Source: Actinomycetes bacterium
GTDB lineage: Bacteria; Actinomycetota; Acidimicrobiia; Acidimicrobiales; JABEUL01
DNA length: 64,000 bases
Assembly: GCA_021791915.1 (NCBI GenBank)
Contig: JAJYVQ010000002.1
Location: 434-64,433, forward strand
Direction of reading: 5' to 3'
In this document: one piece after another, positions 1 through 64,000 of the stretch
How positions within the stretch are numbered: position 1 is the stretch's first letter
Layout of the letters: each line of letters opens with the position of its first letter
The notes under the pieces: model-generated
Seen by the model: only the letters and a program-made list of their open reading frames with translations
What the model was told of the DNA's origin: nothing
Database searches by the model: none
Program-made: the position numbers and the translations under genes

Positions 1-107
1 TTGCACCTTGTCCGCCCTCTGTATCAGGATAAATGAACCTCGGAGAACCATTAAACTTTGGGGGTTAAGAAAAGAAGATTAAACAACGTAGATTCGTCAC
101 TCAAGAA

Positions 108-136
108 CTAAAAAAAGAAAAGGATTAAAGCCTTTT
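108..136 (-). terminator. candidate rho-independent terminator downstream of the Nudix gene
   Basis: On the minus strand, an AAAAGG-CTTTAAT-CCTTTT hairpin (6-bp stem) is followed by CTTTTTTTA. It lies about 85 nt past the stop at 220. Confidence 0.4.
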
Positions 137-219
137 AAAATACTATTAGCTATTTATTCACAGTTTGTTAAATAAGCCAACTGAGCCACTTGAGACGGTT
201 AGACCCAAAGTTAATCTTT

Positions 220-951
220 TTATGATGCCGTAGCAATCAAGTCCAACAAATCATAAATAATTCTTGCGGTAGCTCCCCATATTATGTGATCCTCGATCTT
301 AAAAAAATGCATTACTCTGAAATCTGTTTTTGAAAAATGCCAAACTTCACGGGAATAAACGTCTTGGGTAATCAATTTAGCTATTTCAAAAGTAAATATT
401 TCTGTAACCTCAGAGCTTAATCTATAGTTAATCTCTTCGGTAATTTTTCCGACAACTGGAACAATCAGATTAGACATACCAAGAGTATACAAGTGCTTGA
501 ACTGCCCGACTAAAGAAACCGTATCAGGTTCAACTCCAATTTCTTCATATGTTTCTCTCAAAGCTGTTTGATTTGGACTTTCGTTTAACTCTTTTTTACC
601 CCCAGGAAATGAGATCTGCCCGCTATGATTTCTTAAATTAGGAGAACGAAGGGTAAATAATATTTTTAATGTATCATCTTGATATATAAGCGGAACTAAA
701 ACTGCGGACAGTCTCGGAGGTGGAATACTTAAACTATTCACATCATTTGATTCTCTGATTTGAGAAGAGCTGACTTGAAAATCAGAATCAAATTCTTTAG
801 GCCAAATATATTTATCTGTTAAATGTCTCGAAAGAATATTTTCTAAAGGACCAATCTTCAAGCTACAAAGTTTATTAGATATTCTTTCAATATCTTCAGA
901 AGAGTCTTCAAAAGAAAAAAGAGCCGGTCTCGGTATGTTTTGGCTTACCAC
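220..951 (-). CDS. Nudix hydrolase (CoA pyrophosphatase-like)
   Basis: Nudix box GGKKELNESPNQTALRETYEEIGV (GX5EX7REUXEEXGU pattern) in the ORF translation. Confidence 0.75.
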   Translation of the reverse strand: MVSQNIPRPALFSFEDSSEDIERISNKLCSLKIGPLENILSRHLTDKYIWPKEFDSDFQVSSSQIRESNDVNSLSIPPPRLSAVLVPLIYQDDTLKILFTLRSPNLRNHSGQISFPGGKKELNESPNQTALRETYEEIGVEPDTVSLVGQFKHLYTLGMSNLIVPVVGKITEEINYRLSSEVTEIFTFEIAKLITQDVYSREVWHFSKTDFRVMHFFKIEDHIIWGATARIIYDLLDLIATAS

Positions 952-984
952 AGACCAGCTCCTTTCACTAACTTCTTTACAAAT

Positions 985-2912
<1,928 letters not shown>

Positions 2913-2935
2913 TTATTTCTCCTTTCAAATTAAAA

Positions 2936-2962
2936 TTAGCACTCTCATTCCCTGACTGCTAA
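2936..2962 (-). promoter_or_regulatory. CIRCE operator (HrcA binding site) upstream of groES
   Basis: TTAGCACTC-N9-GACTGCTAA has one mismatch to the TTAGCACTC-N9-GAGTGCTAA consensus. It lies 24 bp upstream of the groES start. Confidence 0.85.
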
Positions 2963-3134
2963 TTTTAGCAAACTTTAGAAGGCGTTCGTTCACACTTGAA
3001 ATTTATAGGGTCAAAATCCACTTTGAGCGTGAAATTAAAGTATCAACCTGTCCAATTTTACTCAGTAAAAAAGCCAACTGAAAGATCTAGAATATACTGT
3101 AAAATCCTAAAGGAGATAAGGTTAATTTTTAAGG

Positions 3135-4181
3135 TCAAGTATTATTATAAGAAAGTGGCAACGTAGAATATACAGAATCGGTAAATTCGCTTTTTCCTTC
3201 TTTGACATATCTAAAACCTGCCACAGCGCCGATCATTGCAGCATTATCCGTACAGTCTTTTTTTAACGGTATGATCACATCTATATTTTCTTGAAGTGCC
3301 AGACTTTCAGACTCTTTCCTCAACAGCGAATTCGCAGCTACCCCACCACCTATAATTAAAGTTTTCGACCTAAACTCATCAATTGCTTTTTTTACCCGCA
3401 AAAGAAGCATGTCTACGACAGCTGCCTGAAACCCTGCCGATATGTCAACAGTATCAACTTCTGGATTATTTTTTGAATATCTAATCACAGCAGTTTTTAA
3501 ACCAGAAAATGAAAGGTCCATGCTTCCTTTAATTTCTGCTCTCGGAAATTTTATCTTGTTAGAATCACCAAACTGAGCAGCCTTATCGACTGCAGGGCCT
3601 CCAGGAAAACCTAACCCGAGATATCTTGCAATTTTATCGAATGCTTCACCAGCTGCGTCATCTTGAGTTTGAGCTATTAGATGGTAACTACCCAACTCGG
3701 TCATACGAAGTAGTATGGAGTGACCTCCCGAGACCAATAGAACCAAAGCTGGAAGCTTCGGAGGAAAGTCTCTGTCCAAAAACGAAGCCAGCAGATGACC
3801 CTCGAGATGATTTACCCCTATGTAAGGCAACCCAAGGCTAAAAGCAAGTGCTTTTGCATATGATACACCTACCATCAAAGAACCCAAAAGACCCGGGCCG
3901 TGAGTAGCGCCAATTAAATCTATGTTTGCCAACCCTTTTATGTCAGCCACTTCCAATGCTTCATCTACAACATAGTTAATATTTTCGATATGAGCTCTTG
4001 AAGCAATCTCTGGAACTACACCTCCATATTTGGCGTGAATATCTATCTGCGATGATATCACCGACGACAAAGTTTTAGGCCTAAAGTTGTCTGCGATTTG
4101 ATTCGATCTGAAGTCGTCGTTAATATCAATAACCGCTACTGCAGTTTCGTCACAGGAAGTTTCTATCGCCAAAACTTTCAT
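3135..4181 (-). CDS. tsaD: tRNA N6-adenosine threonylcarbamoyltransferase TsaD
   Basis: MKVLAIETSCDETAVAV N-terminus and GVNHLEGHL motif, within the tsaE-tsaB-rimI-tsaD synteny. Confidence 0.93.
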   Translation of the reverse strand: MKVLAIETSCDETAVAVIDINDDFRSNQIADNFRPKTLSSVISSQIDIHAKYGGVVPEIASRAHIENINYVVDEALEVADIKGLANIDLIGATHGPGLLGSLMVGVSYAKALAFSLGLPYIGVNHLEGHLLASFLDRDFPPKLPALVLLVSGGHSILLRMTELGSYHLIAQTQDDAAGEAFDKIARYLGLGFPGGPAVDKAAQFGDSNKIKFPRAEIKGSMDLSFSGLKTAVIRYSKNNPEVDTVDISAGFQAAVVDMLLLRVKKAIDEFRSKTLIIGGGVAANSLLRKESESLALQENIDVIIPLKKDCTDNAAMIGAVAGFRYVKEGKSEFTDSVYSTLPLSYNNT

Positions 4182-4693
4182 TTAGACTCCAAACTTTGTC
4201 TTATCTTATCTAATCTAATTAGATATTGAGCTTCATGTAAACTGTCCAACAAATATACAATTGCGTCTTCTGAGGGTTGAGTATAGTATTTTTTTCTGAT
4301 TCCAACGGGTGCAAATCCAAATTTTTCATAAAGACCCTTTGCTTTGTCATTTGAAACCCTGACTTCTAAGATTACTTTAACTACTGCATTTGAAATAGCA
4401 TAATCCATAATTTCAACCATTAGTAATGTTGCAATTGAGAGTTTCTGATATTTTTTTGCTACTCCTATCGACAATATATGTGCTTCGTCATACAATATGG
4501 CACATATTGCATAACCGATAATCCCATCGGCACACCTAACAACCAAACAACAACGAGACTCGCTTTCGACTTCTGACAAAAATGTTTCGTAACTCCAAGG
4601 AGGATTAAAAAGTTGTTTTTCAATTTCAGTTACTTGACTTAAGTCTTGCAAATTCATTTTGTCAATCGTTAGAGAAATGCTTTCTACATTCAT
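4178..4693 (-). CDS. rimI: GNAT acetyltransferase, ribosomal-protein-alanine acetyltransferase RimI-like
   Basis: GNAT fold signature (ILSIGVAKKYQKLSIATLLM). It sits in the conserved position between tsaB and tsaD, with 4-nt overlaps on both sides. Confidence 0.8.
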   Translation of the reverse strand: MNVESISLTIDKMNLQDLSQVTEIEKQLFNPPWSYETFLSEVESESRCCLVVRCADGIIGYAICAILYDEAHILSIGVAKKYQKLSIATLLMVEIMDYAISNAVVKVILEVRVSNDKAKGLYEKFGFAPVGIRKKYYTQPSEDAIVYLLDSLHEAQYLIRLDKIRQSLESK

Positions 4694-5418
4694 TAGCTTC
4701 TAGTCTCCCATCCAATTATCACATTGGGACTGCGTACATAGTTAGGTTTTAGTTCGTTTGGGAGAACAAAGTTGTCTTTGGGACTTACCTGAGCAATTTC
4801 TGCTAAGACTTCAGCGCTCGGAAAATTAAAATAATCGTTTTTAATCACTTTCGCTTTAAACCTATGATTGTTTAAATTTAACTTGCACAAGCGCTCAAAA
4901 TACCTATTAACTCCAGAACCTACGAATGTAACAGTTCTCCCATCAAGATAATCTACTTTTTCTAAATCCGAAATGAAATCGTCGACAGATTTGGAAATTG
5001 GCAGACTTAGTTCATTTAAACCATTATTGCTCCCGTCATATATCGAATAATAAACTTCATCCCTTCTAGCATCTACTATTGGAACTACTATATCGCCGAA
5101 CAAAGAATTAGCCTGAACTGCAAGAATCTCCAGACTTGAGACGGGAAGAATTTTAATGTTTAGCGATTTTGAAATTGCCATAGCTGTTGCTATGCCAGTT
5201 CGTATACCCGTAAACAATCCCGGACCAACATCGACTGCAATTCCCTGAATGGATTTAATATCAATTAAAACTGAGTCAAGCAACTTCTGTATAGAAGGTA
5301 TCAATATTTCAACTTGTTTACTTAATTGACCGATTTTGATTCCTCCGATCAAATCTCCGTCAAAATTTAATACAACTGACAGTTGCGGAGTGGAAGTTTC
5401 AATTGCCAAAATTTTCAT
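4693..5418 (-). CDS. tsaB: t6A biosynthesis protein TsaB
   Basis: MKILAIETSTPQLSVVL N-terminus and GPGLFTGIRTGIATA motif. Confidence 0.85.
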   Translation of the reverse strand: MKILAIETSTPQLSVVLNFDGDLIGGIKIGQLSKQVEILIPSIQKLLDSVLIDIKSIQGIAVDVGPGLFTGIRTGIATAMAISKSLNIKILPVSSLEILAVQANSLFGDIVVPIVDARRDEVYYSIYDGSNNGLNELSLPISKSVDDFISDLEKVDYLDGRTVTFVGSGVNRYFERLCKLNLNNHRFKAKVIKNDYFNFPSAEVLAEIAQVSPKDNFVLPNELKPNYVRSPNVIIGWETRS

Positions 5419-5521
5419 AGCTTATCAATTTTTACATGCTTTATATACTTATCTTCAAGGGTAGTTCCATATTTACTTTTATTAACATAAACTCTTTTAA
5501 ATATCATTTTTTTAAGATCAT

Positions 5522-6040
5522 TTATTTTGAAATTTCTTTTTCTTTCCTGCTGAAATATAATCCGTCTACCATTACTTTTTTCACGTCATCTAATCTGTTT
5601 TGATCATGGCAATATACTTTCAAAAGTCTTTCATTTTCTACTTCACCGAAACCAAAAACTACTGTCAAAAAAACGTTTTCGACAAAATCAGCTATTTTGT
5701 TCCCCCATTCGATCAGACAAATTGAGTCTAAAAACTCGTCATCTAATCCTAAGTCCAATACTTCATATAAACTGTCCAATCTGTATGCGTCTATGTGAAT
5801 TAATTTGAGGTCACCTTCATATATAGCACCTATAATAAACGTCGGAGATACCACACTATCTTTGACGTGAAGAGCAGTAGCTACTCCCTTAACGAACTGA
5901 GTTTTACCAGCCCCTAAGTCACCAGTCAATATAACAGTATCTTTTGGTCTTAATATTGCTGAAATATCTTTGGCCACTTCCCGAGTCATTTCGGCTGAAT
6001 CGGTTTTAATTTCGACAACCAGTTCCGATGTTGAGCTCAT
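5522..6040 (-). CDS. tsaE: t6A biosynthesis ATPase TsaE
   Basis: P-loop GDLGAGKTQFVKG followed by SPTF. Size and synteny fit. Confidence 0.85.
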   Translation of the reverse strand: MSSTSELVVEIKTDSAEMTREVAKDISAILRPKDTVILTGDLGAGKTQFVKGVATALHVKDSVVSPTFIIGAIYEGDLKLIHIDAYRLDSLYEVLDLGLDDEFLDSICLIEWGNKIADFVENVFLTVVFGFGEVENERLLKVYCHDQNRLDDVKKVMVDGLYFSRKEKEISK

Positions 6041-6042
6041 TT

Positions 6043-6741
6043 TTAACCTAGAATCGATCTAACTTTTTTAAAATCTACTTCCATTAGATCTACCACAGAT
6101 TTACCACCCCGCAACGCAGCTGAAGGGTGAAATGTCGGCACCAAGGTAATATTTCTGTAACTATACAAGTTATTTCTCGCTTTTGTTATTCCTAGATCCG
6201 TATCGACTAATGCCCTAAATGCCGTATTCCCTAAGGTCAAAATTAATTTTGGATTTAGCAACTCAACTTGTTTGTTCAGATAAACCAAACAGCTGTTTAT
6301 TTCAATTTTAGTAGGGGTCCTGTTGTCTTTTGGTCTGCATTTAACTACATTTGCTATGTACAAATCTTCTCGCTTCATGTTTAAACAAGTTTCAATTAAG
6401 TGATCAAGCAACTTTCCCGATCGCCCTACGAAAGGACGCTTCTGTTGGTCCTCGAAAAACCCTGGTGCTTCTCCTACTATCAAAAGTTCAGGAGATATAG
6501 CCCCTTCTCCTAAAACAGCATTTTTTCTATCATTACAAAGTAAACACTTTTTACAAGCATCCACTTTCAGAGCCAGTTTTTGAAGTTCCGCAGTTTTAGT
6601 TTCTGATATTTTGTCCTGGGATATATTGTTCTGGGATATATTGTTCTGGGATATATTGTTCTGGGATATATTGTTCTGGGTGCCTCCACCCTCGGAAACT
6701 TTGTCGTCAAACAATAAAGGCAGACTAGTTCTTGAGTCCAT
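6043..6741 (-). CDS. family-4 uracil-DNA glycosylase (Fe-S type) with a repeat-bearing N-terminus
   Basis: GEAPGFFEDQQKRPFVGRSGKLL motif, CKKCLLC cysteine cluster and HPSAALR near the C-terminus. Confidence 0.85.
   Translation of the reverse strand: MDSRTSLPLLFDDKVSEGGGTQNNISQNNISQNNISQNNISQDKISETKTAELQKLALKVDACKKCLLCNDRKNAVLGEGAISPELLIVGEAPGFFEDQQKRPFVGRSGKLLDHLIETCLNMKREDLYIANVVKCRPKDNRTPTKIEINSCLVYLNKQVELLNPKLILTLGNTAFRALVDTDLGITKARNNLYSYRNITLVPTFHPSAALRGGKSVVDLMEVDFKKVRSILG
6603..6680. repeat. in-frame tandem repeat, 15-bp unit x about 4-5 (ctgggatatattgtt)
   Basis: Direct reading of the sequence. It encodes NNISQ x4 followed by DKISE in the UDG N-terminus. Confidence 0.9.
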
Positions 6742-8057
6742 CAGTTAATATACTCTTTCTTAAATGTATGTCCGAGATTTGTAAGCACTTCGTAACTTAT
6801 TGTATCTAATTTGTCAGCAATCTCATCGGCATCGATAGTTTCAAAGTCTTCCGATTTTGCAGATTCTGTAGTACCTGCTTTTGAAGATACTTTACTTTTA
6901 GAAATAAAATCTTTCTTTTGAGAACCTAGTATTACAACTTCAGTACCGATCTTCAGATTAGGGTTTAATTTTAGGGCGGTCACATCGACCATAATGTGGT
7001 TCATTGTTATATTTCCTACAATTTTACACCTGGTTCCGCAAATCAGAACTTCTCCCTGCATTTTGCTTAGAATACGGAAAAGTCCGTCTGCATAACCAAT
7101 CTGTACGACCGCAATTAGACTGCCTATTTCTGCCATATAGTTATGTCCGTATGAAACTCCCTGTTTTCTTTCAATAGATATTAAATTTTCCACCTTCGCT
7201 ACGAGAGACTTTACCGGTTTCAATACAAGTTTATTCTTGGAACTTAAAGCAATATCCTTAATCGACTTTGAGGGATAGTAACCGTATATTCCAATTCCGA
7301 ATCTGACCATGTCTCTTAATGAGTCTTCAATTGAAAGTCCCGCTGCCGTATTTGCTATATGACTGAAAAGTTCGATTTTAAAGTTCTTTGTAACCTCGTA
7401 AATGAACTCATCATATTTTTTGAGCTGAATCAAATTGTTTTGATGATTTTTGATATCAGCGGTAGCCATATGCGTCCAACAAGCCTCGATCATTACCAGA
7501 TTTTGATCGTTGGATAGTATCTCCATCAGCTCTTCTTTTCTACCCCCCAATCTGACCATACCGGTTTCCAATTTTAGATGGATGGGAACTTTGTCAGACC
7601 TTTTTTTAAAAAGTTCTTTTACTCCAAAATCTAGTTCGCTTCCAAAAATAAGATTGTATTTTGAATTCGGGGAATTTTTTAGTCTATTTAATTTTTCTAT
7701 AATCTTGGTCAAAGTTATGAAACTATTCACAGAAATAATCGTCAAGGTCAGACCGTATTTTATTGCCGGTTCAAATTCATCTAATGTAGGTTCACTTAAT
7801 AAAAGTATCGGACAACTCAAACCTGCTTTTCTGAGTTGCATTCCCTCTAAAACCGTTGCCACTGCCAAACATCCGGCTCCAGCTTCTATTGCAGCTTTTG
7901 AAACTTCTACTATCCCATGTCCGTATGCGTCTGCTTTCACGACACAGCACAATTTTGTTTTGCCAACCTGTTTTTTAAGATTTCTTACGTTTTGTTTTAA
8001 TGCAGAAAGATCGATTCGAACTACCGGTATGAAACTTGTTTTTGAATTTTTTGTCAT
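6741..8057 (-). CDS. alr: alanine racemase
   Basis: PLP-lysine motif VVKADAYGHG. At 438 aa it is longer than usual, with internal and C-terminal K/S-rich insertions. Confidence 0.88.
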   Translation of the reverse strand: MTKNSKTSFIPVVRIDLSALKQNVRNLKKQVGKTKLCCVVKADAYGHGIVEVSKAAIEAGAGCLAVATVLEGMQLRKAGLSCPILLLSEPTLDEFEPAIKYGLTLTIISVNSFITLTKIIEKLNRLKNSPNSKYNLIFGSELDFGVKELFKKRSDKVPIHLKLETGMVRLGGRKEELMEILSNDQNLVMIEACWTHMATADIKNHQNNLIQLKKYDEFIYEVTKNFKIELFSHIANTAAGLSIEDSLRDMVRFGIGIYGYYPSKSIKDIALSSKNKLVLKPVKSLVAKVENLISIERKQGVSYGHNYMAEIGSLIAVVQIGYADGLFRILSKMQGEVLICGTRCKIVGNITMNHIMVDVTALKLNPNLKIGTEVVILGSQKKDFISKSKVSSKAGTTESAKSEDFETIDADEIADKLDTISYEVLTNLGHTFKKEYIN

Positions 8058-8211
8058 TTTCGATAAGATTGCATTCTACGACTAAATCCCCAAACCATTG
8101 AATATACAACAGTCATTACAATAGCTATAAATTTAATAATTCCTGACTTTAAATTCAATTTCTTTAACTGTTATTCTACTTGCAACTAACTACTTTGGAA
8201 GGCTTAGCTGT

Positions 8212-8239
8212 AAGTTTAATGCGATCATGCATTAAACTT
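8212..8239 (-). terminator. perfect 11-bp stem hairpin downstream of nnr (possible U-tract-less terminator)
   Basis: AAGTTTAATGC-gatcat-GCATTAAACTT lies about 40 nt after the nnr stop. No clear U-run follows on the minus strand. Confidence 0.35.
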
Positions 8240-8277
8240 TATCTTCTACCATAAAAGTCAGTCAGGTTGTTTAAAGC

Positions 8278-9744
8278 TTACTTTTGGCGGAAGTACTCAT
8301 TCAAGCTTTCTACGATGGACCCAATCAGTTTAGATGAAGTTAATCCGAACTGATTAAAATCATCCCGATTCGAAATAGCATATAAACTCCTGTCTAGCCC
8401 ACCTTGAAACTTTGGGCGGGAACCTAGTGCATGAATAAATGCGCCAAAAGCGGTGATCTTAGTAAGCTCAAAGATCTCTTTGGACCCGCTTCTTGCAACT
8501 AGTCCCGTAATTAAACCTGTCAGGACGTCTCCAGTACCAGCAGTTGCTAAATTAGGTGCTCCCAAATTTACCAAAAAACTATCCGAGGCGGGGTTTGCAA
8601 CCGTTGTGGTTGGACCTTTTAGCAATACAATTGAGTTGGATTTTTTAGCAAACTTTTCTACGTCAGTCAAGTTAAAAGAGGTTGCAGAAGAGTTAGTTAA
8701 TTTCGCAAACTCTTTTGTGTGAGGGGTCAATATTTTCGGAGCCTTAACGGACTTCAAAAAATCTATTGGATCATTAAAACTTGCTACAGCAGTTAAAGCC
8801 GATGCGTCCAATACAACAGGTATATCTATTTTTTGCAAAAAATTACGAAGTTTTATAGTATCGTCTGCCGTTAAAATAAGCCCAGGACCTATTGCAACGG
8901 TTTTAAAGCGATGGATCCTATCCAACAGATCAAGATCCCAATCGGAAGTAAACCTCTGTGTAATGGCTTCGCTAGCAGTGATAGTTTTGGTAGTATTTAA
9001 GCTCAAAACCTGGACAATCGAAGCTCCAGTATTTATCGCACAAAAAGAAGTTAGGTTTGCTGCTCCCATCATATTTTCTGAGCCAGCTACTATCATTGCG
9101 GCATGCTTCCACTTGTGGTCGGTTTTATTTAATCTTAAGTTCAGATCTTTAAAATCCTCGTATTGAACTAAGTTCCTTTTGGAAGTTATTGAATCTACGG
9201 ACAAACTCTTAAAAACTACTTTCCCAGTATGAAGTAAGCCGCTGTTGTAAAAAAATCCAGGTTTTAAACCAACAAAGCTAACCGTATAGTCCGCTTTTAC
9301 AGCATTTTCGAATACTTCTCCAGTATCACAATTCAAACCTGTTGGAATATCTACTGATACCACTGGAATATTTGCATACTTTGGAAATTCAAATGGTCGC
9401 TTTAAACCCGTTCCAAACGCCGCATCGACAATCAAATCACAGTCTTCAATCAAATTGACACCACTTTTAGTGTCTAAGACTTTTACGCTGACATTGTTTA
9501 AACTAAGGTACTTTGCTGCTGTTTTTCCGTCGTCACCGTTATGACCTGGTCCTGCGACAACTACAACTCTTTTCTTGTAAGGGTTTTTAAGAATCTTTAA
9601 AACTTCGATATAAATTGAATAACCCGCACGGTTAATAAACTTATCTATCTCGTTATTTTTAGCTAAGTTCGAATCAAACTCTAAAAATTCGCTTCCCGTT
9701 AAAATAGGAATCATATTATGCCTACACCAAATGTACCGTTGCAT
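8278..9744 (-). CDS. nnr: bifunctional NAD(P)H-hydrate repair enzyme (epimerase / ADP-dependent dehydratase)
   Basis: YjeF-N-like N-terminal half, and a carbohydrate-kinase-like C-terminal half with a GTGDVLTGLITG motif. The true start may be the internal ATG at 9714. Confidence 0.82.
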   Translation of the reverse strand: MQRYIWCRHNMIPILTGSEFLEFDSNLAKNNEIDKFINRAGYSIYIEVLKILKNPYKKRVVVVAGPGHNGDDGKTAAKYLSLNNVSVKVLDTKSGVNLIEDCDLIVDAAFGTGLKRPFEFPKYANIPVVSVDIPTGLNCDTGEVFENAVKADYTVSFVGLKPGFFYNSGLLHTGKVVFKSLSVDSITSKRNLVQYEDFKDLNLRLNKTDHKWKHAAMIVAGSENMMGAANLTSFCAINTGASIVQVLSLNTTKTITASEAITQRFTSDWDLDLLDRIHRFKTVAIGPGLILTADDTIKLRNFLQKIDIPVVLDASALTAVASFNDPIDFLKSVKAPKILTPHTKEFAKLTNSSATSFNLTDVEKFAKKSNSIVLLKGPTTTVANPASDSFLVNLGAPNLATAGTGDVLTGLITGLVARSGSKEIFELTKITAFGAFIHALGSRPKFQGGLDRSLYAISNRDDFNQFGLTSSKLIGSIVESLNEYFRQK

Positions 9745-9990
9745 CTGAGTGACAAATGGTGAGCCTACTCACTAGATGCACCTTTTACAAGGTTCTTCCT
9801 TCGGGCTTCATTCTCACTCTCCCGAGGGTCGTTCTTGCCTCTCCGAGTACGGCCAGTATTGCTACCGGTCTTACGTTCTCTCTTCAGGTGATGAGTCAAC
9901 CCATCATCTGAACTGCCGCCTGTACCAAATCGCCTGGGAACGAGCGGGGCAGTGGACCCAACTGGCCCACAACTGATAACCGACCAGTCA
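9745..9990 (-). ncRNA. candidate omega RNA (TnpB guide RNA scaffold) at the element's right end
   Basis: Placement is by analogy: omega RNAs overlap the tnpB 3' end and run to the transposon end. GC-rich hairpins are visible, for example CCTTCGGG...CCCGAGGG at about 9798-9828. No covariance evidence is available. Confidence 0.3.
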
Positions 9991-11375
9991 CGGATGTTTA
10001 GCGCAGCATTCTCATCTCGATCTACCTCAACATGACAAGTATCACAAGTAAGTCTCTTTGCGAGCTTTGCACCTGTGAGTCTGCCTGCACAGTTGTGATG
10101 TATTTGCGACGAGGGGAAGAAACGATCCACAACGACTACCTTGACTCCGGCTCGTTCGGCCTTGTAGGTAAGCGTTGGTCGGAAGGCTCCGAGTCCAGCA
10201 TCAGATACCGAACGGCGGAATGCCCGTCTTCTTATGCTTCGCTTCATGGCAGCGATGTTAAGGTCTTCAATCTTAACTTCGCTGTAGTTATCCACTAGGT
10301 AACGAGTTAACTGGTGGATGCTTTCACGACGGACGTATACGGCTTTGCGGTCTAACTTGACAAGCTTGGCTTTCGCTTCTCTGTGACCGTGTGATCCTGG
10401 TATCCGTCGTGAAAGATTGCGCCCAACCCTGCGGCGCTCATTAATAGTAGCTCTAAGCGGAGTGGGGTTAGGGATGGTGGTCATGCCACCATTACTATCT
10501 GCGATAGTGGCAAGTGATCTTAGTCCTAGATCGACACCAGCGAGGGGGTCTTTCTTGGGCATGGTTGTAGATGGTGGAGCAAGTACACTTGTCTTGATTG
10601 CGAGTTGGCAAGAGACGAACAGCCTACCCCATCTCTCTGATAGAGTACAGTTGAGTAGACGGGCATTGCTCTTGGCAAGATGACGCTGTATTCTGCGCGT
10701 GTTCTCCTTAGATCGCAGTGCGCCTATGGTCGGGAGCACGATTGTTCTGTGATCGTCTTCAAAGCGCATAGTGCCAGTCGTAAAACGTACTCTGTTCTGG
10801 TCTTTTTTCTTGGACTTGAATTTCGGGAAGCCGACCTTTCTACCCTTTCGTTTGCCGTGTTTGGAGCTAGACCAGTTCGATAGCGCCTGTACCAGATCAG
10901 CTATACCAGAGGCATACGCCTCTTTGGAGTTATCACCCCACCAGAGTGCGACCTCGTTCTTCTCTTGGTTCCACTGTTTGCGGAGAGCCTCAAGAGTCCA
11001 CGGCGTAGATGGGTGGGTTGAGTCCTGCTTCTTTGCCTCCATGTCTGAGTTGACTTTGGCTAGTGCCCAGTTGTAGGCGACTCTTTTAGCACCGAAGTGA
11101 GACCGAACGAGAGAGGCTAACTGCGGGTCTTTTGGCCACCCTACCTCGAAGGAGGCACCCGTAATCGTCCATCCTGTTGGAACCTTCTCGCCTGTATCAT
11201 CACATACATAGAAGAGTACGCTGACTGACTCTATCTCATCTCGATATTGCTCGAAATCTCCTGTGAGCAATACTTTTTTTGTCGGTTTATCTTCGTCAAG
11301 AAGAACCTTACCTCCAGTGAGATCGGCCACTTGCTGAGCCTGTGCTTTTGTCCGCATTATCGCAATCATGAGCAC
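9765..11375 (-). CDS. tnpB: TnpB (IS200/IS605-IS607 OrfB, RuvC-like RNA-guided nuclease)
   Basis: RuvC triad contexts GVDLGLRSLA (D), VKIEDLNI (E) and VDRDENAALNI (D), plus a zinc-finger-like HHNC...CDTC. The ORF carries extra N- and C-terminal sequence. Confidence 0.85.
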   Translation of the reverse strand: MLMIAIMRTKAQAQQVADLTGGKVLLDEDKPTKKVLLTGDFEQYRDEIESVSVLFYVCDDTGEKVPTGWTITGASFEVGWPKDPQLASLVRSHFGAKRVAYNWALAKVNSDMEAKKQDSTHPSTPWTLEALRKQWNQEKNEVALWWGDNSKEAYASGIADLVQALSNWSSSKHGKRKGRKVGFPKFKSKKKDQNRVRFTTGTMRFEDDHRTIVLPTIGALRSKENTRRIQRHLAKSNARLLNCTLSERWGRLFVSCQLAIKTSVLAPPSTTMPKKDPLAGVDLGLRSLATIADSNGGMTTIPNPTPLRATINERRRVGRNLSRRIPGSHGHREAKAKLVKLDRKAVYVRRESIHQLTRYLVDNYSEVKIEDLNIAAMKRSIRRRAFRRSVSDAGLGAFRPTLTYKAERAGVKVVVVDRFFPSSQIHHNCAGRLTGAKLAKRLTCDTCHVEVDRDENAALNIRDWSVISCGPVGSTAPLVPRRFGTGGSSDDGLTHHLKRERKTGSNTGRTRRGKNDPRESENEARRKNLVKGASSE

Positions 11376-11932
11376 ACCGCATCAATAGCACGCTGAGCTT
11401 TGTTAAAAGCCGAACGGCGACCATAGAGACGAGCACACAAGGACGTGAGTAGCTCCGTAACATCGCGCACTAGATCATCGTCTACCTCGGCTGGGTCTAC
11501 CACAACTAACTTCCTGGACTGAGCCTCAAGTGCGGCTTCCATATACTCAGCTCCAAACCGACAGAATCGGTCTCTGTGCTCTACTAGAATCGTGTCTGCT
11601 GTTTGGTCTTTAAGTAGTGATAGAAACTTTCGCCTATGTCCGTTAAGTACCGAACCAACTTCTGTGACCACACGGTCTATTGAGTATCCATGCTCTGTAG
11701 CCCAAGTAAGGACTCTGGCAACCTGGCGGTCTAGGTCTGGCTTCTGATCAGCCGAAGAAACTCGTGCATATATGACCGCAGACTTGGATAAGTGCGGTTG
11801 AGATTCTAGGTCTCCCACCAATATGAGTTGACCTACTTTGCGTGCGGGAACAGGCAGAGTACCGGCACGATACCACTTACATGCCGTTTGAGGATGTATG
11901 CCTTGGGACAGTGCCCACTCACGCAAGTTCAT
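11366..11932 (-). CDS. tnpA: IS607-type serine recombinase transposase TnpA
   Basis: MerR-like HTH N-terminus (LREWALSQGIHPQTACKWYRAG) and resolvase catalytic motif YARVSSADQ. It overlaps the tnpB start by 10 nt. Confidence 0.9.
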   Translation of the reverse strand: MNLREWALSQGIHPQTACKWYRAGTLPVPARKVGQLILVGDLESQPHLSKSAVIYARVSSADQKPDLDRQVARVLTWATEHGYSIDRVVTEVGSVLNGHRRKFLSLLKDQTADTILVEHRDRFCRFGAEYMEAALEAQSRKLVVVDPAEVDDDLVRDVTELLTSLCARLYGRRSAFNKAQRAIDAVCS

Positions 11933-12039
11933 TATATATAGTTATAGCACATCACTGTGTCAACTGTTGCAACCCAATATTTCCGATAGTTCGGAATTCT
12001 TATAAATTATTTTGAACTGCCTTTCAATTGCTAATTTCT

Positions 12040-12561
12040 TCAATCTAAAACTACCACTACAGCAATCGCACTTTTTTTTGAGTGACTCATTGATATTTCA
12101 AACCTCTCAAAAGATACTCTACTACTTTGTTCTGTTGTTTGACTATCCAGTTTTTCCTTTTCTAAGGAATTCTGTTCGGTAGCACCTATTTCTATTGCGA
12201 CTTTTTCTTTACTGCTTGGCTCCCTGTTAGTTGGCTCCCTGTTAGTTGGCTCCCTGTTAGTTTGTTTTAAGCTTTCAATGATAAAACTATTCTTGTGGTT
12301 TAAAATTTCAATTCTTGGTTTACCATTAATATTGTTCGTAATTTGAATAAATCTAAAAGGCATTTTAAACATTCCACAACCAACTGCTTTAATTAAAGCC
12401 TCTTTAGCAGCGAATCTCACCGCAAAGTGTTTTGTCGGCGATTTGGATTTATTGCAGTAGGAAATTTCTGCTTCTGTGAAAAGTTTGTTTATAATATTCG
12501 GACGCCGCTTAATCAGATCATCAAACCTATCCAATTCAACTATATCGACACCTAGTAGCAT
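12040..12561 (-). CDS. acpS: holo-[acyl-carrier-protein] synthase with a repeat insertion
   Basis: GVDIVELDRF and RFAAKEALIKA motifs. At 173 aa it is larger than the usual ~120-130 aa. Confidence 0.85.
   Translation of the reverse strand: MLLGVDIVELDRFDDLIKRRPNIINKLFTEAEISYCNKSKSPTKHFAVRFAAKEALIKAVGCGMFKMPFRFIQITNNINGKPRIEILNHKNSFIIESLKQTNREPTNREPTNREPSSKEKVAIEIGATEQNSLEKEKLDSQTTEQSSRVSFERFEISMSHSKKSAIAVVVVLD
12216..12260. repeat. in-frame tandem repeat, 15-bp unit x3 (ttggctccctgttag)
   Basis: Direct reading of the sequence. It encodes TNREP x3 inside AcpS. Confidence 0.9.
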
Positions 12562-12618
12562 TTAATCTCCGATCTAAGATCCAATTTAATTAAAAGAACC
12601 AATCTGGCTTACTGACGA

Positions 12619-14484
12619 TCATTCAACGGTAACTGTCTTTGCTAAGTTTCTTGGTCTATCTACGTCGTTTCCAGCAAGTTTGGCCAACTCATAGGCCAAA
12701 AACTGAAGCGGAATGATGTCCACTATAGGACTGAATAATTCAAAGGTATCAGGAACATAAAAAATATTTTCAAAGTGTTTACCAATCTCTTCGTCACTAT
12801 CACTTGCTACCACAAATACGTTTGCTCCGCGTGACCTGACCTCTTCTAAGTTAGACAAAACTTTGTCATACAGCTTATTTTTAGTTGCAACACCTACAAC
12901 CGTTGACTGATCATCTAATACGGCGATCGGACCGTGTTTGAGCTCGCCAGCTGCATAACCTTCGGCATGAAGATAAGATATTTCTTTTAGCTTAAGAGCA
13001 GCTTCAAGCGAAGTCGGATATCCCATATTCCTTCCTATGAAAAAAAAGTCCTTAGCTCCACTAAGTTTTTGTGCTAGCTGATTGTAATCTTCTCTCCGCT
13101 TTAAAGCCATGTCGATCTTGTCTGAACAGGATAAAAGCTCTCTAAAATAGTTTTCCGCTTCGGATTTAAATAAGGTGCCCCTAAATTTTCCAAGTGAAAT
13201 AGCAAACCCCAAAAGTACCGCAAGTTGACCAATGTAAGTTTTTGTTGCCGCAACCCCAATCTCTGGGCCCGCTCTGGTAAACATCACCGCATCTACGTTA
13301 TTTGTTAAAGCTGACCCAACTACATTAGAGACGCTTATAATCTTAGCTCTAGATTTTCTGGCAAAATTTAACGCCGCAAGCGTATCAATTGTTTCTCCCG
13401 ATTGACTTATACCTATAACAAGCGTAGATCCGTCTAAAATCGGATCTCTGTATCTGAATTCACTAGCGATATCCAACTCAACGGGTATTCTGACCCAGTG
13501 TTCAATAGCATATTTGGCTACCATGGCTGAATGAAACGAAGTTCCGCAACCCACTAAAAATACTTTTTGTATATCCATCAAGCGATTCGGGTCAAAATGA
13601 ATCTCGTCAAAAAAGAGTTCAAGCTTGTTTATATCCCGATCTGCTAAGGTGTTCTTAAATGCCACAGGTTGTTCATACATTTCTTTTAACATAAAAGATT
13701 CGTGACCAAGTTTTTGGGCGTCTGCATATGACCACGTGACTTCCGTAGTTTTGAAATCTATTTCATTTAAATCTATATCATACAGCCGTAGATTATCTTG
13801 AGTTATTAGTGCGATTTGATTGTCTTTAAGGTATAAAAATTTGTCTGCCTTCTCCAAAATTGCCGCCACGTCTGAAGATATATAATTTCCCGAATTTCCC
13901 AAACCCACCACTATCGGCGACATGTTTTTAGCCACCACTATCTGACCCGGGAAATCAGAAGAAACTGCAGCAATACCGTAAGTTCCTTTAAGTAAATTGA
14001 GTGACTTTCTGACTGCTCTGACAAAATTAAGTGGATCGTCTTGGTTGCTTTGCTTTTCAACTAGAAGATTGTCTTCAATCAAATGTGCGACTACTTCAGA
14101 ATCAGTGTTGGACTTTATATTGTGACCTTTTTTTTCCAGATGTAAAAGAATCTGACGGTAGTTTTCTATAATTCCGTTGTGAACAATTCCGATGCTATCG
14201 GTGCAATCTGCATGAGGATGAGCGTTAACATCATTTGGAACCCCATGCGTTGCCCATCTAGTATGAGCCAATCCTACTGTTGCCAACGAAGAATTAAGTT
14301 CTGCTATTTTAGAAAGCTTTTCGATTGATTTGTTTAAATGTGCATACTTATAAAACTTTAGTACTTCCGATTCAATCAATACCACCCCAGCAGAATCGTA
14401 CCCCCTGTACTCAAGTCTTTTCAATCCTTCCAACAAAGTCTCGCTGACAGATTCTACCGTAACGGCACCAATTATTCCGCACAT
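12619..14484 (-). CDS. glmS: glutamine--fructose-6-phosphate aminotransferase
   Basis: MCGIIG N-terminal nucleophile, SIS domains and C-terminal LAKTVTVE. Confidence 0.97.
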   Translation of the reverse strand: MCGIIGAVTVESVSETLLEGLKRLEYRGYDSAGVVLIESEVLKFYKYAHLNKSIEKLSKIAELNSSLATVGLAHTRWATHGVPNDVNAHPHADCTDSIGIVHNGIIENYRQILLHLEKKGHNIKSNTDSEVVAHLIEDNLLVEKQSNQDDPLNFVRAVRKSLNLLKGTYGIAAVSSDFPGQIVVAKNMSPIVVGLGNSGNYISSDVAAILEKADKFLYLKDNQIALITQDNLRLYDIDLNEIDFKTTEVTWSYADAQKLGHESFMLKEMYEQPVAFKNTLADRDINKLELFFDEIHFDPNRLMDIQKVFLVGCGTSFHSAMVAKYAIEHWVRIPVELDIASEFRYRDPILDGSTLVIGISQSGETIDTLAALNFARKSRAKIISVSNVVGSALTNNVDAVMFTRAGPEIGVAATKTYIGQLAVLLGFAISLGKFRGTLFKSEAENYFRELLSCSDKIDMALKRREDYNQLAQKLSGAKDFFFIGRNMGYPTSLEAALKLKEISYLHAEGYAAGELKHGPIAVLDDQSTVVGVATKNKLYDKVLSNLEEVRSRGANVFVVASDSDEEIGKHFENIFYVPDTFELFSPIVDIIPLQFLAYELAKLAGNDVDRPRNLAKTVTVE

Positions 14485-14489
14485 TTAAC

Positions 14490-15962
14490 TCAGCAGATAT
14501 CTTCTGCAATTAATTTAACTTTAGATAACAGCGAATTTAAATATTCGTCCACTAATGTTTCTGATTTTGCTTCTACCATAACTCTAATCAGTTTTTCAGT
14601 TCCCGAAGCCCTCAGAACGGCCCTGAATTCTTTCCCCTCTTTAGACTCAATCATTTTAATTTGCTCCAGCAATCTACCATCTTCTAAGATTTTATCTCTG
14701 TTGGCATACTGTTGTTCATTTAATTCAATATTTGCAAGCTTCTGGGGAAACGAGGTCATAACCGTACTAAAAAGTTCAGATACTTTCAAACCTGAATCTA
14801 AAATCAAACTAATCAGCATAATCGCATTAAGCAGACCGTCACCTGTTGGTGACAAATCTCTTCTTATAATATGACCTGACTGCTCTCCGCCCAATACATA
14901 GTTTCGATCCAGCATCGCCATAAGCACATTTTTATCACCCACGTCAGTTCTTACAACATCAATTTCTAGTTCTTTCATCGCAAGCTCAAATCCCAAATTA
15001 GTCATAGAAGTAACGACTACTCCATTATTTGTAAGCAAACCTTTGTCTTTTAGGTATTTGGCATAAAAGGCTATAATAAAATCTCCATCTATTATTTTTC
15101 CAGTCTCGTCTACGATTACAATGCGGTCACCATCACCGTCAAAAGCGAGTCCCAAATCACTGTGCGTATCAACTACTACCTTTACCAAACTGTCAGGGTT
15201 AGCCGCACCACAGTTTTCATTTATTGAATAACCGTTCTGTTCGGTGAAGATCGGGAGTACATTTAACCCTAGCTTTCTAAAAACTTTCTCCGCAAAAAGT
15301 GAAGTCGCACCGTTAGCGCAGTCCACAACCAATTTAAACTCTAAGTTCTTAGTATCCCATGAATTTTGTTTTTTGGCATTTGTTCTTTGGTTATTTGCTC
15401 TTTGGTTATTGACTTTCGATTCATTGGTTGCTGTTTTATTGGTTGCTGTTTTATTGGTTGCTGTTTTATTGGTTGCTGAAAAATCAGAAAAAAAGGAGTT
15501 CAAGATTAACTGCTCCCAAAGTTTGATTTGATCAGTTCCATTTTCAAATTGACCAACTTTAGATGTGAGTCTAAATTCTTCGGTACTGTTTATTAAGAAC
15601 TCTATTTGACTTTCGATATCTGCGCTAATCTTATGTCCAGATGAGTCAAATACTTTAAAACCGTTATCGTAGTAAGGATTGTGGGAAGCAGATATTACGA
15701 CTGCTGGCAGCTCCAATCTATGAGCCAAATAAGCAACCCCCGGCGTGGGTATTACTTTTAAATCAATTACGCGGGACCCCATCGAACTAAGTCCAGCTGC
15801 GATTGCTGAAAAAAACATGTCAGAACTGACCCTGTTGTCTCTGCCCACCAATACTGGTGATTCGTTAAAGACTGAGGAAACCGCTCTACCGAATCTGAGT
15901 GCAATTTCACACGTCAGCTCTGTATTAGCCCTTCCGCGAATTCCGTCTGTTCCGAACCGCAC
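14490..15962 (-). CDS. glmM: phosphoglucosamine mutase with a repeat insertion
   Basis: FGTDGIRG and SASHNPYYDNG (phosphoserine loop) motifs. Synteny glmS-glmM-rpsI. Confidence 0.93.
   Translation of the reverse strand: MRFGTDGIRGRANTELTCEIALRFGRAVSSVFNESPVLVGRDNRVSSDMFFSAIAAGLSSMGSRVIDLKVIPTPGVAYLAHRLELPAVVISASHNPYYDNGFKVFDSSGHKISADIESQIEFLINSTEEFRLTSKVGQFENGTDQIKLWEQLILNSFFSDFSATNKTATNKTATNKTATNESKVNNQRANNQRTNAKKQNSWDTKNLEFKLVVDCANGATSLFAEKVFRKLGLNVLPIFTEQNGYSINENCGAANPDSLVKVVVDTHSDLGLAFDGDGDRIVIVDETGKIIDGDFIIAFYAKYLKDKGLLTNNGVVVTSMTNLGFELAMKELEIDVVRTDVGDKNVLMAMLDRNYVLGGEQSGHIIRRDLSPTGDGLLNAIMLISLILDSGLKVSELFSTVMTSFPQKLANIELNEQQYANRDKILEDGRLLEQIKMIESKEGKEFRAVLRASGTEKLIRVMVEAKSETLVDEYLNSLLSKVKLIAEDIC
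15391..15478. repeat. in-frame tandem repeats, two adjacent 15-bp families (about x2 and about x3.7)
   Basis: attggttgctgtttt x3.7 encodes TATNK repeats. The adjacent tttggttatttgctc-like unit x2 encodes NNQR repeats. Confidence 0.9.
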
Positions 15963-15973
15963 CTGAAATAAAT

Positions 15974-16366
15974 TTATCTCTTTGAATACTGCGGTGCTTT
16001 TCGAGATTTTTTAAGTCCATATTTTTTAGACTCTTTTTCTCTAGAATCTCTTGTTAAAAACCCACCCTTTTTCAGTTCCTGCCTTTTTTCTGGATACATT
16101 TCTATAATTGCGCGTGCTATACCCAATCGAATAGCACCTGCCTGTCCTGAGCTGCCTCCACCATCAATGTTTGCGACGACATCAAAGGAGTCGGACAGAT
16201 TGGCGACTTTCAACGGTTCTAAAATTAAAGCTTGGTGTACTCTAGAAGTAAAATACTCTTTTAAGTCTCGTCCATTAACTTTATGGTTTCCCGAACCGTT
16301 TAACAATCTAACTCGTGCGACTGCTGATTTTCTTCTTCCTGTTGATTGTACAAGGGTTTCTGGCAT
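15974..16366 (-). CDS. rpsI: 30S ribosomal protein S9
   Basis: [18 protein letters not shown] motif and a C-terminal ...KAPQYSKR. Confidence 0.95.
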
Positions 16367-16405
16367 TTTATTTCCTTTTAATTGACTACTATATTTAGGT
16401 TGTTG

Positions 16406-16468
16406 GTTTAAGTCCTATGTTTAAATCCTATGTTTAAATCCTATGTTTAAATCCTATGTTTAAGTCCT
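16406..16468. repeat. intergenic tandem repeat, 13-bp unit x about 4.8 (gtttaaatcctat)
   Basis: Direct reading of the rplM-rpsI spacer. Confidence 0.9.
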
Positions 16469-16613
16469 TGAGATTAGAACTTCCCTCAATAAATTAACTA
16501 CCATTTACATGTTAGATAATACTGTTTTTGCATAAGTTGCTCAGCTCTATTTATTTAAATTAAAACTTATCTAAAATAACTTCTCTGCGATATGAATTTA
16601 GTATACATACTTT

Positions 16614-17048
16614 CTAGCTTTTTATTTCAAGTTGAATCGGTTTTTGCGCCTGATGTGTATGCTCACTACCGACATGCACATGCAGTTTATTTATCATCTG
16701 CTTGCCCAATTTCGTCTTTGGCAACATTCCACCTACCGTTTTTTTTACTAGCTTTTCAGGATCGTCTCTTAAGAGCTCTCCAAAACTTATCTTTTTTAGT
16801 CCCCCTGGATAACCGCTATGCCGATAAGCAAATTCCAAGTCGGCTTTGTTCGCCGTTAGCTTGACCGCTTCTGCGTTAACTATAACGACATGATCTCCAG
16901 TATCTGCGTTCGGCGTATAGATAGGTTTGTGTTTACCCATTAAAAGTTGGGCAACTTGTGATGCCAAACGCCCTAAGGGCACATCTTTGGCATCTATTAA
17001 ATACCACTCATGGGTTATTTCTTTTGCTTTAGGAGTGTATGTTACCAA
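16614..17048 (-). CDS. rplM: 50S ribosomal protein L13
   Basis: WYLIDAKDVPLGRLAS N-terminal signature. It is paired with rpsI. Confidence 0.95.
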   Translation of the reverse strand: MVTYTPKAKEITHEWYLIDAKDVPLGRLASQVAQLLMGKHKPIYTPNADTGDHVVIVNAEAVKLTANKADLEFAYRHSGYPGGLKKISFGELLRDDPEKLVKKTVGGMLPKTKLGKQMINKLHVHVGSEHTHQAQKPIQLEIKS

Positions 17049-17276
17049 TTTAACTACCTGCTTTTTTTATTAAAGATTAAACTAATTTACCGGTAAACTT
17101 TCAAAGGCAATATTTATAGCTAATATTCCTAAACAATTCCGCCGATAAATTTTATAAATTACAACTTTAAATTAACTTTACAATAACTATTTCTTTTATT
17201 TACTGTTTTTCTACAGCAATATCCAACAGCATTATCATCTGGTTTAGATTACAGCAAACCGTTAAACATTTACAGG

Positions 17277-18071
17277 TCAGAATAATTCTACCTTGTGATC
17301 CGTTTTAAACAGCTCCTCTTGATATTCTACATGAACCAGATGAAGTCCGTGGGGGGGAGCAATAAAAGTCAAATCAGTTCTGCTTTTACCCTTTAATATT
17401 CTATCAAGTTCTGATGCGGGGCGTTTACCGGTTCCAATTTCAAGTAATAATCCCACAATTGAACGCACCATTTGGTGACAGAAAGCGTTAGCATTGATCT
17501 CAAATACATCGTATGAAAGCGAGCTTTTTTTCATGGCCGCAAAGTTAACTCGTCGAACATTTGACTTTTGGAGTTTGGAGGATTTACAAAATGCGCTGAA
17601 ATCATTTTCGCCACTTAAATAGCTACAGGCTAAATTCATTTCGTCTAAATCTAATTTTTGTGGTACGGGATAGGCATATCTCAAGATCATCGGATGGTAG
17701 AACTCTTCTTGGATAATAAAATAGTTATATGTTCTGGACTTGGCAGAAAACCTGGCATGGAACGAGTCACTGACTTCAGTTGCCTCTAAGACTCCAATTG
17801 AGTCATCCAGCATCTTATTTAATGATTTTAACAGTCTTGACTTATCAAAAAACTTTTTCAACAAGCTCTCGTCAACGTCAAAATGAACTACCTGAAACTC
17901 CGCATGAACACCAGCATCGGTTCGGCCAGCACAAACAACATACACCTCTTGGTTAAATATTTTTGACAAACACGAGTTGATCTCGCCAGCAACGGTTTTT
18001 TGATTGACCTGGTTCGCAAAGCCATGATAGTCTGTTCCGTCATATGATAGAAGTAAGGCAATTCGCTTCAT
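17277..18071 (-). CDS. truA: tRNA pseudouridine(38-40) synthase
   Basis: GRTDAGVHA catalytic motif. Position is downstream of rplQ. Confidence 0.92.
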   Translation of the reverse strand: MKRIALLLSYDGTDYHGFANQVNQKTVAGEINSCLSKIFNQEVYVVCAGRTDAGVHAEFQVVHFDVDESLLKKFFDKSRLLKSLNKMLDDSIGVLEATEVSDSFHARFSAKSRTYNYFIIQEEFYHPMILRYAYPVPQKLDLDEMNLACSYLSGENDFSAFCKSSKLQKSNVRRVNFAAMKKSSLSYDVFEINANAFCHQMVRSIVGLLLEIGTGKRPASELDRILKGKSRTDLTFIAPPHGLHLVHVEYQEELFKTDHKVELF

Positions 18072-18295
18072 CTGTCACCTCGCTTAGTGACACTAAATTT
18101 TTAACACCCGATAATTTTTAATTTCGGTAAACTTTTATGTCGGATAAAATTGTAAATTCTCGCTCATTTTAAATGAGACTGTAATGATTTAATGACACTA
18201 TTCAATGACAGTGTAGTTATTAAATGAGACCTGTAGCCTTTAAGACCAAAGGTTTAATCTTAGTTGCTACAACTTTTAAAATTGCACAGCTAAAA

Positions 18296-18649
18296 TCAAA
18301 CAAACTCAATTTTGGCCATCGGAGCATTGTCACCTTGTCGCTGGCCTAGCTTTAGAATTCTGGTATAACCGCCGTTTCTATCAGCATAGCGGGGTCCAAG
18401 CTCCTCAAACAGCTTATGTGCCATGTCCTTATCTCTGATTAAAGCTACCACTTGTCGGTGCTGATGAACACCGCCGATTTTTGCCTTTGTAACAACCTTT
18501 TCTACGACGGGTCTTAAAGCTTTAGCCTTTGCTTCCGTAGTTACAATTCCTTCAGCCGCAATCAAGGAGGCCACTAAGTTACCCATCATTGCTTTTGAGT
18601 GTTCAGCATCCCCACCAAATCTTCTGCCTTTTTTAGGCGTACCTCTCAT
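18296..18649 (-). CDS. rplQ: 50S ribosomal protein L17
   Basis: The start is reassigned to the internal Met ([13 protein letters not shown]...). The longer ORF would overlap the rpoA 3' end. Confidence 0.93.
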
Positions 18650-18662
18650 AATAAACTTCCTT

Positions 18663-19607
18663 TTAAGCTCCCTGGTGTCCTCGTAATGCGAGCCCACGTT
18701 CATCTAACTTAGCAATTACTTCGTCCAAAGATTTCTGCCCAAAGTTGGTAAATGCCAACAGCTCTTCTTCGCTATGCTGTATAAGTTCTCCTATGGTAGC
18801 GATCTGAGCTCTCTTTAGACAGTTCATGGGACGTTCTGACAGTTCCAAATCCTCAATTAACAGCTCTAAGTCAGGTGAACCAACAACGGTAGTGGAGATC
18901 TCCCCCAGCTGCAATCCAATCGGATCTTCACTCATGGTAGCTACCAGTTCCATCAAAGTTTTAAGGGTCTCACCAGCTGATGCCAAGGCTTCCGCTGGAC
19001 TTAAAGATCCGTCTGTTTCAATGTCTAAAATAAGCTTTTCAAAATCGGTAGACTGTTCCACACGGGTTGGTTCAACATCAATTGATACTCTTCTAACTGG
19101 CGAAAAAATTGCGTCTATTGGAATCACACCAATTGTATTGGATCTAAGAGCTCTTTCGGATGACAGATAGCCACGACCTTGTTCAATAGTAAGATCGACT
19201 GCAAGCCGACCCTTTGAGTTAACCGAAGCAATATGTAGGTCCTTATTTATTATTTCAACTTCTGAGGTTACATGAATATCTTCGGCAGTAACGTCTTTTG
19301 ACCCTCTTATGTCAATTCTGGCAATTACAGGTTCAACTGAATAACTCTTTAATATAAGATCTTTTATATTTAATATGATCTCAGTGACATCTTCTTTTAC
19401 GTCTGGAATAGTAGAAAATTCATGCAAGGCATCGTCAAATCTTAATGTAGTAACAGCAGCTCCCGGAATAGACGACAATAACGTTCTTCTTAATGAATTT
19501 CCAATTGTGTGCCCAAACCCGGGTTCAAGCGGGGACATTACAAACTTTTGCCTATTGGCAACTTCATCCCCCATGGGCTGAATTGTAGGTCTCTGAATAA
19601 TTAGCAT
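18663..19607 (-). CDS. rpoA: DNA-directed RNA polymerase subunit alpha
   Basis: N-terminal domain [10 protein letters not shown] and a C-terminal domain with [14 protein letters not shown]. Confidence 0.96.
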
Positions 19608-19646
19608 ATCTTTATATTCTCCTTAAACTTTATAAGTATTCAAAAT

Positions 19647-19674
19647 GTAAGTTTCTAATAGGTAAGTTTCTATA
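19647..19674. repeat. intergenic tandem repeat, 15-bp period x2 (gtaagtttcta core)
   Basis: Direct reading of the rpsD-rpoA spacer. Confidence 0.7.
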
Positions 19675-19775
19675 TTTAGCAATTAATACATAAGTATATA
19701 AATTCGGGGTGTTAATAACGGTTTTGCTTTTAAATAAAAAATTTCGATAACCTTGCATAAAAAACTTAACAAAAA

Positions 19776-20402
19776 TTATTTTGAGTAAAGTTCAACAATC
19801 AACTGCTCTTTAATAGGTGCATCCACATGCGCCCTTAAAGGCAAATTGTTAACCTTAACTGTAAACTTGTCGTCGGATCTCTCAAGCCAAGCTGGTACTG
19901 CTCTCTCCAATACCGATAAGTTGTGCTGTATAACAGCAAATTCTCGGGCTTTAGAGCTTAAAACAATTTCATCATCTTTTCTAACTTTATAACTTGGTAT
20001 CGTAACTCTCTTGGCGTTCACTAGAACATGTCCGTGTCGTACCAGCTGCCTTGCCTGACTTCTGGAAGCACCCCATCCCGCCCTAAAAGCTATATTGTCC
20101 AAACGAGTCTCCAAAGTTAAAAGCAACATCTCACCTGTAATGCCTTGGGATCTGTTAGCTTGTTCGTAGTAGTTGGCGAACTGAGTTTCTAATACGCCAT
20201 AAATTCTACGAGCTTTTTGTTTTTCTCGCAACTGAGTCATATACTCAGAGCCCTGTCTCATACGATCTCTACCATGATCTCCGGGAGGATATGGACGCCT
20301 GGTCACGGGACATTTTACTGAATCGCACTTCGAACCTTTCAAAAAAAGCTGCGTTTTTTCCCGTCGGCATAATTTACAAACCGGTCCTATATATCTAGCC
20401 AC
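19776..20402 (-). CDS. rpsD: 30S ribosomal protein S4 (Cys4 form)
   Basis: MARYIGPVCKLCRRE...KCDSVKC N-terminus and an S4 RNA-binding domain. Confidence 0.96.
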   Translation of the reverse strand: MARYIGPVCKLCRREKTQLFLKGSKCDSVKCPVTRRPYPPGDHGRDRMRQGSEYMTQLREKQKARRIYGVLETQFANYYEQANRSQGITGEMLLLTLETRLDNIAFRAGWGASRSQARQLVRHGHVLVNAKRVTIPSYKVRKDDEIVLSSKAREFAVIQHNLSVLERAVPAWLERSDDKFTVKVNNLPLRAHVDAPIKEQLIVELYSK

Positions 20403-20464
20403 TTATTTCCTCTTTCATACAAATAAAGATCTCTTTTACTTTGGTGATAAGTTGCAACATAAAC

Positions 20465-20869
20465 TTAAACTCTTCTTCGTTTCTTAGGACGACATCCGTT
20501 ATGTGGCATCGGGGTTACATCTCTCGTGGAAGTTACTTCCAAACCCGCTGCAGACACTGATCTGATAGCAGTTTCTCTGCCCGAACCGGGTCCTCTAACT
20601 AATACTTCGACTTTTTGCATTCCGTGTTCCATCGCCCTTTTTGCACAAGCCTCTGCTGCTAACTGAGCGGCAAACGGAGTAGATTTTCTCGACCCTTTAA
20701 ATCCCACATTGCCAGCCGACGACCAAGCAATTACATTTCCCTCGTTATCGGTAATAGATACGATAGTATTGTTAAACGAACACTTGATGTGAACTACTCC
20801 AGTTGAAACTTTCTTCCTGTCTTTTCGCTTAACTTTTTTCGTGCCTCCAGCACTTCTCGGTTTTGGCAT
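20465..20869 (-). CDS. rpsK: 30S ribosomal protein S11
   Basis: [18 protein letters not shown] and [14 protein letters not shown] motifs. Confidence 0.96.
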
Positions 20870-21010
20870 AACTCCTCTAATTTATATTCTTGTTTCTTTA
20901 AACTTTTTAACTTAACTTATCTTAACTGGACCAACCGTCAACATATTTGAACCAAAAACAAACCGTCCCCAAGTGTTACTAATTCGTTTCGACCAGAGCT
21001 TATATTTTAG

Positions 21011-21388
21011 CTACTTCTTAACTTTTTTCTTACCCGCAACAGTCTTCTTCGGACCTTTTCTAGTTCTAGCATTCGTATGAGTTCTTTGACCCCTTACCGG
21101 CAATCCCTTTCTGTGCCGAAGACCCTGATAACAACCGATCTCCATTTTACGTTTTATATCTGCGGCGACATCTCTTCTAAGATCACCTTCTACTTTTAAG
21201 GTCTGATCTATGTACTGACGAAGTTTATTAACTTCATCATCTGTTAGATCCTTTACTCTTGAATCTTTATTGATACCAGTCGCTTCCAATATCTGATTTG
21301 AAACTGGTCTTCCTATTCCATAAATATAAGTTAATGAGACTTCCACTCTTTTGTCTCTGGGGATATCTACTCCAGCGATTCTTGCCAT
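21011..21388 (-). CDS. rpsM: 30S ribosomal protein S13
   Basis: [27 protein letters not shown]-terminus. Confidence 0.96.
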
Positions 21389-21577
21389 TTAATTTAACCC
21401 TGCCATATTGTTACGTTCTGCCATATTGTTACGTTCTGCCATATTGTTGAGTTCTATTTTCCTGTTGAATACTGTCTTGCTATTAAGTTTCACTATACTA
21501 TTAAAGTTTTTTATTTTATCTGTAGTCACGTTAACTTCAGCAATCTTTTTATTGGTTGCAGCCATGAAAGTTATCAT
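21389..21577 (-). CDS. orphan 62-aa ORF in the rpmJ-rpsM spacer (uncertain whether it is a real gene)
   Basis: GGAGG lies 9 nt upstream of its ATG, and its TAA abuts the rpsM ATG. Against this, the protein is K/N-rich and low-complexity, and its C-terminus is built from an 18-bp repeat. Confidence 0.3.
   Translation of the reverse strand: MITFMAATNKKIAEVNVTTDKIKNFNSIVKLNSKTVFNRKIELNNMAERNNMAERNNMAGLN
21400..21453. repeat. tandem repeat, 18-bp unit x3 (ctgccatattgttacgtt)
   Basis: Direct reading, immediately upstream of the rpsM start. Confidence 0.9.
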
Positions 21578-21601
21578 ACGCCATAGCCTCCATGTCTGCT
21601 A

Positions 21602-21715
21602 CTAACCTTGTCTTTGCTTGTGGCGAGGATTATCGCAAATTACCATTACTTTTCCGTGCCTTTTTATTACCTTACACTTTTCACATATTGCTTTAACGCT
21701 TGGTCGAACTTTCAT
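21602..21715 (-). CDS. rpmJ: 50S ribosomal protein L36 (not in the ORF track)
   Basis: Hand translation gives [37 protein letters not shown] followed by a stop. Position is canonical, between infA and rpsM. Confidence 0.93.
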
Positions 21716-21722
21716 CTCATTC

Positions 21723-21765
21723 CTGTATTATTTATTACTGTATTATTTATTACTGTATTATTTCT
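21723..21765. repeat. intergenic tandem repeat, 15-bp unit x about 2.8 (ctgtattatttatta)
   Basis: Direct reading of the infA-rpmJ spacer. Confidence 0.85.
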
Positions 21766-21876
21766 GCCATCTATGTATCAGCTATCTATTTCTATAACCT
21801 TATATCGCTTTAATTGCTATTTTTTTAACCTGTCTATTTTTTAAAGCTACGAATATGTCACTGCTCTTACTTGTAT

Positions 21877-22101
21877 CTACTTATATCTATAAGTAATGCG
21901 CCCACGTTGCAAATCATATGGAGTTACCTCCACCTGTACTTTATCTCCTGGCAATATCCTAATCCTGTGCATACGAACTTTACCCGACGAGTAAGCCAAG
22001 ATCTTATGACCGTTTTCTAGTTCTACCCTAAACATAGCATTGGGCAAAGGTTCTATGACCGTACCTTCTAACACAATCGCCTCTTCTTTTTGTTTATTCA
22101 G
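21877..22101 (-). CDS. infA: translation initiation factor IF-1, probable CTG start
   Basis: Similarity to IF-1 ([28 protein letters not shown]) extends upstream of the track's GTG at 22074. The only candidate start after the in-frame stop is the CTG at 22101, which has GGAGG 5 nt upstream. Confidence 0.85.
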
Positions 22102-22235
22102 GTGAACCTCCGTACGTTCTTTCTAACGACAATGATCGACTTACCGTTTTTGTTGTTTATTAAGTGATATTTTGTGCTCAATAAAATCAATTTATAAAAT
22201 GGCACAAAAATAACCGATAATATATATTAGCACTT

Positions 22236-22976
22236 TTAAAGGGTCGTCAGTACCGTCGGACCAGCGTCGGTAATTGCGATGGTATGTTCAAAATGTGCCG
22301 AAAGCGATCCGTCTTTTGTTACTACCGACCAACCGTCGTCAAGTACTACAGTTTCAGCTCCTTTTTCATTAACCATAGGTTCTATGGCAAATACATGTCC
22401 CACTTTGAGCCTAGGGCCAGGATGACCCGGCCAGTAGTTTGGAACCTGCGGTTCTTCGTGCATTCTAGTACCAATAGCATGACCTACGTACTCTTTTACA
22501 ACTGAGTATCCCGCAGCTTCGGCTACATCTTGAATTGCCCTGCCCACTTCGTGAAGGTGATTTCCTGCCACCAATTTATCGATTCCTGCAAATAGGCTCT
22601 TCTCAGTAACCTCAATCAGTCTACTAACCGACTTCGATACGTTGCCAACTCCAACACTGAATGCGGCATCTCCGTGGTATCCATCAACGATCGCACCACA
22701 ATCGACCGATATCAAATCTCCTTCTTTTAATACATAACTCCCTGGGATACCATGAACAATCATGCTATTGGGAGAAGTACAGATCGTTGCAGGAAATCCG
22801 TGGTAACCAAGAAAATTAGAAGTTGCACCTCTTTTTTCCAGTACATCTCTTGAGACCTTATCCAACTCCAAAGTAGTTACCCCCGGTTTTATCGCACTGC
22901 GTATTTTTTCATGAATTTCAGCTACGACTTTGCCAGCTTTAGCCATCTTTTTAATTTCATCTTCGTTTCTTATCAT
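22236..22976 (-). CDS. map: type I methionine aminopeptidase
   Basis: Metal-ligand contexts (DCGAIVDGYHGD, GHAIG, EPMV, EHT). Confidence 0.94.
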   Translation of the reverse strand: MIRNEDEIKKMAKAGKVVAEIHEKIRSAIKPGVTTLELDKVSRDVLEKRGATSNFLGYHGFPATICTSPNSMIVHGIPGSYVLKEGDLISVDCGAIVDGYHGDAAFSVGVGNVSKSVSRLIEVTEKSLFAGIDKLVAGNHLHEVGRAIQDVAEAAGYSVVKEYVGHAIGTRMHEEPQVPNYWPGHPGPRLKVGHVFAIEPMVNEKGAETVVLDDGWSVVTKDGSLSAHFEHTIAITDAGPTVLTTL

Positions 22977-23009
22977 TTTAAAAAATCTTCATGAATTTAC
23001 ATGGAAATG

Positions 23010-23678
23010 TTACTGTCTTTCCTTCAATACGGAATCAACTTCTTTAATTATTCTTTTCAGAATTACCTCAGTGGAACCGACTCCGTTTATATCTTTTAGC
23101 AGATTCGATTTTGAATAGTATTCCATCAGCGGAAACGTCTCTTTGTCATAAAGTTCTAGCCTCCTTAAAATCGCACTTTCGGTATCATCTTCACGTTGTA
23201 TAACTTCACCGCCACACACATCGCAAGTCCAGTTAATCTTCGGCGGAAGAGAAGTGGAATAAACTGTCTGGCAGTCAACGCAGACCCTACGCGACGCCAG
23301 CCTCTTTATAACAATATTTTTTGGTACATCTAAGTTGACAACCGCATCAAGTTTATTGGGTAGTAACATTTCGTCCAAGGTTTTAGCCTGACTTACAGTC
23401 CTCGGATATCCGTCTAAAATGAAACCAGTCTCGATGGCAGCATCCTGCATTAATCTGTTTTGGACCATCTGAGTTACGATTTGATCTGGAATTAACTCAC
23501 CAGCATCCATAGCGGCTTTTGCCTTAAGTCCAAGTTCCGTTTTTTGCCTTACATTAGACCTAAGCATATCCCCAGAAGAGATATGAGGAATAGCATAGTA
23601 GTGGGACAGCCTGACGCACTGAGTGCCTTTTCCCGCCCCCTGCTTCCCTAAGATTACTAGGAGAGCCCCTTTCTCCAC
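23010..23678 (-). CDS. adk: adenylate kinase (Cys4 zinc lid)
   Basis: P-loop GKQGAGKGTQ and lid CVDCQ...CDVCGG. Confidence 0.94.
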   Translation of the reverse strand: MEKGALLVILGKQGAGKGTQCVRLSHYYAIPHISSGDMLRSNVRQKTELGLKAKAAMDAGELIPDQIVTQMVQNRLMQDAAIETGFILDGYPRTVSQAKTLDEMLLPNKLDAVVNLDVPKNIVIKRLASRRVCVDCQTVYSTSLPPKINWTCDVCGGEVIQREDDTESAILRRLELYDKETFPLMEYYSKSNLLKDINGVGSTEVILKRIIKEVDSVLKERQ

Positions 23679-24964
23679 TAACTTAAGAACCCCTCATAGT
23701 TTCGCATCGTCAACTGAGAATCTATCTGCTTTAAGGTTTCTAGCGCAACGCCAACAACAATTAAAACGGTTACCCCAAACGGCGGAATATTCTTGATATG
23801 CCAAAAATAAAACGGAATCGCAGGAAGTGTTGCAAAAATAGCCAAATATATTGCCCCTGGTGTCGTTATTCGATTTAATATCCTGTTCAAATAGTTTTCG
23901 GTCTGAGGACCAGGTCTTATTCCAGGAATATATCCCCCTTGTTTTCTAACTATATCCGCCTGCTGAATCGGATCAAATACAATCCGTACAAAAAAGAACG
24001 TAAATACCACCACAAAAAATGCGTAAATTGCCATATAAGTAGGATTATACGACTGAATATAGTTACTCACAAAGTTCTGGAACCCTTTGGATGGAATTAC
24101 CTGAGCGATAATAATCGGTATATATAACAACGAAGAAGCGAAGATGACGGGAATTACACCGGCTTGATTTACCTTAAGTGGGATATAAGAAGACTGCTGC
24201 TGAGTCTCCCTTCGTCCCAACATTCGTTTAGCGTAGACAACCTGAATTCGTCTCTGACCCTGTTCCATAAATACGATTCCAACTAACATTGCAATAACCA
24301 ATATTATGATCGTCCAGAAATCAAACTCACCTCCCTGAAGTAAAACTACCGAAAATACACCTGGTACATTGGACAATACGTTAGCAAATATAAGAATCGA
24401 CATACCGTTACCTATACCGTGTTCAGTAATTAACTCCCCCAACCACATAACAAAAGCAGTTCCTGCGGTAAAAGTCAATATAATATAGGCCGCCCTAGGA
24501 AAGTTCCAATCGGGAATCAAATCAGTTGCAGTTCCAGTATTGAACAGACCGCCAGAATGCGCCGCATAGGTAAATCCAGATGCCTGTAACAAAGCTAAAC
24601 CCACAGTCAGATACCTAGTAGTCTGAGTAAGTTTTTTTTGTCCGATTGGACCTTCATCTCTCCACTGCTGAAGTTTCGGAATTGCCGTTGTAAGCATTTG
24701 AATTATGATAGAACTTGTGATATAGGGCATAATTCCCAGACCGAATACAGCCATCCTGGTTAAAGCCCCTCCAGTAAATAAAGACAGAAAAGTTAAAATA
24801 CCGCTCGATTGAGACTGAATATTTATCTTTTCCAAGAGGTGGATATCTATTCCCGGAACGGGAACATTGGCTCCCAACTGATATGCCAAAACAATAAAGA
24901 CAGTAAAAAGAACTTTCTTTCTAAGATCTGCTACTTTAAATATATTTGCTAGCTTTGAAAACAT
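23678..24964 (-). CDS. secY: preprotein translocase subunit SecY
   Basis: 428-aa polytopic membrane protein in the canonical position after rplO. Confidence 0.95.
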   Translation of the reverse strand: MFSKLANIFKVADLRKKVLFTVFIVLAYQLGANVPVPGIDIHLLEKINIQSQSSGILTFLSLFTGGALTRMAVFGLGIMPYITSSIIIQMLTTAIPKLQQWRDEGPIGQKKLTQTTRYLTVGLALLQASGFTYAAHSGGLFNTGTATDLIPDWNFPRAAYIILTFTAGTAFVMWLGELITEHGIGNGMSILIFANVLSNVPGVFSVVLLQGGEFDFWTIIILVIAMLVGIVFMEQGQRRIQVVYAKRMLGRRETQQQSSYIPLKVNQAGVIPVIFASSLLYIPIIIAQVIPSKGFQNFVSNYIQSYNPTYMAIYAFFVVVFTFFFVRIVFDPIQQADIVRKQGGYIPGIRPGPQTENYLNRILNRITTPGAIYLAIFATLPAIPFYFWHIKNIPPFGVTVLIVVGVALETLKQIDSQLTMRNYEGFLS

Positions 24965-25094
24965 TTGGCAGTTACACTATTTTCTTAAGGTTATTTATCT
25001 ATCTTCTTTAGGTTATTTATCTGTATCAGTTATCGAAACTTTGTTTCTTAAACAGAAGCTCGAATTTAATATATTCTATTTATTTCAAATATCC

Positions 25095-25164
25095 GTTAAT
25101 CCCAACGTTAAGTTAATCCCAACGTTAAGTTAATCTCAGCATTAAATTAATCTCAGCGTTAAAT
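25095..25164. repeat. intergenic tandem repeats, 17-bp units (gttaatcccaacgttaa x2, then taatctcagc-type x2)
   Basis: Direct reading of the 346-bp rplO-secY spacer. Confidence 0.85.
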
Positions 25165-25310
25165 TTTTTCCTAAATTTAACTAAGATAAATTCTACAATT
25201 AATTTATTATGCATACTTGACGGTTAGTACTTATACCTAAATTATCGGCTTTTGGGTTACTTTTTCGTTAAACTGACAGTTAATTGAATAACGCAACTAG
25301 AAATCTCTGA

Positions 25311-25799
25311 TTACCTGTTCGAAAGCGCATTACCGCGAACTGGCGGTCTGCCCGATTTAAACGGAAGCTCAATCTTCTCGCAAGTACCTCCAGCTTTCTC
25401 TATCGCTTCTTTAGCTGATATAGAAAAACCATGAGCTTTAACAGTATATGCTGTTTTCATCTCACCTCGACCGAGTACTTTAACCAGACAGTTTTTTGGA
25501 ACCAATCCGTAGCCGTACAATACTTCGGGCGTTATCTCTTTATCTTCAATTTTCGAGATCGTATCCAAATTTACGATCGAATACTTTATCTGAAATGGGT
25601 TTCTGAACCCCTTTAGCTTCGGGATTCTCTGAGTTAAAGGCAATTGACCACCTTCAAATCCAGGTTTGATATTATTCCTGGCCTTTTGACCTTTGGTACC
25701 TCTGCCCGCAGTTTTCCCACCTTTACCCCCAATACCCCGGCCTACTCGTCTTTTTTCTTGTTTAGAACCTATTGCGGGCTTTAAGTCGTGAAGTTTCAT
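25311..25799 (-). CDS. rplO: 50S ribosomal protein L15
   Basis: MKLHDLKPA...RVGRGIGGKGGKTAGRGTKGQ N-terminus. Confidence 0.95.
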   Translation of the reverse strand: MKLHDLKPAIGSKQEKRRVGRGIGGKGGKTAGRGTKGQKARNNIKPGFEGGQLPLTQRIPKLKGFRNPFQIKYSIVNLDTISKIEDKEITPEVLYGYGLVPKNCLVKVLGRGEMKTAYTVKAHGFSISAKEAIEKAGGTCEKIELPFKSGRPPVRGNALSNR

Positions 25800-25989
25800 T
25801 TTGACTCCTGATATTCCTTTTTTTATAATTTGTAAATTACCGATCTAAACTTCTAACGTAAATTGTTAGCAAATTGTCAAACTCTGATAATGATTGATAT
25901 TTTATAAATCCTTAAATCTGTCTTATATGACCTGTCTGTAATAAATTTCTATTAGAAATCCTACAATTAGTTATTTGCTTCTAGTAGTC

Positions 25990-26181
25990 TTATTCTGAAA
26001 CCTTTTCAATCGAAATCAAGTGACTAACTTTATTTATCATTCCCTGTATTTCGGGTCTATTTGGCAGTAGGTTAACTTGACCAATTTTTCTCAATCCCAA
26101 AGCTCTCATCGTTGCTTTGGTTTTCGGTTTTACGCCTATAGTTGATTTAATTTGCTTTACTTTTATCTGCTCTTCGGCCAT
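25990..26181 (-). CDS. rpmD: 50S ribosomal protein L30
   Basis: 63 aa with IKVKQIKSTIGVKPKTKATMRALGLRKIGQ. Confidence 0.93.
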   Translation of the reverse strand: MAEEQIKVKQIKSTIGVKPKTKATMRALGLRKIGQVNLLPNRPEIQGMINKVSHLISIEKVSE

Positions 26182-26206
26182 CTAATTTTCCTTCTCTGTT
26201 CAACTC

Positions 26207-26266
26207 AAGTTCATCTATTTTAAGTTCATCTATTTTAATTTCACCGATATTAAGTTCATCTATTTT
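26207..26266. repeat. intergenic repeat, 15-bp period x4 with the third unit diverged (aagttcatctatttt)
   Basis: Direct reading of the rpsE-rpmD spacer. Confidence 0.85.
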
Positions 26267-26320
26267 AATTTAAAAATTAAGTATTTGCAACTTGACTCTG
26301 CTTGATTGAAGCACCTACTC

Positions 26321-26848
26321 CTATTCAATATGAGTTTTTTTGTTTATTGAATTTAAAAATCCTTTCGGAACGATCTCATCTATTGCCTTTCCTCTTAAAC
26401 GGGCGATTTCGGCGGGTCTTTTTAAGTTCTTAAGACCGTCGATAGTAGCATGGGCAACATTTATACCGTTGGACGAACCTAACGACTTTGCCAAAATGTC
26501 GTGAACTCCAGCCATCTCCAAAATCGCTCTTGCCGCACCTCCAGCAATAACACCAGTTCCAGGAGCTGCTGGCTTTAACATAACTCTTCCAGCTCCGCTT
26601 TGTCCGATAATGGGATGGGCAATCGTACTGTTAACCAACGGGACTTCAAACATCGATTTTTTTGCTTCTTCTATACCTTTTTGAACCGCGATACCAGCTT
26701 CTTTTGCTTTTCCGTAGCCAAGTCCTACATGTCCTTTGCCATCGCCCACTACCATCAATGCAGTAAATGAAAACCTGCGACCACCCTTTACCACTTTTGC
26801 CACTCGGTTTACTTTTATCGTTCTTTCTTCTAATTCAGTTTCCATCAA
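26321..26848 (-). CDS. rpsE: 30S ribosomal protein S5
   Basis: [36 protein letters not shown]. Confidence 0.96.
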
Positions 26849-27204
26849 AACTCCAATCCTGCTTGCCTTGCGGCATCGGCTACTGCGGCGACTCTTCCGT
26901 GATATGAAAATCCACCTCGGTCAAATACTACCTTTTTAATTCCGGCTTCTTTTGCTCTAGTTGCAATCAAATTCCCTACTTCTTTTGCGGTATCAGTACC
27001 ATTTTTAACTTGAGATTTTACCCCTTTCTCGTAAGAAGAAGCTGCAACTAACGTTTTACCCACAGTATCGTCGATTATCTGGGCTGATATGTGTTTAACG
27101 GAACGGAAGACCGATAGCCTAGGCCTTTCGGATGTACCGACTATCTTGTTACGCATTGAGCTATGACGCTTGCTACGTCTTTTTGATGCGCTTAATGTAC
27201 TCAT
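26845..27204 (-). CDS. rplR: 50S ribosomal protein L18
   Basis: [20 protein letters not shown] and [20 protein letters not shown]. Confidence 0.95.
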
Positions 27205-27740
27205 TTTCCGGTCTTGCCTGCCTTTCTTAAAATTCTCTCCCCTGCATACCTAATACCTTTGCCCTTGTAAGGTTCTGGCTTTCTTAACTTTCTTATATTT
27301 GCTGCCACCTGCCCCACCAAAGCCTTATCAATCCCTTTTATGATGATCCTAGTAGGTGCTGGTACTTCAAATGATATGCCTTGCGGTGCTAGTATAGTAA
27401 CTGGATGGCTGAAACCAAGAGACATATCCAAAGTGGTATCGCCTTTAGCTTGGGCTCGGTATCCCACTCCGACTATTTCAAGTTCTTTTGTAAATCCGTT
27501 TGAAACTCCACTAACCATATTGGATATTAACGTTCTCGTCAATCCGTGTAACGCCCTCTGATACCGTTCGTCGTTTGAACGATATACCATTGCCTGAGAA
27601 CCAGTTACCTCAACTGTAATCAAATCGGGAAGTTTGTGCTGAAGCTCGCCTTTGGGTCCTTTAACGACAACTGTGGAACTGTCTACGGCAACAGAAACAT
27701 TAGCCGGTATCTCAATCGGTTGTTTTCCTATCCTTGACAT
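27201..27740 (-). CDS. rplF: 50S ribosomal protein L6
   Basis: [18 protein letters not shown]-terminus and [10 protein letters not shown] near the C-terminus. Confidence 0.95.
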
Positions 27741-27771
27741 TTAATAATTGCTCCTTCAAATAAATTTATTA

Positions 27772-28176
27772 CTACCAAACATGGCAGATAACTTCCCCGC
27801 CAACATGTTTCTGTCTGGCTTGCTTGTCGGTCATAAGACCCTGGGAAGTCGAGAGAATAGCAGACCCCAATCCTCCCAAAACTCTGGGCAGTTTGTCGGC
27901 ACTTGCGTAAATTCTAAGTCCTGGCTTGGATATTCTCTTAATACCGCTTATTGTTCTTTGTCTATTCTTCGAGTATTTAATTTCAATCTTTAAGACATTG
28001 TCTTTAAAGTTATTCTCACTTAACACCTCAAAACCTGTTATATAACCTTCAGAAAGTAGAACATTGGCTAATGCCACTTTCAATTTTGAAGATGGCATAA
28101 CTACTTCAGTCTTCAATGCTGCATTCGCATTTCGTATCCTGGTTAGCATATCGGCTATAGGATCAGTCATTGTCAT
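27772..28176 (-). CDS. rpsH: 30S ribosomal protein S8
   Basis: [14 protein letters not shown]-terminus. Confidence 0.95.
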
Positions 28177-28191
28177 TTTCTATAACCTCCT

Positions 28192-28377
28192 TTACCAACT
28201 AGCCTTAGTGACACCGGGTATTTCGCCGTTATGTACCATGACTCTCAGACATATTCTGCAGAGACCAAATTTTTTAAATACTGCTTTAGGCCGTCCACAT
28301 CTTTGACACCTGGTATACTGCCTTACTTTAAATTTCGGCTTTTTCATCTGCTTTTGAACTAGTGCTTTTTTTGCCAT
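28192..28377 (-). CDS. rpsN: 30S ribosomal protein S14, type Z (zinc form)
   Basis: 61 aa with CQRCGRP...CRIC and a C-terminal KASW. Confidence 0.94.
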
Positions 28378-28977
28378 TTAATTTTGCTTTCCTTCACGCC
28401 TAAATGGAAACCCTAACGCTTCCAAAAGTAATCTTCCACTGTTGTCGTCTTTTGCCGTAGTTACTATAGTAATATCCATACCTCTTATCGAATCGATCGC
28501 ATCGTAGTTAATCTCTGGAAAGATGATCTGTTCTGTGATGCCGAAAGTATAGTTACCATGACCGTCAAAGGACTTCCTGGACAAACCTCGAAAGTCCCTG
28601 ATCCTTGGAATAGCTACTGCCACCAAACGATCGTAGAACTCCCACATCCGAGCTGATCTCAAGGTGACCTTGACTCCAATCGGCATTCCTTGGCGAAGTT
28701 TAAACTGAGAAATTGAAGCTTTTGCTCTCGTTACTACGGGCTTTTGGCCTGATATCACAGTCATATCTCTTACTGCACCGTCGATTAACGACTGTTGCAT
28801 TGTAGCTTTACCAACTCCCATATTTAATACGATCTTATCTAAAGTCGGCACTTGCATAATATTCTTAAGTCCCAACGAACTCATCAGATCATTTTTGATA
28901 CTGGAATTAAATTTCTCTTTAAGTCTTGGTATATTTTTTTCTGTTGTATCTTTCACAGATTGGTCAGCACTGCTCAC
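28378..28977 (-). CDS. rplE: 50S ribosomal protein L5
   Basis: KIVLNMGVG and [11 protein letters not shown] motifs. Confidence 0.95.
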
Positions 28978-29276
28978 AGTTCACCTTCACATTTTCTACA
29001 TATTCTGGTTTTTAAGGATCCATCAATCTTCACGCCAATTCTCGTAGGTCCGCAAGTAGGACAAACTATCGCAACAGCAGAAGCCGAAATAGGCATGTCT
29101 TTGTCGATAATTCCTCCCTGCATTAAAGTCCTAGTTGCTTTGGTATGTCTTTTGGCAATATTTATTCGATCCACGATAACCTTATTATCGTTTGGAATAA
29201 CCCTTATGATTTCGCCCTCGCGACCTTTATCTTTACCAGACAAAACCTTTACCTTGTCACCTTTTTTCAGTTTCAT
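28974..29276 (-). CDS. rplX: 50S ribosomal protein L24 (CxxC...CxxC form)
   Basis: [21 protein letters not shown] motif. The C-terminal CPTCG...CRKCEG resembles zinc-ribbon L24 variants. Confidence 0.94.
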
Positions 29277-29307
29277 TTAGAGCTTCTCCTCAATATAAAA
29301 TATTTCA

Positions 29308-29676
29308 TTAAAGCACTTCGGGTGCTAACGAAATAATTCTCATAAATTTTTTGTCTCTTAGCTCTCTACCAACAGGACCAAAAATTCTGGTACCTCGAGG
29401 CTGAGACTGGTCGTTTATCAACACTGCAGCGTTCTCGTCAAATCTAATATAACTGCCATCGGGTCGTCTTTTTTCTTTTTTAGTTCTGACCACAACACAT
29501 TTAACTACGTCACCTTTTTTAACGGCGGCACCGGGAATCGCATCTTTGACGGTTGCTACAAATACATCCCCAATCGTTGCGTATCTCCTTTTTGACCCGC
29601 CCAGTACCTTGATACACAATACCTCTTTGGCTCCAGAATTGTCTGCGACCTTAAGTCTGGATTCTTGTTGAATCAT
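29308..29676 (-). CDS. rplN: 50S ribosomal protein L14
   Basis: [19 protein letters not shown]-terminus. Confidence 0.96.
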
Positions 29677-29963
29677 CTTGCCCTCTCCACGATTTCCACT
29701 AACCTCCAGTGTTTCAGCTTGGACAGCGGTCTAGTTTCGGCGACTTTTACCCTATCTCCGATATTTGCACTATTGTTCTCATCGTGAACATACAGCTTTT
29801 TACTCCTTTGTACGATCTTTCTGTACTTTGGATGTCTTACGCGTTGAATATCTGCTACCACGATTGTCTTGTTCATCGCCCGAGATATAACTAATCCTTC
29901 ACGCTCTTTCCGATTAGTCCTTTCTTTTAGTTCCTTACTTTCTTCGTTGGCTTCTTCGCTCAT
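29673..29963 (-). CDS. rpsQ: 30S ribosomal protein S17
   Basis: [21 protein letters not shown] and [14 protein letters not shown]. Confidence 0.95.
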
Positions 29964-29971
29964 CTTTTGTC

Positions 29972-30050
29972 CTGTGTTCTTATCTGTTACTGTGTTCTTA
30001 TCTGTTACTGTATTCTTATCTGTTACTGTATTCTTATCTGTTACTGTGTT
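29972..30050. repeat. intergenic tandem repeat, 18-bp unit x about 4.4 (ctgtgttcttatctgtta)
   Basis: Direct reading of the 150-bp rpmC-rpsQ spacer, ending 9 nt upstream of the rpsQ ATG. Confidence 0.9.
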
Positions 30051-30113
30051 ATATTTTTTGTTTATAATGGAATGATCGCCGAAATTTTAATAGTTAGTTA
30101 GATATAACATAAA

Positions 30114-30716
30114 TTATTCTGCGACTTTATCTGAAGACTCCGAATCTTTTTCTTCATCTAAATCGCTATCTTCATCCGCTTTATTAGAATCTTCAGCATT
30201 AGCATTCACTTTATTACTGTCTTCAGCATTACTGTCTTCAGCATTACTGTCTTCAGCATCATCTTCTTCTAATACTTCTTGGTTTGATACTTGGTTTTTG
30301 GTATCCGCTTCAAAGTCTTCATCTTGATCATCCAAGTTATCTGATTCGGTATACAACTCGTCATACTCTTCAGATTCGTCCTCAACTAAAGTAGCTTTTT
30401 TAGCTTCCTCTTCCAACTCTTTTTCAACCATCCTAGCTTTTGTACCGAAAAGTCTGCCTTCTTTTGCTTTATACTTTGCAACAACTTCACCTTCGGACTT
30501 TTGTGTCGGTTTCAAATGGACAATATTTAATTCTTTTTCATGAATAATTGTTATAAGTCTGGCAATTTCACGCTTAAGTTTTTTAATAGATGATACGTCT
30601 CCAAGTTGATTTGTAGCAGCTCTAAACTTTAAAGCTGTCAGCTCCTTTCTGGCATCTTTTAGCCTTGAAACAAGCTCTTCATCATGATAAGTTGAAAGCT
30701 CCGAGGCCTTAGTCAT
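30114..30716 (-). CDS. rpmC: 50S ribosomal protein L29 with a ~135-aa acidic C-terminal extension
   Basis: The first ~65 aa match L29 ([27 protein letters not shown]...IARLITI). The remainder is D/E/S/N-rich with AEDSN repeats. Confidence 0.88.
30213..30257. repeat. in-frame tandem repeat, 15-bp unit x3
   Basis: It encodes AEDSN x3 in the L29 tail. Confidence 0.85.
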
Positions 30717-31141
30717 TTTACGATTACCTCCGCATTCTCTCTTACAATGAACTTTGCCTTAAAGGGGAACTTTTGAATTGCCCGTTCCATGGCAGATCTC
30801 GCAAGGTCTACGTCTACTCCCGAGAGTTCGAACAAAACTCTACCAGGCCTTATTACAGCAACCCAATGTTCAGGGTTTCCTTTGCCCGAACCCATTCTTG
30901 TTCCTGCTGCTTTTTGAGTGACTGGTTTGTCGGGGAAAACTCGAATCCATACTTTTCCACCACGCCGAATATGTCGGGTCATTGCGATACGGGCAGCTTC
31001 AATCTGACGAGCAGTAAGCCAAGCTGGCTCAAGCGCCACTATTGCATATTCCCCAAAGTTTATTTCGTTTCCGCCTTTAGTCAAACCCGACAGTCTACCT
31101 CTCTGAGTTTTCCTGTGCTTAACTTTCTTCGGCATTAACAT
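30713..31141 (-). CDS. rplP: 50S ribosomal protein L16
   Basis: The start is reassigned to [11 protein letters not shown] (internal Met). The longer ORF overlaps the rpsC 3' end. Confidence 0.94.
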
Positions 31142-31142
31142 A

Positions 31143-32060
31143 CTATTCGTTCTCCTTCTTAAAGTGAGGTGTTTCGTGATGATCGCCTCGAACGCGCCTT
31201 TCGATTTCCTCTTCTTCGGCCAAAAGTTTTTCCAACTCATCTACATCCCCAGAAGATGCTGCCGTTTGAACTACTGTTTCAACAACTACATCTTCACCAG
31301 GATTATCGGCGACCAAAGCGGATTTCCTTTTACCTCCACCAGCAGTTACAATACGTTTTTTCGGCGTGAGGATTGGGCTTTCTGCTTGGGGCGTTTGTTC
31401 TTGAACATGCCTATCGTCGACAGAAGTACGATACGGGACTACGTCGCCTTTATATATCCAAACCTTAACTCCGATTCTGCCAAAAGTTGTCTTGGCTTCT
31501 CTGACTCCATAATCGATATCGGCCCGAAGAGTATGGAGTGGCACTCTCCCTTCGCTGTAAGCTTCTTTTCTAGCCATTTCTGCACCACCCAATCTTCCAG
31601 AACACTGAACTTTTATTCCAAGACCGCCAGCTTTCTGCACAGACTGGATAGCTCTTTTCATAGCACGCCTAAAACTGATTCTTCGTGACAACTGATCGGC
31701 AATACTCTGGGCAATTAAGCTTGCATCTAAATCAGGCTGTTTAATTTCCTGAATGTTAAGCTGTATTTTATTGTTGCCAGTAATCCTTTCTAACTTCTTA
31801 CGTAACCTTTCGGCTTCTGCCCCTCTTCGCCCAATTACTATTCCAGGTCTCGCAGAATGTATATCGACTTTTAGTCTATCTCTAGTTCGCTCCACTTCAA
31901 TTCTAGATATCGCAGCAGCTTCAAGTTGAGAGTTAAGAAAATCTCTGATTTTCCAATCTTCTATAACAGTTTGTCGATAGTTCTTTTCATCAAACCATCG
32001 TGACTTCCAATCGGTTGTCACACCTATTCTAAAGCCGTAAGGATTTACTTTCTGTCCCAT
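31143..32060 (-). CDS. rpsC: 30S ribosomal protein S3 (extended C-terminus)
   Basis: [23 protein letters not shown]-terminus with KH and S3-C domains, followed by a ~90-aa tail. Confidence 0.95.
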
Positions 32061-32840
32061 TTAATCTTCCTTCTCAGCATCATCTAATTCAGCATCATCT
32101 AATTCAGTAGTAGTTAAATCGGTATTATCCACCACTACATCACTTGACTCATTTTCGACCGTATCATTGTCGTCTGTTGTTTTAGTAACCTCTATATTTT
32201 TGCCCGTGGTTTCTTCTTCTAGCTCAGTTTCCGTTTCTTTTTCAGCTTTTACCGAACTTTCAAGGTCATCTATTTCAACTTCTTCTGTATTTGAGACGTT
32301 TTCACTGTTATCTACATTTGCTGACGACTCGGTAACTTCCTCAGTTGTGTCGGAACCTTCCTTAGCTAACGACAAATCATCTATTTGTTTATCCGCTCCA
32401 GATTCCTGAGCTGCTTTAACTCTTCTCTGACGCTTTGCGGTCAGTTCGGCATTTTTTCTTTCTCTAATTTTTGTCAACTCTTCGTCAGACAGACGTGCCA
32501 ACGATATCGTTATGTGACAAGTTCTTTTACGAATTCGACTTGCCCTTCCTCTCGCTCTAGGACGAAATCTTTTAATGGTCATACCCTCATCGGCATAACA
32601 CTCTAATACATAGAGTTCCATAGCTTCAAAGCCCTGTCGGCTCTGAGCGTTGGCCAAAGCTGCTACCAGAATTTTCTTCACCATTCCAGCAGAACCTCTA
32701 TTAGTGTTCTCGAGGATACCCAGCGCAACCTCTGCCTGCTGACCCCTTATTAAATCCAAAACTTCACGCACCTTAAAGGCAGAAAATCTGATATGTTTTG
32801 CCGAAGCACTTGCAATCGGTTCGCTTGAAATAACTGTCAT
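32061..32840 (-). CDS. rplV: 50S ribosomal protein L22 with a ~130-aa acidic C-terminal extension
   Basis: L22 core (KRFRPRARGRASRIRKRTCHITI) followed by a D/E/T/S-rich tail that ends in a DDAEL repeat. Confidence 0.92.
   Translation of the reverse strand: MTVISSEPIASASAKHIRFSAFKVREVLDLIRGQQAEVALGILENTNRGSAGMVKKILVAALANAQSRQGFEAMELYVLECYADEGMTIKRFRPRARGRASRIRKRTCHITISLARLSDEELTKIRERKNAELTAKRQRRVKAAQESGADKQIDDLSLAKEGSDTTEEVTESSANVDNSENVSNTEEVEIDDLESSVKAEKETETELEEETTGKNIEVTKTTDDNDTVENESSDVVVDNTDLTTTELDDAELDDAEKED
32075..32107. repeat. in-frame tandem repeat, 15-bp unit x2.2 (cagcatcatctaatt)
   Basis: It encodes ELDDA x2 at the L22 C-terminus. Confidence 0.8.
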
Positions 32841-32843
32841 GGT

Positions 32844-33122
32844 CTACCTTCTACCTTGCTTTTCTTGACCAGCATGAAACTTAAATGTTCTAGTTGGAGC
32901 AAACTCGCCGAGTTTGTGACCAACCATAGACTCAGAAATATATACTGGAATATGTTTTCTTCCGTCGTGAACAGCCAAAGTATGGCCTACCATATCTGGA
33001 ATAATAGTTGACCGTCTAGACCAAGTCTTTATAACCCTTTTGTCGCCTTTGGCGTTTAAATTTTCTACTTTCTTTAACAGGTGATCGTCTACAAACGGAC
33101 CTTTTTTCAGGCTTCTGGGCAT
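32844..33122 (-). CDS. rpsS: 30S ribosomal protein S19
   Basis: [19 protein letters not shown] and [11 protein letters not shown]. Confidence 0.96.
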
Positions 33123-33125
33123 AAA

Positions 33126-33962
33126 TTACCTCCTGGCTCCTCGGCCTCTGCGCTTACGAATTATTAGCTTATCTGAATCTTTCCTCAAAGCTCTTGTTCT
33201 ACCCTCGGGCTTTCCCCAAGGAGATACGGGGTGACGACCACCAGAACTTTTGCCTTCGCCGCCTCCCAGCGGATGATCGACAGGATTCATAGCGACTCCT
33301 CTGGTTTGCGGACGTACACCTTTCCATCTGTTCCGACCAGCTTTGCCAATTTTAATAAGCTCGCTTTCAGAATTGGAAACTTCTCCAACGGTAGCTCTGC
33401 AATCGATCGGAACTCTTCTCATCTCTGAAGACGGTAACCTTAAAGTGGCAAACCCGCCTTCTTTTGCAACCAACTGTATAGCGGAACCAGCGCCCCTTCC
33501 CATTTTTCCTCCTGCTCCCGGCTTAAACTCCACATTATGAACAACCGAACCCACTGGCATATATCTGAGCGGAAGCGCATTCCCTACTTTTATCTCCGCA
33601 TCTCTTCCAGATTTGACCGTATCGCCAACTTTAAGACCTTTAGGGGCTAAGATATATCGCTTTTCACCGTCGTGATAGTGTAGTAAAGCAATTCTAGAAT
33701 TCCTATTCGGATCGTATTCGATAGTTGCCACTTTTGCTGGAACCGAATCTTTGTTCCTTTTGAAATCTACGATTCTGTACTGTCTCTTATGTCCACCTCC
33801 CCTGTGTCGAGAGGTTTTGCGTCCGTAGTTATTTCTACCGCCCGAAGAAGATATCGACTTAAGAAGTGACTTTTCGGGTTTGTCGGTAGTAATTTCGCTG
33901 AAATCAGATACCGTCTGAAATCTGCGTCCAGGAGATGTCGGTTTACGCTGCCTTAATGCCAT
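33126..33962 (-). CDS. rplB: 50S ribosomal protein L2
   Basis: [19 protein letters not shown] and [14 protein letters not shown] motifs. Confidence 0.97.
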
Positions 33963-33963
33963 A

Positions 33964-34269
33964 TTAACTTCTCGCTTCCTCGAACAGTTCTATCTTGTGA
34001 TCTGGAGCCAAGGTAACTATCGCTCTTTTTGTATTTGGTTTGTAGTGTGTCACTCCTGTTCTTCGGTTTCGTACGCCTTTACCTTTTCTGTGCATGGTGT
34101 TAACTTTTCTGACTTCCACGTTAAATATTCTTTCTACCGCATCTTTGATCTCACCTTTTTTGGATTTTACATCAACCACGAATATATATGCACCGTTTTC
34201 CATCAGAGTATAAGACTTCTCTGAAACTACTGGACGAATTAATATTTGCTTTTCTTTCATATAGTCCAT
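33964..34269 (-). CDS. rplW: 50S ribosomal protein L23
   Basis: [15 protein letters not shown] and [10 protein letters not shown]. Confidence 0.94.
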
Positions 34270-34997
34270 TAGCTATCACTTCCTTCATTATTTTCAACTT
34301 CGATATCTTGTTTTAAACCAGTCGAGCTAATGAAAGACAAACTCTCATCATCAAAAATTAACCAGTCTGAGTTCAAAACAGAATAAGTGGTCAACTGTTT
34401 TACTAGTATCGGTTCAACTAAAGGTAAATTTCTGAAAGACTTTTCTGCAAGAGAATTTAAATCTGTCAACGCTATTAATATATTTTTTCTGACCTTAATT
34501 TTTTCCAACAAATTAACGGCGGTTCTTGTCGAAGGAGCATCAAAGTCAAACGAACTGATAACTGCGATACGATTCAACCTAGCTCGATCTGACAAGGCCG
34601 AATAAAGTGAACCTCTTACCATCTTTTTTGGAGTATTTTGCTCGTAACTTCTAGGCTTAGGTCCTAAGGCTACCCCTCCTTTAGTGAACTGGGGAGCCCT
34701 CGTCGTACCTTGCCGTGCTCGGCCAGTACCTTTCTGTCTAAAAGGCTTTGCCCCACCTCCGCGTACCTCAGACCGTGTCTTAGTTGACTGAGTTCCAGCT
34801 CTTAAAGAAGCTAAGTAAGCAGTAACTACCTGATGCATTAGAGCAACATTAGGAGTTCTGCCAAAAACTTGGGGATCTAAATCCACATCGTTCAAATACT
34901 CCCCCTCAAAAGAATATCTTTTTGCCGATCTTTGTGCCAATATAATCTCAGACTTATGTGTACCTAGCTTATGTGTACCTAGTAAACCGATCGACAT
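34269..34997 (-). CDS. rplD: 50S ribosomal protein L4
   Basis: VRGGGAKPFRQKGTGRARQG motif. The N-terminus contains an LGTHK x2 repeat. Confidence 0.94.
   Translation of the reverse strand: MSIGLLGTHKLGTHKSEIILAQRSAKRYSFEGEYLNDVDLDPQVFGRTPNVALMHQVVTAYLASLRAGTQSTKTRSEVRGGGAKPFRQKGTGRARQGTTRAPQFTKGGVALGPKPRSYEQNTPKKMVRGSLYSALSDRARLNRIAVISSFDFDAPSTRTAVNLLEKIKVRKNILIALTDLNSLAEKSFRNLPLVEPILVKQLTTYSVLNSDWLIFDDESLSFISSTGLKQDIEVENNEGSDS
34953..34982. repeat. in-frame tandem repeat, 15-bp unit x2 (cttatgtgtacctag)
   Basis: It encodes LGTHK x2 at codons 5-14 of rplD. Confidence 0.85.
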
Positions 34998-34999
34998 AG

Positions 35000-35641
35000 C
35001 TACCTACCCGCCTTTATCGCATCTCTCACCAATACAGTTCCTCCTTTTGGACCGGGCACTGCTCCTTTTAAAATTAGTATTGATTTTTCCAAGTCGCTCG
35101 AAACCACTTCGAGATTTAAAGTTGTAACTTTAGCTGCACCCATTTGACCTGCCATCTTTGTTCCCTTGAAAACCCTAGAAGGAGTAGCACAAGCTCCTAT
35201 AGATCCGGGTGCCCTGTGTTTTTTATGGTTCCCGTGGCCTGCTCCCTGCCCTTTAAAATTGTGACGCTTCATACCGCCAGTAAATCCCTTTCCTTTAGAG
35301 ATAGCAGTTACGTCCACTTTTTGCCCTTTTTCAATCTGTTCTAAGGTAATGTTCTGACCAACTTCATAAGAGCTAACATCATCCAATCTGAGCTCTAATA
35401 ACTTAGCCCCTGGTTTTACATCGTGAGCTTCAAAGTGTCCAAGCTCTGGTTTATTCAATTTAGACTCTCTAATGAAACCAGTAGTTACCTGAAGTGCCCT
35501 GTAACCATCAGTTTCATCTTTTTTAACCTGAACGATAGTTATATCTTCGATCTTTAATACAGTTACTGGAATCACCCGATTTTGTTCGTCCCAAATCTGA
35601 GTCATTCCAATCTTTTTTCCGACAATCGCTTTTGCTGTCAT
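35000..35641 (-). CDS. rplC: 50S ribosomal protein L3
   Basis: GKKIGMTQIW N-terminus and FKGQGAGHGNHKKHRAPGSIG. Confidence 0.96.
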   Translation of the reverse strand: MTAKAIVGKKIGMTQIWDEQNRVIPVTVLKIEDITIVQVKKDETDGYRALQVTTGFIRESKLNKPELGHFEAHDVKPGAKLLELRLDDVSSYEVGQNITLEQIEKGQKVDVTAISKGKGFTGGMKRHNFKGQGAGHGNHKKHRAPGSIGACATPSRVFKGTKMAGQMGAAKVTTLNLEVVSSDLEKSILILKGAVPGPKGGTVLVRDAIKAGR

Positions 35642-35650
35642 AGTTTATCC

Positions 35651-35686
35651 AGTTCTTAAAATTACAGTTCTTAAAATTACAGTTAC
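35651..35686. repeat. intergenic tandem repeat, 15-bp unit x about 2.4 (agttcttaaaattac)
   Basis: Direct reading, 10 nt upstream of the rplC ATG. Confidence 0.85.
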
Positions 35687-35910
35687 TCGTTTTAATATTC
35701 AATATGGTTTCACCTATTGGGTTAAAGTCTTAAAGTAACTTTAAGGTACCATATCTGTAAATAAAATTTATATATATTCAGTGTTTATATATATTTTGTA
35801 TTTATAAATATTCTGTGTTTATTTACAGTTCAACCAAATGCACCGCATCCAAACTTTTGGTTCAAATACGACTGCACAACACAGTTTTTGGCAAAACAAA
35901 TATCTTTATT

Positions 35911-35989
35911 AGCAGATAAATTAACGAACTTTTTTAAATTAACCCAGACGTTAAACCAAAGTTTAATTTATCTGTTTAATTTATCTGCT
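35911..35989. repeat. 14-bp perfect inverted repeat (AGCAGATAAATTAA / TTAATTTATCTGCT) with a 51-nt loop
   Basis: Direct reading. The 3' arm is part of a 13-bp tandem duplication (gtttaatttatct x2). Confidence 0.8.
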
Positions 35990-36180
35990 CTTATTTACAC
36001 TAAGTACTTACCGCTGTAAGGTCCCCATCGATTACTTCCGCTTTATTTCACGGATTAATTCCGCATATAACTTCATCGGTAGATCTTAAAAATTATAGCT
36101 TTACCTCTGTTGCAGATTTTAGAAACATTCCTTTCTAAATTTAGCTTTCCCAATCAAACCTTAAAAGTCGACCAGTTAAC

Positions 36181-36215
36181 ATCAAAACTGCGAACTGCAA
36201 TTTGTTGTTGCAGTT
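36181..36215 (-). terminator. candidate terminator or attenuator hairpin downstream of rpsJ
   Basis: 8-bp stem AACTGCAA/TTGCAGTT with a 7-nt loop. On the minus strand it is followed by CGCAGTTTTGAT. It lies about 120 nt after the rpsJ stop. Confidence 0.35.
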
Positions 36216-36333
36216 ATTCTAAGTAAAACCTAAATTTTAATCTCAGGGCGCTGACAGACCAATTTATTTATTTTCCTAAATCATTTTAGTACGTTTTTTT
36301 TATCAAATTTTCAAACCAAGCATCATCACCAAA

Positions 36334-36657
36334 CTAAGACTGAATCTTGATGGCTATATCCACTCCAGCGGGCAAATCCAACCTTTGTAGCGAATCAACC
36401 GTTTTGGATGAATGATCTACTATATCTATCAGTCTTTTGTGAATTCTCATCTCAAAGTGTTCTCTGGAATCCTTGTACTTATGCGGGGATCGGATTACCG
36501 TATAACGATGCTTTTCGGTGGGAAGCGGTACTGGACCGTTGACTTTAGCTTGCGTTCGCAATACGGTATCAACAATTTTTTGAGTTGAAGTGTCCAAGAC
36601 TTCATGATCATAAGCCTTCAGCCTTATCCTAATTTTTTGACCTGACGAACCTGCCAT
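36334..36657 (-). CDS. rpsJ: 30S ribosomal protein S10
   Basis: [15 protein letters not shown] and [26 protein letters not shown]. The start is only 6 nt after the tuf stop. Confidence 0.96.
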
Positions 36658-36663
36658 TTTATC

Positions 36664-37851
36664 CTACTTTAAGATTTTGGTGACTCTTCCAGCACCTACC
36701 GTACGACCACCCTCTCGGATTGCAAATTTCAGTCCTTCATCCATTGCGATTGGCTTTCCAAGTTCGACGGTCATCGTAGTATTATCTCCCGGCATAACCA
36801 TTTCAATTGACTTGTCTAGCTCGATAGACCCAGTAACGTCAGTAGTCCTAAAATAAAACTGCGGTCGGTAACCGTTAAAGAATGGCTTGTGACGTCCACC
36901 TTCTTCTTTTTTAAGAACATAGACATTTGCTTCAAAAGAAGTGTGAGGAGTTATTGAGCCAGGCTTACAGAGAACTTGTCCTCTTTCAACCTCTTCTTTT
37001 TTAGTCCCTCTTAAAAGTGCGCCAATATTGTCGCCCGCTTCCGCTTCGTCCAACATCTTGTGAAACATCTCTACTCCAGTACACACCGTCTTTTGAGTTG
37101 GACGCAATCCAACTATTTCTACTTCGTCACCAACGTGCAAAAGACCTGTTTCAATACGTCCAGTAACCACGGTCCCTCGACCAGGTATGGTCATAACATC
37201 TTCAACCGACATTAAGAAAGGCTTGTCTTTTTCTCTGTTGGGCTGAGGAATAAACTCATCTACTTGGGCCATCAACTCCAAAATACCTTTGGTAGCTTCG
37301 GGGTCTCCTTCCAGAGCTTTTAATGCGCTTACTTTAACGACTGGAGTATCGTCACCTGGAAACTCGTACTCATTCAAAAGTTCACGAACTTCCATTTCCA
37401 CCAAATCTAAAAGCTCGGGATCGTCTACGGCATCGCACTTGTTCAATGCCACAACTATGGATGGTACTCCAACTTGACGAGCCAAAAGTACGTGCTCTCT
37501 GGTTTGGGGCATCGGTCCGTCAGTTGCACTAACGACTAAAATAGCTCCGTCGACCTGAGCTGCTCCAGTAATCATGTTTTTAATATAGTCGGCATGTCCA
37601 GGCATGTCCACATGAGCATAGTGTCTTTTTTCGGTCTCATATTCAACGTGAGCAATTGAGATCGTTATACCTCTAGCTCTCTCTTCAGGTGCCTTATCGA
37701 TCTGATCAAATGGAGTAAATGACACATTCGGATTATTCTCAGACAGCACTTTAGTAATCGCTGCCGTTAACGTAGTTTTACCATGGTCGATATGACCCAT
37801 TGTCCCGACGTTTACATGCGGTTTGTTCCGCTCAAATTTTTGTTTAGCCAT
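36664..37851 (-). CDS. tuf: elongation factor Tu
   Basis: [18 protein letters not shown] and NKCD GTPase motifs. Confidence 0.98.
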
Positions 37852-38065
37852 TAGCTCTTTTCCTTTGCTCCATTATTAAAAAAGTAAAGATACAGTTCTT
37901 TACCAACCTTGTAATTAAAAATTTGATAGAAATAAAATATTAGCGCAATTTTCTATCTATGTTTTACCAAATGTTATGTAGCAACTCAATTTTGTAGATG
38001 AATTACCCGATCTAACTTTGATATTCAGTTGTTTACAAATTTATCGCTATTGTAATTTACTGCTC

Positions 38066-38167
38066 AATTTATTCTTATTTAATTTATTCTTATTTAATTT
38101 ATTCTTATTTAATTTATTCTTATTTAATTTATTCTTATTTAATTTATTCTTATTTAATTTATTCTTA
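38066..38167. repeat. intergenic tandem repeat, 15-bp unit x about 6.8 (aatttattcttattt)
   Basis: Direct reading of the 432-bp fusA-tuf spacer. Confidence 0.92.
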
Positions 38168-38283
38168 CTGTTATTCTTATATTATTATTTTTAGGTTTTT
38201 ATATTTAGGTTTTTATTATGGTAGTTTTACTTTAATTAATTAAAAGTTCGCTATCATGTTAAAAAACGATCTAAGTAGGTCAA

Positions 38284-40371
38284 TCATTCGCCTTTAACTT
38301 TTGCCACAATCTCTTTTGAAACTGACTCTGGAACCTCCTGATATGAATCAAATTGCATTGTGTAACTTGCCCGACCCTGTGTTCTAGAACGCAAATCAGT
38401 GGCATATCTGAACATCTCACCTAACGGTACAAGCGCCTTTACAACCTGATTATTTACCCGCTGTTCCATCCCTTCTATTTTGCCCCTCCTAGAAGAGAGA
38501 TCGCCTATAACGTCGCCCATATATTCTTCGGGAGTAACGACTTCAACTGACATAATTGGTTCCAACAATACGGGTTTTGCCATCCGACAAGCTTTTTTAA
38601 TCGCCATGGAACCCGCTATCCTAAATGCCATCTCAGAGGAGTCCACATCGTGATATGAACCGTCTACTAACGTCGCTTTAACTCCAACTGTAGGGTAACC
38701 TGCCAATACACCACTCGTTAAGGCTTCTTTAATTCCAGCATCGACTGCTGGAATATATTCTCTAGGAATAACCCCGCCTGTGATTTCGTTAACGAACTGA
38801 TACTGTCCCGAAGGACCCGTGGGCTCGACATTTATTACAACGTGTCCGTACTGCCCTCTACCTCCCGACTGACGTATGTATTTTTCTTCAACCTCTTTAA
38901 CGGCAACGGTAATCGTTTCTCTGAATGCAACCTGAGGTTTCCCAACATGAGCATCAACGCTGAACTCTCTTAACATGCGATCTACTAGAACTTCCAAATG
39001 GAGCTCACCCATTCCAGCAATAACTGTCTGCCCAGTTTCTTCATCTGTACTTACTCTAAAGGTTGGGTCTTCTTCAGAAAGAGCAAACAAAGCTTTGCCA
39101 AGTTTATCCTGATCCGCTTTTGTTTTTGGTTCGATTGCTACATTAATAACAGGTTCGGGGAACTCCAAGGATTCCAACAGTATTGGATTAGCTGGATCAC
39201 AAAGAGTATCTCCAGTTTTAGTGTTTTTAAGCCCAACTACGGCAACAATATCTCCAGCAAATGCTGCGTCTCTATCTTCTCTGTGGTTCGCATGCATTTG
39301 CAAAATTCGCCCTACTCGTTCTTTTTGCGAAGACGTAGTATTCACAACGGCCGTGCCCTTATCCAACACACCAGAGTATACCCTTATATAAGTAAGTTTT
39401 CCAACGTATGGGTCTGTCATGATTTTAAAAGCTAAAGCCGAAAAAGGTTCTGAATCGTCTGGTTTTCTTTGAATCTTGTCTTCTTTATTTGGCAATGTAC
39501 CTTCAGTCGGAGGTATATCCAAAGGAGACGGCAAATAATCGATGACTGCGTCTAACATAGGTTGAACACCTTTATTCTTAAACGCAGATCCGCATAAAAC
39601 AGGAACTACCTCGTTTATTATTGTCGCATGCCTTAAGGCCTTTTTCAAATCAACTTCTGTAATCTCTTCTTCCGCTAAATATTTTTCAATAAGTTCATCG
39701 TCGTGATGTGTTAAAACTTCAAGCAGTTCGTGTCTAGCTTCGTCTGCTTTTTGCTTAAGATCATCAGGAATTTCGACTTTTGAATATTTGTCACCCATTC
39801 CTTCTTCCCAAATAATCGCTTTCATACCAAGCAAATCTACGACACCTTTAAAGTCCGATTCCACTCCAATCGGAAGCTGAATTACAGCGGGTACTGCTCC
39901 CAATCGATCCACAATCATTTCGACGGTTCTGCTAAAATTTGCCCCGATTCTATCCATCTTGTTTACAAAACAAATTCGTGGAACCCTATACTTATTACCC
40001 TGTCTCCAAACTGTTTCCGTCTGTGGCTCTACTCCAGCAACTGCGTCAAATACCGCTACAGCACCATCTAAGATCCTCAAAGATCTCTCCACCTCTACTG
40101 TAAAATCAACGTGCCCAGGAGTGTCAATTATATTGATTGTGGTATCGTTCCATTTACAAGTTGTCGCCGCCGAAGTAATGGTGATTCCTCGCTCCTGTTC
40201 TTGAACCATCCAGTCCATAGTTGCAGCACCTTCGTGAACTTCACCAATCTTATAATTCTTCCCAGTGTAATAAAGAATTCTTTCGGTAGTAGTAGTTTTT
40301 CCGGCATCTATATGTGCCATGATACCGATATTTCTTGTTTTTTCCAGTGGGTGTTCCCGCTTAGTGGGCAT
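38284..40371 (-). CDS. fusA: elongation factor G
   Basis: [20 protein letters not shown] and NKMD motifs. 695 aa. Confidence 0.98.
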
Positions 40372-40397
40372 TTAAAATCTCTTCTGCTTTAAAATTC

Positions 40398-40868
40398 TTA
40401 CCATCTATAGTGAGCAAAAGCTCTGTTTGATTCAGCCATCTTCTGAACATCTTCTTTTCTTTTAACAGCACCCCCGACACCGTTTGAAGCGTCCTGAATT
40501 TCGCCAGCAAGTCTTAGAGCCATGGTCTTTTCTTTGCGATTTTTAGCATATCCTACCAGCCATCTAACTGAAAGCGTGTTTGCTCGCCTTGGCTTAACTT
40601 CTACTGGAACCTGATACGTCGCCCCGCCAACCCTTCTACTTCTGACTTCCAATTCCGGGCGGGTTCGATCAAGTGCCTGCTTTAAAACAGTCAGAGGATC
40701 ATTACCAGTGCGTTCAGCAACCGTATCTAAAGCGTCATAAACAATTTTTTCTGCTAAAGTTTTTTTCCCTCTAGATAACACTTTGTTGATAACTTGTGCT
40801 ACAGTCACTGACTGATATACAGGATCGGGGCTAACAGTTTTTCTGGATGGGGCACCGTATCTCGGCAT
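40398..40868 (-). CDS. rpsG: 30S ribosomal protein S7
   Basis: [10 protein letters not shown]... N-terminus and C-terminal NRAFAHYRW. Confidence 0.96.
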
Positions 40869-41239
40869 TATGACTCCTTTTTTGCTCCGTAACGACTTCT
40901 GGCTTGCATTCTATTTTTCACACCAGAAGTATCCAAAGCGCCACGAATAATCTTATATCTGACACCTGGTAGATCCTTGACCCTTCCTCCTCTTACCAAC
41001 ACTATCGAGTGTTCCTGTAAGTTGTGACCTTCACCTGGAATGTAAGCAGTGACTTCAACGCCACTGGAAAGTCGAACTCTGGCGATTTTTCTGTTAGCCG
41101 AATTCGGTTTCTTGGGATTGTGAATCGAAATTCTCGTGCAGACACCACGTCTCTGGGGAGCACCTTTGAGAGCAGGCGTCTTTGTTTTTGTCTGTTTACT
41201 TTGTCGACCCTTACGGACCAGTTGTGCGATTGTTGGCAC
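40868..41239 (-). CDS. rpsL: 30S ribosomal protein S12
   Basis: [22 protein letters not shown] and [12 protein letters not shown]. Confidence 0.96.
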
Positions 41240-41469
41240 AAATACCTCTCTTTAAAATAATAAAAACCCAGCGGGAACATCCATATAAAAATACGGACAA
41301 GCAATTACCGGATATTAAATACTGGACTGTTGCGTTAGAAGTAACGCTAGTATCAAATTATATTTTACAACAAAATTTGATACTCAAATTCAATTAAGTT
41401 CAAAGAGCCAACACAAGAACAAATTTTCTCTGACCATTCCTAAATGGTTGTCCGTTATTTATGTGACCC

Positions 41470-44400
41470 TTAGAATTCATTTTCGGTTTCTTCAGATTCA
41501 GCTACTCTTCTTCCCAGATCTCTTAACCACACAGCCAGCTCTTCGGGGGTCTGACCCTGATCTGAAGACCAATAAGGAAGATGTTCGGCAACTGGAACTT
41601 TTGCTTTATACTTTCGATACTTTTCTACACCAGTTCCTGCCGGAATAAGTTTACCAATTATGATGTTTTCTTTAAGACCCATAAGCTGATCGGACTTGCC
41701 TTCTATGGCAGCTTCGGTCAGTACCCTCGTTGTCTCTTGGAAGGATGCCGCAGACAACCAAGAATCAGTAGCCAGCGAAGCTTTGGTAATGCCCATAAGT
41801 TCTGGTCTAGCTTCTGCTGGTTTGTTTTTCTTGTTGACCAACTCTCTGTTGGCTTCGGTAAACTTTCTGGTATCTACTCTTTCTCCTGGTAGAAAACTTG
41901 AATCGTTCGGTTCTACTATAGAAACCCTTCTCAACATCTGTCGCACGATCAGTTCTATATGTTTATCGTGAATAGACACACCCTGATCCCGATAAACATT
42001 TTGAACTTCGTCTACCAGATACTGCTGTGTCTCCCTAATTCCTCTGATTTCGAGTAGCTGCTTGGGATCCCTCGGTCCTTCTACAATTGCATCTCCAGCT
42101 TCAACTTCGTCTCCATCCTTATATTCCAAATAAGCTCTAGACGGAAGTATCATTTCTTCTTCACTACCGTCCTCGCCAATCAACGTTAACTCTTTAGAAC
42201 CGTTTTCAAGTTCGATTACTCTAAGAGTTCCCTTTTGTCTTGCCAAAACTGCAGCACCTTTGGGACTCCTGGCTTCAAAAAGTTCGATTACCCTAGGAAG
42301 ACCATGAGTTATGTCTTCGCCAACTACACCTCCAGTATGGAATGTTCTCATAGTCAGCTGGGTTCCTGGTTCTCCAATCGACTGTGCGGCGATTACCCCG
42401 ACTGCTTCACCAATTTCTATGAGCTTACCAGTTGCAAGTGAAAGTCCGTAACAACTTGCACAAACGCCGCTAATTGCCTCGCAGGTAAGTACTGACCGCA
42501 CTCTTATTCTATTAATGTTCGGGTCAGCAATAATCTTTTCGACAATCTCGTCTGTAAGTAAAGTTCCTGATTTTATCACCGTCGAATCAGAAAGCTTAAC
42601 TTGATCTAAAAGAATTCTGCCAAAAGATCTGGTTTCCTGATAGTTTCTTTTTGCAGGTTCATCGGGAACCATTTCATCTATCCATATACCTCTGGTGGTA
42701 CCGCAGTCTTCAATTCTGACTATAAGTTCTTGGGCGACATCTACTAGTTTCCTCGTCAGATATCCTGAGTCTGCAGTTCTTAGTGCTGTATCAGCTAAGC
42801 CTTTTCTTGCGCCGTGTGTAGAAATAAAGTACTCCAATACCGACAGTCCCTCTCGGAAAGATGACTTTATCGGACGCGGTATCATTTCACCACGAGGATT
42901 GGATACTAACCCTTTCATACCTGCGATCTGTCGTATCTGCTGAGGATTACCACGTGCTCCAGAATCTACCATCATATCAAGAGGATTAAACTCAATCGAA
43001 GCCAGAGATTTCTCCATAGCTCTTCCAACTTCAGAAGTTGCAGATGTCCAAATCTCTATCTCTTTCTGACGCCTTTCATCGTCAGTTACAATTCCTCTTT
43101 TGAACTGTGATTCAGCTTTTTCTGCCTCTTTTTCGTAACGATCGAGGATCTGCCTTTTATCTGACGGAGTCTTAACGTCCGAAATAGATATTGTAAGTCC
43201 ACTTTGCGCGGCATACCTGAAACCAAGCGTTTTAATCCGATCCAAACTAGCTGCTACTATTGCTTTGGGATAGTTTAAGGCAAGCTCTTCTACGATAACG
43301 CCTATTGGAACATGACGTTTGCCGATTATCTGATTCACAAACCTAAACCCTTCGGGTAAAGCTGAATTAAAAAGCAATCTCCCCGGTGTTGTTTCAACTG
43401 ATTCTCCCACCTCTACCGGATACAGATATGAACTGACATCAAATGATTTACCAAACGTCTCCTGGGATTCAACTGAAAGATCGTCTTCAGTCGCTTTCAT
43501 GCTCAAAGAATGTAATCTGATCTTTCCATTCTGTGGCTTCATAACTATCTTCGCCTGAAGATCTAAATCTCCATTCGCTAAAGCCATTTCTACTTCATAA
43601 AGATGCCTAAATACTTTGCCTTGACCCTTTGCATTTTCTTTTACTAACGTCAAATAGTAAATTCCAAAAACCATGTCTTGAGTTGGCACCGTAATAGGTC
43701 TTCCAGTTGCTGGCGACAATATATTGTTTGCCGATAACATTAATATTCTGGCTTCGGCCTGAGCTTCAGCAGAAAGTGGCAGGTGAACTGCCATCTGATC
43801 ACCGTCAAAGTCCGCATTAAAAGCCGTACATACCAGAGGATGAATCTGGATTGCCTTACCTTCAATCAATACAGGTTCAAAGGCCTGAATTCCAAGTCTG
43901 TGCAATGTAGGTGCCCTGTTTAAAAGAACTGGATGTTCTTTAATAACATCTTCTAATACGTCCCAAACCTGAGGCCTACGACGTTCTACCATCCTCTTTG
44001 CCGACTTAATATTTTGGGCAACTTTGGAGTCCACCAGTTGCCTCATAACAAATGGTTTAAACAGCTCAAGTGCCATCTGCTTAGGAAGACCACATTGATG
44101 AAGCTTTAAGGTAGGCCCGACCACAATTACGGATCTTCCTGAATAGTCAACTCTTTTTCCAAGCAAGTTCTGTCTGAATCTTCCTTGCTTTCCTTTCAGC
44201 ATATCGGATAAACTCTTTAGCGGTCTATTTCCAGGTCCAGCAACTGGTTTACCTCGCCTACCGTTATCAAACAGAGCATCTACAGCTTCCTGAAGCATTC
44301 GTTTTTCGTTATTGATAATAATTTCTGGTGCACCCAGTTCTAACAGTCTGGCCAATCGGTTGTTTCTGTTTATAACCCTTCTATAAAGATCATTTAAGTC

Positions 44401-45543
44401 AGATGTAGCAAATCTACCGCCTTCAAGTTGTACCATGGGTCTTAGATCCGGTGGTATTACTGGAACTGCGTCTAAAATCATCGATTTAGGATCGTTTACC
44501 CTATTACCATCTTCGTCACGCCTGTTAAACGCAGCAATAATCTTGAGACGCTTTATAGCTTTTTGACGGCGTTGTACCGAAAGTTGCTTTCTGCCGTCCA
44601 ATGCATCAATAGCTTCTCTAACTTTAAGTTCTTCTTCATCTAGATCCAAACGGTCCAAAAGCTTAAGTATTACTTCAGCTCCCATTCCACCTTCAAAAAA
44701 TTCAGAATATCTGATCCTTAGCTCCTGCCACAGAAGCTCATCGTCTATAATCTGTCTTGGATAAAGATCTCTAAAAGCAGCCAAGGCTCTTTTGGCGATA
44801 TCAATTTCCTCTTTGGCTCTGTCACGAACGTAACCGATTTCTTTTTCGATAGCCCTCTGCCTGCTTCTTATTTCAGAATCTTTAGCATTCCTTTTTTCAA
44901 GTTGAGCAACTTCAGTTTCAAGTTCTTTTAACCTTTTTTCTACCTCAACATCGCGTTCTTTTTCAAGTTCCATAATCTCTTCAGCCAACTCGGCTTCCAA
45001 ATTCGGAAGTTCCTCATGACGCCTTTTCTCGTCAACCCAAGTAACCAAATTAGCGGCAAAATAGATCACTTTTTCAAGTTGCTTGGCTTTCAATTCCTCT
45101 CTGGCTTCAGTTCCCATGAGCAGGTAAGCAAGCCAAGACCTAGTACCTCTTAGGTACCATATGTGAACAACAGGTGCAGCCAGCTCGATATGACCCATGC
45201 GGTCTCTTCTAACTTTGGATTTTGTGACCTCAACTCCGCACCTTTCGCAGATAATACCTTTGAAGCGAACTTTCTTGTATTTACCACAGTAACATTCCCA
45301 ATCCTTAGTGGGACCGAAAATCTTCTCACAAAATAAGCCGTCTTTTTCAGGTCTTAAAGTTCTGTAGTTAATGGTTTCGGGTTTTTTGACCTCACCGTAT
45401 GACCACGTCCTAATGGCATCACTAGTTGCTATCCCGATCTTAAGCTGATCGAAACTGTTTATTACCGCTTTTGCACTTTTAGGTTCAGGTCTTGAATAGT
45501 TAAATCCAAAACCAGAGATATCTTCGCTATTAAAATCTACCAT
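41470..45543 (-). CDS. rpoC: DNA-directed RNA polymerase subunit beta'
   Basis: [12 protein letters not shown] catalytic motif. 1357 aa. Confidence 0.98.
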
Positions 45544-45545
45544 AA

Positions 45546-48500
45546 CTAAAAACTCCCATCCATGGCAATGTACCCATCCATGTCGTCTGAGGATAGGTCG
45601 TGATGACTAAAATCAATCCCAAAGTGATCCATCTCCCTATCCACGTCGAAGTCAAGATCTTTAAGGTGAATTTCTTCTCCAGTGTTAGAAATGACTTCAA
45701 CGTCCAAACATAGCGACTGCATTTCTTTGATCAAAACTTTAAAACTTTCTGGTATACCCGGTTCGGGTATATTTTCACCCTTTACAATCTTCTCGTAGAC
45801 TCGCACCCTACCAGTCACATCGTCAGACTTAATAGTCAAAAGTTCTTGCAATGCAAAGGATGCTCCATAGGCTTCCAGAGCCCAGACTTCCATTTCACCG
45901 AATCTCTGACCTCCAAACTGTGCCTTTCCACCTAGCGGTTGCTGCGTAATCATTGAGTAAGGTCCTGTAGATCTGGCATGAATCTTGTCGTCTACTAAGT
46001 GCGCCAGTTTCAATATATATACATATCCAACGCTGATCGGATTATCATAAGGTTCTCCAGTTCGACCGTTATATAAAGTAACCTTTCCATCGTCGTTAAT
46101 AAGCTTCCTTCCATCTTTCCCGTCGGGGTTTAATTCGTTAAAAATATCCTTAATGGATTGATGGCCACCAGTTCTATCTTCCTCATCCCAATGAGCGCCG
46201 TCAAACGCTGGTGAAGAGACCCAGACTGCTGGAGGAGTTTTGGGTCTGGTCTTTTTAAGTGTTTTCGACTTAGGTATATGTCTGTTCGCCTCAGGCAACT
46301 TCTGCCAACCCCATCTTGCGGCATATCCTAGATGAGACTCCAACACCTGTCCAACGTTCATTCGACTTGGAACTCCCAAGGGATTCAAGATAATATCAAC
46401 GGGAGTACCGTCGGCCATGTAGGGCATCTCCTGAACTGGTAGAATCTTGGAAATTACTCCTTTGTTTCCGTGACGTCCTGCCAACTTATCACCCTCAGTT
46501 ATCTTACGTTTTTGGGCGACATATACACGAACTAGTTCGTTGACTCCGGGGGGAAGTTCGTGAGCATCATCTCTTGTGTAAACTTTAACATCAATTACAG
46601 TTCCAGACTCCCCGTGAGGAACTCTCATAGATGTATCTCTTACGTCTCTTGCTTTCTCACCAAAAATAGCCCTTAAAAGCCTCTCTTCGGGTGTAAGTTC
46701 AGTCTCACCTTTTGGAGTAACTTTACCGACCAAAATATCACCAGCGGAAACTTCGGCACCGATTCTAATAATTCCTCTTTCATCCAAATTTGCAAGTACT
46801 TCTTCGGAGAGGTTCGGTATGTCTCTAGTAATTTCTTCGGTACCCAACTTAGTATCTCTGGCATCAACTTCGTGTTCTTCGATATGAATGGAAGTCAACA
46901 CGTCATCAGTAACTAGCCTCTGCGACAATATAATCGCATCTTCATAGTTATACCCTTCCCAAGGCATAAATGCAACTAAAAGATTTTTTCCAAGAGCTAG
47001 TTCACCGTTTTCAACAGCTGGACCATCTGCGATCAGATCACCTTTGTTCACGTGTTGACCTTCGACGACTACAACTCGAGAGTTAACGCAGGTATTCTGA
47101 TTGGACCTTCTGAACTTATCAATCACAATCACTTCGTTGGAAGATAAAGGAACACCGTTTGAGTCTTTTTGCCCTGGATGATATTCGATATGTACAGAGT
47201 CCGCAGACACATAAGTAACAACACCTTTACCTTTAGCTTCGATCACGTCTCCAGCATCCAAAGCAGTTCTCAACTCCACTCCAGTACCAACGTAAGGAGC
47301 TTCGGGTATCAACAGAGGCACCGCCTGCTTCTGCATGTTTGCACCCATCAACGCACGGTTGGCATCATCATGTTCCACAAATGGAATAAGTGACGTCGAA
47401 ACCGAAACGATCTGTTTGGGACTAACGTCCATTAGATCGACTTCGTTGGCTGACACATAGTCTATTTCGCTGGTAGTTCCGTATGACGAACCAACTCCAG
47501 CTCCGAATTTCACTCCCGCACCCTGAGGGCCACGTCTCACCAATACTTTATCTTCGATGAAATTTCCTTTCGAATCAAACGGAGCGTTTGCCTGTGCGAT
47601 TACGTGCTCTTCTTCTTCGTCAGCAGCCAGCCACTGAATCTCATCAGTAACTTTTCCTTTAACAACCTTGCGATAAGGGGTTTCGATAAATCCGAAGTCA
47701 TTAACTCTTCCATACGTCGCAAGAGCCCCAATGAGACCGATGTTTGGACCTTCTGGAGTTTCAATCGGACACATCCTGCCATAATGGGAAGTGTGTACGT
47801 CTCTAACTTCAAATCCCGCACGCTCTCTTGACAATCCTCCGGGTCCCAAAGCCGAAAGTCTCCTTTTATGCGACAGACCCGAGAGTGGATTGTGCTGATC
47901 CATAAACTGGCTTAACTGGCTTGTTCCGAAAAACTCTTTTATAGCTGACACTACTGGTCTGGTATTTGTTAAGTTATTTGGAGTGATCAGCTCCTCATCT
48001 AAAGTTGTCATGCGTTCTCTTACCACTCTCTCCATTCGAGAAAGTCCAACTTTGACTTGGTTTTGAATCAATTCTCCTACCGCACGAATACGACGGTTGG
48101 CAAAATGGTCCTGGTCATCAACTCTATATCCGCTTTCACCTGAAGCTAAATGCAGAAGATAAGTTGCAGTTGCTAAAATTTCAGCAGCACTTAAAGTCGT
48201 GGAATCCACTTTGGGTTTTTCCAAATCAATTTTAAACAGTTTGCTTATTTTTTCTATTTCTGGGCCTAATTTGCGGTTTAACTTGTAGCGTCCAACATCG
48301 GAAAGATCGTACCTTTTAGGATTGAAGAATGAGTTTTCAAAGTAATTTTTTGATGCTTCATGAGAGAGAGGCTCACCAGGACGAACTCTTTTATAAACCT
48401 CCACCAATGCTTCTTCTTTTGTCTGTCCTGCAAACTTGTCTTTTGAATATTGAGGTCTTAGGAATTCAAAATGTTTTACAAATGCTTCAATAAAATGTGG

Positions 48501-49112
48501 GTCGTCAAAACCCAACGCTCTGATCAAAGTAAAAAGAGAAAGTCTTCTCTTTCGAGCTATTCTTGCACCTGCATTCAAATCCCGGGAAGGTTTATCTTCA
48601 AGATCAATTTCAACCCACTCACCTCTATAAGGATGAACTGTCCCAGTTAGAATAGTTTTTGCATCTTTCCCAAGCTGAAACAGTACCCCAGGAGATCTTA
48701 TAAGCTGACTTACGATAACTCTTTCGGTACCGTTAATAATAAAAGTTCCTTTATCTGTCATGATAGGGAAATCTCCCATAAACAGAGTATTTTCTTTTAT
48801 TTCACCAGTAGTTTTGTTGGTAAAAGAAGCTTTAACAAAAATTCTGGACGAATATGTCATATCCTTTTCTTTACACTCGTCCACCGTGTATTTCGGCGGC
48901 AGTATCTGATCTGGATCTTTTGGATCAAAGCTGAGATCTAATCTGAGATTCCCTGCAAAATCTTCTATCGGACTTATATCGTCAAAAGCTTCCTTTAATC
49001 CTTTTTCCAAGAACCATTTAAAGGAATTTTTTTGAATATCTAAAAGATTGGGCAGAGGCAGTACTTCCTCTAAATTTGCAAATGAAAAACGTTTCCTAGA
49101 CCCTGTGGTCAC
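45546..49112 (-). CDS. rpoB: DNA-directed RNA polymerase subunit beta
   Basis: 1188 aa with [13 protein letters not shown] and the conserved [14 protein letters not shown]. Confidence 0.98.
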
Positions 49113-49389
49113 AAGTTCCTCCGTGAAGATTGTGTGAGTGTGATGAATAATGTGATTTTGTGCGCGTTAATTCACTGGGACCGATAAGCTCGCTGGAATT
49201 TAAAAACACTTTAATAATATAATAGTACAATTACAGATAATAATTTCACAAAAAATACAAATTACTTACTTGCAGCTACATACGACTACGAATTAATTCG
49301 AAAAGTCAAAGAGCTACAAGAACCCGATTGCGGGATAATAATTTGGCTAACCAATTTGTTTTGTGTAATTTTGAATGCTTTTTTAGGTC

Positions 49390-49788
49390 TTACTTCAGCT
49401 CAACTGAAGCTCCAGCAGCTTCAAGCAACTCTTTTGCCTTTTCTGCATCTGCTTTCGAAGCCTTCTCGAGCACGGGTTTCGGAGCCGAATCGACCAAGTC
49501 CTTAGCCTCTTTTAATCCGAGATTCGTCAGCGCACGAACTTCTTTAATTACCTGAATCTTTTTATCTCCAGCTGAGGCCAAAATAACGTCAAATTCGTCT
49601 TTTTCATCCTCTTGAGCAACTTCGCTGCCACCAGATCCCACACCACCAACTGCTACTGCAGCGACGGGAGCTGCAGCCGTGACACCGAACTTCTCCTCAA
49701 ATTCTTTTAACAATTCGCTTAATCTCAAAACACTGAGATTGCCTATTGCTTCTAATATCTCCTCGTTGGTCAATTCTTTTGTTGCCAT
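49390..49788 (-). CDS. rplL: 50S ribosomal protein L7/L12
   Basis: Ala/Gly hinge followed by [23 protein letters not shown]. Confidence 0.96.
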
Positions 49789-49869
49789 ATTTTCTCCTTA
49801 TTTTTTATACTTTTTATTTTTTACTCGAATACTTGTTTGAAATAAATTTATATTTGCCTTTTTATACTC

Positions 49870-49909
49870 GCTTGTTTATATTTGCTTGTTTATATTTGAC
49901 TGTTTATTA
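49870..49909. repeat. intergenic tandem repeat, 14-bp unit x about 2.8 (gcttgtttatattt)
   Basis: Direct reading of the rplJ-rplL spacer. Confidence 0.75.
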
Positions 49910-49974
49910 CCTAGATTTATCTTGTAGGTTCATCTGCAAAATATAAACTAAATGCCCTATAGTTTCATTAAATT

Positions 49975-50532
49975 TTAAACTTCCTTAGATTTTTTATCTA
50001 CCAAAGCTTTCAAACCATATGCAAAATCTCTGGGGAGAGCTGACAAAACAGAAGCCATTTTAGACAGCGGAGCAGATAATCCTCCGGCAAGTTTTGCCAA
50101 CAGTACTTCTCTGGATTCTATACTGGCAAGCTGATTGGCCTCTGAAGTGCTAATGGAACGACCTTCCATTACACCACCTTTTATAATCAGCGCCTCGTTT
50201 GACTTTGAAAAATCCTTAAGTACCTTGGCAATAGAAACTATATCGTTTTCAGTAAATGCCAATCCGGTCGGTCCAGAGAAGAGTTCATCTAAACCTTCGA
50301 TAGATTTGACTTCAACTGCTCTTTTGACCAGAGTATTTTTATAAATTTTGTAATGTCCGCCCGCATTTAAAAGTTGCTGCCTCAAATCTTCTAATTCGCT
50401 TACCTTTAGCCCCCTATATTCGGTAAATATTACTCCGTTTGAGTTTTCGAATTTTGACACTAGCTCTTCAACTTGATTAACTTTTTGGTGGTTAATGCGT
50501 TTGTCTTCAGATTCTTTCATATACTTTTCCAA
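49975..50532 (-). CDS. rplJ: 50S ribosomal protein L10
   Basis: FTEYRGLKVSELEDLRQQL motif. It is paired with rplL. Confidence 0.94.
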   Translation of the reverse strand: MEKYMKESEDKRINHQKVNQVEELVSKFENSNGVIFTEYRGLKVSELEDLRQQLLNAGGHYKIYKNTLVKRAVEVKSIEGLDELFSGPTGLAFTENDIVSIAKVLKDFSKSNEALIIKGGVMEGRSISTSEANQLASIESREVLLAKLAGGLSAPLSKMASVLSALPRDFAYGLKALVDKKSKEV

Positions 50533-50586
50533 TTAAATTTAAGTTATTTAACAGACGATTTACTTTGGATAGATTTAACTAACGTC

Positions 50587-50628
50587 TACAAATTAACTAT
50601 CACAAATTAATTAACACAAATTAATTAC
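50587..50628. repeat. intergenic tandem repeat, 14-bp unit x3 (cacaaattaatta-type)
   Basis: Direct reading, 55 nt upstream of the rplJ start. Confidence 0.8.
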
Positions 50629-50639
50629 CAAAGAACCCC

Positions 50640-50720
50640 ACGGAAACAATCAGTTGACTGTGTTTGAACCCCTACTTAGGAATTAATTTAAGCTAACAGC
50701 TCCTAAGGTCTTCGGTTAAG
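50640..50720 (-). promoter_or_regulatory. candidate L10 (rplJ) leader-like structured 5' UTR
   Basis: The minus strand reads CCGAAGACCTTAGGAGCTGTTAGC...TTCCTAAGTAGGGG. It can form a 7-bp CTTAGGA/TCCTAAG stem enclosing a small GCT-GTT-AGC hairpin. Its position matches known rplJ leaders. No covariance test was possible. Confidence 0.3.
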
Positions 50721-50997
50721 ATTATAGTTTAGCACATCCAATAACACTCTTTTTTTTAATTTTTTCACGGTACCACTAATAAATTTTCAGTTGACTTTTC
50801 AGGCAACTTATTTTCAGACAAGATATTTATATTCCACTTTGTTACATCGTCCTTGTTACATCGTCTGACTTTAGCACTTGTAGCTTAAATAGTGACCAGT
50901 CGTTCATAAAACAACTATGCTAAAATTGGACCCACAGACCAAATATTTCTTGTCTACGCCAAAATCTCTTAGTTAGACAACTCTACAATTAAGTTGG

Positions 50998-51723
50998 TCA
51001 GGCAGTTAAATCCAAGTCTTCGTCGGTCAATTTTAACCTGTTCGTATCAACTTTAATACCTGGCCCCATAGACGAACATAACGTAACCGCCCTAAAATAT
51101 CTACCTTTTGCAGATGCAGGCTTTACTCTTGAAATTTCATCGATAACTGCCCGAAAATTTTCCATAATTGCCGAGGTATCAAACGACACTTTTCCTAAAA
51201 TCACGTGTACGTTACCAACTCTGTCAGTCCTATATTCGACTCGTCCTGACTTAAATTCCTTAACTGCCTTTCCGACATCGTTAGTTACTGTACCAGTTTT
51301 GGGATTCGGCATCAAACCCTTAGGACCTAATATTTTACCTAACTTTCCTACCTGAACCATTAGATCTGGAGTAGCGACAGCAATATCAAAATCTGTGAAA
51401 TTTTCATTCTGTACCTTAGCAACCAAATCATCAGCACCCACATAATCTGCACCTGAAGCTCTGGCTTCATCTGCAGCTTCTGCGGCAGCGAATACTGCAA
51501 CTTTGGCTACCTTGCCAGAACCAGACGGCAATACTATAGTTCCACGTAACATTTGATCGGACTTTCTCGGATCTACCCCCAATCGCATCGCAATTTCGAT
51601 TGATTCATCAAACTTAGCGGTAGCAAGTTCTTTAACTAACTTAATCGCTTCGACCGGACTATAAAGTGATTCTTTTTCGAACTTGCCTTCCATAGCTTTT
51701 AATCTCTTGGTTTTAACTGTCAT
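50998..51723 (-). CDS. rplA: 50S ribosomal protein L1
   Basis: [15 protein letters not shown] and [15 protein letters not shown] motifs. Confidence 0.96.
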
Positions 51724-51728
51724 ATTAC

Positions 51729-52160
51729 TTAGGCTCCCGCTACCTTTATTCCCATTGACCTTGCAGTACCTTCCACCTGTTTACAAGCTGCTTGAATATC
51801 TCTTGCGTTCAAGTCAGGCATTTTAAGTTTGGCTATCTCTTCAATTTGCTCGGAGGTAACCGATCCCACCGTTGATCTACCTGTTGTAGATGCTCCTTTC
51901 TCGATCCCCGCAAACTGTCGCAACAAGGCTGGAGTTGGAGGGGTCTTTAAAACGAAGGTGAAACTGCGATCATCAAAAATCGATATGTCAACTGGTATTA
52001 TTGTTCCCTTTTGAGATTCAGTTGCTTCATTATACTGTTTACAGAACTCCATCGTCTGTATTCCGTGAGGTCCCAATGCAGTACCTACAGGAGGGGCAGG
52101 AGTAGCCTGTCCCGCTGGCAACTGAATTTTTACTACTGCTATTAACTTCTTTTTTGCCAT
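51729..52160 (-). CDS. rplK: 50S ribosomal protein L11
   Basis: [24 protein letters not shown] motif. Confidence 0.96.
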
Positions 52161-52250
52161 AAACTGTTTCCTTTAAAATTACTCTTTACCTAAAATATCC
52201 TGTTACAAACTATCCTGCGACAATTTAAAATTAAGCTAAATTATCCAAGC

Positions 52251-52296
52251 CAAATTATTATCTAAGTCAAATTATTATCTAAGTCAAATTATTCAT
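52251..52296. repeat. intergenic tandem repeat, 17-bp unit x about 2.7 (caaattattatctaagt)
   Basis: Direct reading of the nusG-rplK spacer. Confidence 0.85.
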
Positions 52297-52361
52297 TGCC
52301 TATTTAGTATTAACTAAATTTGGAAAATCGCAATTCTAAGATAACATCTTCGATATAACTA

Positions 52362-52402
52362 ACTTTTTTCTTTGACTTTTTTCTTTGACTTTTTTCTTTG
52401 AC
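52362..52402. repeat. intergenic tandem repeat, 13-bp unit x3 (acttttttctttg)
   Basis: Direct reading of the nusG-rplK spacer. Its core is related to the repeat at 53613-53651. Confidence 0.9.
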
Positions 52403-52441
52403 AGATCTACCGAAATCCTAAACTCAAATCCCTTATTAAGT

Positions 52442-53272
52442 TTACAGCTTTACAACCTGAGAAAATTCAAGCTCAACTGGTGTCTCTCTTCCAAAAATAT
52501 TCACCAGTACCTGTAACTTCAGCTGATCTTCGTTAATTTCAGCAATTTGCCCAGAAAAGTCCGCAAACGGCCCTTCTTTTACTCTTACCGTTTGTCCAAT
52601 TTCATAAATTAATTTTGCTTTAGAACGTAGCTTAGAATCCTGATCTTCTCGGACTTTCAATATGGTCTCGACCTCATTTTTTGAAAGTCTACTCGGAGTA
52701 TTACCAGCACCGACGAATCCTGTAACCCCTGGAGTTCGTCTTATTACTTCGAAAGCTTCTGAGTCATCGTCGCTTCTAACAAGAATATACCCTGGAAATA
52801 CTTTTCTGCTTACAGTATACTTTTTCCCTGATTTAACTTCCACTGCGTCTTCCATGGGAATCACAATTTCATAAATTTTGTCCGCCATTTGCAGAGATTC
52901 TCGTCGTGTTTCTAAATTCGACTTTACTTTTTTTTCATAACCTGCATAAGTATGCACAACATACCAGTTTCCAGGTCTATCATACGGGCTCTGTTGGTAG
53001 TTTGTTTTATTTTCCTCCAACTCTGATTCTTCAAATTCCAATTCATTGTCGGCAGCATCTAAAACGGCGTCTACAGCAGTATCGATTACGTTAGAAAATA
53101 AATCTGGATTTTCATCGGTAGTAATTTCAGAATGATCCACTTGACTAATTCCCGTCTGACCAACATACTCATCTTCGACTATCTCTTCATTTTCTTCTTG
53201 AACTAACTCACTATCTTCAACCATGCCGAAGATCTGAGTCTGTTCACCTAAGTTCGCATCTGAATCCATCAT
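52442..53272 (-). CDS. nusG: transcription termination/antitermination factor NusG with an acidic N-terminal extension
   Basis: NGN domain (WYVVHTYAGYEKKV) and KOW motif (GQTVRVKEGPFADFSGQIAEIN). The start is reassigned to the ATGATG at 53272/53269, just after a GAGGT that overlaps the secE stop. Confidence 0.92.
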   Translation of the reverse strand: MMDSDANLGEQTQIFGMVEDSELVQEENEEIVEDEYVGQTGISQVDHSEITTDENPDLFSNVIDTAVDAVLDAADNELEFEESELEENKTNYQQSPYDRPGNWYVVHTYAGYEKKVKSNLETRRESLQMADKIYEIVIPMEDAVEVKSGKKYTVSRKVFPGYILVRSDDDSEAFEVIRRTPGVTGFVGAGNTPSRLSKNEVETILKVREDQDSKLRSKAKLIYEIGQTVRVKEGPFADFSGQIAEINEDQLKLQVLVNIFGRETPVELEFSQVVKL

Positions 53273-53276
53273 TACC

Positions 53277-53594
53277 TCAACTATTAAACAACATTTGGAC
53301 AACTTTAATAAATCCGTAATCGAGCCCAAATATTAGTGCACCAATTATCACAACTGACATCAACACAATAGTGCTGTAACTGGTAACTTCTGGACGATTT
53401 GGCCAAACAACTTTTTTCAATTCAGCCCTAACTTCATCTTTGAATTGAACCAATCTTGAAATTATTGAACCTGTACTCTTAACTTCAGGTTTTGGCTTTC
53501 CTGTCTTGGGCACACGCGGTTGGGGTGCGATCATCTCACCGGATTTATCAATCGTCCCCTGCTTTTGCATTATTCGTCTCTGTTCACGATTCAC
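53277..53594 (-). CDS. secE: preprotein translocase subunit SecE
   Basis: FKDEVRAELKKVVWP followed by a single C-terminal TM segment. Canonical position between tRNA-Trp and nusG, with a GTG start. Confidence 0.88.
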   Translation of the reverse strand: MNREQRRIMQKQGTIDKSGEMIAPQPRVPKTGKPKPEVKSTGSIISRLVQFKDEVRAELKKVVWPNRPEVTSYSTIVLMSVVIIGALIFGLDYGFIKVVQMLFNS

Positions 53595-53612
53595 TAATGT
53601 TACCTCTTACTG

Positions 53613-53651
53613 CTTTTCTTTGATACTTTTCTTTGATACTTTTCTTTAATC
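53613..53651. repeat. intergenic tandem repeat, 13-bp unit x3 (cttttctttgata)
   Basis: Direct reading, 19 nt upstream of the secE start. Confidence 0.9.
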
Positions 53652-53712
53652 GTTCTCTGTTTTCGCTCATACTTAGCCAATATTAATATCAATTAAAACG
53701 TAGGTCAAATTG

Positions 53713-53785
53713 CAGGGCAGGAGGGACTCGAACCCCCAACCCCCGGTTTTGGAGACCGGTGCTCTACCAATTGAGCTACTACCCT
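53713..53785 (-). tRNA. trpT: tRNA-Trp (anticodon CCA)
   Basis: Hand-folded cloverleaf AGGGTAG...CTCCAAA anticodon loop...TTCGAGT T-loop...CTGCCCT-G. No CCA end is encoded. Confidence 0.9.
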
Positions 53786-53880
53786 ATCTTTAAATGTTGC
53801 AATCTCAATTAATACATTTAACATTTTTCTTTTTTACTGCAAGTATATTTATGTTATTAATGTATATTGATTGATCAGAT

Positions 53881-54045
53881 TTACTTTGTCTCTTTGTGCA
53901 GGGTATGGGTTCTGTCCCATTGACAATATTTTTTCATTTCAATTCGACCCGAATCGTTATTTTTATTTTTGGTTGTAATATAGTTTCTTCTCTTGCAAAC
54001 CTCACAAGCAAGAGTCACATGTATTCTTTTTACATTTTTAGCCAT
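53881..54045 (-). CDS. rpmG: 50S ribosomal protein L33 (not in the ORF track)
   Basis: Hand translation gives [54 protein letters not shown] followed by a stop. Confidence 0.9.
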
Positions 54046-54073
54046 ACTCTATCTCACTTTCTTTAGTTTTTAG

Positions 54074-54147
54074 TAGCGGCGGCGGGACTCGAACCCGCGA
54101 CCTCACGATTATGAGCCGTGCGCTCTTACCAGCTGAGCTACGCCGCC
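54074..54147 (-). tRNA. metT: tRNA with a CAT anticodon, most likely elongator tRNA-Met (tRNA-Ile2 not excluded)
   Basis: Hand-folded: GGCGGCG acceptor stem, GCTC/GAGC D stem, CTCATAA anticodon loop, GCGGG-TTCGAGT-CCCGC T arm. It lacks the initiator-type GGG/CCC anticodon stem. Confidence 0.8.
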
Positions 54148-54242
54148 GTAAATACCCGACAGCCTTTAGTAACTTTAGGATATAAATTCATCAAATCAAT
54201 ATTTCCTATAAATTAAATCTCCTGAGCCCATTAAATCTCCTG

Positions 54243-54315
54243 AGCCCCCTGTCAGAATCGAACTGACGACCCCAGCCTTACCATGGCTGTGCTCTGCCTA
54301 CTGAGCTAAGGAGGC
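54243..54315 (-). tRNA. thrT: tRNA-Thr (anticodon GGT)
   Basis: Hand-folded: GCCTCCT acceptor stem, CAGCC-ATGGTAA-GGCTG anticodon arm, TTCGATT T-loop. Confidence 0.88.
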
Positions 54316-54491
54316 AAAAATCGCTTAAATGTTTATTTTTGAAAAGATCTTAAAATTACTAAAATTTAGCGTAACTTATAGTTTAGCCCATTAATAACTA
54401 GTTTAAATTATAGAATATGCTTATAAAGCGTCGTACTATCAAAATATTAGTTTTAAAGTTAGGTAAATAGTTGAGAAAGAAACCAATTTAG

Positions 54492-55001
54492 ATGACATAT
54501 ATTGTAAGACTCGCAGAAAACAAAGATCTTCCCGGGATATTGGATATTTATAACTTCGAGATACTAAACACAAAAAATACGTTTGATTTGGTTCCGAAAA
54601 CCTTAAGTCAGCAAAAACAGTGGCTCTACGATAGAAGTGGAGTATATCCAGTTTTAGCCGCCATTGAAATTGAAAACGGCAGAGAACACCGATTAGCAGG
54701 ATTTGCCGCACTGTCCCCTTATAGACACAGACCAGCGTACGCCACTACCGTTGAAAACTCAGTATACGTAGACATTAAACACCGAAGAAGAGGTGTCGGG
54801 AACTTACTTTTAGAAAATCTAATATTACGGGCAAAAGAACACGGTTTTCATTCAATAATCGCTCGCATAAATTCAAATAATCTCGAATCACAAAAACTTC
54901 ATGAAAAGCTAAATTATAAAAAAATCGGCATAGAAATAGAAGTCGGAAGAAAGTTTGGCAAATGGATAGACATTATTTCCTATCAAAAACTGCTTAAATA
55001 A
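54492..55001 (+). CDS. GNAT N-acetyltransferase, phosphinothricin / methionine-sulfoximine acetyltransferase (PAT) family-like
   Basis: The family pattern runs across the full length: IRLAENKDLPGILDIYN..., RHRPAYATTVENSVYV, RRRGVGNLLL, HSIIARINSNNLESQKLHEKL and GRKFGKWIDI. Confidence 0.75.
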   Translation: MTYIVRLAENKDLPGILDIYNFEILNTKNTFDLVPKTLSQQKQWLYDRSGVYPVLAAIEIENGREHRLAGFAALSPYRHRPAYATTVENSVYVDIKHRRRGVGNLLLENLILRAKEHGFHSIIARINSNNLESQKLHEKLNYKKIGIEIEVGRKFGKWIDIISYQKLLK

Positions 55002-55002
55002 A

Positions 55003-55024
55003 AAATAGTCAGAATTAACTATTT
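55003..55024. terminator. bidirectional hairpin terminator between the convergent GNAT and GT-C genes
   Basis: AAATAGT-cagaatta-ACTATTT. On the minus strand it is followed by TTTTTTATTT. Confidence 0.5.
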
Positions 55025-55035
55025 ACGCCAGTTGC

Positions 55036-56685
55036 TTATATCTTGGCTAAGTCGCCTTTTTTTTCCTCCTCTCGCATAGTCTTTAAAACATGCGAAACTT
55101 TTCTAGCGGGCTTGATTAGCGGTATCAGTAACAAAATAATTAGTGCTAAAAAAGATGGCAAAACAAAAAGTAAATTTGCATTTTCCAGCTGCCCTACAAG
55201 ACCTCTAGCTCCAGGTAAGCCCACAAAGGATGACACAATTGAAAGTCCAGCAAAAAGATATTTCATTCTTCCTTCAAGCACAAATGCTACTGTCATAATT
55301 CCCCAAGACAAATACCACGGTTGTACAACTGGATTTAAGACTACCAAAAATATCAAAGCAAAGGCCGTAGATCTTAGCCAATCCTTTTTGTGACTATTAA
55401 ATAATAAATAAGCCAACACCGCAACTGTTACCAACGTGGATAGATCATCCACAAAGTGCAACCAACCTAACCGACTTATCGGTAGAGACAGTAAGCTCGA
55501 AATATGAGCAAACAATATCGCCAGTCCCGTCACGGGTGCCATCCATGACACTACTGCATTTGGAGCGGATAGATTGTGAATCCATCCCCACCCAAGTCCT
55601 GTTGGCAAGGTTCCCAACTCCATTGTTATAAGCGATATTACCCCGGACAGTACCGAATAGGAAACTCGTGTTTTAATTGGAACTTCTCCTTTCTTCCAAT
55701 TCCATCCGATGAATCCGCAGACAATAATGGCAGGAACTTTAATAAGAGCACCAACTGAACAAAATATAATTCCCAATACCGGCATATCCTTTTTCGCAAA
55801 ATAAATTCCCGCAAACATAAAACCAACCATTAGTGCGTCGTTGTGAATGCCACCGATGAGGTGCAATATCACAATCGGATTCAATATGCCAAAAGCAAAA
55901 ATCGGCGAGGGGTCCTTTTTTATACGTCTAGATATTTTTGGGAAAAAGATTGCCGAAAGCACTACCCCAATAATTCCAATGGTCAGTCTCAAGCCCAAAA
56001 TGCCCCAGAGCTCTCTGTGCCCGACAGCTATCATCACTCCCGCAGCTATGTCCAAATCCAGCGGTCCATAAGGTACTGGTGTAAACTGCCAAAGTTTGTC
56101 TACTTGATCATAATAAGAGTTTGCGTTTTCGCCCAAAATGGCTACGCCGTGTTTGTAAGGACTGATATTTCTTGAAACCATTTCCCCTTGTCCAGCATAA
56201 GAATAGGAATCACGTGAAAATAACGGAGGAGAAATGATCAACGGCAAAATCCAAAGCGCCAACACAACCGCCAATGTCTTTATGGGAAAGTTATTAAGAA
56301 GTGAAATTCTCTTATATAGCATCCACCAAGCTCTCATAAAAACAAATAGGCCTCCGTATACCGCAATCATCCCTATAAACAAACCAGCAGACGGAGATGA
56401 CTTTGGATTTGAGATAATTGGGGCTGGTGCGATACCAAAAAACCAAGCACCGGGCTGTTTCAATGTAAAAGGCGAATCACTTTGAATTGATCCCAATACA
56501 ATCGCGACCAAAGCAAAAAATCCCAGAAAAACAGGATAAGCTATCTGAGAAAAAGCACTACCTAAAGTCGGACTAAATTCGACTGGTTCGGCATGCGGAT
56601 TTTCTTTGTTCCAAGCGGATTGAAAGTTATTAAAGCTTCTTATCAGCCTATTCTTTAATTCGCCTATTTTTAATATTTGGATCAA
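55036..56685 (-). CDS. polytopic membrane protein, GT-C-fold glycosyl/mannosyltransferase-like (MptA/MptB- or DUF2029-type)
   Basis: More than 10 predicted TM segments. The early loop motif PPLFSRDSYSYAGQGEMVSRNISPY resembles actinobacterial polyprenyl-phosphate-mannose-dependent mannosyltransferases. Confidence 0.5.
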   Translation of the reverse strand: MIQILKIGELKNRLIRSFNNFQSAWNKENPHAEPVEFSPTLGSAFSQIAYPVFLGFFALVAIVLGSIQSDSPFTLKQPGAWFFGIAPAPIISNPKSSPSAGLFIGMIAVYGGLFVFMRAWWMLYKRISLLNNFPIKTLAVVLALWILPLIISPPLFSRDSYSYAGQGEMVSRNISPYKHGVAILGENANSYYDQVDKLWQFTPVPYGPLDLDIAAGVMIAVGHRELWGILGLRLTIGIIGVVLSAIFFPKISRRIKKDPSPIFAFGILNPIVILHLIGGIHNDALMVGFMFAGIYFAKKDMPVLGIIFCSVGALIKVPAIIVCGFIGWNWKKGEVPIKTRVSYSVLSGVISLITMELGTLPTGLGWGWIHNLSAPNAVVSWMAPVTGLAILFAHISSLLSLPISRLGWLHFVDDLSTLVTVAVLAYLLFNSHKKDWLRSTAFALIFLVVLNPVVQPWYLSWGIMTVAFVLEGRMKYLFAGLSIVSSFVGLPGARGLVGQLENANLLFVLPSFLALIILLLIPLIKPARKVSHVLKTMREEEKKGDLAKI

Positions 56686-56734
56686 CTAATTAAGTTATTT
56701 AGGAAAAAATAAATTTATTTGTGAAGTCATTATG

Positions 56735-56817
56735 TGGGCCGAGTAGGATTCGAACCTACGTAGGCTTGCGCCGACAATTTTACAGACTGCTCCGTTTGGC
56801 CACTCCGGCATCGACCC
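56735..56817 (-). tRNA. tyrT: tRNA-Tyr (anticodon GTA, long variable arm)
   Basis: Hand-folded: GGGTCGA acceptor stem, CTGTAAA anticodon loop, long variable arm, GGTTCGAATCC T arm. Confidence 0.88.
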
Positions 56818-56914
56818 TTTAAATACTTTTATCAAATATTTTGAAAATTCTATATATATACAATAGTAGATCTAGATGATCTACTACTGCTCAAATTGGT
56901 ACTAAAGTTTTTTT

Positions 56915-57406
56915 ATGGCCAGTTTTGATATAGTATCCAAAATCAATCAGCAGGAAGTTAAAAATGCCATTGATCAAGTTAAGCGAGAAATAACCACTCG
57001 TTACGATTTCAAAGATACCGATTCAATCATTGAATTAAAAGGTCAAAATGAAATTTTTATTGAATCTGCAACTCACGAGCGACTGAATGCTCTCTTTCAG
57101 GTCTTACAGGAAAAATTAATTAAAAGAAGTATTTCACTTAAAGTTTTAGACCCCAAAGCAATTGAAGATGCCTCAAAATCTAGAGCAAAGCAAACAATTA
57201 ACTTAAAATCAGGAATCGATAAGGATACTTCCAAAATTATAATATCTAAAATCAAAGAACTAGGATTTAAGCAACTAACTACCAGCTTCCAGTCAGACCT
57301 TATACGTGTAACCGGTAAAAAAAGAGATGAACTGCAATCAGTAATTTCAGCCCTTAAGGACAGTGACCTTTCGATACCCTTACAATTTGAAAACTTTCGG
57401 GAATGA
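56915..57406 (+). CDS. yajQ: YajQ-family (UPF0234) nucleotide-binding protein
   Basis: MASFDIVSKINQQEVKNAIDQVKREITTRYDFK N-terminus. 163 aa. Confidence 0.85.
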   Translation: MASFDIVSKINQQEVKNAIDQVKREITTRYDFKDTDSIIELKGQNEIFIESATHERLNALFQVLQEKLIKRSISLKVLDPKAIEDASKSRAKQTINLKSGIDKDTSKIIISKIKELGFKQLTTSFQSDLIRVTGKKRDELQSVISALKDSDLSIPLQFENFRE

Positions 57407-57830
57407 ACTTTATATTATTTTCTTATGAGTCAAGAATTTTTAGACGAAATTTCAGAGTAGTCCGCCTAAAATAACTGGTTTTACGTACTTTAACTTACTT
57501 TCCGCACATGTAACTACGGTTTTACGCTCCCACCTGTTAATCATTTGTATAAGTTAGGTGAGATTCCAAGAAGCTCCAGAACCTGAAGTTGCAGTTTTGA
57601 TAGGTCGGGATGGAATATTTGGACAATTTTGCCATTTTTGTCATACAGGTAGTCTCGGGTTATTCCGTTGAATATTTCGAGTATTTAAGTTGCACTCGGC
57701 GCTTCACAAGTTCGCTCTTCTGGTTGATCTTTACGTCGTGGCAGGTATTTAATTGCCTTAAGTCCAATCAAGTTCGTGGTCGACAACATAGGTGGCAACT
57801 CCAAAAATTAGGTTAAAGCATTTCGATCAT

Positions 57831-57872
57831 AAAAAAAGTTTAGACCCTCAAATCAATTTCAAGGGTCTAAAC
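57831..57872 (-). terminator. rho-independent terminator of the pilin gene
   Basis: 11-bp stem GTTTAGACCCT/AGGGTCTAAAC. On the minus strand it is followed by TTTTTTT, 36 nt after the pilin stop. Confidence 0.85.
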
Positions 57873-57907
57873 CTACTTAGTTTTTCTTAGTTACGTTAGT
57901 TGTATAA

Positions 57908-58540
57908 CTACGCAGGTGGGAAACCTCCAGCTTGACCATTTGTCGATACAGTTTGACTTGCTGCCGGATTAGCAATATTACAACCAGCAGACTCAACTGT
58001 GGTACCACTTGTAAAATAAGTTGTGCCTTCAGGAATGTTAGCACTACCACCACTCATATCAAGGGATCCATACGTTACTGGAGAAGCAGACTTATTGACT
58101 ACAACAAAGTAACAAGCAGCAGATGCCTCTGACCAAGCTCCCAAAGCTATCGACTGACAACCGCCGTTTGAGGCACTATTACCGCAAGCATCTACCTGTA
58201 CAACACTATTTACATTAGCAAATGCACTAGTAATCGGATTGACAGTAAATATTAAACTAGGCTCCATTGACTGGAGCTCCGTTGTCGCTTGGCCCGAATC
58301 AGTTGCTCCAAAATTTCCGTTATCTTGAGTGTAGTCAGCAGACGCCTCAATAATGGCATTTCCTAAGTCGGATGCAGCACCTGTATTGTGAGCATTGTTA
58401 ATGATGCCCAAAAATGTCGGAATTGCAATAGCCAATAAAATTAATATAATGAGCATAACAACTAAAAGTTCAATCAATGTAAAACCAGATTCACCTGACT
58501 GCACTCTGTCGTTAATTCTCCTTTCTAAGTATTGTTTCAT
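57908..58540 (-). CDS. pilA: type IV pilin / pseudopilin (class III signal peptide)
   Basis: Prepilin cleavage and methylation motif ...SGESG/FTLIELLVVMLIILILLAIAIP. Confidence 0.88.
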   Translation of the reverse strand: MKQYLERRINDRVQSGESGFTLIELLVVMLIILILLAIAIPTFLGIINNAHNTGAASDLGNAIIEASADYTQDNGNFGATDSGQATTELQSMEPSLIFTVNPITSAFANVNSVVQVDACGNSASNGGCQSIALGAWSEASAACYFVVVNKSASPVTYGSLDMSGGSANIPEGTTYFTSGTTVESAGCNIANPAASQTVSTNGQAGGFPPA

Positions 58541-58851
58541 AAGTTTCCTTTCTATTTAATTACTATTAAACAATATTTTATTTATCGTCATCTATTTATC
58601 TGAACTTTAATATTTTCTATAAATCACCTCCAGCCGACAAGTATCATCTACTTCTGCTGTTTAAAACAACATTTTCGGTAAAACATCCATTTATCAACCA
58701 AACAACCTTAATTATTAGGTTTGTCCAAAATATTTCGGTTAAAACCCCTATTCAAACTCACTTTCAACTTCATGCCAAATAGTTTACAGCTAATCCGCTA
58801 ATAAATTACATTTTTGCAATTATTGATCACGCAAGCCTCTATTTTTCAGCC

Positions 58852-59454
58852 TTAACCGTTTGCAACTGGAGTAACAGAAGGTGCGATATAAATTAAGGCT
58901 TGAAAAGTCATACTCACAGTACCTGAAGCAACATATGTGTTACCGCTAAACTGACCGAGACTGATCGGGAAGCTAGTTAACACAATTAACCTTGGCACTT
59001 GTTGAGGAGGTTGAGCGGGTGCGTAATAAAGTGAAGGTATAAAGGTATTTTCAATCGAATTGAAAGAACCATTCACTGAAAAAGTTAATTGAACAGTATC
59101 GATTAAAGTGCCAGTAGTAATACCGCCGACACTAACACTGGTCACATTCACATTTGCAGCTTGTGACAAAGCATACAACTGATTTAAAACAGCAGCCAAA
59201 TCAATATTCTGTGGAACCGCTTGTTGGAACTGTTTTAATTTTGAAATAATGAAATTCCCATTATTTGCAAGTGCTTTTTCGGAATTCAACTGTGCCGTCA
59301 ACGACTGTTGTTGCGCAATTAAATTAGCTTTTTTCGTATCATTAGAGGAAACTTTAGAATTTACGGTTTGTATGCCGAGGAAATATATCAAAATTGCTAA
59401 AACTACCGTAGCTCCGATTGTAATTAACGTATTTCTATCTTTAAGTACTTTCAC
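58852..59454 (-). CDS. pilO: PilO-like type IV pilus assembly protein
   Basis: N-terminal TM segment, then a Q-rich coiled coil, then a C-terminal alpha/beta region. It sits immediately after pilM/N. Confidence 0.6.
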   Translation of the reverse strand: MKVLKDRNTLITIGATVVLAILIYFLGIQTVNSKVSSNDTKKANLIAQQQSLTAQLNSEKALANNGNFIISKLKQFQQAVPQNIDLAAVLNQLYALSQAANVNVTSVSVGGITTGTLIDTVQLTFSVNGSFNSIENTFIPSLYYAPAQPPQQVPRLIVLTSFPISLGQFSGNTYVASGTVSMTFQALIYIAPSVTPVANG

Positions 59455-59469
59455 TATTTTACTCCTATT

Positions 59470-61224
59470 TTAATTGTTGACTTGAAACTCTTTGTATCTA
59501 TTGCTTAAAGCAACCGTAGTAACATAAAAACTTGCATTAAATGTTATCGGTATATTAGAAGCAGCGGTACTTGCGCTTGAAGTTAACTCATTTGTTGCAG
59601 TTACAACAGGAGATGTAAACATCGGATCTTTATTCATTGATCCCAACCAATTACCCAAATCAGAATATCCATTAAGTCCGTAAACGGTCACAGTTAGAGA
59701 TGCAACCAGATCGCTTGGAGTTACTGGCTGTCCATTAGACGTTAAACTTGAAGTCGGTGACGAAGAACTAGTTGTACTTGTTATAGAAGCAGGTTCTGTT
59801 GCATTTGGACTGTAATCAGTAAAGCTAATAGTTGTAATATATTGATTGGGTAACAGATCCTTCTGAAGTTCCGAAACAACGGCTGGCCAGTTAACCTCAT
59901 ATTTGATGAGCGGAGTTAACGTCGTAACAAAACTATTTAGCTCTGAATTTTGAGAAGCAATTTTATTCAATGCCTTAACTTGAGACTGCAATTCACTATT
60001 TTGTACGGTCAAAGTATTAACATCGGACTTTGACGAAAAATATTGGAATACTCCGTAACCTAAATACACCAACAATACCAATATTACTAGAGCACATACC
60101 GTAACCACTCTTTTCCTGATTTTTGCAGCCGTCTGTTTTTCGGTAATTTCCTGCGGAAGCAAGTTTAACGGCTTCACCCCCGACGGCTCCGGAAGTGCCA
60201 ATCCCAAAACTGTAGTAAGTGTTGGTTCTAATTTAGCCAAATCCTCAGGCACCATCGCATAACCCGAAGTATCGATACCAGCCAACGGCCTCGCCATGAC
60301 CACAGGAACTCTAAGCGGTTGCTGGATTCTGGCTAAAAGTCCCTCAAGAAGCGATCCACCTCCAGTGACAATTACTCTTTGGATCTTTGAGTCTGAGGAT
60401 TGATTGTCAAAATAGTCGACGGAATTTTTTACTTCATTTACAAGGCTTGTGGTAGTTTGAATTGCGACATTTAAAGCAGTGGCATATTGTGGACCTGGCA
60501 ATGTCAAATTCCACTTTAGCCTCTCAGCATCTTCAAACGGAGAGTCTAACGATGCCGCTATCGCTTCGGTTACATTATCACCACCTTGACCAATAGTCCT
60601 TACAAATTTTGGTACCCCGTTTTCGTGCACAACTACTACAGTAAGTCCAGCACCGATTGAGACAATTGCCTCTGCACCTTGAATCGGATCCAATCCGATT
60701 GTTGCAGCCCTGATAATCGCCAAGGCCGACAAGTTCACTGCTATTGGATCTAGCCCTGCATCTACCAGCACCGAAAGCATAGGTTCTACTAATCCACGAT
60801 GCGCAGCTGCAATTAAAACTTTTTTGGCAATTGCTCCATCACTTTTTGTAATGTCACCAATTAACCTCGACGATAAAATCGCTTGTTCTGCCGGGAATGG
60901 AATAATTTCCTGTCCTTGAAATTTTATTACGCCCTCTAGTTCCTTATCTGGTACGTTTCCAATTTCAATATCTCTAATAATTGCTCGAAGTCCTGCCACA
61001 CCTACCGTTACTCGTTTAGTCGAAAAATCGCTTTCGGACCACAGATACTTTAACTGCTCCACTACAGCAGTTCTATTTACAATTTCACCGTCAACTACGG
61101 CTTTGGGGGGCAAAGGCATTTGACCGTAAGTTATCAATGCGGGATATTGTGCCCCGATTGACAGCTCAATTGCCCGGATTCCGCTCGTACCAATTTCAAC
61201 ACCTACAGTACGAAAACTTGCCAT
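59470..61224 (-). CDS. pilM: PilM-PilN fusion protein with an S/T-rich C-terminal extension
   Basis: Actin-like ATPase N-terminal half (GVEIGTSGIRAIEL ... VTGGGSLLEGL), a central TM segment (VVTVCALVILVLLVYLGYGVF), then a PilN-like coiled coil and an S/T-rich segment. Confidence 0.75.
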   Translation of the reverse strand: MASFRTVGVEIGTSGIRAIELSIGAQYPALITYGQMPLPPKAVVDGEIVNRTAVVEQLKYLWSESDFSTKRVTVGVAGLRAIIRDIEIGNVPDKELEGVIKFQGQEIIPFPAEQAILSSRLIGDITKSDGAIAKKVLIAAAHRGLVEPMLSVLVDAGLDPIAVNLSALAIIRAATIGLDPIQGAEAIVSIGAGLTVVVVHENGVPKFVRTIGQGGDNVTEAIAASLDSPFEDAERLKWNLTLPGPQYATALNVAIQTTTSLVNEVKNSVDYFDNQSSDSKIQRVIVTGGGSLLEGLLARIQQPLRVPVVMARPLAGIDTSGYAMVPEDLAKLEPTLTTVLGLALPEPSGVKPLNLLPQEITEKQTAAKIRKRVVTVCALVILVLLVYLGYGVFQYFSSKSDVNTLTVQNSELQSQVKALNKIASQNSELNSFVTTLTPLIKYEVNWPAVVSELQKDLLPNQYITTISFTDYSPNATEPASITSTTSSSSPTSSLTSNGQPVTPSDLVASLTVTVYGLNGYSDLGNWLGSMNKDPMFTSPVVTATNELTSSASTAASNIPITFNASFYVTTVALSNRYKEFQVNN

Positions 61225-61284
61225 AAAATTACTCCTCTTTAAATTTAAAAATTAACAAATAAAATTTCTAGTTGATATGTTCGT

Positions 61285-62523
61285 CTAAGACGATGTTGCA
61301 GTCTGCGAGTTAAGAGCTGAATAGAATGAAAACATCGGAAGATACAAACTTACCACAATAAATCCTACAATACCACCGATAAAAACAATTAGCAATGGCT
61401 CTAATATTGATGTCAATGCATCTACAGCAGCAGATACTTCTGCCGAATAGAACTCAGCAATCTTTTCTAAAAGGGCATCTAAAGCACCAGTCTGCTCCCC
61501 CGTATCTACCATATGGGTAACAATCGCTGGCATTACGTCATGTTCAGATAAAGTGGATGACAGCGACCTACCGTTTCTAACCCCCTCTCTAGCATCTCTT
61601 AATGCATGTTCAACTACTTTATTACCTGCAGTATCAGCAGATATTTCAAGGGCTTCAACTAAAGGAACCCCAGCAATAACCAAAGCCGAAAGAGTTGAAG
61701 TAACTCGAGCTAAAGAAGATTTATGAATAAGCTTTCCAAATATTGGAATTCTTAATTTAAGTTTGTCAATTACATTTCTGCCCTGTTCTGTTCTGTAATA
61801 TCTGACGAATGCAAAAATTAAGATAATTATTACTGCAACTACTGCAACAAACTCAACACTTAAAATTAAATTAGATATAAAAACCAAGAACTGCGTTGGA
61901 GGTGGTAGCTTGGCTCCAATCTGCGCGAACAACTTAGCGAAAATTGGAACAATTACGATCATTAAGAAAAAGAAAATTCCTACTACAACACATACAACGA
62001 CAACAGGGTAAGTCATTGCCGACCGAATTGTACGTCGAAGTTCTACCTGTTTTTCCACTGTACCAGCTAAACGCCCTAAAACTAAGTCTAAGTTACCAGC
62101 AATTTCACCGGCTCGGATCATTGCAACATAAAGTGTAGAAAATGCTTTTGGATGCTTTGCCATAGCAGAAGAAAGAGTTGCTCCTTCTTCGATATCATGC
62201 CTTACGGCTTTAAGTATTTTAGCTAGATTTTTGTCTTCTGTCTGCTCGGCCAAAACAGCAATAGACCTCACTAAAGTTAGTCCCGAGTCAACCATTGTTG
62301 CAAACTGACGACTCATAACAGCTACGCTTTTTATTGCAACTCTGTCAGTTATACCTGGTATATTTACGTCTCCCCCAAATTTAGACACAGGAGTAATAGA
62401 TATCGGTACTATTCCTCTTTCTCGAAGCGTATTAGAAACAGTACTTATCTCCTCCGCATCGATTTTTCCTTTTACAAGTTTGCCCGTTTTGTCCCGAGCT
62501 TTAAATTCATATGTAGTTGCCAT
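61285..62523 (-). CDS. pilC: type IV pilus platform protein PilC (GspF family)
   Basis: Two GspF-type repeats and three TM segments. 412 aa. Confidence 0.9.
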   Translation of the reverse strand: MATTYEFKARDKTGKLVKGKIDAEEISTVSNTLRERGIVPISITPVSKFGGDVNIPGITDRVAIKSVAVMSRQFATMVDSGLTLVRSIAVLAEQTEDKNLAKILKAVRHDIEEGATLSSAMAKHPKAFSTLYVAMIRAGEIAGNLDLVLGRLAGTVEKQVELRRTIRSAMTYPVVVVCVVVGIFFFLMIVIVPIFAKLFAQIGAKLPPPTQFLVFISNLILSVEFVAVVAVIIILIFAFVRYYRTEQGRNVIDKLKLRIPIFGKLIHKSSLARVTSTLSALVIAGVPLVEALEISADTAGNKVVEHALRDAREGVRNGRSLSSTLSEHDVMPAIVTHMVDTGEQTGALDALLEKIAEFYSAEVSAAVDALTSILEPLLIVFIGGIVGFIVVSLYLPMFSFYSALNSQTATSS

Positions 62524-62575
62524 CTTTTTCCTATTTAATTTCTTACCTTAACATTTCGTTTACAAGCCTTCAAGG

Positions 62576-63955
62576 TCAGTTGAGGCTTTTCAAATAGCCC
62601 CTTAGCTCACTTTCGTCTTTACAACGGTCATAGGCTACCGCTTCAGTAATAATATTAGCTTTTACTGCTTTAGCAAGCGCCTGATCCATGGTCTGCATTC
62701 CCATTGCAGCTCCAGTTTGCATCAACGAAGCTATCTGGTGAGTCTTTGCCTGTCGAATTAAATTCCTAATCGCTGGAGTTACAACCAGTACTTCGGCAAT
62801 TGCCGCTCTTCCCACACCAGATGCCGTCACTACTAATTGCTGAGTGGCAATACCTTCTAAAGAACCAGCAAGCTGAACTCTTACTTGATCCTGTTGATTA
62901 GTCGGAAATACGTCGATAATTCTGTCGACGGTCTGAGGAGCATCTTGAGTGTGAAGAGTAGCAAAGACTAAGTGACCAGTTTCTGCAGCAGTCAAAGCAG
63001 TAGATATAGTCTCCAGGTCTCTCATTTCACCTACTAGTATGACATCTGGGTCCTGCCTTAATACATGCCTTAAAGCTTCCGCAAAAGATTTAGTATCTGC
63101 CCCGACTTCGCGCTGATTTACAATGGAGCGACCATGATTATGCAAAAATTCAATTGGATCTTCGACGGTCATAATATGCATCGGACGAGTTTGATTTATT
63201 ATATTCAATACCGATGCCAAGCTGGTAGATTTACCAGAACCAGTTGGACCAGTTACTAACACCAACCCTCTACGCAATTCGGCAAAACTTCGAATTGACT
63301 CTGGTAAACCTAAACTTTCAAATGAAGGAATTTCATGAGGAATAGTTCTCAACACAGCTCCAATTGAACCCCTTTGTTGAAATACATTTACACGGAAACG
63401 ACCAACTCCCATTATCGAGTGAGAAGTATCCAATTCCTTATTTGCTTCAAACTTCTCTCTCAAACCCTGAGTTATTATGCTGTAAATCATTTCCCGGATA
63501 GTCTCATTGTCGAGAGGTTTTTGACCTTCGATCTTCCTGATGGAACCATCGACTCTTATGCAGGGTTCCAAGTGGTTAGTTAAATGCAAGTCTGAAGATC
63601 CATTCTCAACCGCATATATAAGCAGATCATTGATATCTTTCATTACTGGCACTTTAGATTTCATCTCAGGAGGCGGAGGCGGTGCAGGCATTGGGGGAGG
63701 TGGAGCTTGAGGCATCGGTGGAGGTGCTGGTGCGGGCATCGGTGGAGCTTGAGGCATCGGTGGAGGTGGTGGAGATGCAGGCATCGGTGGGGGTGCCAGT
63801 GGAGATGGAGCTTGAGGCATCGGTGGAGGTGCTGGTGCGGGCATCGGTGGTGCTTGAGGCATAGGTGGTGGTGGAGATGCAGGCATCGGTGGAGGTGGAG
63901 TTACACTATTTGCTCGTGAATTAGTACCGTTTTCATTCTGATATACCACTGACAT
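62576..63955 (-). CDS. pilT: PilT-type type IV pilus retraction ATPase with a proline-repeat N-terminal extension
   Basis: Walker A GPTGSGKST, Asp box, Walker B DVILVGEMRD and His box TGHLVFATLHT. The core length is PilT-like. An ATG at 63955 has AAAGGG upstream, and the ORF stays open to a GTG at 63991. Confidence 0.85.
   Translation of the reverse strand: MSVVYQNENGTNSRANSVTPPPPMPASPPPPMPQAPPMPAPAPPPMPQAPSPLAPPPMPASPPPPPMPQAPPMPAPAPPPMPQAPPPPMPAPPPPPEMKSKVPVMKDINDLLIYAVENGSSDLHLTNHLEPCIRVDGSIRKIEGQKPLDNETIREMIYSIITQGLREKFEANKELDTSHSIMGVGRFRVNVFQQRGSIGAVLRTIPHEIPSFESLGLPESIRSFAELRRGLVLVTGPTGSGKSTSLASVLNIINQTRPMHIMTVEDPIEFLHNHGRSIVNQREVGADTKSFAEALRHVLRQDPDVILVGEMRDLETISTALTAAETGHLVFATLHTQDAPQTVDRIIDVFPTNQQDQVRVQLAGSLEGIATQQLVVTASGVGRAAIAEVLVVTPAIRNLIRQAKTHQIASLMQTGAAMGMQTMDQALAKAVKANIITEAVAYDRCKDESELRGYLKSLN
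63668..63898. repeat. GC-rich in-frame proline-codon repeat (about 77 codons, including a ~105-bp tandem duplication)
   Basis: It encodes PPPPMPASPPPPMPQAPPMPAPAPPPMPQAP twice, with variations. The DNA block gcttgaggcatcggtggaggtgctggtgcgggcatcggtgg recurs about 105 bp apart. Confidence 0.9.
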
Positions 63956-64000
63956 TACCCTTTCTATAATTATAGGATCCGCTAACAGCACTTCAATATC

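Follow-up and report, generated by a model that had tools for sequence, protein, structure and literature searches.

Dense tandem arrays of 13–18 bp units in ribosomal-protein operon spacers: probable minisatellites of a low-GC Acidimicrobiales lineage

The window is the whole stretch of 64,000 nucleotides that was analysed. It contains a ribosomal-protein/rpoBC/nusG block, in which gene identities were confirmed with NCBIfam; rpmJ is located at 21602–21715. Wide spacers are rplO-secY (346 bp), rpmD-rplO (190 bp), rpsE-rpmD (139 bp), rpmC-rpsQ (150 bp), rpmJ-rpsM (213 bp), fusA-tuf (432 bp) and rpsJ-rplC (692 bp), all seven exactly as measured in a preliminary description of this DNA. That observation is partly confirmed: it is real but overstated. 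Nearly every spacer had been called enlarged, which is wrong, since spacers exceed 100 bp at only about 13 of the 34 junctions from tuf to rpsI, and genes from rplC to rpmC (S10 core) and from rpsQ to rpsE (spc core) remain closely packed, at spacings of −4 to 31 bp. A tandem array had been read in almost every enlarged gap; a convincing one is present in roughly two thirds. The enlarged rpmD-rplO, rplQ-truA, map-infA, rpsM-rpsK, rpoC-rpsL and rplL-rpoB gaps are without one. The rplA-rplJ and rplL-rpoB gaps are long in many bacteria. Arrays make up 13% of intergenic bases and little periodicity is left in the spacers after masking them, so decayed arrays are not established as the source of the enlargement.

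All arrays are given on the minus strand. They were detected by TRF unless noted, those in frame also by translation; allele differences are those of the conspecific contigs treated below. On the rpsI side of the block, in-frame arrays of 15-bp units lie at 6605–6680 (5.1 copies, (QNNIS)n, N-terminus of a uracil-DNA glycosylase family protein; a −30 bp allele, proteins of 232 and 222 aa), at 12216–12262 (3.1 copies, (TNREP)n, within holo-ACP synthase; alleles −15 and +15 bp) and at 15365–15478 (two adjoining arrays of 3.1 and 3.7 copies forming an insertion of about 40 aa in GlmM; alleles −30, −15 and +15 bp). The 247-bp rplM-rpsI spacer carries 13 bp × 4.8 at 16406–16468 (also found by exact-run scan; alleles −13 and −26 bp). 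A weak, imperfect 15 bp × 2 was read directly in the 168-bp rpsD-rpoA spacer at 19647–19675 (TRF score below 30). The array at 21400–21448 (18 bp × 2.7) lies 11 bp upstream of the rpsM start and has a −18 bp allele in five of seven contigs. Its units resemble the rpsM start region (ATGGCA). The infA-rpmJ spacer carries 15 bp × 3.0 at 21719–21763, 3 bp upstream of the rpmJ start and monomorphic in seven contigs. Two arrays (22 bp × 2.1 and 17 bp × 4.0) occupy 24977–25162 in the rplO-secY spacer, with a −17 bp allele. Others are 15 bp × 4.1 (82% matches) in the rpsE-rpmD spacer at 26207–26268, and 18 bp × 4.4 in two variant blocks in the rpmC-rpsQ spacer at 29972–30050, with a −18 bp allele. Within the S10 cluster, in-frame 15-bp units form the arrays at 30213–30259 (3.1 copies, (AEDSN)n; L29, in its long and acidic C-terminal tail; alleles of 195 and 200 aa, the latter in the window), 32074–32107 (2.3 copies, (ELDDA)n, C-terminus of the 259-aa L22) and 34953–34982 (2.0 copies, (LGTHK)2, N-terminal extension of L4). 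The rpsJ-rplC spacer holds three arrays at 35650–35987 (15 bp × 2.3, 17 bp × 3.3, 13 bp × 2.1); its remainder is non-repetitive.

The largest array, a perfect 15 bp × 6.8, lies in the fusA-tuf spacer at 38066–38167. Its alleles, −15 and −60 bp, are less certain because assemblies end at or near it: seven of eight other assemblies stop no more than about 210 bp downstream from fusA, and five of the seven break off inside the array. The 186-bp rplJ-rplL spacer carries 14 bp × 4.4 at 49847–49907, monomorphic in seven contigs, and the 477-bp rplA-rplJ spacer 14 bp × 2.9 at 50588–50627. The latter adjoins a sub-threshold match to the L10 leader (50610–50733). Two arrays (17 bp × 3.2 and 13 bp × 3.2) occupy 52240–52402 in the 281-bp nusG-rplK spacer and are monomorphic in seven contigs; 13 bp × 2.7 lies at 53613–53647, 18 bp upstream of secE. 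A perfect duplication, 18 bp × 2.0 at 54212–54247, includes the last 6 nt of tRNA-Thr. These last three features were also found by exact-run scan.

At a TRF score of at least 50, 27 non-overlapping arrays are found against 0.38 ± 0.6 expected from 50 block-wise dinucleotide shuffles. Spacers alone yield 21 arrays at a score of at least 40 against 1.29 ± 1.1 (200 shuffles), and the proposed enrichment of repeats in spacers holds against this null. Density is about 0.4 per kb overall, 2.75 per kb in intergenic versus 0.25 per kb in coding DNA. Copy numbers are 2–6.8, with head-to-tail units of 13–18 bp and one of 22 bp (TRF and exact-run scans). Perfect repeats of at least two copies have periods of 13 (four), 14 (one), 15 (ten), 17 (two) and 18 bp (four). 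With periods 5 to 60 scanned equally, none was found at 11, 12, 16 or 19–60 bp; the exceptions to the 13–18 bp band are four short repeats of two to three copies with units of 5–10 bp. Intergenic arrays have periods of 13 (four), 14 (five), 15 (six), 17 (three), 18 (two) and 22 bp (one). A preferred length with a modal unit of 15 bp had been proposed. The preference is narrow, but it is for the band of 13–18 bp, and between genes the 15-bp mode is only a weak one; of the 15-bp repeats cited for it, those starting at 21723, 26207, 35651 and 38066 have that unit and the one at 19647 does so only as an imperfect two-copy repeat. Multiples of three account for 38% of intergenic periods, near the one third expected. 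Of the 14 arrays that overlap coding DNA, eight have the 15-bp period, all seven convincing ones among them; these specify hydrophilic pentapeptides located in termini, tails or linkers. Coding arrays, where only multiples of three are tolerated, largely carry the 15-bp mode, and a reading-frame filter thus accounts for part of it.

Intergenic arrays are about 2.6 times denser in the ribosomal/rpo block (19 in 5.2 kb) than in other spacers (8 in 5.7 kb). Seven of 22 end no more than 25 bp (3–25 bp) ahead of the following start codon, against 3.3 expected (P = 0.027). This closeness is a mild non-randomness, behind which selection or function could stand. Five further arrays of 13–16 bp units are present in spacers of the same contig in the 18 kb beyond the window. 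The tendency had been called genome-wide; arrays do extend to spacers away from the ribosomal block, and the scope covered is about 82 kb of one contig together with the loci of sister species.

The units are unrelated to each other. Sharing of 8-mers between arrays is not above that of random spacer segments, no dispersed direct- or inverted-repeat family joining the spacers was found, and the preliminary reading of unrelated units without a dispersed mobile family holds. Promoter- or terminator-like sites are not in excess, and no Rfam family was found in the spacers. Within arrays, central copies are identical, edge copies are decayed and variant blocks stand side by side, a make-up that fits stepwise slippage.

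In sister species L001 and L002 (SecY 87–88% identical), spacers are wide at many of the junctions that are wide in the window, and arrays of their own, with 12–21 bp units, are present. Their spacers cannot be aligned to those of the window, and the arrays agree in neither position nor unit sequence. The more distant, equally AT-rich L003 (GC 0.42) keeps its spacers tight and lacks short-unit arrays of this kind, its single array being a 93-bp coding repeat in the L22 tail; the trait does not simply follow from AT-richness. L063 (GC 0.47) has tight spacers and zero arrays. The trait is limited to one genus-level, low-GC clade of Acidimicrobiales.

Alleles were compared in 26 conspecific contigs, 99.6–100% identical. 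Copy number varies at 11 of 26 arrays, by gain as well as by loss of units, and nearly all internal indels are whole units of 13, 15, 17, 18, 26, 30 or 60 bp. The behaviour predicted for variable-number tandem repeats (VNTRs) is thus borne out. Contigs of the same SNP haplotype differ at up to four arrays; with 0–4 SNPs per 11–16 kb between contigs, three to four of about nine arrays differ. Arrays mutate far faster than point substitution, as a ratio estimate and not an absolute rate. Those of the rplKAJL region are monomorphic (seven contigs).

The arrays are probably minisatellites (VNTRs) of an ordinary type, unusually dense, generated by a mutational process that is peculiar to this low-GC lineage of genus rank. 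Copy number differs between almost identical strains, which marks them as fast-mutating and apparently neutral; they would not constitute a new functional element or system. The earlier interpretation, a tendency to generate and retain minisatellites, agrees with the unrelated units, the arrays outside the block and the whole-unit indels. In the proposed course, segments of 13–18 bp would be duplicated in tandem anywhere in the genome, whole units would then be gained or lost by replication slippage or unequal exchange far faster than by point substitution, and gene-breaking events would be purged by selection. Spacers would be the main refuge from this purge, and arrays would survive in genes only in frame (15 bp), at tolerant termini, tails and linkers. 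Spacers independent of tight translational coupling have expanded, and their turnover in this lineage is rapid. Selection filtering a uniform mutational input would here have a clean natural example, and fast-mutating minisatellites would be able to build up even in the most conserved, tightly packed clusters upon a change of mutational regime.

Replication slippage is the presumed mechanism. Generic slippage leaves the sharp 13-bp lower edge and the array-free AT-rich relative unexplained, so some lineage-specific cause must exist. It is possible, and put forward tentatively, that an enzymatic peculiarity of the lineage sets the unit length, flaps or loops of about 13–18 nt becoming fixed as tandem duplicates; rather than competing with the minisatellite reading, this specifies a mechanism within it, and describes a defined mutational signature in place of generic slippage. 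Candidates are altered processing of Okazaki flaps or of primers (Pol I 5'-nuclease/FEN, RNase H), a changed replisome or helicase, and absent loop repair. The narrow length band with its sharp lower edge favours such a cause, as does the presence of the trait in the window's clade and its absence from L003. Short duplications flanked by direct repeats build up in yeast rad27 (FEN1) and Escherichia coli polA 5'-nuclease mutants, which also counts for it. NucS stands in for MutS/MutL in Actinobacteria and does not repair indels in vivo (PMC7015689), also a point in favour; it is common to array-poor Actinobacteria, however, and so cannot be the lineage-specific factor. Unit GC is 15–23% in 13-mers versus 33–44% in 18-mers; longer units are not more AT-rich, and a simple duplex-stability threshold does not fit. 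That the lineage has a discrete signature of tandem duplications of about 13–18 bp, arising from a change in replication or lagging-strand processing such as flap or primer removal, and that this process is actively reshaping operon spacers and furnishing essential proteins (L29, L22, L4, GlmM, holo-ACP synthase, uracil-DNA glycosylase) with pentapeptide repeats, is likewise a speculative proposal. If true, it would make the lineage a natural "duplication mutator", traceable by comparing genomes of array-rich and array-poor sister clades. Such a comparison among AT-rich clades is a practicable way to find which gene or genes control short tandem duplication in Actinobacteria.

Copy number in 5' leaders and intercistronic spacers might instead adjust translation initiation, mRNA stability or spacing of ribosomal and translation-factor genes, the arrays being tuning elements or contingency loci. 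The excess near start codons, the higher density in the ribosomal block and the A-rich sense-strand units, like translation-enhancing leaders, point this way. Such a role is nevertheless improbable, as units are unrelated, neither array position nor their sequence is kept at 87% SecY identity, promoter and terminator motifs are not in excess, RNA families went unmatched, the rplKAJL-region arrays are monomorphic, and like arrays lie inside GlmM, holo-ACP synthase, uracil-DNA glycosylase and L29 and beside tRNAs. Assembly artefacts, in the repeats or in their copy-number differences, are very improbable. The assembly breaks beside fusA suggest them, and all allele-call assemblies are metagenomic and, judging by contig names in the k141_ and NODE_ styles, apparently built from short reads, so that alleles of the longest array may reflect collapse. 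Against them, these arrays are present in NCBI, ENA, JGI and Logan assemblies of different samples, most arrays (35–80 bp) are well under read length and k = 141, individual alleles turn up repeatedly, in several contigs and in assemblies from different pipelines, a second SNP clade has its own alleles, and analogous arrays exist in sister species. Insertion of a dispersed mobile or MIRU/REP/MITE-like family into operon spacers is hardly credible at all: it was tested, and the unrelated units and the lack of dispersed repeats speak against it. Its attraction is that arrays lie between co-transcribed genes, like the MIRUs of mycobacteria, also Actinobacteria (PMC3184786), and that the 21400 array lies within a 62-codon ORF whose stop, at TAAATG, coincides with the rpsM start. 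Unit length, however, is 13–18 bp, not 40–100 bp, an ORF is not maintainable with periods of 13, 14 and 17 bp, and L002 is without the 62-codon ORF, its whole infA-rpsM interval being 153 bp.

The arrays, read as minisatellites, would serve directly as high-resolution markers for telling apart strains of this uncultured Acidimicrobiales population, and explain why its metagenome assemblies break at particular spacers. Bacterial VNTR loci serve MLVA typing, e.g. in Yersinia pestis, Burkholderia pseudomallei, Xanthomonas and Mycobacterium leprae. As in those loci, units (tandem, within the usual range of about 10–100 bp) are head-to-tail and locus-specific, mostly intergenic or in frame, and change in whole-unit steps much faster than point substitution, so as to be polymorphic in near-identical strains. 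Unlike typical VNTR loci, the present arrays are very dense (intergenic, about 2.8 per kb), have a narrow unit band and lie within the S10/spc/alpha/str/rplKAJL clusters and housekeeping proteins; the host is an uncultured environmental member of the Acidimicrobiales, not a pathogen. MIRUs have units of 40–100 bp, form one related dispersed family of about 40–50 loci and carry ORFs overlapping flanking stop and start codons (PMC3184786, summarising Supply et al. 1997). The arrays share with them a place between co-oriented genes of polycistronic operons, here ribosomal-protein genes, in Actinobacteria, and a variable copy number; they differ in their short units, unrelated between loci and mostly unable to carry an ORF, only the 21400 array lying in one that ends at a flanking start. 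Palindromic or TIR-bounded sequences in many related copies, as in REP/MITE families, do not link the spacers. Simple-sequence contingency loci (phase-variable, 1–9 bp; Haemophilus, Neisseria, Mycoplasma) likewise change copy number by slippage at a high rate, but act by shifting frame or promoter spacing in surface or virulence genes. The present units are at least 13 bp and lie in housekeeping genes, and the convincing coding arrays, being in frame, cannot switch genes on or off by frameshift. Cyanobacterial STRR heptamers resemble the arrays in that a single lineage is rich in short tandem repeats between genes, genome-wide there and over about 82 kb of one contig here. STRRs comprise a few conserved 7-bp families, whereas each locus here has its own 13–18 bp unit.

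The window carries short tandem arrays, mostly of 13–18 bp units, in operon spacers and in frame inside genes. They behave as VNTRs, and the phenomenon is real, statistically robust and lineage-specific. The repeats listed in the preliminary description are found in the sequence, and an enrichment over a composition-matched null is borne out: at a TRF score of at least 50, 27 non-overlapping arrays are called, and block shuffles that preserve dinucleotides give 0.38 ± 0.6. Spacers alone hold 21 arrays, against 1.29 ± 1.1 in 200 shuffles of the identical spacers.

GC content of the window is 40%. All genes from 220 to ~53,600 lie on the minus strand, in the order (per NCBIfam) secE-nusG-rplKAJL-rpoBC-rpsLG-fusA-tuf-S10/spc/alpha clusters-truA-rplM-rpsI-glmM, with rpmJ at 21602-21715. 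By SecY, the window is closest to metagenome-assembled genomes of Acidimicrobiales/Actinomycetes; DAHYGJ010000001.1 (GCA_027390095.1), 99.9% identical to the window, belongs to the same species. Most relatives have a GC content of 57–71%, and the window represents, within a high-GC class, a branch unusually rich in AT. Among the comparison contigs L004-L079, relatives of intermediate GC content (L006-L009, L077; 49–57%) form a graded series that likewise has a few enlarged spacers, e.g. rpsE-rpmD and rplO-secY.

The seven spacer lengths quoted at the outset are each exact. The statement that nearly every spacer is enlarged is too strong, only ~13 of the 34 junctions from tuf to rpsI exceeding 100 bp. 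In rplC-rpmC and rpsQ-rpsE, the cores with translational coupling, spacing stays at −4 to 31 bp, likewise in all relatives. Arrays do occur in enlarged gaps, but not in almost every one, as had been proposed; about one third lack a convincing array. Since arrays make up 13% of intergenic bases and array-masked spacers retain only slight periodicity (z ~2, at lags 13, 14 and 18 only), spacer growth is tied to the arrays only circumstantially. The reading of spacers as decayed arrays is not demonstrated, periodicity being scant once arrays are masked. The rpsJ-rplC spacer (35642-36333, 692 bp) contains ~120 bp of tandem repeat; no further repeat, ORF family or Rfam match is detected in its remainder. 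This gap, normally tight, is also open in the more distant relative L063 (257 bp) and in comparison contig L031 (318 bp). Between adk and map, the sister-species loci carry an insert of ~2 kb (L002:11952-14024 and L001:9995-12039) vs 33 bp in the window.

Unit lengths fall in a narrow band. Perfect repeats with two copies or more, scanned with periods 5–60 weighted equally, number four at 13 bp, one at 14, ten at 15, two at 17 and four at 18; none occurs at 11, 12, 16 or 19–60 bp, and four short ones lie at 5–10 bp. The band is therefore real, all periods having been scanned equally. Chance low-score TRF matches in shuffled spacers likewise peak at 12–15 bp, so only strong arrays carry weight. 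Intergenic arrays have periods of 13 (4), 14 (5), 15 (6), 17 (3), 18 (2) and 22 (1) bp, divisible by 3 in 38% of cases (~1/3 expected without constraint). Eight of the 14 coding-overlapping TRF arrays have 15-bp units, including all seven convincing ones; the remaining coding matches are either weak or extend across the end of a gene, except for a 105-bp repeat in a pilus-ATPase gene. The proposed 15-bp mode thus holds for the convincing coding arrays, whereas intergenic arrays are spread over 13–18 (22) bp.

Translated, the 15-bp coding arrays give hydrophilic pentapeptides at tolerant places: (QNNIS)5 at the N-terminus of UDG, (TNREP)3 in ACPS, (AEDSN)3 in the acidic tail of L29, (ELDDA)2 at the C-terminus of L22, (LGTHK)2 at the N-terminus of L4, and two arrays in GlmM giving an insertion of ~40 aa; all are in frame. 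Array density is 0.25 per kb in coding and 2.75 per kb in intergenic sequence. Duplications of 13–18 bp would arise everywhere, and selection would purge the out-of-frame and harmful ones. The density and frame pattern are those expected from such uniform duplication followed by a selective filter, 15 being simply the multiple of three in mid-band.

Long, acidic, low-complexity tails are present in the ribosomal proteins L29 (30114-30716; 200 aa, L29 domain at residues 6-61), L22 (32061-32840; 259 aa) and S3 (31143-32060; 305 aa). L001/L002 have part of the L29 tail in common with the window, and L003, a more distant relative, lacks it. The repeat in the N-terminal part of the PilB/MshE-type ATPase gene (63696-63897; 105 bp x 2, sub-periods 42, 24 and 18) is G-rich and of a different kind from the AT-rich arrays. 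This ATPase has 600 vs 566 aa among contigs, one contig allele being ~102 bp shorter.

Copy-number variation, the main check put forward in the preliminary description, is observed. Exact-protein look-ups gave 26 window-overlapping conspecific contigs (NCBI, ENA, JGI and Logan; different samples) and further ones, 99.6–100% identical to the window. Their internal indels are almost always whole units at an array (13, 15, 17, 18, 26, 30 or 60 bp); multiple alleles, gains as well as losses, occur at 11 of 26 arrays. As many as four arrays differ between contigs that carry one and the same pair of SNPs against the window (16956G, 17538T), and a second SNP clade, ~0.35% divergent, has additional alleles. 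The closest contig pairs show 3–4 array events and 3–4 SNPs per 11–16 kb; as a rough ratio, an array therefore changes 10^2 to 10^3 times as fast as a single site is substituted. Protein-length alleles are found for L29 (200/195 aa), GlmM (490/485/480), ACPS (173/168) and UDG (232/222). No array of the nusG-rplKAJL region varies among seven contigs. A scan of metagenome contigs with the S9 protein gave only relatives of at most 67% identity and zero conspecifics, and an exact-pattern scan of metagenome contigs for the flank of the fusA-tuf array gave 0 matches.

The fusA-tuf array itself (38066-38283 region; 102 bp, 15-bp x 6.8) is where assemblies systematically break: of eight other assemblies of this species, seven (L196-L202) stop 61–208 bp downstream of fusA, with five ending inside the array. 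These ends fit heterogeneity, and the −1 and −4 unit alleles at this site may partly be assembly collapse. Shorter arrays are free of that objection.

Units are mutually unrelated and belong to no dispersed family, as first described: 8-mer sharing among units does not exceed the null level, and no dispersed or inverted repeat family links the spacers. Sharing of 7-mers is about twice that of random spacer segments (P = 0.006), but with 8-mers not significant this excess is read as shared composition, and a shared-motif family is rejected. Arrays are not confined to ribosomal operons. The non-ribosomal flanks of the window carry them, and five more (13–16 bp) lie in spacers of the 18 kb that flank the window on its contig. 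Arrays per intergenic kb are ~2.6 times more frequent in the ribosomal/rpo block, a modest difference.

In the sister-species loci L001 and L002 (SecY 87–88% identical, ~73% nucleotide identity, GC 0.42–0.43), spacers are enlarged too, at many of the same junctions, and contain arrays of their own (12–21 bp). Neither spacers nor units are alignable to those of the window, despite flanking proteins of 75–99% identity. Some enlargements are species-specific (infA-rpsM, 488 bp in the window vs 153 bp in L002). Spacer DNA evolves too fast for sequence constraint. The next relatives, L003 (GC 0.42) and L063 (GC 0.47), have tight spacers and no short-unit arrays of this kind; the single array of L003 is a 93 bp x 3.5 coding repeat that builds the L22 tail (L003:3464-3787), and L063 has zero arrays. 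AT-richness alone is therefore insufficient for the pattern. The array trait belongs to one genus-level clade.

A neutral, mutation-driven origin is favoured over a regulatory role. Sigma-70-like promoters (45 vs 40.8 in shuffles) and intrinsic-terminator-like hairpins (12 vs 14.3) show no excess in 35600-55000. Rfam at gathering thresholds and at E ≤ 1 gives only tRNAs and a sub-threshold L10_leader match (50610-50733, minus strand, rplA-rplJ; 32.2 bits, gathering score 44, E = 0.13), and no RNA family accounts for the spacers. The match is probably a divergent L10 leader; lying at the expected place, it would explain part of the 477-bp rplA-rplJ spacer. The lack of conservation and the unrelated units argue in the same direction, as do arrays of the same kind inside enzymes and next to tRNAs. 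A perfect 18-bp tandem duplication (54212-54247) takes in the final 6 nt of tRNA-Thr (54242-54315, minus strand) and thereby adds a pseudo 3' end downstream of the gene. Central copies of arrays are identical, edge copies are decayed and variant blocks adjoin, an architecture that fits stepwise slippage. A small door to selection is left by start-codon proximity and by rpsM-like units in an ORF. Of 22 intergenic arrays, seven end no more than 25 bp before the following start codon (expected 3.3; P = 0.027), and the 18-bp units in front of rpsM look like the start region of that gene (ATGGCA). The rpmJ-rpsM spacer is taken up by a 62-codon ORF (21389-21577, minus strand) that ends in TAAATG at the start of rpsM and whose C-terminal part, (NNMAER)n, is encoded by the 18-bp array. 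The ORF has no family match, is called with 52–58 aa in other contigs and is absent from L002.

All defining features of bacterial VNTRs/minisatellites are shown by the arrays. They are not MIRUs, a single dispersed family of 40–100 bp units that contain bridging ORFs (PMC3184786), nor phase-variable SSRs, REP/MITE elements or STRRs. Unusual are their density, the narrow unit band, the siting in the most conserved operons and in essential proteins, and the occurrence in an environmental actinobacterium. No account of this minisatellite pattern, or of tandem repeats in Acidimicrobiia, was found in the limited literature searchable, and nothing on the sample or assembly accessions. The arrays are chiefly of use as strain markers and as a natural example of a duplication process with a length bias.

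The data show that tandem duplications of 13–18 bp arise in a lineage-specific manner, that copy number changes very rapidly by whole units, and that frame and position act as a filter. Expansion and contraction presumably proceed by replication slippage. A duplex-stability threshold as the simple cause of the length band is rejected, because 18-bp units are more GC-rich than 13-bp units, not less. In Actinobacteria, NucS replaces MutS/MutL and leaves indels unrepaired (PMC7015689); array-poor Actinobacteria have NucS too, so it is not the specific cause. Altered flap/primer processing or an altered replisome is an attractive candidate. Staggered-cut duplications by TnpB/IS607 (9765-11932) were dropped as a source, since the units are mutually unrelated, whereas cutting by a guide-directed nuclease would be restricted to a single kind of target. 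This IS607-type element, located between yjeF and acpS, consists of serine-recombinase (Resolvase) and TnpB (OrfB_IS605 / Cas12f-like) genes, has a GC content of ~0.50 vs ~0.39 around it, and is present in every conspecific contig spanning the site.

Follow-up and report, generated by a model that had tools for sequence, protein, structure and literature searches.

The tuf-rpsJ-rplC locus

The window, i.e. the whole 64-kb stretch of DNA analyzed here, carries tuf, rpsJ and rplC in this order, all on the minus strand. The first of them (36664-37851) encodes an EF-Tu of 395 aa, assigned from the ORF and its translation and from the Pfam GTP_EFTU domains of the identical gene in L001, and it ends in a TAG stop codon (36664-36666). 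Direct reading of the sequence gives a junction of only 6 nt (GATAAA, 36658-36663) between tuf and rpsJ (36334-36657), whose 107 aa product was recognized as S10 by its ORF, the Pfam Ribosomal_S10 domain and synteny. A previous sequence-only reading had placed rpsJ with tuf and apart from rplC, and the gene coordinates on the minus strand bear this out: the AGGA Shine-Dalgarno of rpsJ (36662-36665) overlaps the tuf stop codon, the distance between these two genes is indeed 6 nt, and a spacer of 692 nt (35642-36333) separates rpsJ from rplC (35000-35641). The end of this spacer is occupied by the rplC ribosome-binding region, AAGAACUGGAUAAACU (35642-35657), which takes the form AGARCYGGAUURAUU in the sister species (alignment A3).

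As had also been stated, the spacer is free of ORFs of 60 aa or more; the longest ones with a start codon that touch it measure 59, 43, 38 and 34 aa. Its GC content is 0.26-0.37 versus approximately 0.40-0.47 in the flanking genes. With rpsJ right after the EF-Tu gene and detached from rplC (6 versus 692 nt), the arrangement is of the str type seen in archaea and cyanobacteria, and rpsJ is probably the final gene of a str-type unit rpsL-rpsG-fusA-tuf-rpsJ.

Operon layout across Acidimicrobiales

The sequence-only reading had taken the S10 operon to be rearranged as a peculiarity of this genome, but the same layout is the normal one throughout a large Acidimicrobiales clade and not a private rearrangement. 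At Acidimicrobiales-type loci, tuf-rpsJ gaps are mostly 4-48 nt, and every genome locus of this type falls between -1 and 63 nt except L017 (195 nt). The rpsJ-rplC gaps at such loci extend from 144 to 1733 nt or more, with at least 181 nt at all genome loci and a median of 295 nt over 62 metagenome loci. Other Actinomycetota show the reverse: rpsJ and rplC are at most 73 nt apart (mostly 10-30 nt) and tuf and rpsJ at least 57 nt apart (mostly >100 nt). In some relatives foreign genes occupy the rpsJ-rplC gap, in one case on the opposite strand; elsewhere among the relatives rpsJ and rplC are completely separated. The 692-nt gap of the window is an inflated, AT-rich form of a boundary common to most Acidimicrobiales.

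A structured RNA upstream of rplC in relatives

Acidimicrobiales relatives carry a structured RNA of ~95 nt on the coding strand, ending 22-132 nt before rplC. Helix P1 has a G-C closing pair and one bulged U and is followed by the internal loop nnG/(G/A)ACC and by P1a, a variable, CC:GG-closed hairpin with 5-26 nt between GCC and GG; a CACAACC linker, a GC-rich hairpin P2 (CGCUCCGC...GCGGAGCG) and a GUUSGCGUG tail complete the structure. In 82 sequences aligned with MAFFT, 96.2% of the pair cells are paired, compared with 34-47% when the partners are slid; compensatory changes are found in 15 of the 22 pairs, along with many G.U pairs. An additional outer helix (5′ GACGU / 3′ GCGUG) was dropped because its middle pair was often mismatched, as seen by eye in alignment A5.

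Two covariance models were used: R1, built from 15 sequences and covering the full motif, and R2, restricted to the 5′ domain. R1 matches 76 of 80 independent loci, directly 5′ of rplC, at 42-88 bits, and a search of other Actinomycetota returned no match. Where rpsJ and rplC are apart, the motif stays with rplC and not with rpsJ. Rfam 15 scans of eight relatives, and of two relatives at an E-value threshold, gave nothing in the region. This RNA 5′ of rplC thus shows strong covariation and is absent from Rfam.

Two conserved blocks in the window

The window comes from a low-GC, mine-drainage lineage of three species with spacers of 678-706 nt, those of the sister species L091 and L093 measuring 682 and 706 nt. 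Conservation of the spacer in relatives, which the functional proposals of the sequence-only reading had counted on, was checked and proved partial: two short blocks are kept, and outside them the spacer is not alignable across the three species and presents no codon-like conservation. Block A (GUCUGUCAGCGCCCUGAG, 36242-36259) is identical in all strains and at 17 of 18 positions in both sister species; it contains G10, the bulged U11, the 5′ strand of P1 (36252-36257) and the GCC junction (36247-36249). Block B (AUGGGGACCUUACAGC, 36013-36028), identical at 16 of 16 positions in the three species, contains the GG closing pairs, the GACC side of the internal loop, the 3′ strand of P1 (36014-36019) and C46 (36013).

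What the window has in common with the Acidimicrobiales motif, as captured by R1 and R2, is its position and strand, a P1 with the G-C closing pair and bulged U, and the GCC...GG(G)ACC junction at equal spacing. P1a differs, with a lineage-specific expansion of 221 nt (36026-36246) where relatives have 5-26 nt and the sister species 96 and 156 nt, and so does the second half of the motif, since the canonical P2 hairpin and GUUSGCGUG tail are absent from the window, L091 and L093. The conserved GA and CACAACC positions are also absent from the window, where 11 of the 14 near-invariant 5′-domain positions are matched, P1 carries an internal C.U (or U.U) mismatch, and the core lies ~370 nt from the rplC start, against 22-132 nt for the motif in relatives.

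Neither R1 nor R2, run with filters off, matched anything in the window (E≤10 for the spacer) or in L091 and L093, both models being defeated by the length of the insertion and the lack of P2. Homology therefore rests on a descriptor that combines the near-invariant bases of the relatives with P1 complementarity and was written after both sequences had been seen. On both strands of the 64-kb window it has a single match, in which its 5′ and 3′ halves correspond to Blocks A and B and which forms five of six P1 pairs plus the G-C closing pair. Shuffle controls returned 0.21 matches per window and 4 matches in 20000 spacer shuffles; the descriptor recovers 52 of 67 independent motifs at an off-target rate of ~1 per 28-37 kb in GC-rich DNA. 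Pairing between Blocks A and B appears in both MFE and centroid folds, in the register of the relatives and with the bulged U included. P1 pair probabilities are 0.89-0.97 in the window and 0.75-0.97 across the three species, and when longer stretches of the sister species are folded, Block A pairs preferentially with nearby sequence.

The comparison with Rfam that had been suggested for the spacer covered the window, the spacer itself, the relatives and the sister species, and nothing relevant to the spacer emerged: the 64-kb window at the gathering threshold yielded only 4 tRNAs, the spacer at E≤10 (Rfam 15) only two chance-level matches, and the sister species nothing in the region. As to the earlier suggestion of a leader for the L3-L4... 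genes, the spacer does hold part of a conserved structured RNA that is probably a leader, but the elements flagged at the time are not its conserved parts; those are Blocks A and B, neither of which had been pointed out.

Lineage-specific hairpins and repeats

Four structural elements of the spacer had been put forward as evidence. The two sister species either lack them or have different ones, and one repeat varies in copy number between strains; the flagged hairpins and repeats are lineage-specific or polymorphic. The 7-bp hairpin ACUGCAA-CAACAAA-UUGCAGU (36193-36215) does exist, inside the P1a expansion, and is not conserved in L093; for want of a U tract it was rejected as a terminator, and the scan for terminators makes no call there. 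The sole coding-strand call of that scan within the spacer (35872-35842) is weak and at shuffle expectation, and no terminator was found 3′ of the conserved part.

The 14-bp perfect inverted repeat is present (35911-35924 / 35976-35989), overlapping a 13-mer tandem repeat (x2.1, 35961-35987). Its hairpin begins 24 nt after P1, which is the position of P2 in relatives, with a sequence unrelated to P2; a strain variant (A to G at 35921) keeps the affected pair as U.G, and in the sister species different hairpins follow P1 at 9-13 nt. The 9-of-10-bp stem, UUGAACCAAA / UUUGGUUGAA (35829-35838 / 35856-35865), could likewise be located, and it is lineage-specific and not alignable in the sister species. 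Tandem repeats number three, not two as reported before: besides the 13-mer there are an AT-rich 17-mer (x3.3, 35767-35822), of a kind also seen in other spacers of the window, and a 15-mer (x2.3, 35650-35684) with one copy fewer in a second haplotype, whose spacer is 678 nt long.

Inflated intergenic spacers are the rule in this genome. All along the 64-kb window they are filled with tandem repeats, and the fusA-tuf spacer measures 432 nt here versus a median of 66 nt in relatives. Hairpins and repeats within such AT-rich spacers are poor evidence of function by themselves. A search for sigma-70-like promoters on the coding strand of the spacer found none, with counts equal to shuffle expectation; there are -10-like hexamers, TAAAAT/TAGAAT, upstream of Block A. 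Of this organism, three metatranscriptome runs from the same study contained no reads at the locus; the few fragments found, of tuf and fusA, came from other species.

A probable remodeled rplC leader at an operon boundary

On balance we think it likely that the spacer is an operon boundary together with a remodeled, expanded rplC leader, of which the low-GC lineage keeps the motif core only. A first, str-type unit would end with rpsJ, translationally coupled to tuf, and a second unit, the rplC-rplD-rplW-rplB-rpsS... operon, would start after the spacer, with the boundary bearing a conserved structured 5′ leader just before rplC in the wider Acidimicrobiales clade. In the mine-drainage lineage, only the P1/internal-loop/CC:GG core would have survived, as Blocks A and B, P1a having been enlarged to 221 nt and P2 replaced by an unrelated hairpin. 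The ~370 nt between core and rplC would be AT-rich, repeat-rich, fast-evolving sequence, in line with the genome-wide intergenic inflation. We infer that the core is probably the binding site of an r-protein that would feed back on expression of the rplC operon; precedent makes L4 a candidate, adjacency L3, and S10 is a third. With the core ~370 nt from the rplC start, it is unlikely to act by directly occluding the ribosome-binding site.

The general inflation and repeat richness of spacers in this genome, the bulk of this spacer that cannot be aligned between sister species, the polymorphic repeat copy number, the failure of the covariance models and the presence of TAAAAT/TAGAAT hexamers 24-40 nt before Block A would all fit another explanation, namely non-functional inflated DNA, with rplC expressed by read-through or from a simple promoter and Blocks A and B kept as DNA elements (promoter or operator). 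We hold this to be unlikely considering that the blocks are complementary in the exact register of the covarying helix of the relatives, whose G.U pairs are meaningful for RNA only. Moreover, the blocks stand 96-221 nt apart at a variable distance, which is unusual for a single DNA site, and the spacers of the three species stay within 678-706 nt.

A quite unlikely alternative concerns the ligand, which would be S10, whose gene lies just upstream, or S9, and not L4 or L3: the core would mimic helix h39 of 16S rRNA, and S10 would couple the rplC operon to its own level. E. coli h39 is not among the R2 matches, and only a relaxed descriptor finds it, among 6 matches and with the register shifted by one base. 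For the two U's with high conservation in h39, the leader shows none, and the motif goes with rplC, not rpsJ, when the genes are apart; here the h39 references are the Rfam bacterial SSU consensus and E. coli, which may differ from the clade's own 16S. The general layout does agree: in h39 of the Rfam bacterial SSU, a helix of 7 bp and a Cc:gG helix flank a 3x4 internal loop (UUg / aACU), and in the leader core a 7-bp helix and CC:GG flank nnG / (G/A)ACC; this core is exactly what the window lineage retained. In addition, uS10 has been described as binding and stabilizing h39 (PMC10695388). More doubtful still is the specific idea that an h39-mimic core lets S10 control the L3-L4-L23-L2... operon in trans; were it true, an S10-based feedback circuit would replace the L4-based one of E. 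coli, and an h39-mimic RNA would work despite an expansion of >200 nt in one hairpin and without the second domain. Mimicry of the 23S rRNA 3′ end was considered separately and rejected, as the pairing in the best R1 match to an E. coli rrn (6.5 bits, E 0.9) contradicts the real fold.

Very improbable is a small RNA gene of its own in the spacer, or what is left of a decayed protein gene or mobile insertion. The 692 nt with several stable hairpins, a fold z-score of approximately -2 and the foreign genes at the junction in some relatives might suggest as much, but a z-score of this size is weak, Rfam yields no match, the conserved part is not followed by a terminator, and the three species show no codon-like conservation and are unalignable outside Blocks A and B. 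Proteins encoded in the gaps of two relatives, L083 and L021, show no tblastn similarity to the spacers; the pseudogene reading was rejected on this last result and, as ORFs of 60 aa or more are lacking too, the insertion remnant once proposed finds no support.

R-protein leaders are the main bacterial way of balancing r-protein and rRNA synthesis and, to our knowledge, the large S10-type operon has few known examples outside Gammaproteobacteria and Bacilli. The observations presented here comprise an operon architecture shared across a large Acidimicrobiales clade, with rpsJ attached to tuf and rplC probably heading its own unit, and a covarying motif 5′ of rplC, which offers a concrete candidate for studies of binding and regulation. 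If the spacer is indeed a boundary with a remodeled rplC leader, the low-GC mine-drainage lineage amounts to a natural deletion/expansion experiment: only the P1/internal-loop core is kept, and hence this is the part most likely recognized by the putative ligand.

Comparison with known systems

The S10-operon leader of E. coli acts by transcription attenuation and translational repression. Like the putative leader described here, it is a structured 5′ leader ahead of the rplC-rplD-rplW-rplB-rpsS... genes; its L4 attenuator has a U-tract terminator hairpin, whereas the spacer is without one, and the two leaders share no sequence or structure similarity. The L4-interacting E. coli RNA has variable upstream hairpins that tolerate large changes and a small conserved core (PMC3616713), a combination of small core and variable hairpins that is common to both systems. 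It is limited to Gammaproteobacteria and precedes rpsJ, with its last helix over the S10 start codon (PMC3616713), while in our case the putative leader is downstream of rpsJ and only 6 nt lie between the tuf stop and the rpsJ start, which is not the E. coli-type position.

The L4-Archaeoglobi r-leader candidate was found directly 5′ of rplC, rplD, rplW and rplB in a lineage where S10 is not the first gene (Eckert & Weinberg 2020, PMC7247131). It shares with the Acidimicrobiales motif its location upstream of rplC; however, it is archaeal and included in Rfam, whereas the Acidimicrobiales motif has a different structure and no Rfam match.

Regarding gene order, cyanobacterial and plastid str operons end with rps10. 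S10 of archaea is encoded after EF-1alpha and apart from L3-L4-L23 (PMC10833476), and the archaeal str/L30e cluster ...S12-S7-(EF-2)-EF-1alpha-S10 thus has in common with the present locus an S10 gene that follows an elongation factor gene and is detached from L3-L4-L23-L2 (PMC10833476). Unlike the archaeal case, the two units in the window are still adjacent in one supercluster, with the putative leader-bearing spacer between them.

Operon layout at the tuf-rpsJ-rplC region

Every gene of the ribosomal supercluster in the window is on the minus strand. The TAG stop of tuf (36664-37851) is separated by 6 nt (GATAAA) from rpsJ, which starts at 36657 and ends at 36334; the two genes are tightly packed, an AGGA Shine-Dalgarno sequence overlaps the tuf stop, and we infer that rpsJ is expressed together with tuf. 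The start of rplC (35641) lies beyond a 692-nt spacer (35642-36333, minus strand) in which the longest ORF with a start codon is 59 aa considering both strands, so that the two distances and the lack of any ORF of at least 60 aa reported by the sequence-only reading are borne out. Spacer GC content is 0.26-0.37 versus roughly 0.40-0.47 in neighbouring genes, and promoter-like and terminator-like counts in this region equal shuffle expectation. At the gathering threshold, Rfam returned 4 tRNAs alone for the full 64-kb window and none of the known r-protein leaders (e.g. the L10 leader upstream of rplJ) in the supercluster.

The S10 operon had been called rearranged, a description that is not particular to the window, since the layout is a clade trait. 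Gene distances measured in 80 genome loci gave a clean dichotomy. In Acidimicrobiales-type loci the tuf-rpsJ gap is -1 to 63 nt (sole exception L017, 195 nt) and the rpsJ-rplC gap is 181-379 nt, along with two loci at 1.7 and 3.4 kb and five without rplC within 4 kb, whereas other Actinomycetota (Streptomyces, Micromonospora, Nocardioides, Nanopelagicales and others, plus a few MAGs labelled Acidimicrobiia) present tuf-rpsJ gaps of at least 57 nt (mostly >100) and rpsJ-rplC gaps of -4 to 73 nt (mostly 10-30). Among 80 further metagenome loci fetched by L3 protein, 62 had rpsJ upstream at 144-1733 nt from rplC (median 295), and tuf-rpsJ gaps were 4-48 nt in 51 out of 53 loci with tuf, the other two being 136 and 152 nt. 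Large rpsJ-rplC gaps in relatives are filled by unrelated genes: in locus L083 the opposite strand encodes a 388-aa membrane protein (4407-5573, minus strand), and locus L021 has two unrelated ORFs, including an esterase-like protein, at 4377-7445. Given the clade-wide gaps and these unrelated genes, the clade has a genuine operon boundary at the rpsJ/rplC junction, which is no peculiarity of the window. By eye, six loci (L012, L013, L014, L049, L050 and L070) show, some 20-60 nt past the end of rpsJ, a GC-rich hairpin and behind it a conserved block, GGTGTA(N3)T, which resembles the actinobacterial -10 (TAnnnT) and is upstream of the RNA motif described below. Both elements would fit transcription that stops behind rpsJ and starts anew from a promoter for rplC in those loci.

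A conserved RNA motif upstream of rplC in Acidimicrobiales

A block of ~95 nt is common to the spacers of 15 high-GC relatives, 22-132 nt before rplC. From 5′ to 3′ it comprises GAcGU, helix P1, nnGCC, a variable hairpin (P1a), GG(G/A)ACC, the P1 3′ strand, CACAACC, a short linker, hairpin P2 (CGCUCCGC...GCGGAGCG) and GUUSGCGUG; in P1, a G-C pair closes the helix, one U is bulged and six further pairs follow. The 15 sequences were used to build a covariance model (R1), which scores 42-88 bits directly upstream of rplC, on the coding strand, in 76 out of 80 independent metagenome loci; most of the misses are loci without enough upstream sequence. Loci of the other Actinomycetota gave no match. 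In relatives whose rpsJ and rplC are widely separated, L083 and L021 included, the motif remains with rplC. The set of loci concerned is L012-L025, L049, L050, L070, L083, L021 and L095-L174.

A MAFFT alignment of 82 sequences, made independently of the model, has standard pairs in 96.2% of pair cells; sliding the partners by 1-3 columns lowers this to 34-47%. Compensatory changes affect 15 out of 22 pairs (215 cells), and the observed values were reached by no shuffle. That G.U pairs are common in P1 speaks for structure at the RNA level and against a DNA palindrome. The motif is a clade-wide RNA of Acidimicrobiales, to which no family in Rfam 15 corresponds, and we regard it as a candidate new ribosomal-protein leader.

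A putative remodelled core in the window and its sister species

The S10 protein of the window is found, identical, on contigs from several MAGs and assemblies, and the spacer is contained in sequencing runs from mine drainage, sediment, wastewater and one unspecified metagenome. Compared by S10, the most similar genomes (76-87% identity) are Acidimicrobiales/Acidimicrobiia MAGs. By L3 the lineage is isolated, with two species at 84% identity and all others at 71% or below. The layout recurs in both of these sister species, where the spacer is 682 nt long in L091 and 706 nt in L093/L094; in the window species it is 692 nt in one haplotype and 678 nt in a second.

Spacers of the three species are unalignable except for two segments, along with the conserved rplC ribosome-binding region: Block A (36242-36259, minus strand; GUCUGUYAGCGCCCUGAG) and Block B (36013-36028, minus strand; AUGGGGACCUUACAGC). 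Against the relatives' consensus, Block A reads as GU, six P1 bases, two bases and GCC at exactly the clade spacing, and Block B as GG-G-A-C-C, six P1 bases and C. Their six-base strands (CUGUCA/UUACAG) form 5 of 6 pairs, with register, closing G-C and bulged U as in relatives. This P1/internal-loop core is the sole conserved non-coding sequence of the window's spacer. When 35900-36265 is folded, Blocks A and B pair with each other in the MFE structure and in the centroid alike. In folds of the stretch from Block A to Block B, P1 pair probabilities come to 0.75-0.97 in each of the three species.

A descriptor combining the relatives' near-invariant bases with P1 complementarity and allowing up to 300 nt inside P1a, written after seeing both sequences, has a single match over the two strands of the 64-kb window together, exactly Blocks A and B. 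It matches 0.21 times per shuffled window and at all in 4 of 20000 spacer shuffles, recovers 52 of 67 independent motifs, and has an off-target rate of about one per 28-37 kb in GC-rich DNA. Searches of the window with R1, or with a model of the 5′ domain only (R2), returned no match. GA and CACAACC are not conserved in this lineage, GCC and GG are 221 nt apart in the window (L091, 96 nt; L093, 156 nt; relatives, 5-26 nt), and canonical P2 and its tail were not found in the window or sister species. A hairpin of unrelated sequence follows P1 after 24, 13 and 9 nt in the window species, L091 and L093, respectively. Taken from the descriptor, the three-species conservation and folding, homology of the core to the clade motif is plausible.

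When longer stretches of L091 and L093 are folded, Block A finds its partners close by. It can pair alternatively with nearby GGACAA/GGUAGA around a small CCCU...AGGG hairpin (L091 4416-4460, L093 629-680). Such predicted local pairing might represent a switch or a relic beside the long-range P1.

The structures singled out by the sequence-only reading are present, namely the 14-bp perfect inverted repeat (in the window, the hairpin following P1), the 9-of-10 stem and the 36193-36215 hairpin. As functional signals they fare poorly, being lineage-specific and unalignable in sister species, and the supposedly terminator-like 36193-36215 hairpin lacks a U tract and was uncalled by the terminator scan. 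A probable leader for the L3-L4... genes was the right part of that interpretation, resting on structures that are not the signal. Origin as a decayed insertion found no support: comparison with the gap proteins of L083 and L021 revealed no protein-coding remnant in the spacer, and Rfam gave no family for it or for the sister species.

Spacer and protein expansion

Spacer inflation is genome-wide in this organism. The fusA-tuf spacer (37852-38283) measures 432 nt, where relatives have a median of 66 nt; its GC content is 16-30% and it holds 6.8 perfect copies of a 15-mer (38066-38167). Other strains of the species have about 372-417 nt at this position, and L091 has 215 nt. Dozens of tandem repeats (period 13-18 nt, 2-7 copies) occur window-wide in intergenic spacers of the r-protein/rpoBC supercluster, e.g. 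16406-16468, 21400-21448, 25095-25162, 29972-30050, 49847-49907 and 52240-52293, and look like a genome-wide mode of spacer growth. The rpsJ-rplC spacer does carry tandem repeats, three by TRF rather than the two initially counted. One haplotype has 2.3 copies of the 15-nt repeat beside rplC, and the second lacks one of them. Ten substitutions, all outside Blocks A and B, also distinguish the haplotypes; one (35921 A->G) leaves the inverted repeat paired, as U.G. Their density (10/692) is no higher than that of the synonymous-only differences in tuf (13/1188) and rplD (6/729) and gives no clear signal either way.

Several ribosomal proteins of the window are much longer than usual: L29 (30114-30716, 200 aa), S3 (31143-32060, 305 aa), L22 (32061-32840, 259 aa) and L4 (34269-34997, 242 aa). 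In-frame 15-nt tandem repeats lie at 30213-30269, 32074-32107 and 34953-34982. Lengths vary among sister species (L29 of 200, 173 and 158 aa).

Proposed function and comparison with known leaders

We propose that the conserved core is part of an rplC-operon leader and a putative binding site for a ribosomal protein that would exert feedback. L4 would be a candidate ligand by analogy with E. coli, and L3 another, as product of the gene nearest to the core. With ~370 nt between the core and the rplC start codon in the window, control would have to act otherwise than by directly occluding the ribosome-binding site, for instance through the stability or processing of the RNA, or through elongation. 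Mimicry of 16S h39, with S10 as ligand, is suggested by the core layout (7-bp helix, 3x4 internal loop nnG/(G/A)ACC, CC:GG helix), which is that of h39 in the Rfam SSU consensus, and h39 is bound and stabilised by uS10 (PMC10695388). However, this idea failed a covariance-model test on E. coli rRNA and is thus kept as a lead only. We favour the feedback leader, of which the window would carry a heavily remodelled form within a candidate family absent from Rfam; the clade-wide motif is well supported and open to experimental test.

The gene order itself has parallels. In cyanobacterial and plastid str operons, S10 likewise follows EF-Tu, detached from L3-L4-L23. As a rule, Archaea also have S10 after the EF-Tu homologue and apart from L3-L4-L23 (PMC10833476). 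Concerning leaders, a 2020 survey lists for rplC-led operons an archaeal L4 candidate alone, the Acidimicrobiales motif being absent from it (PMC7247131). The L4-interacting leader of E. coli is a different RNA: it sits before rpsJ and is confined to Gammaproteobacteria (PMC3616713), whereas the Acidimicrobiales motif lies upstream of rplC.
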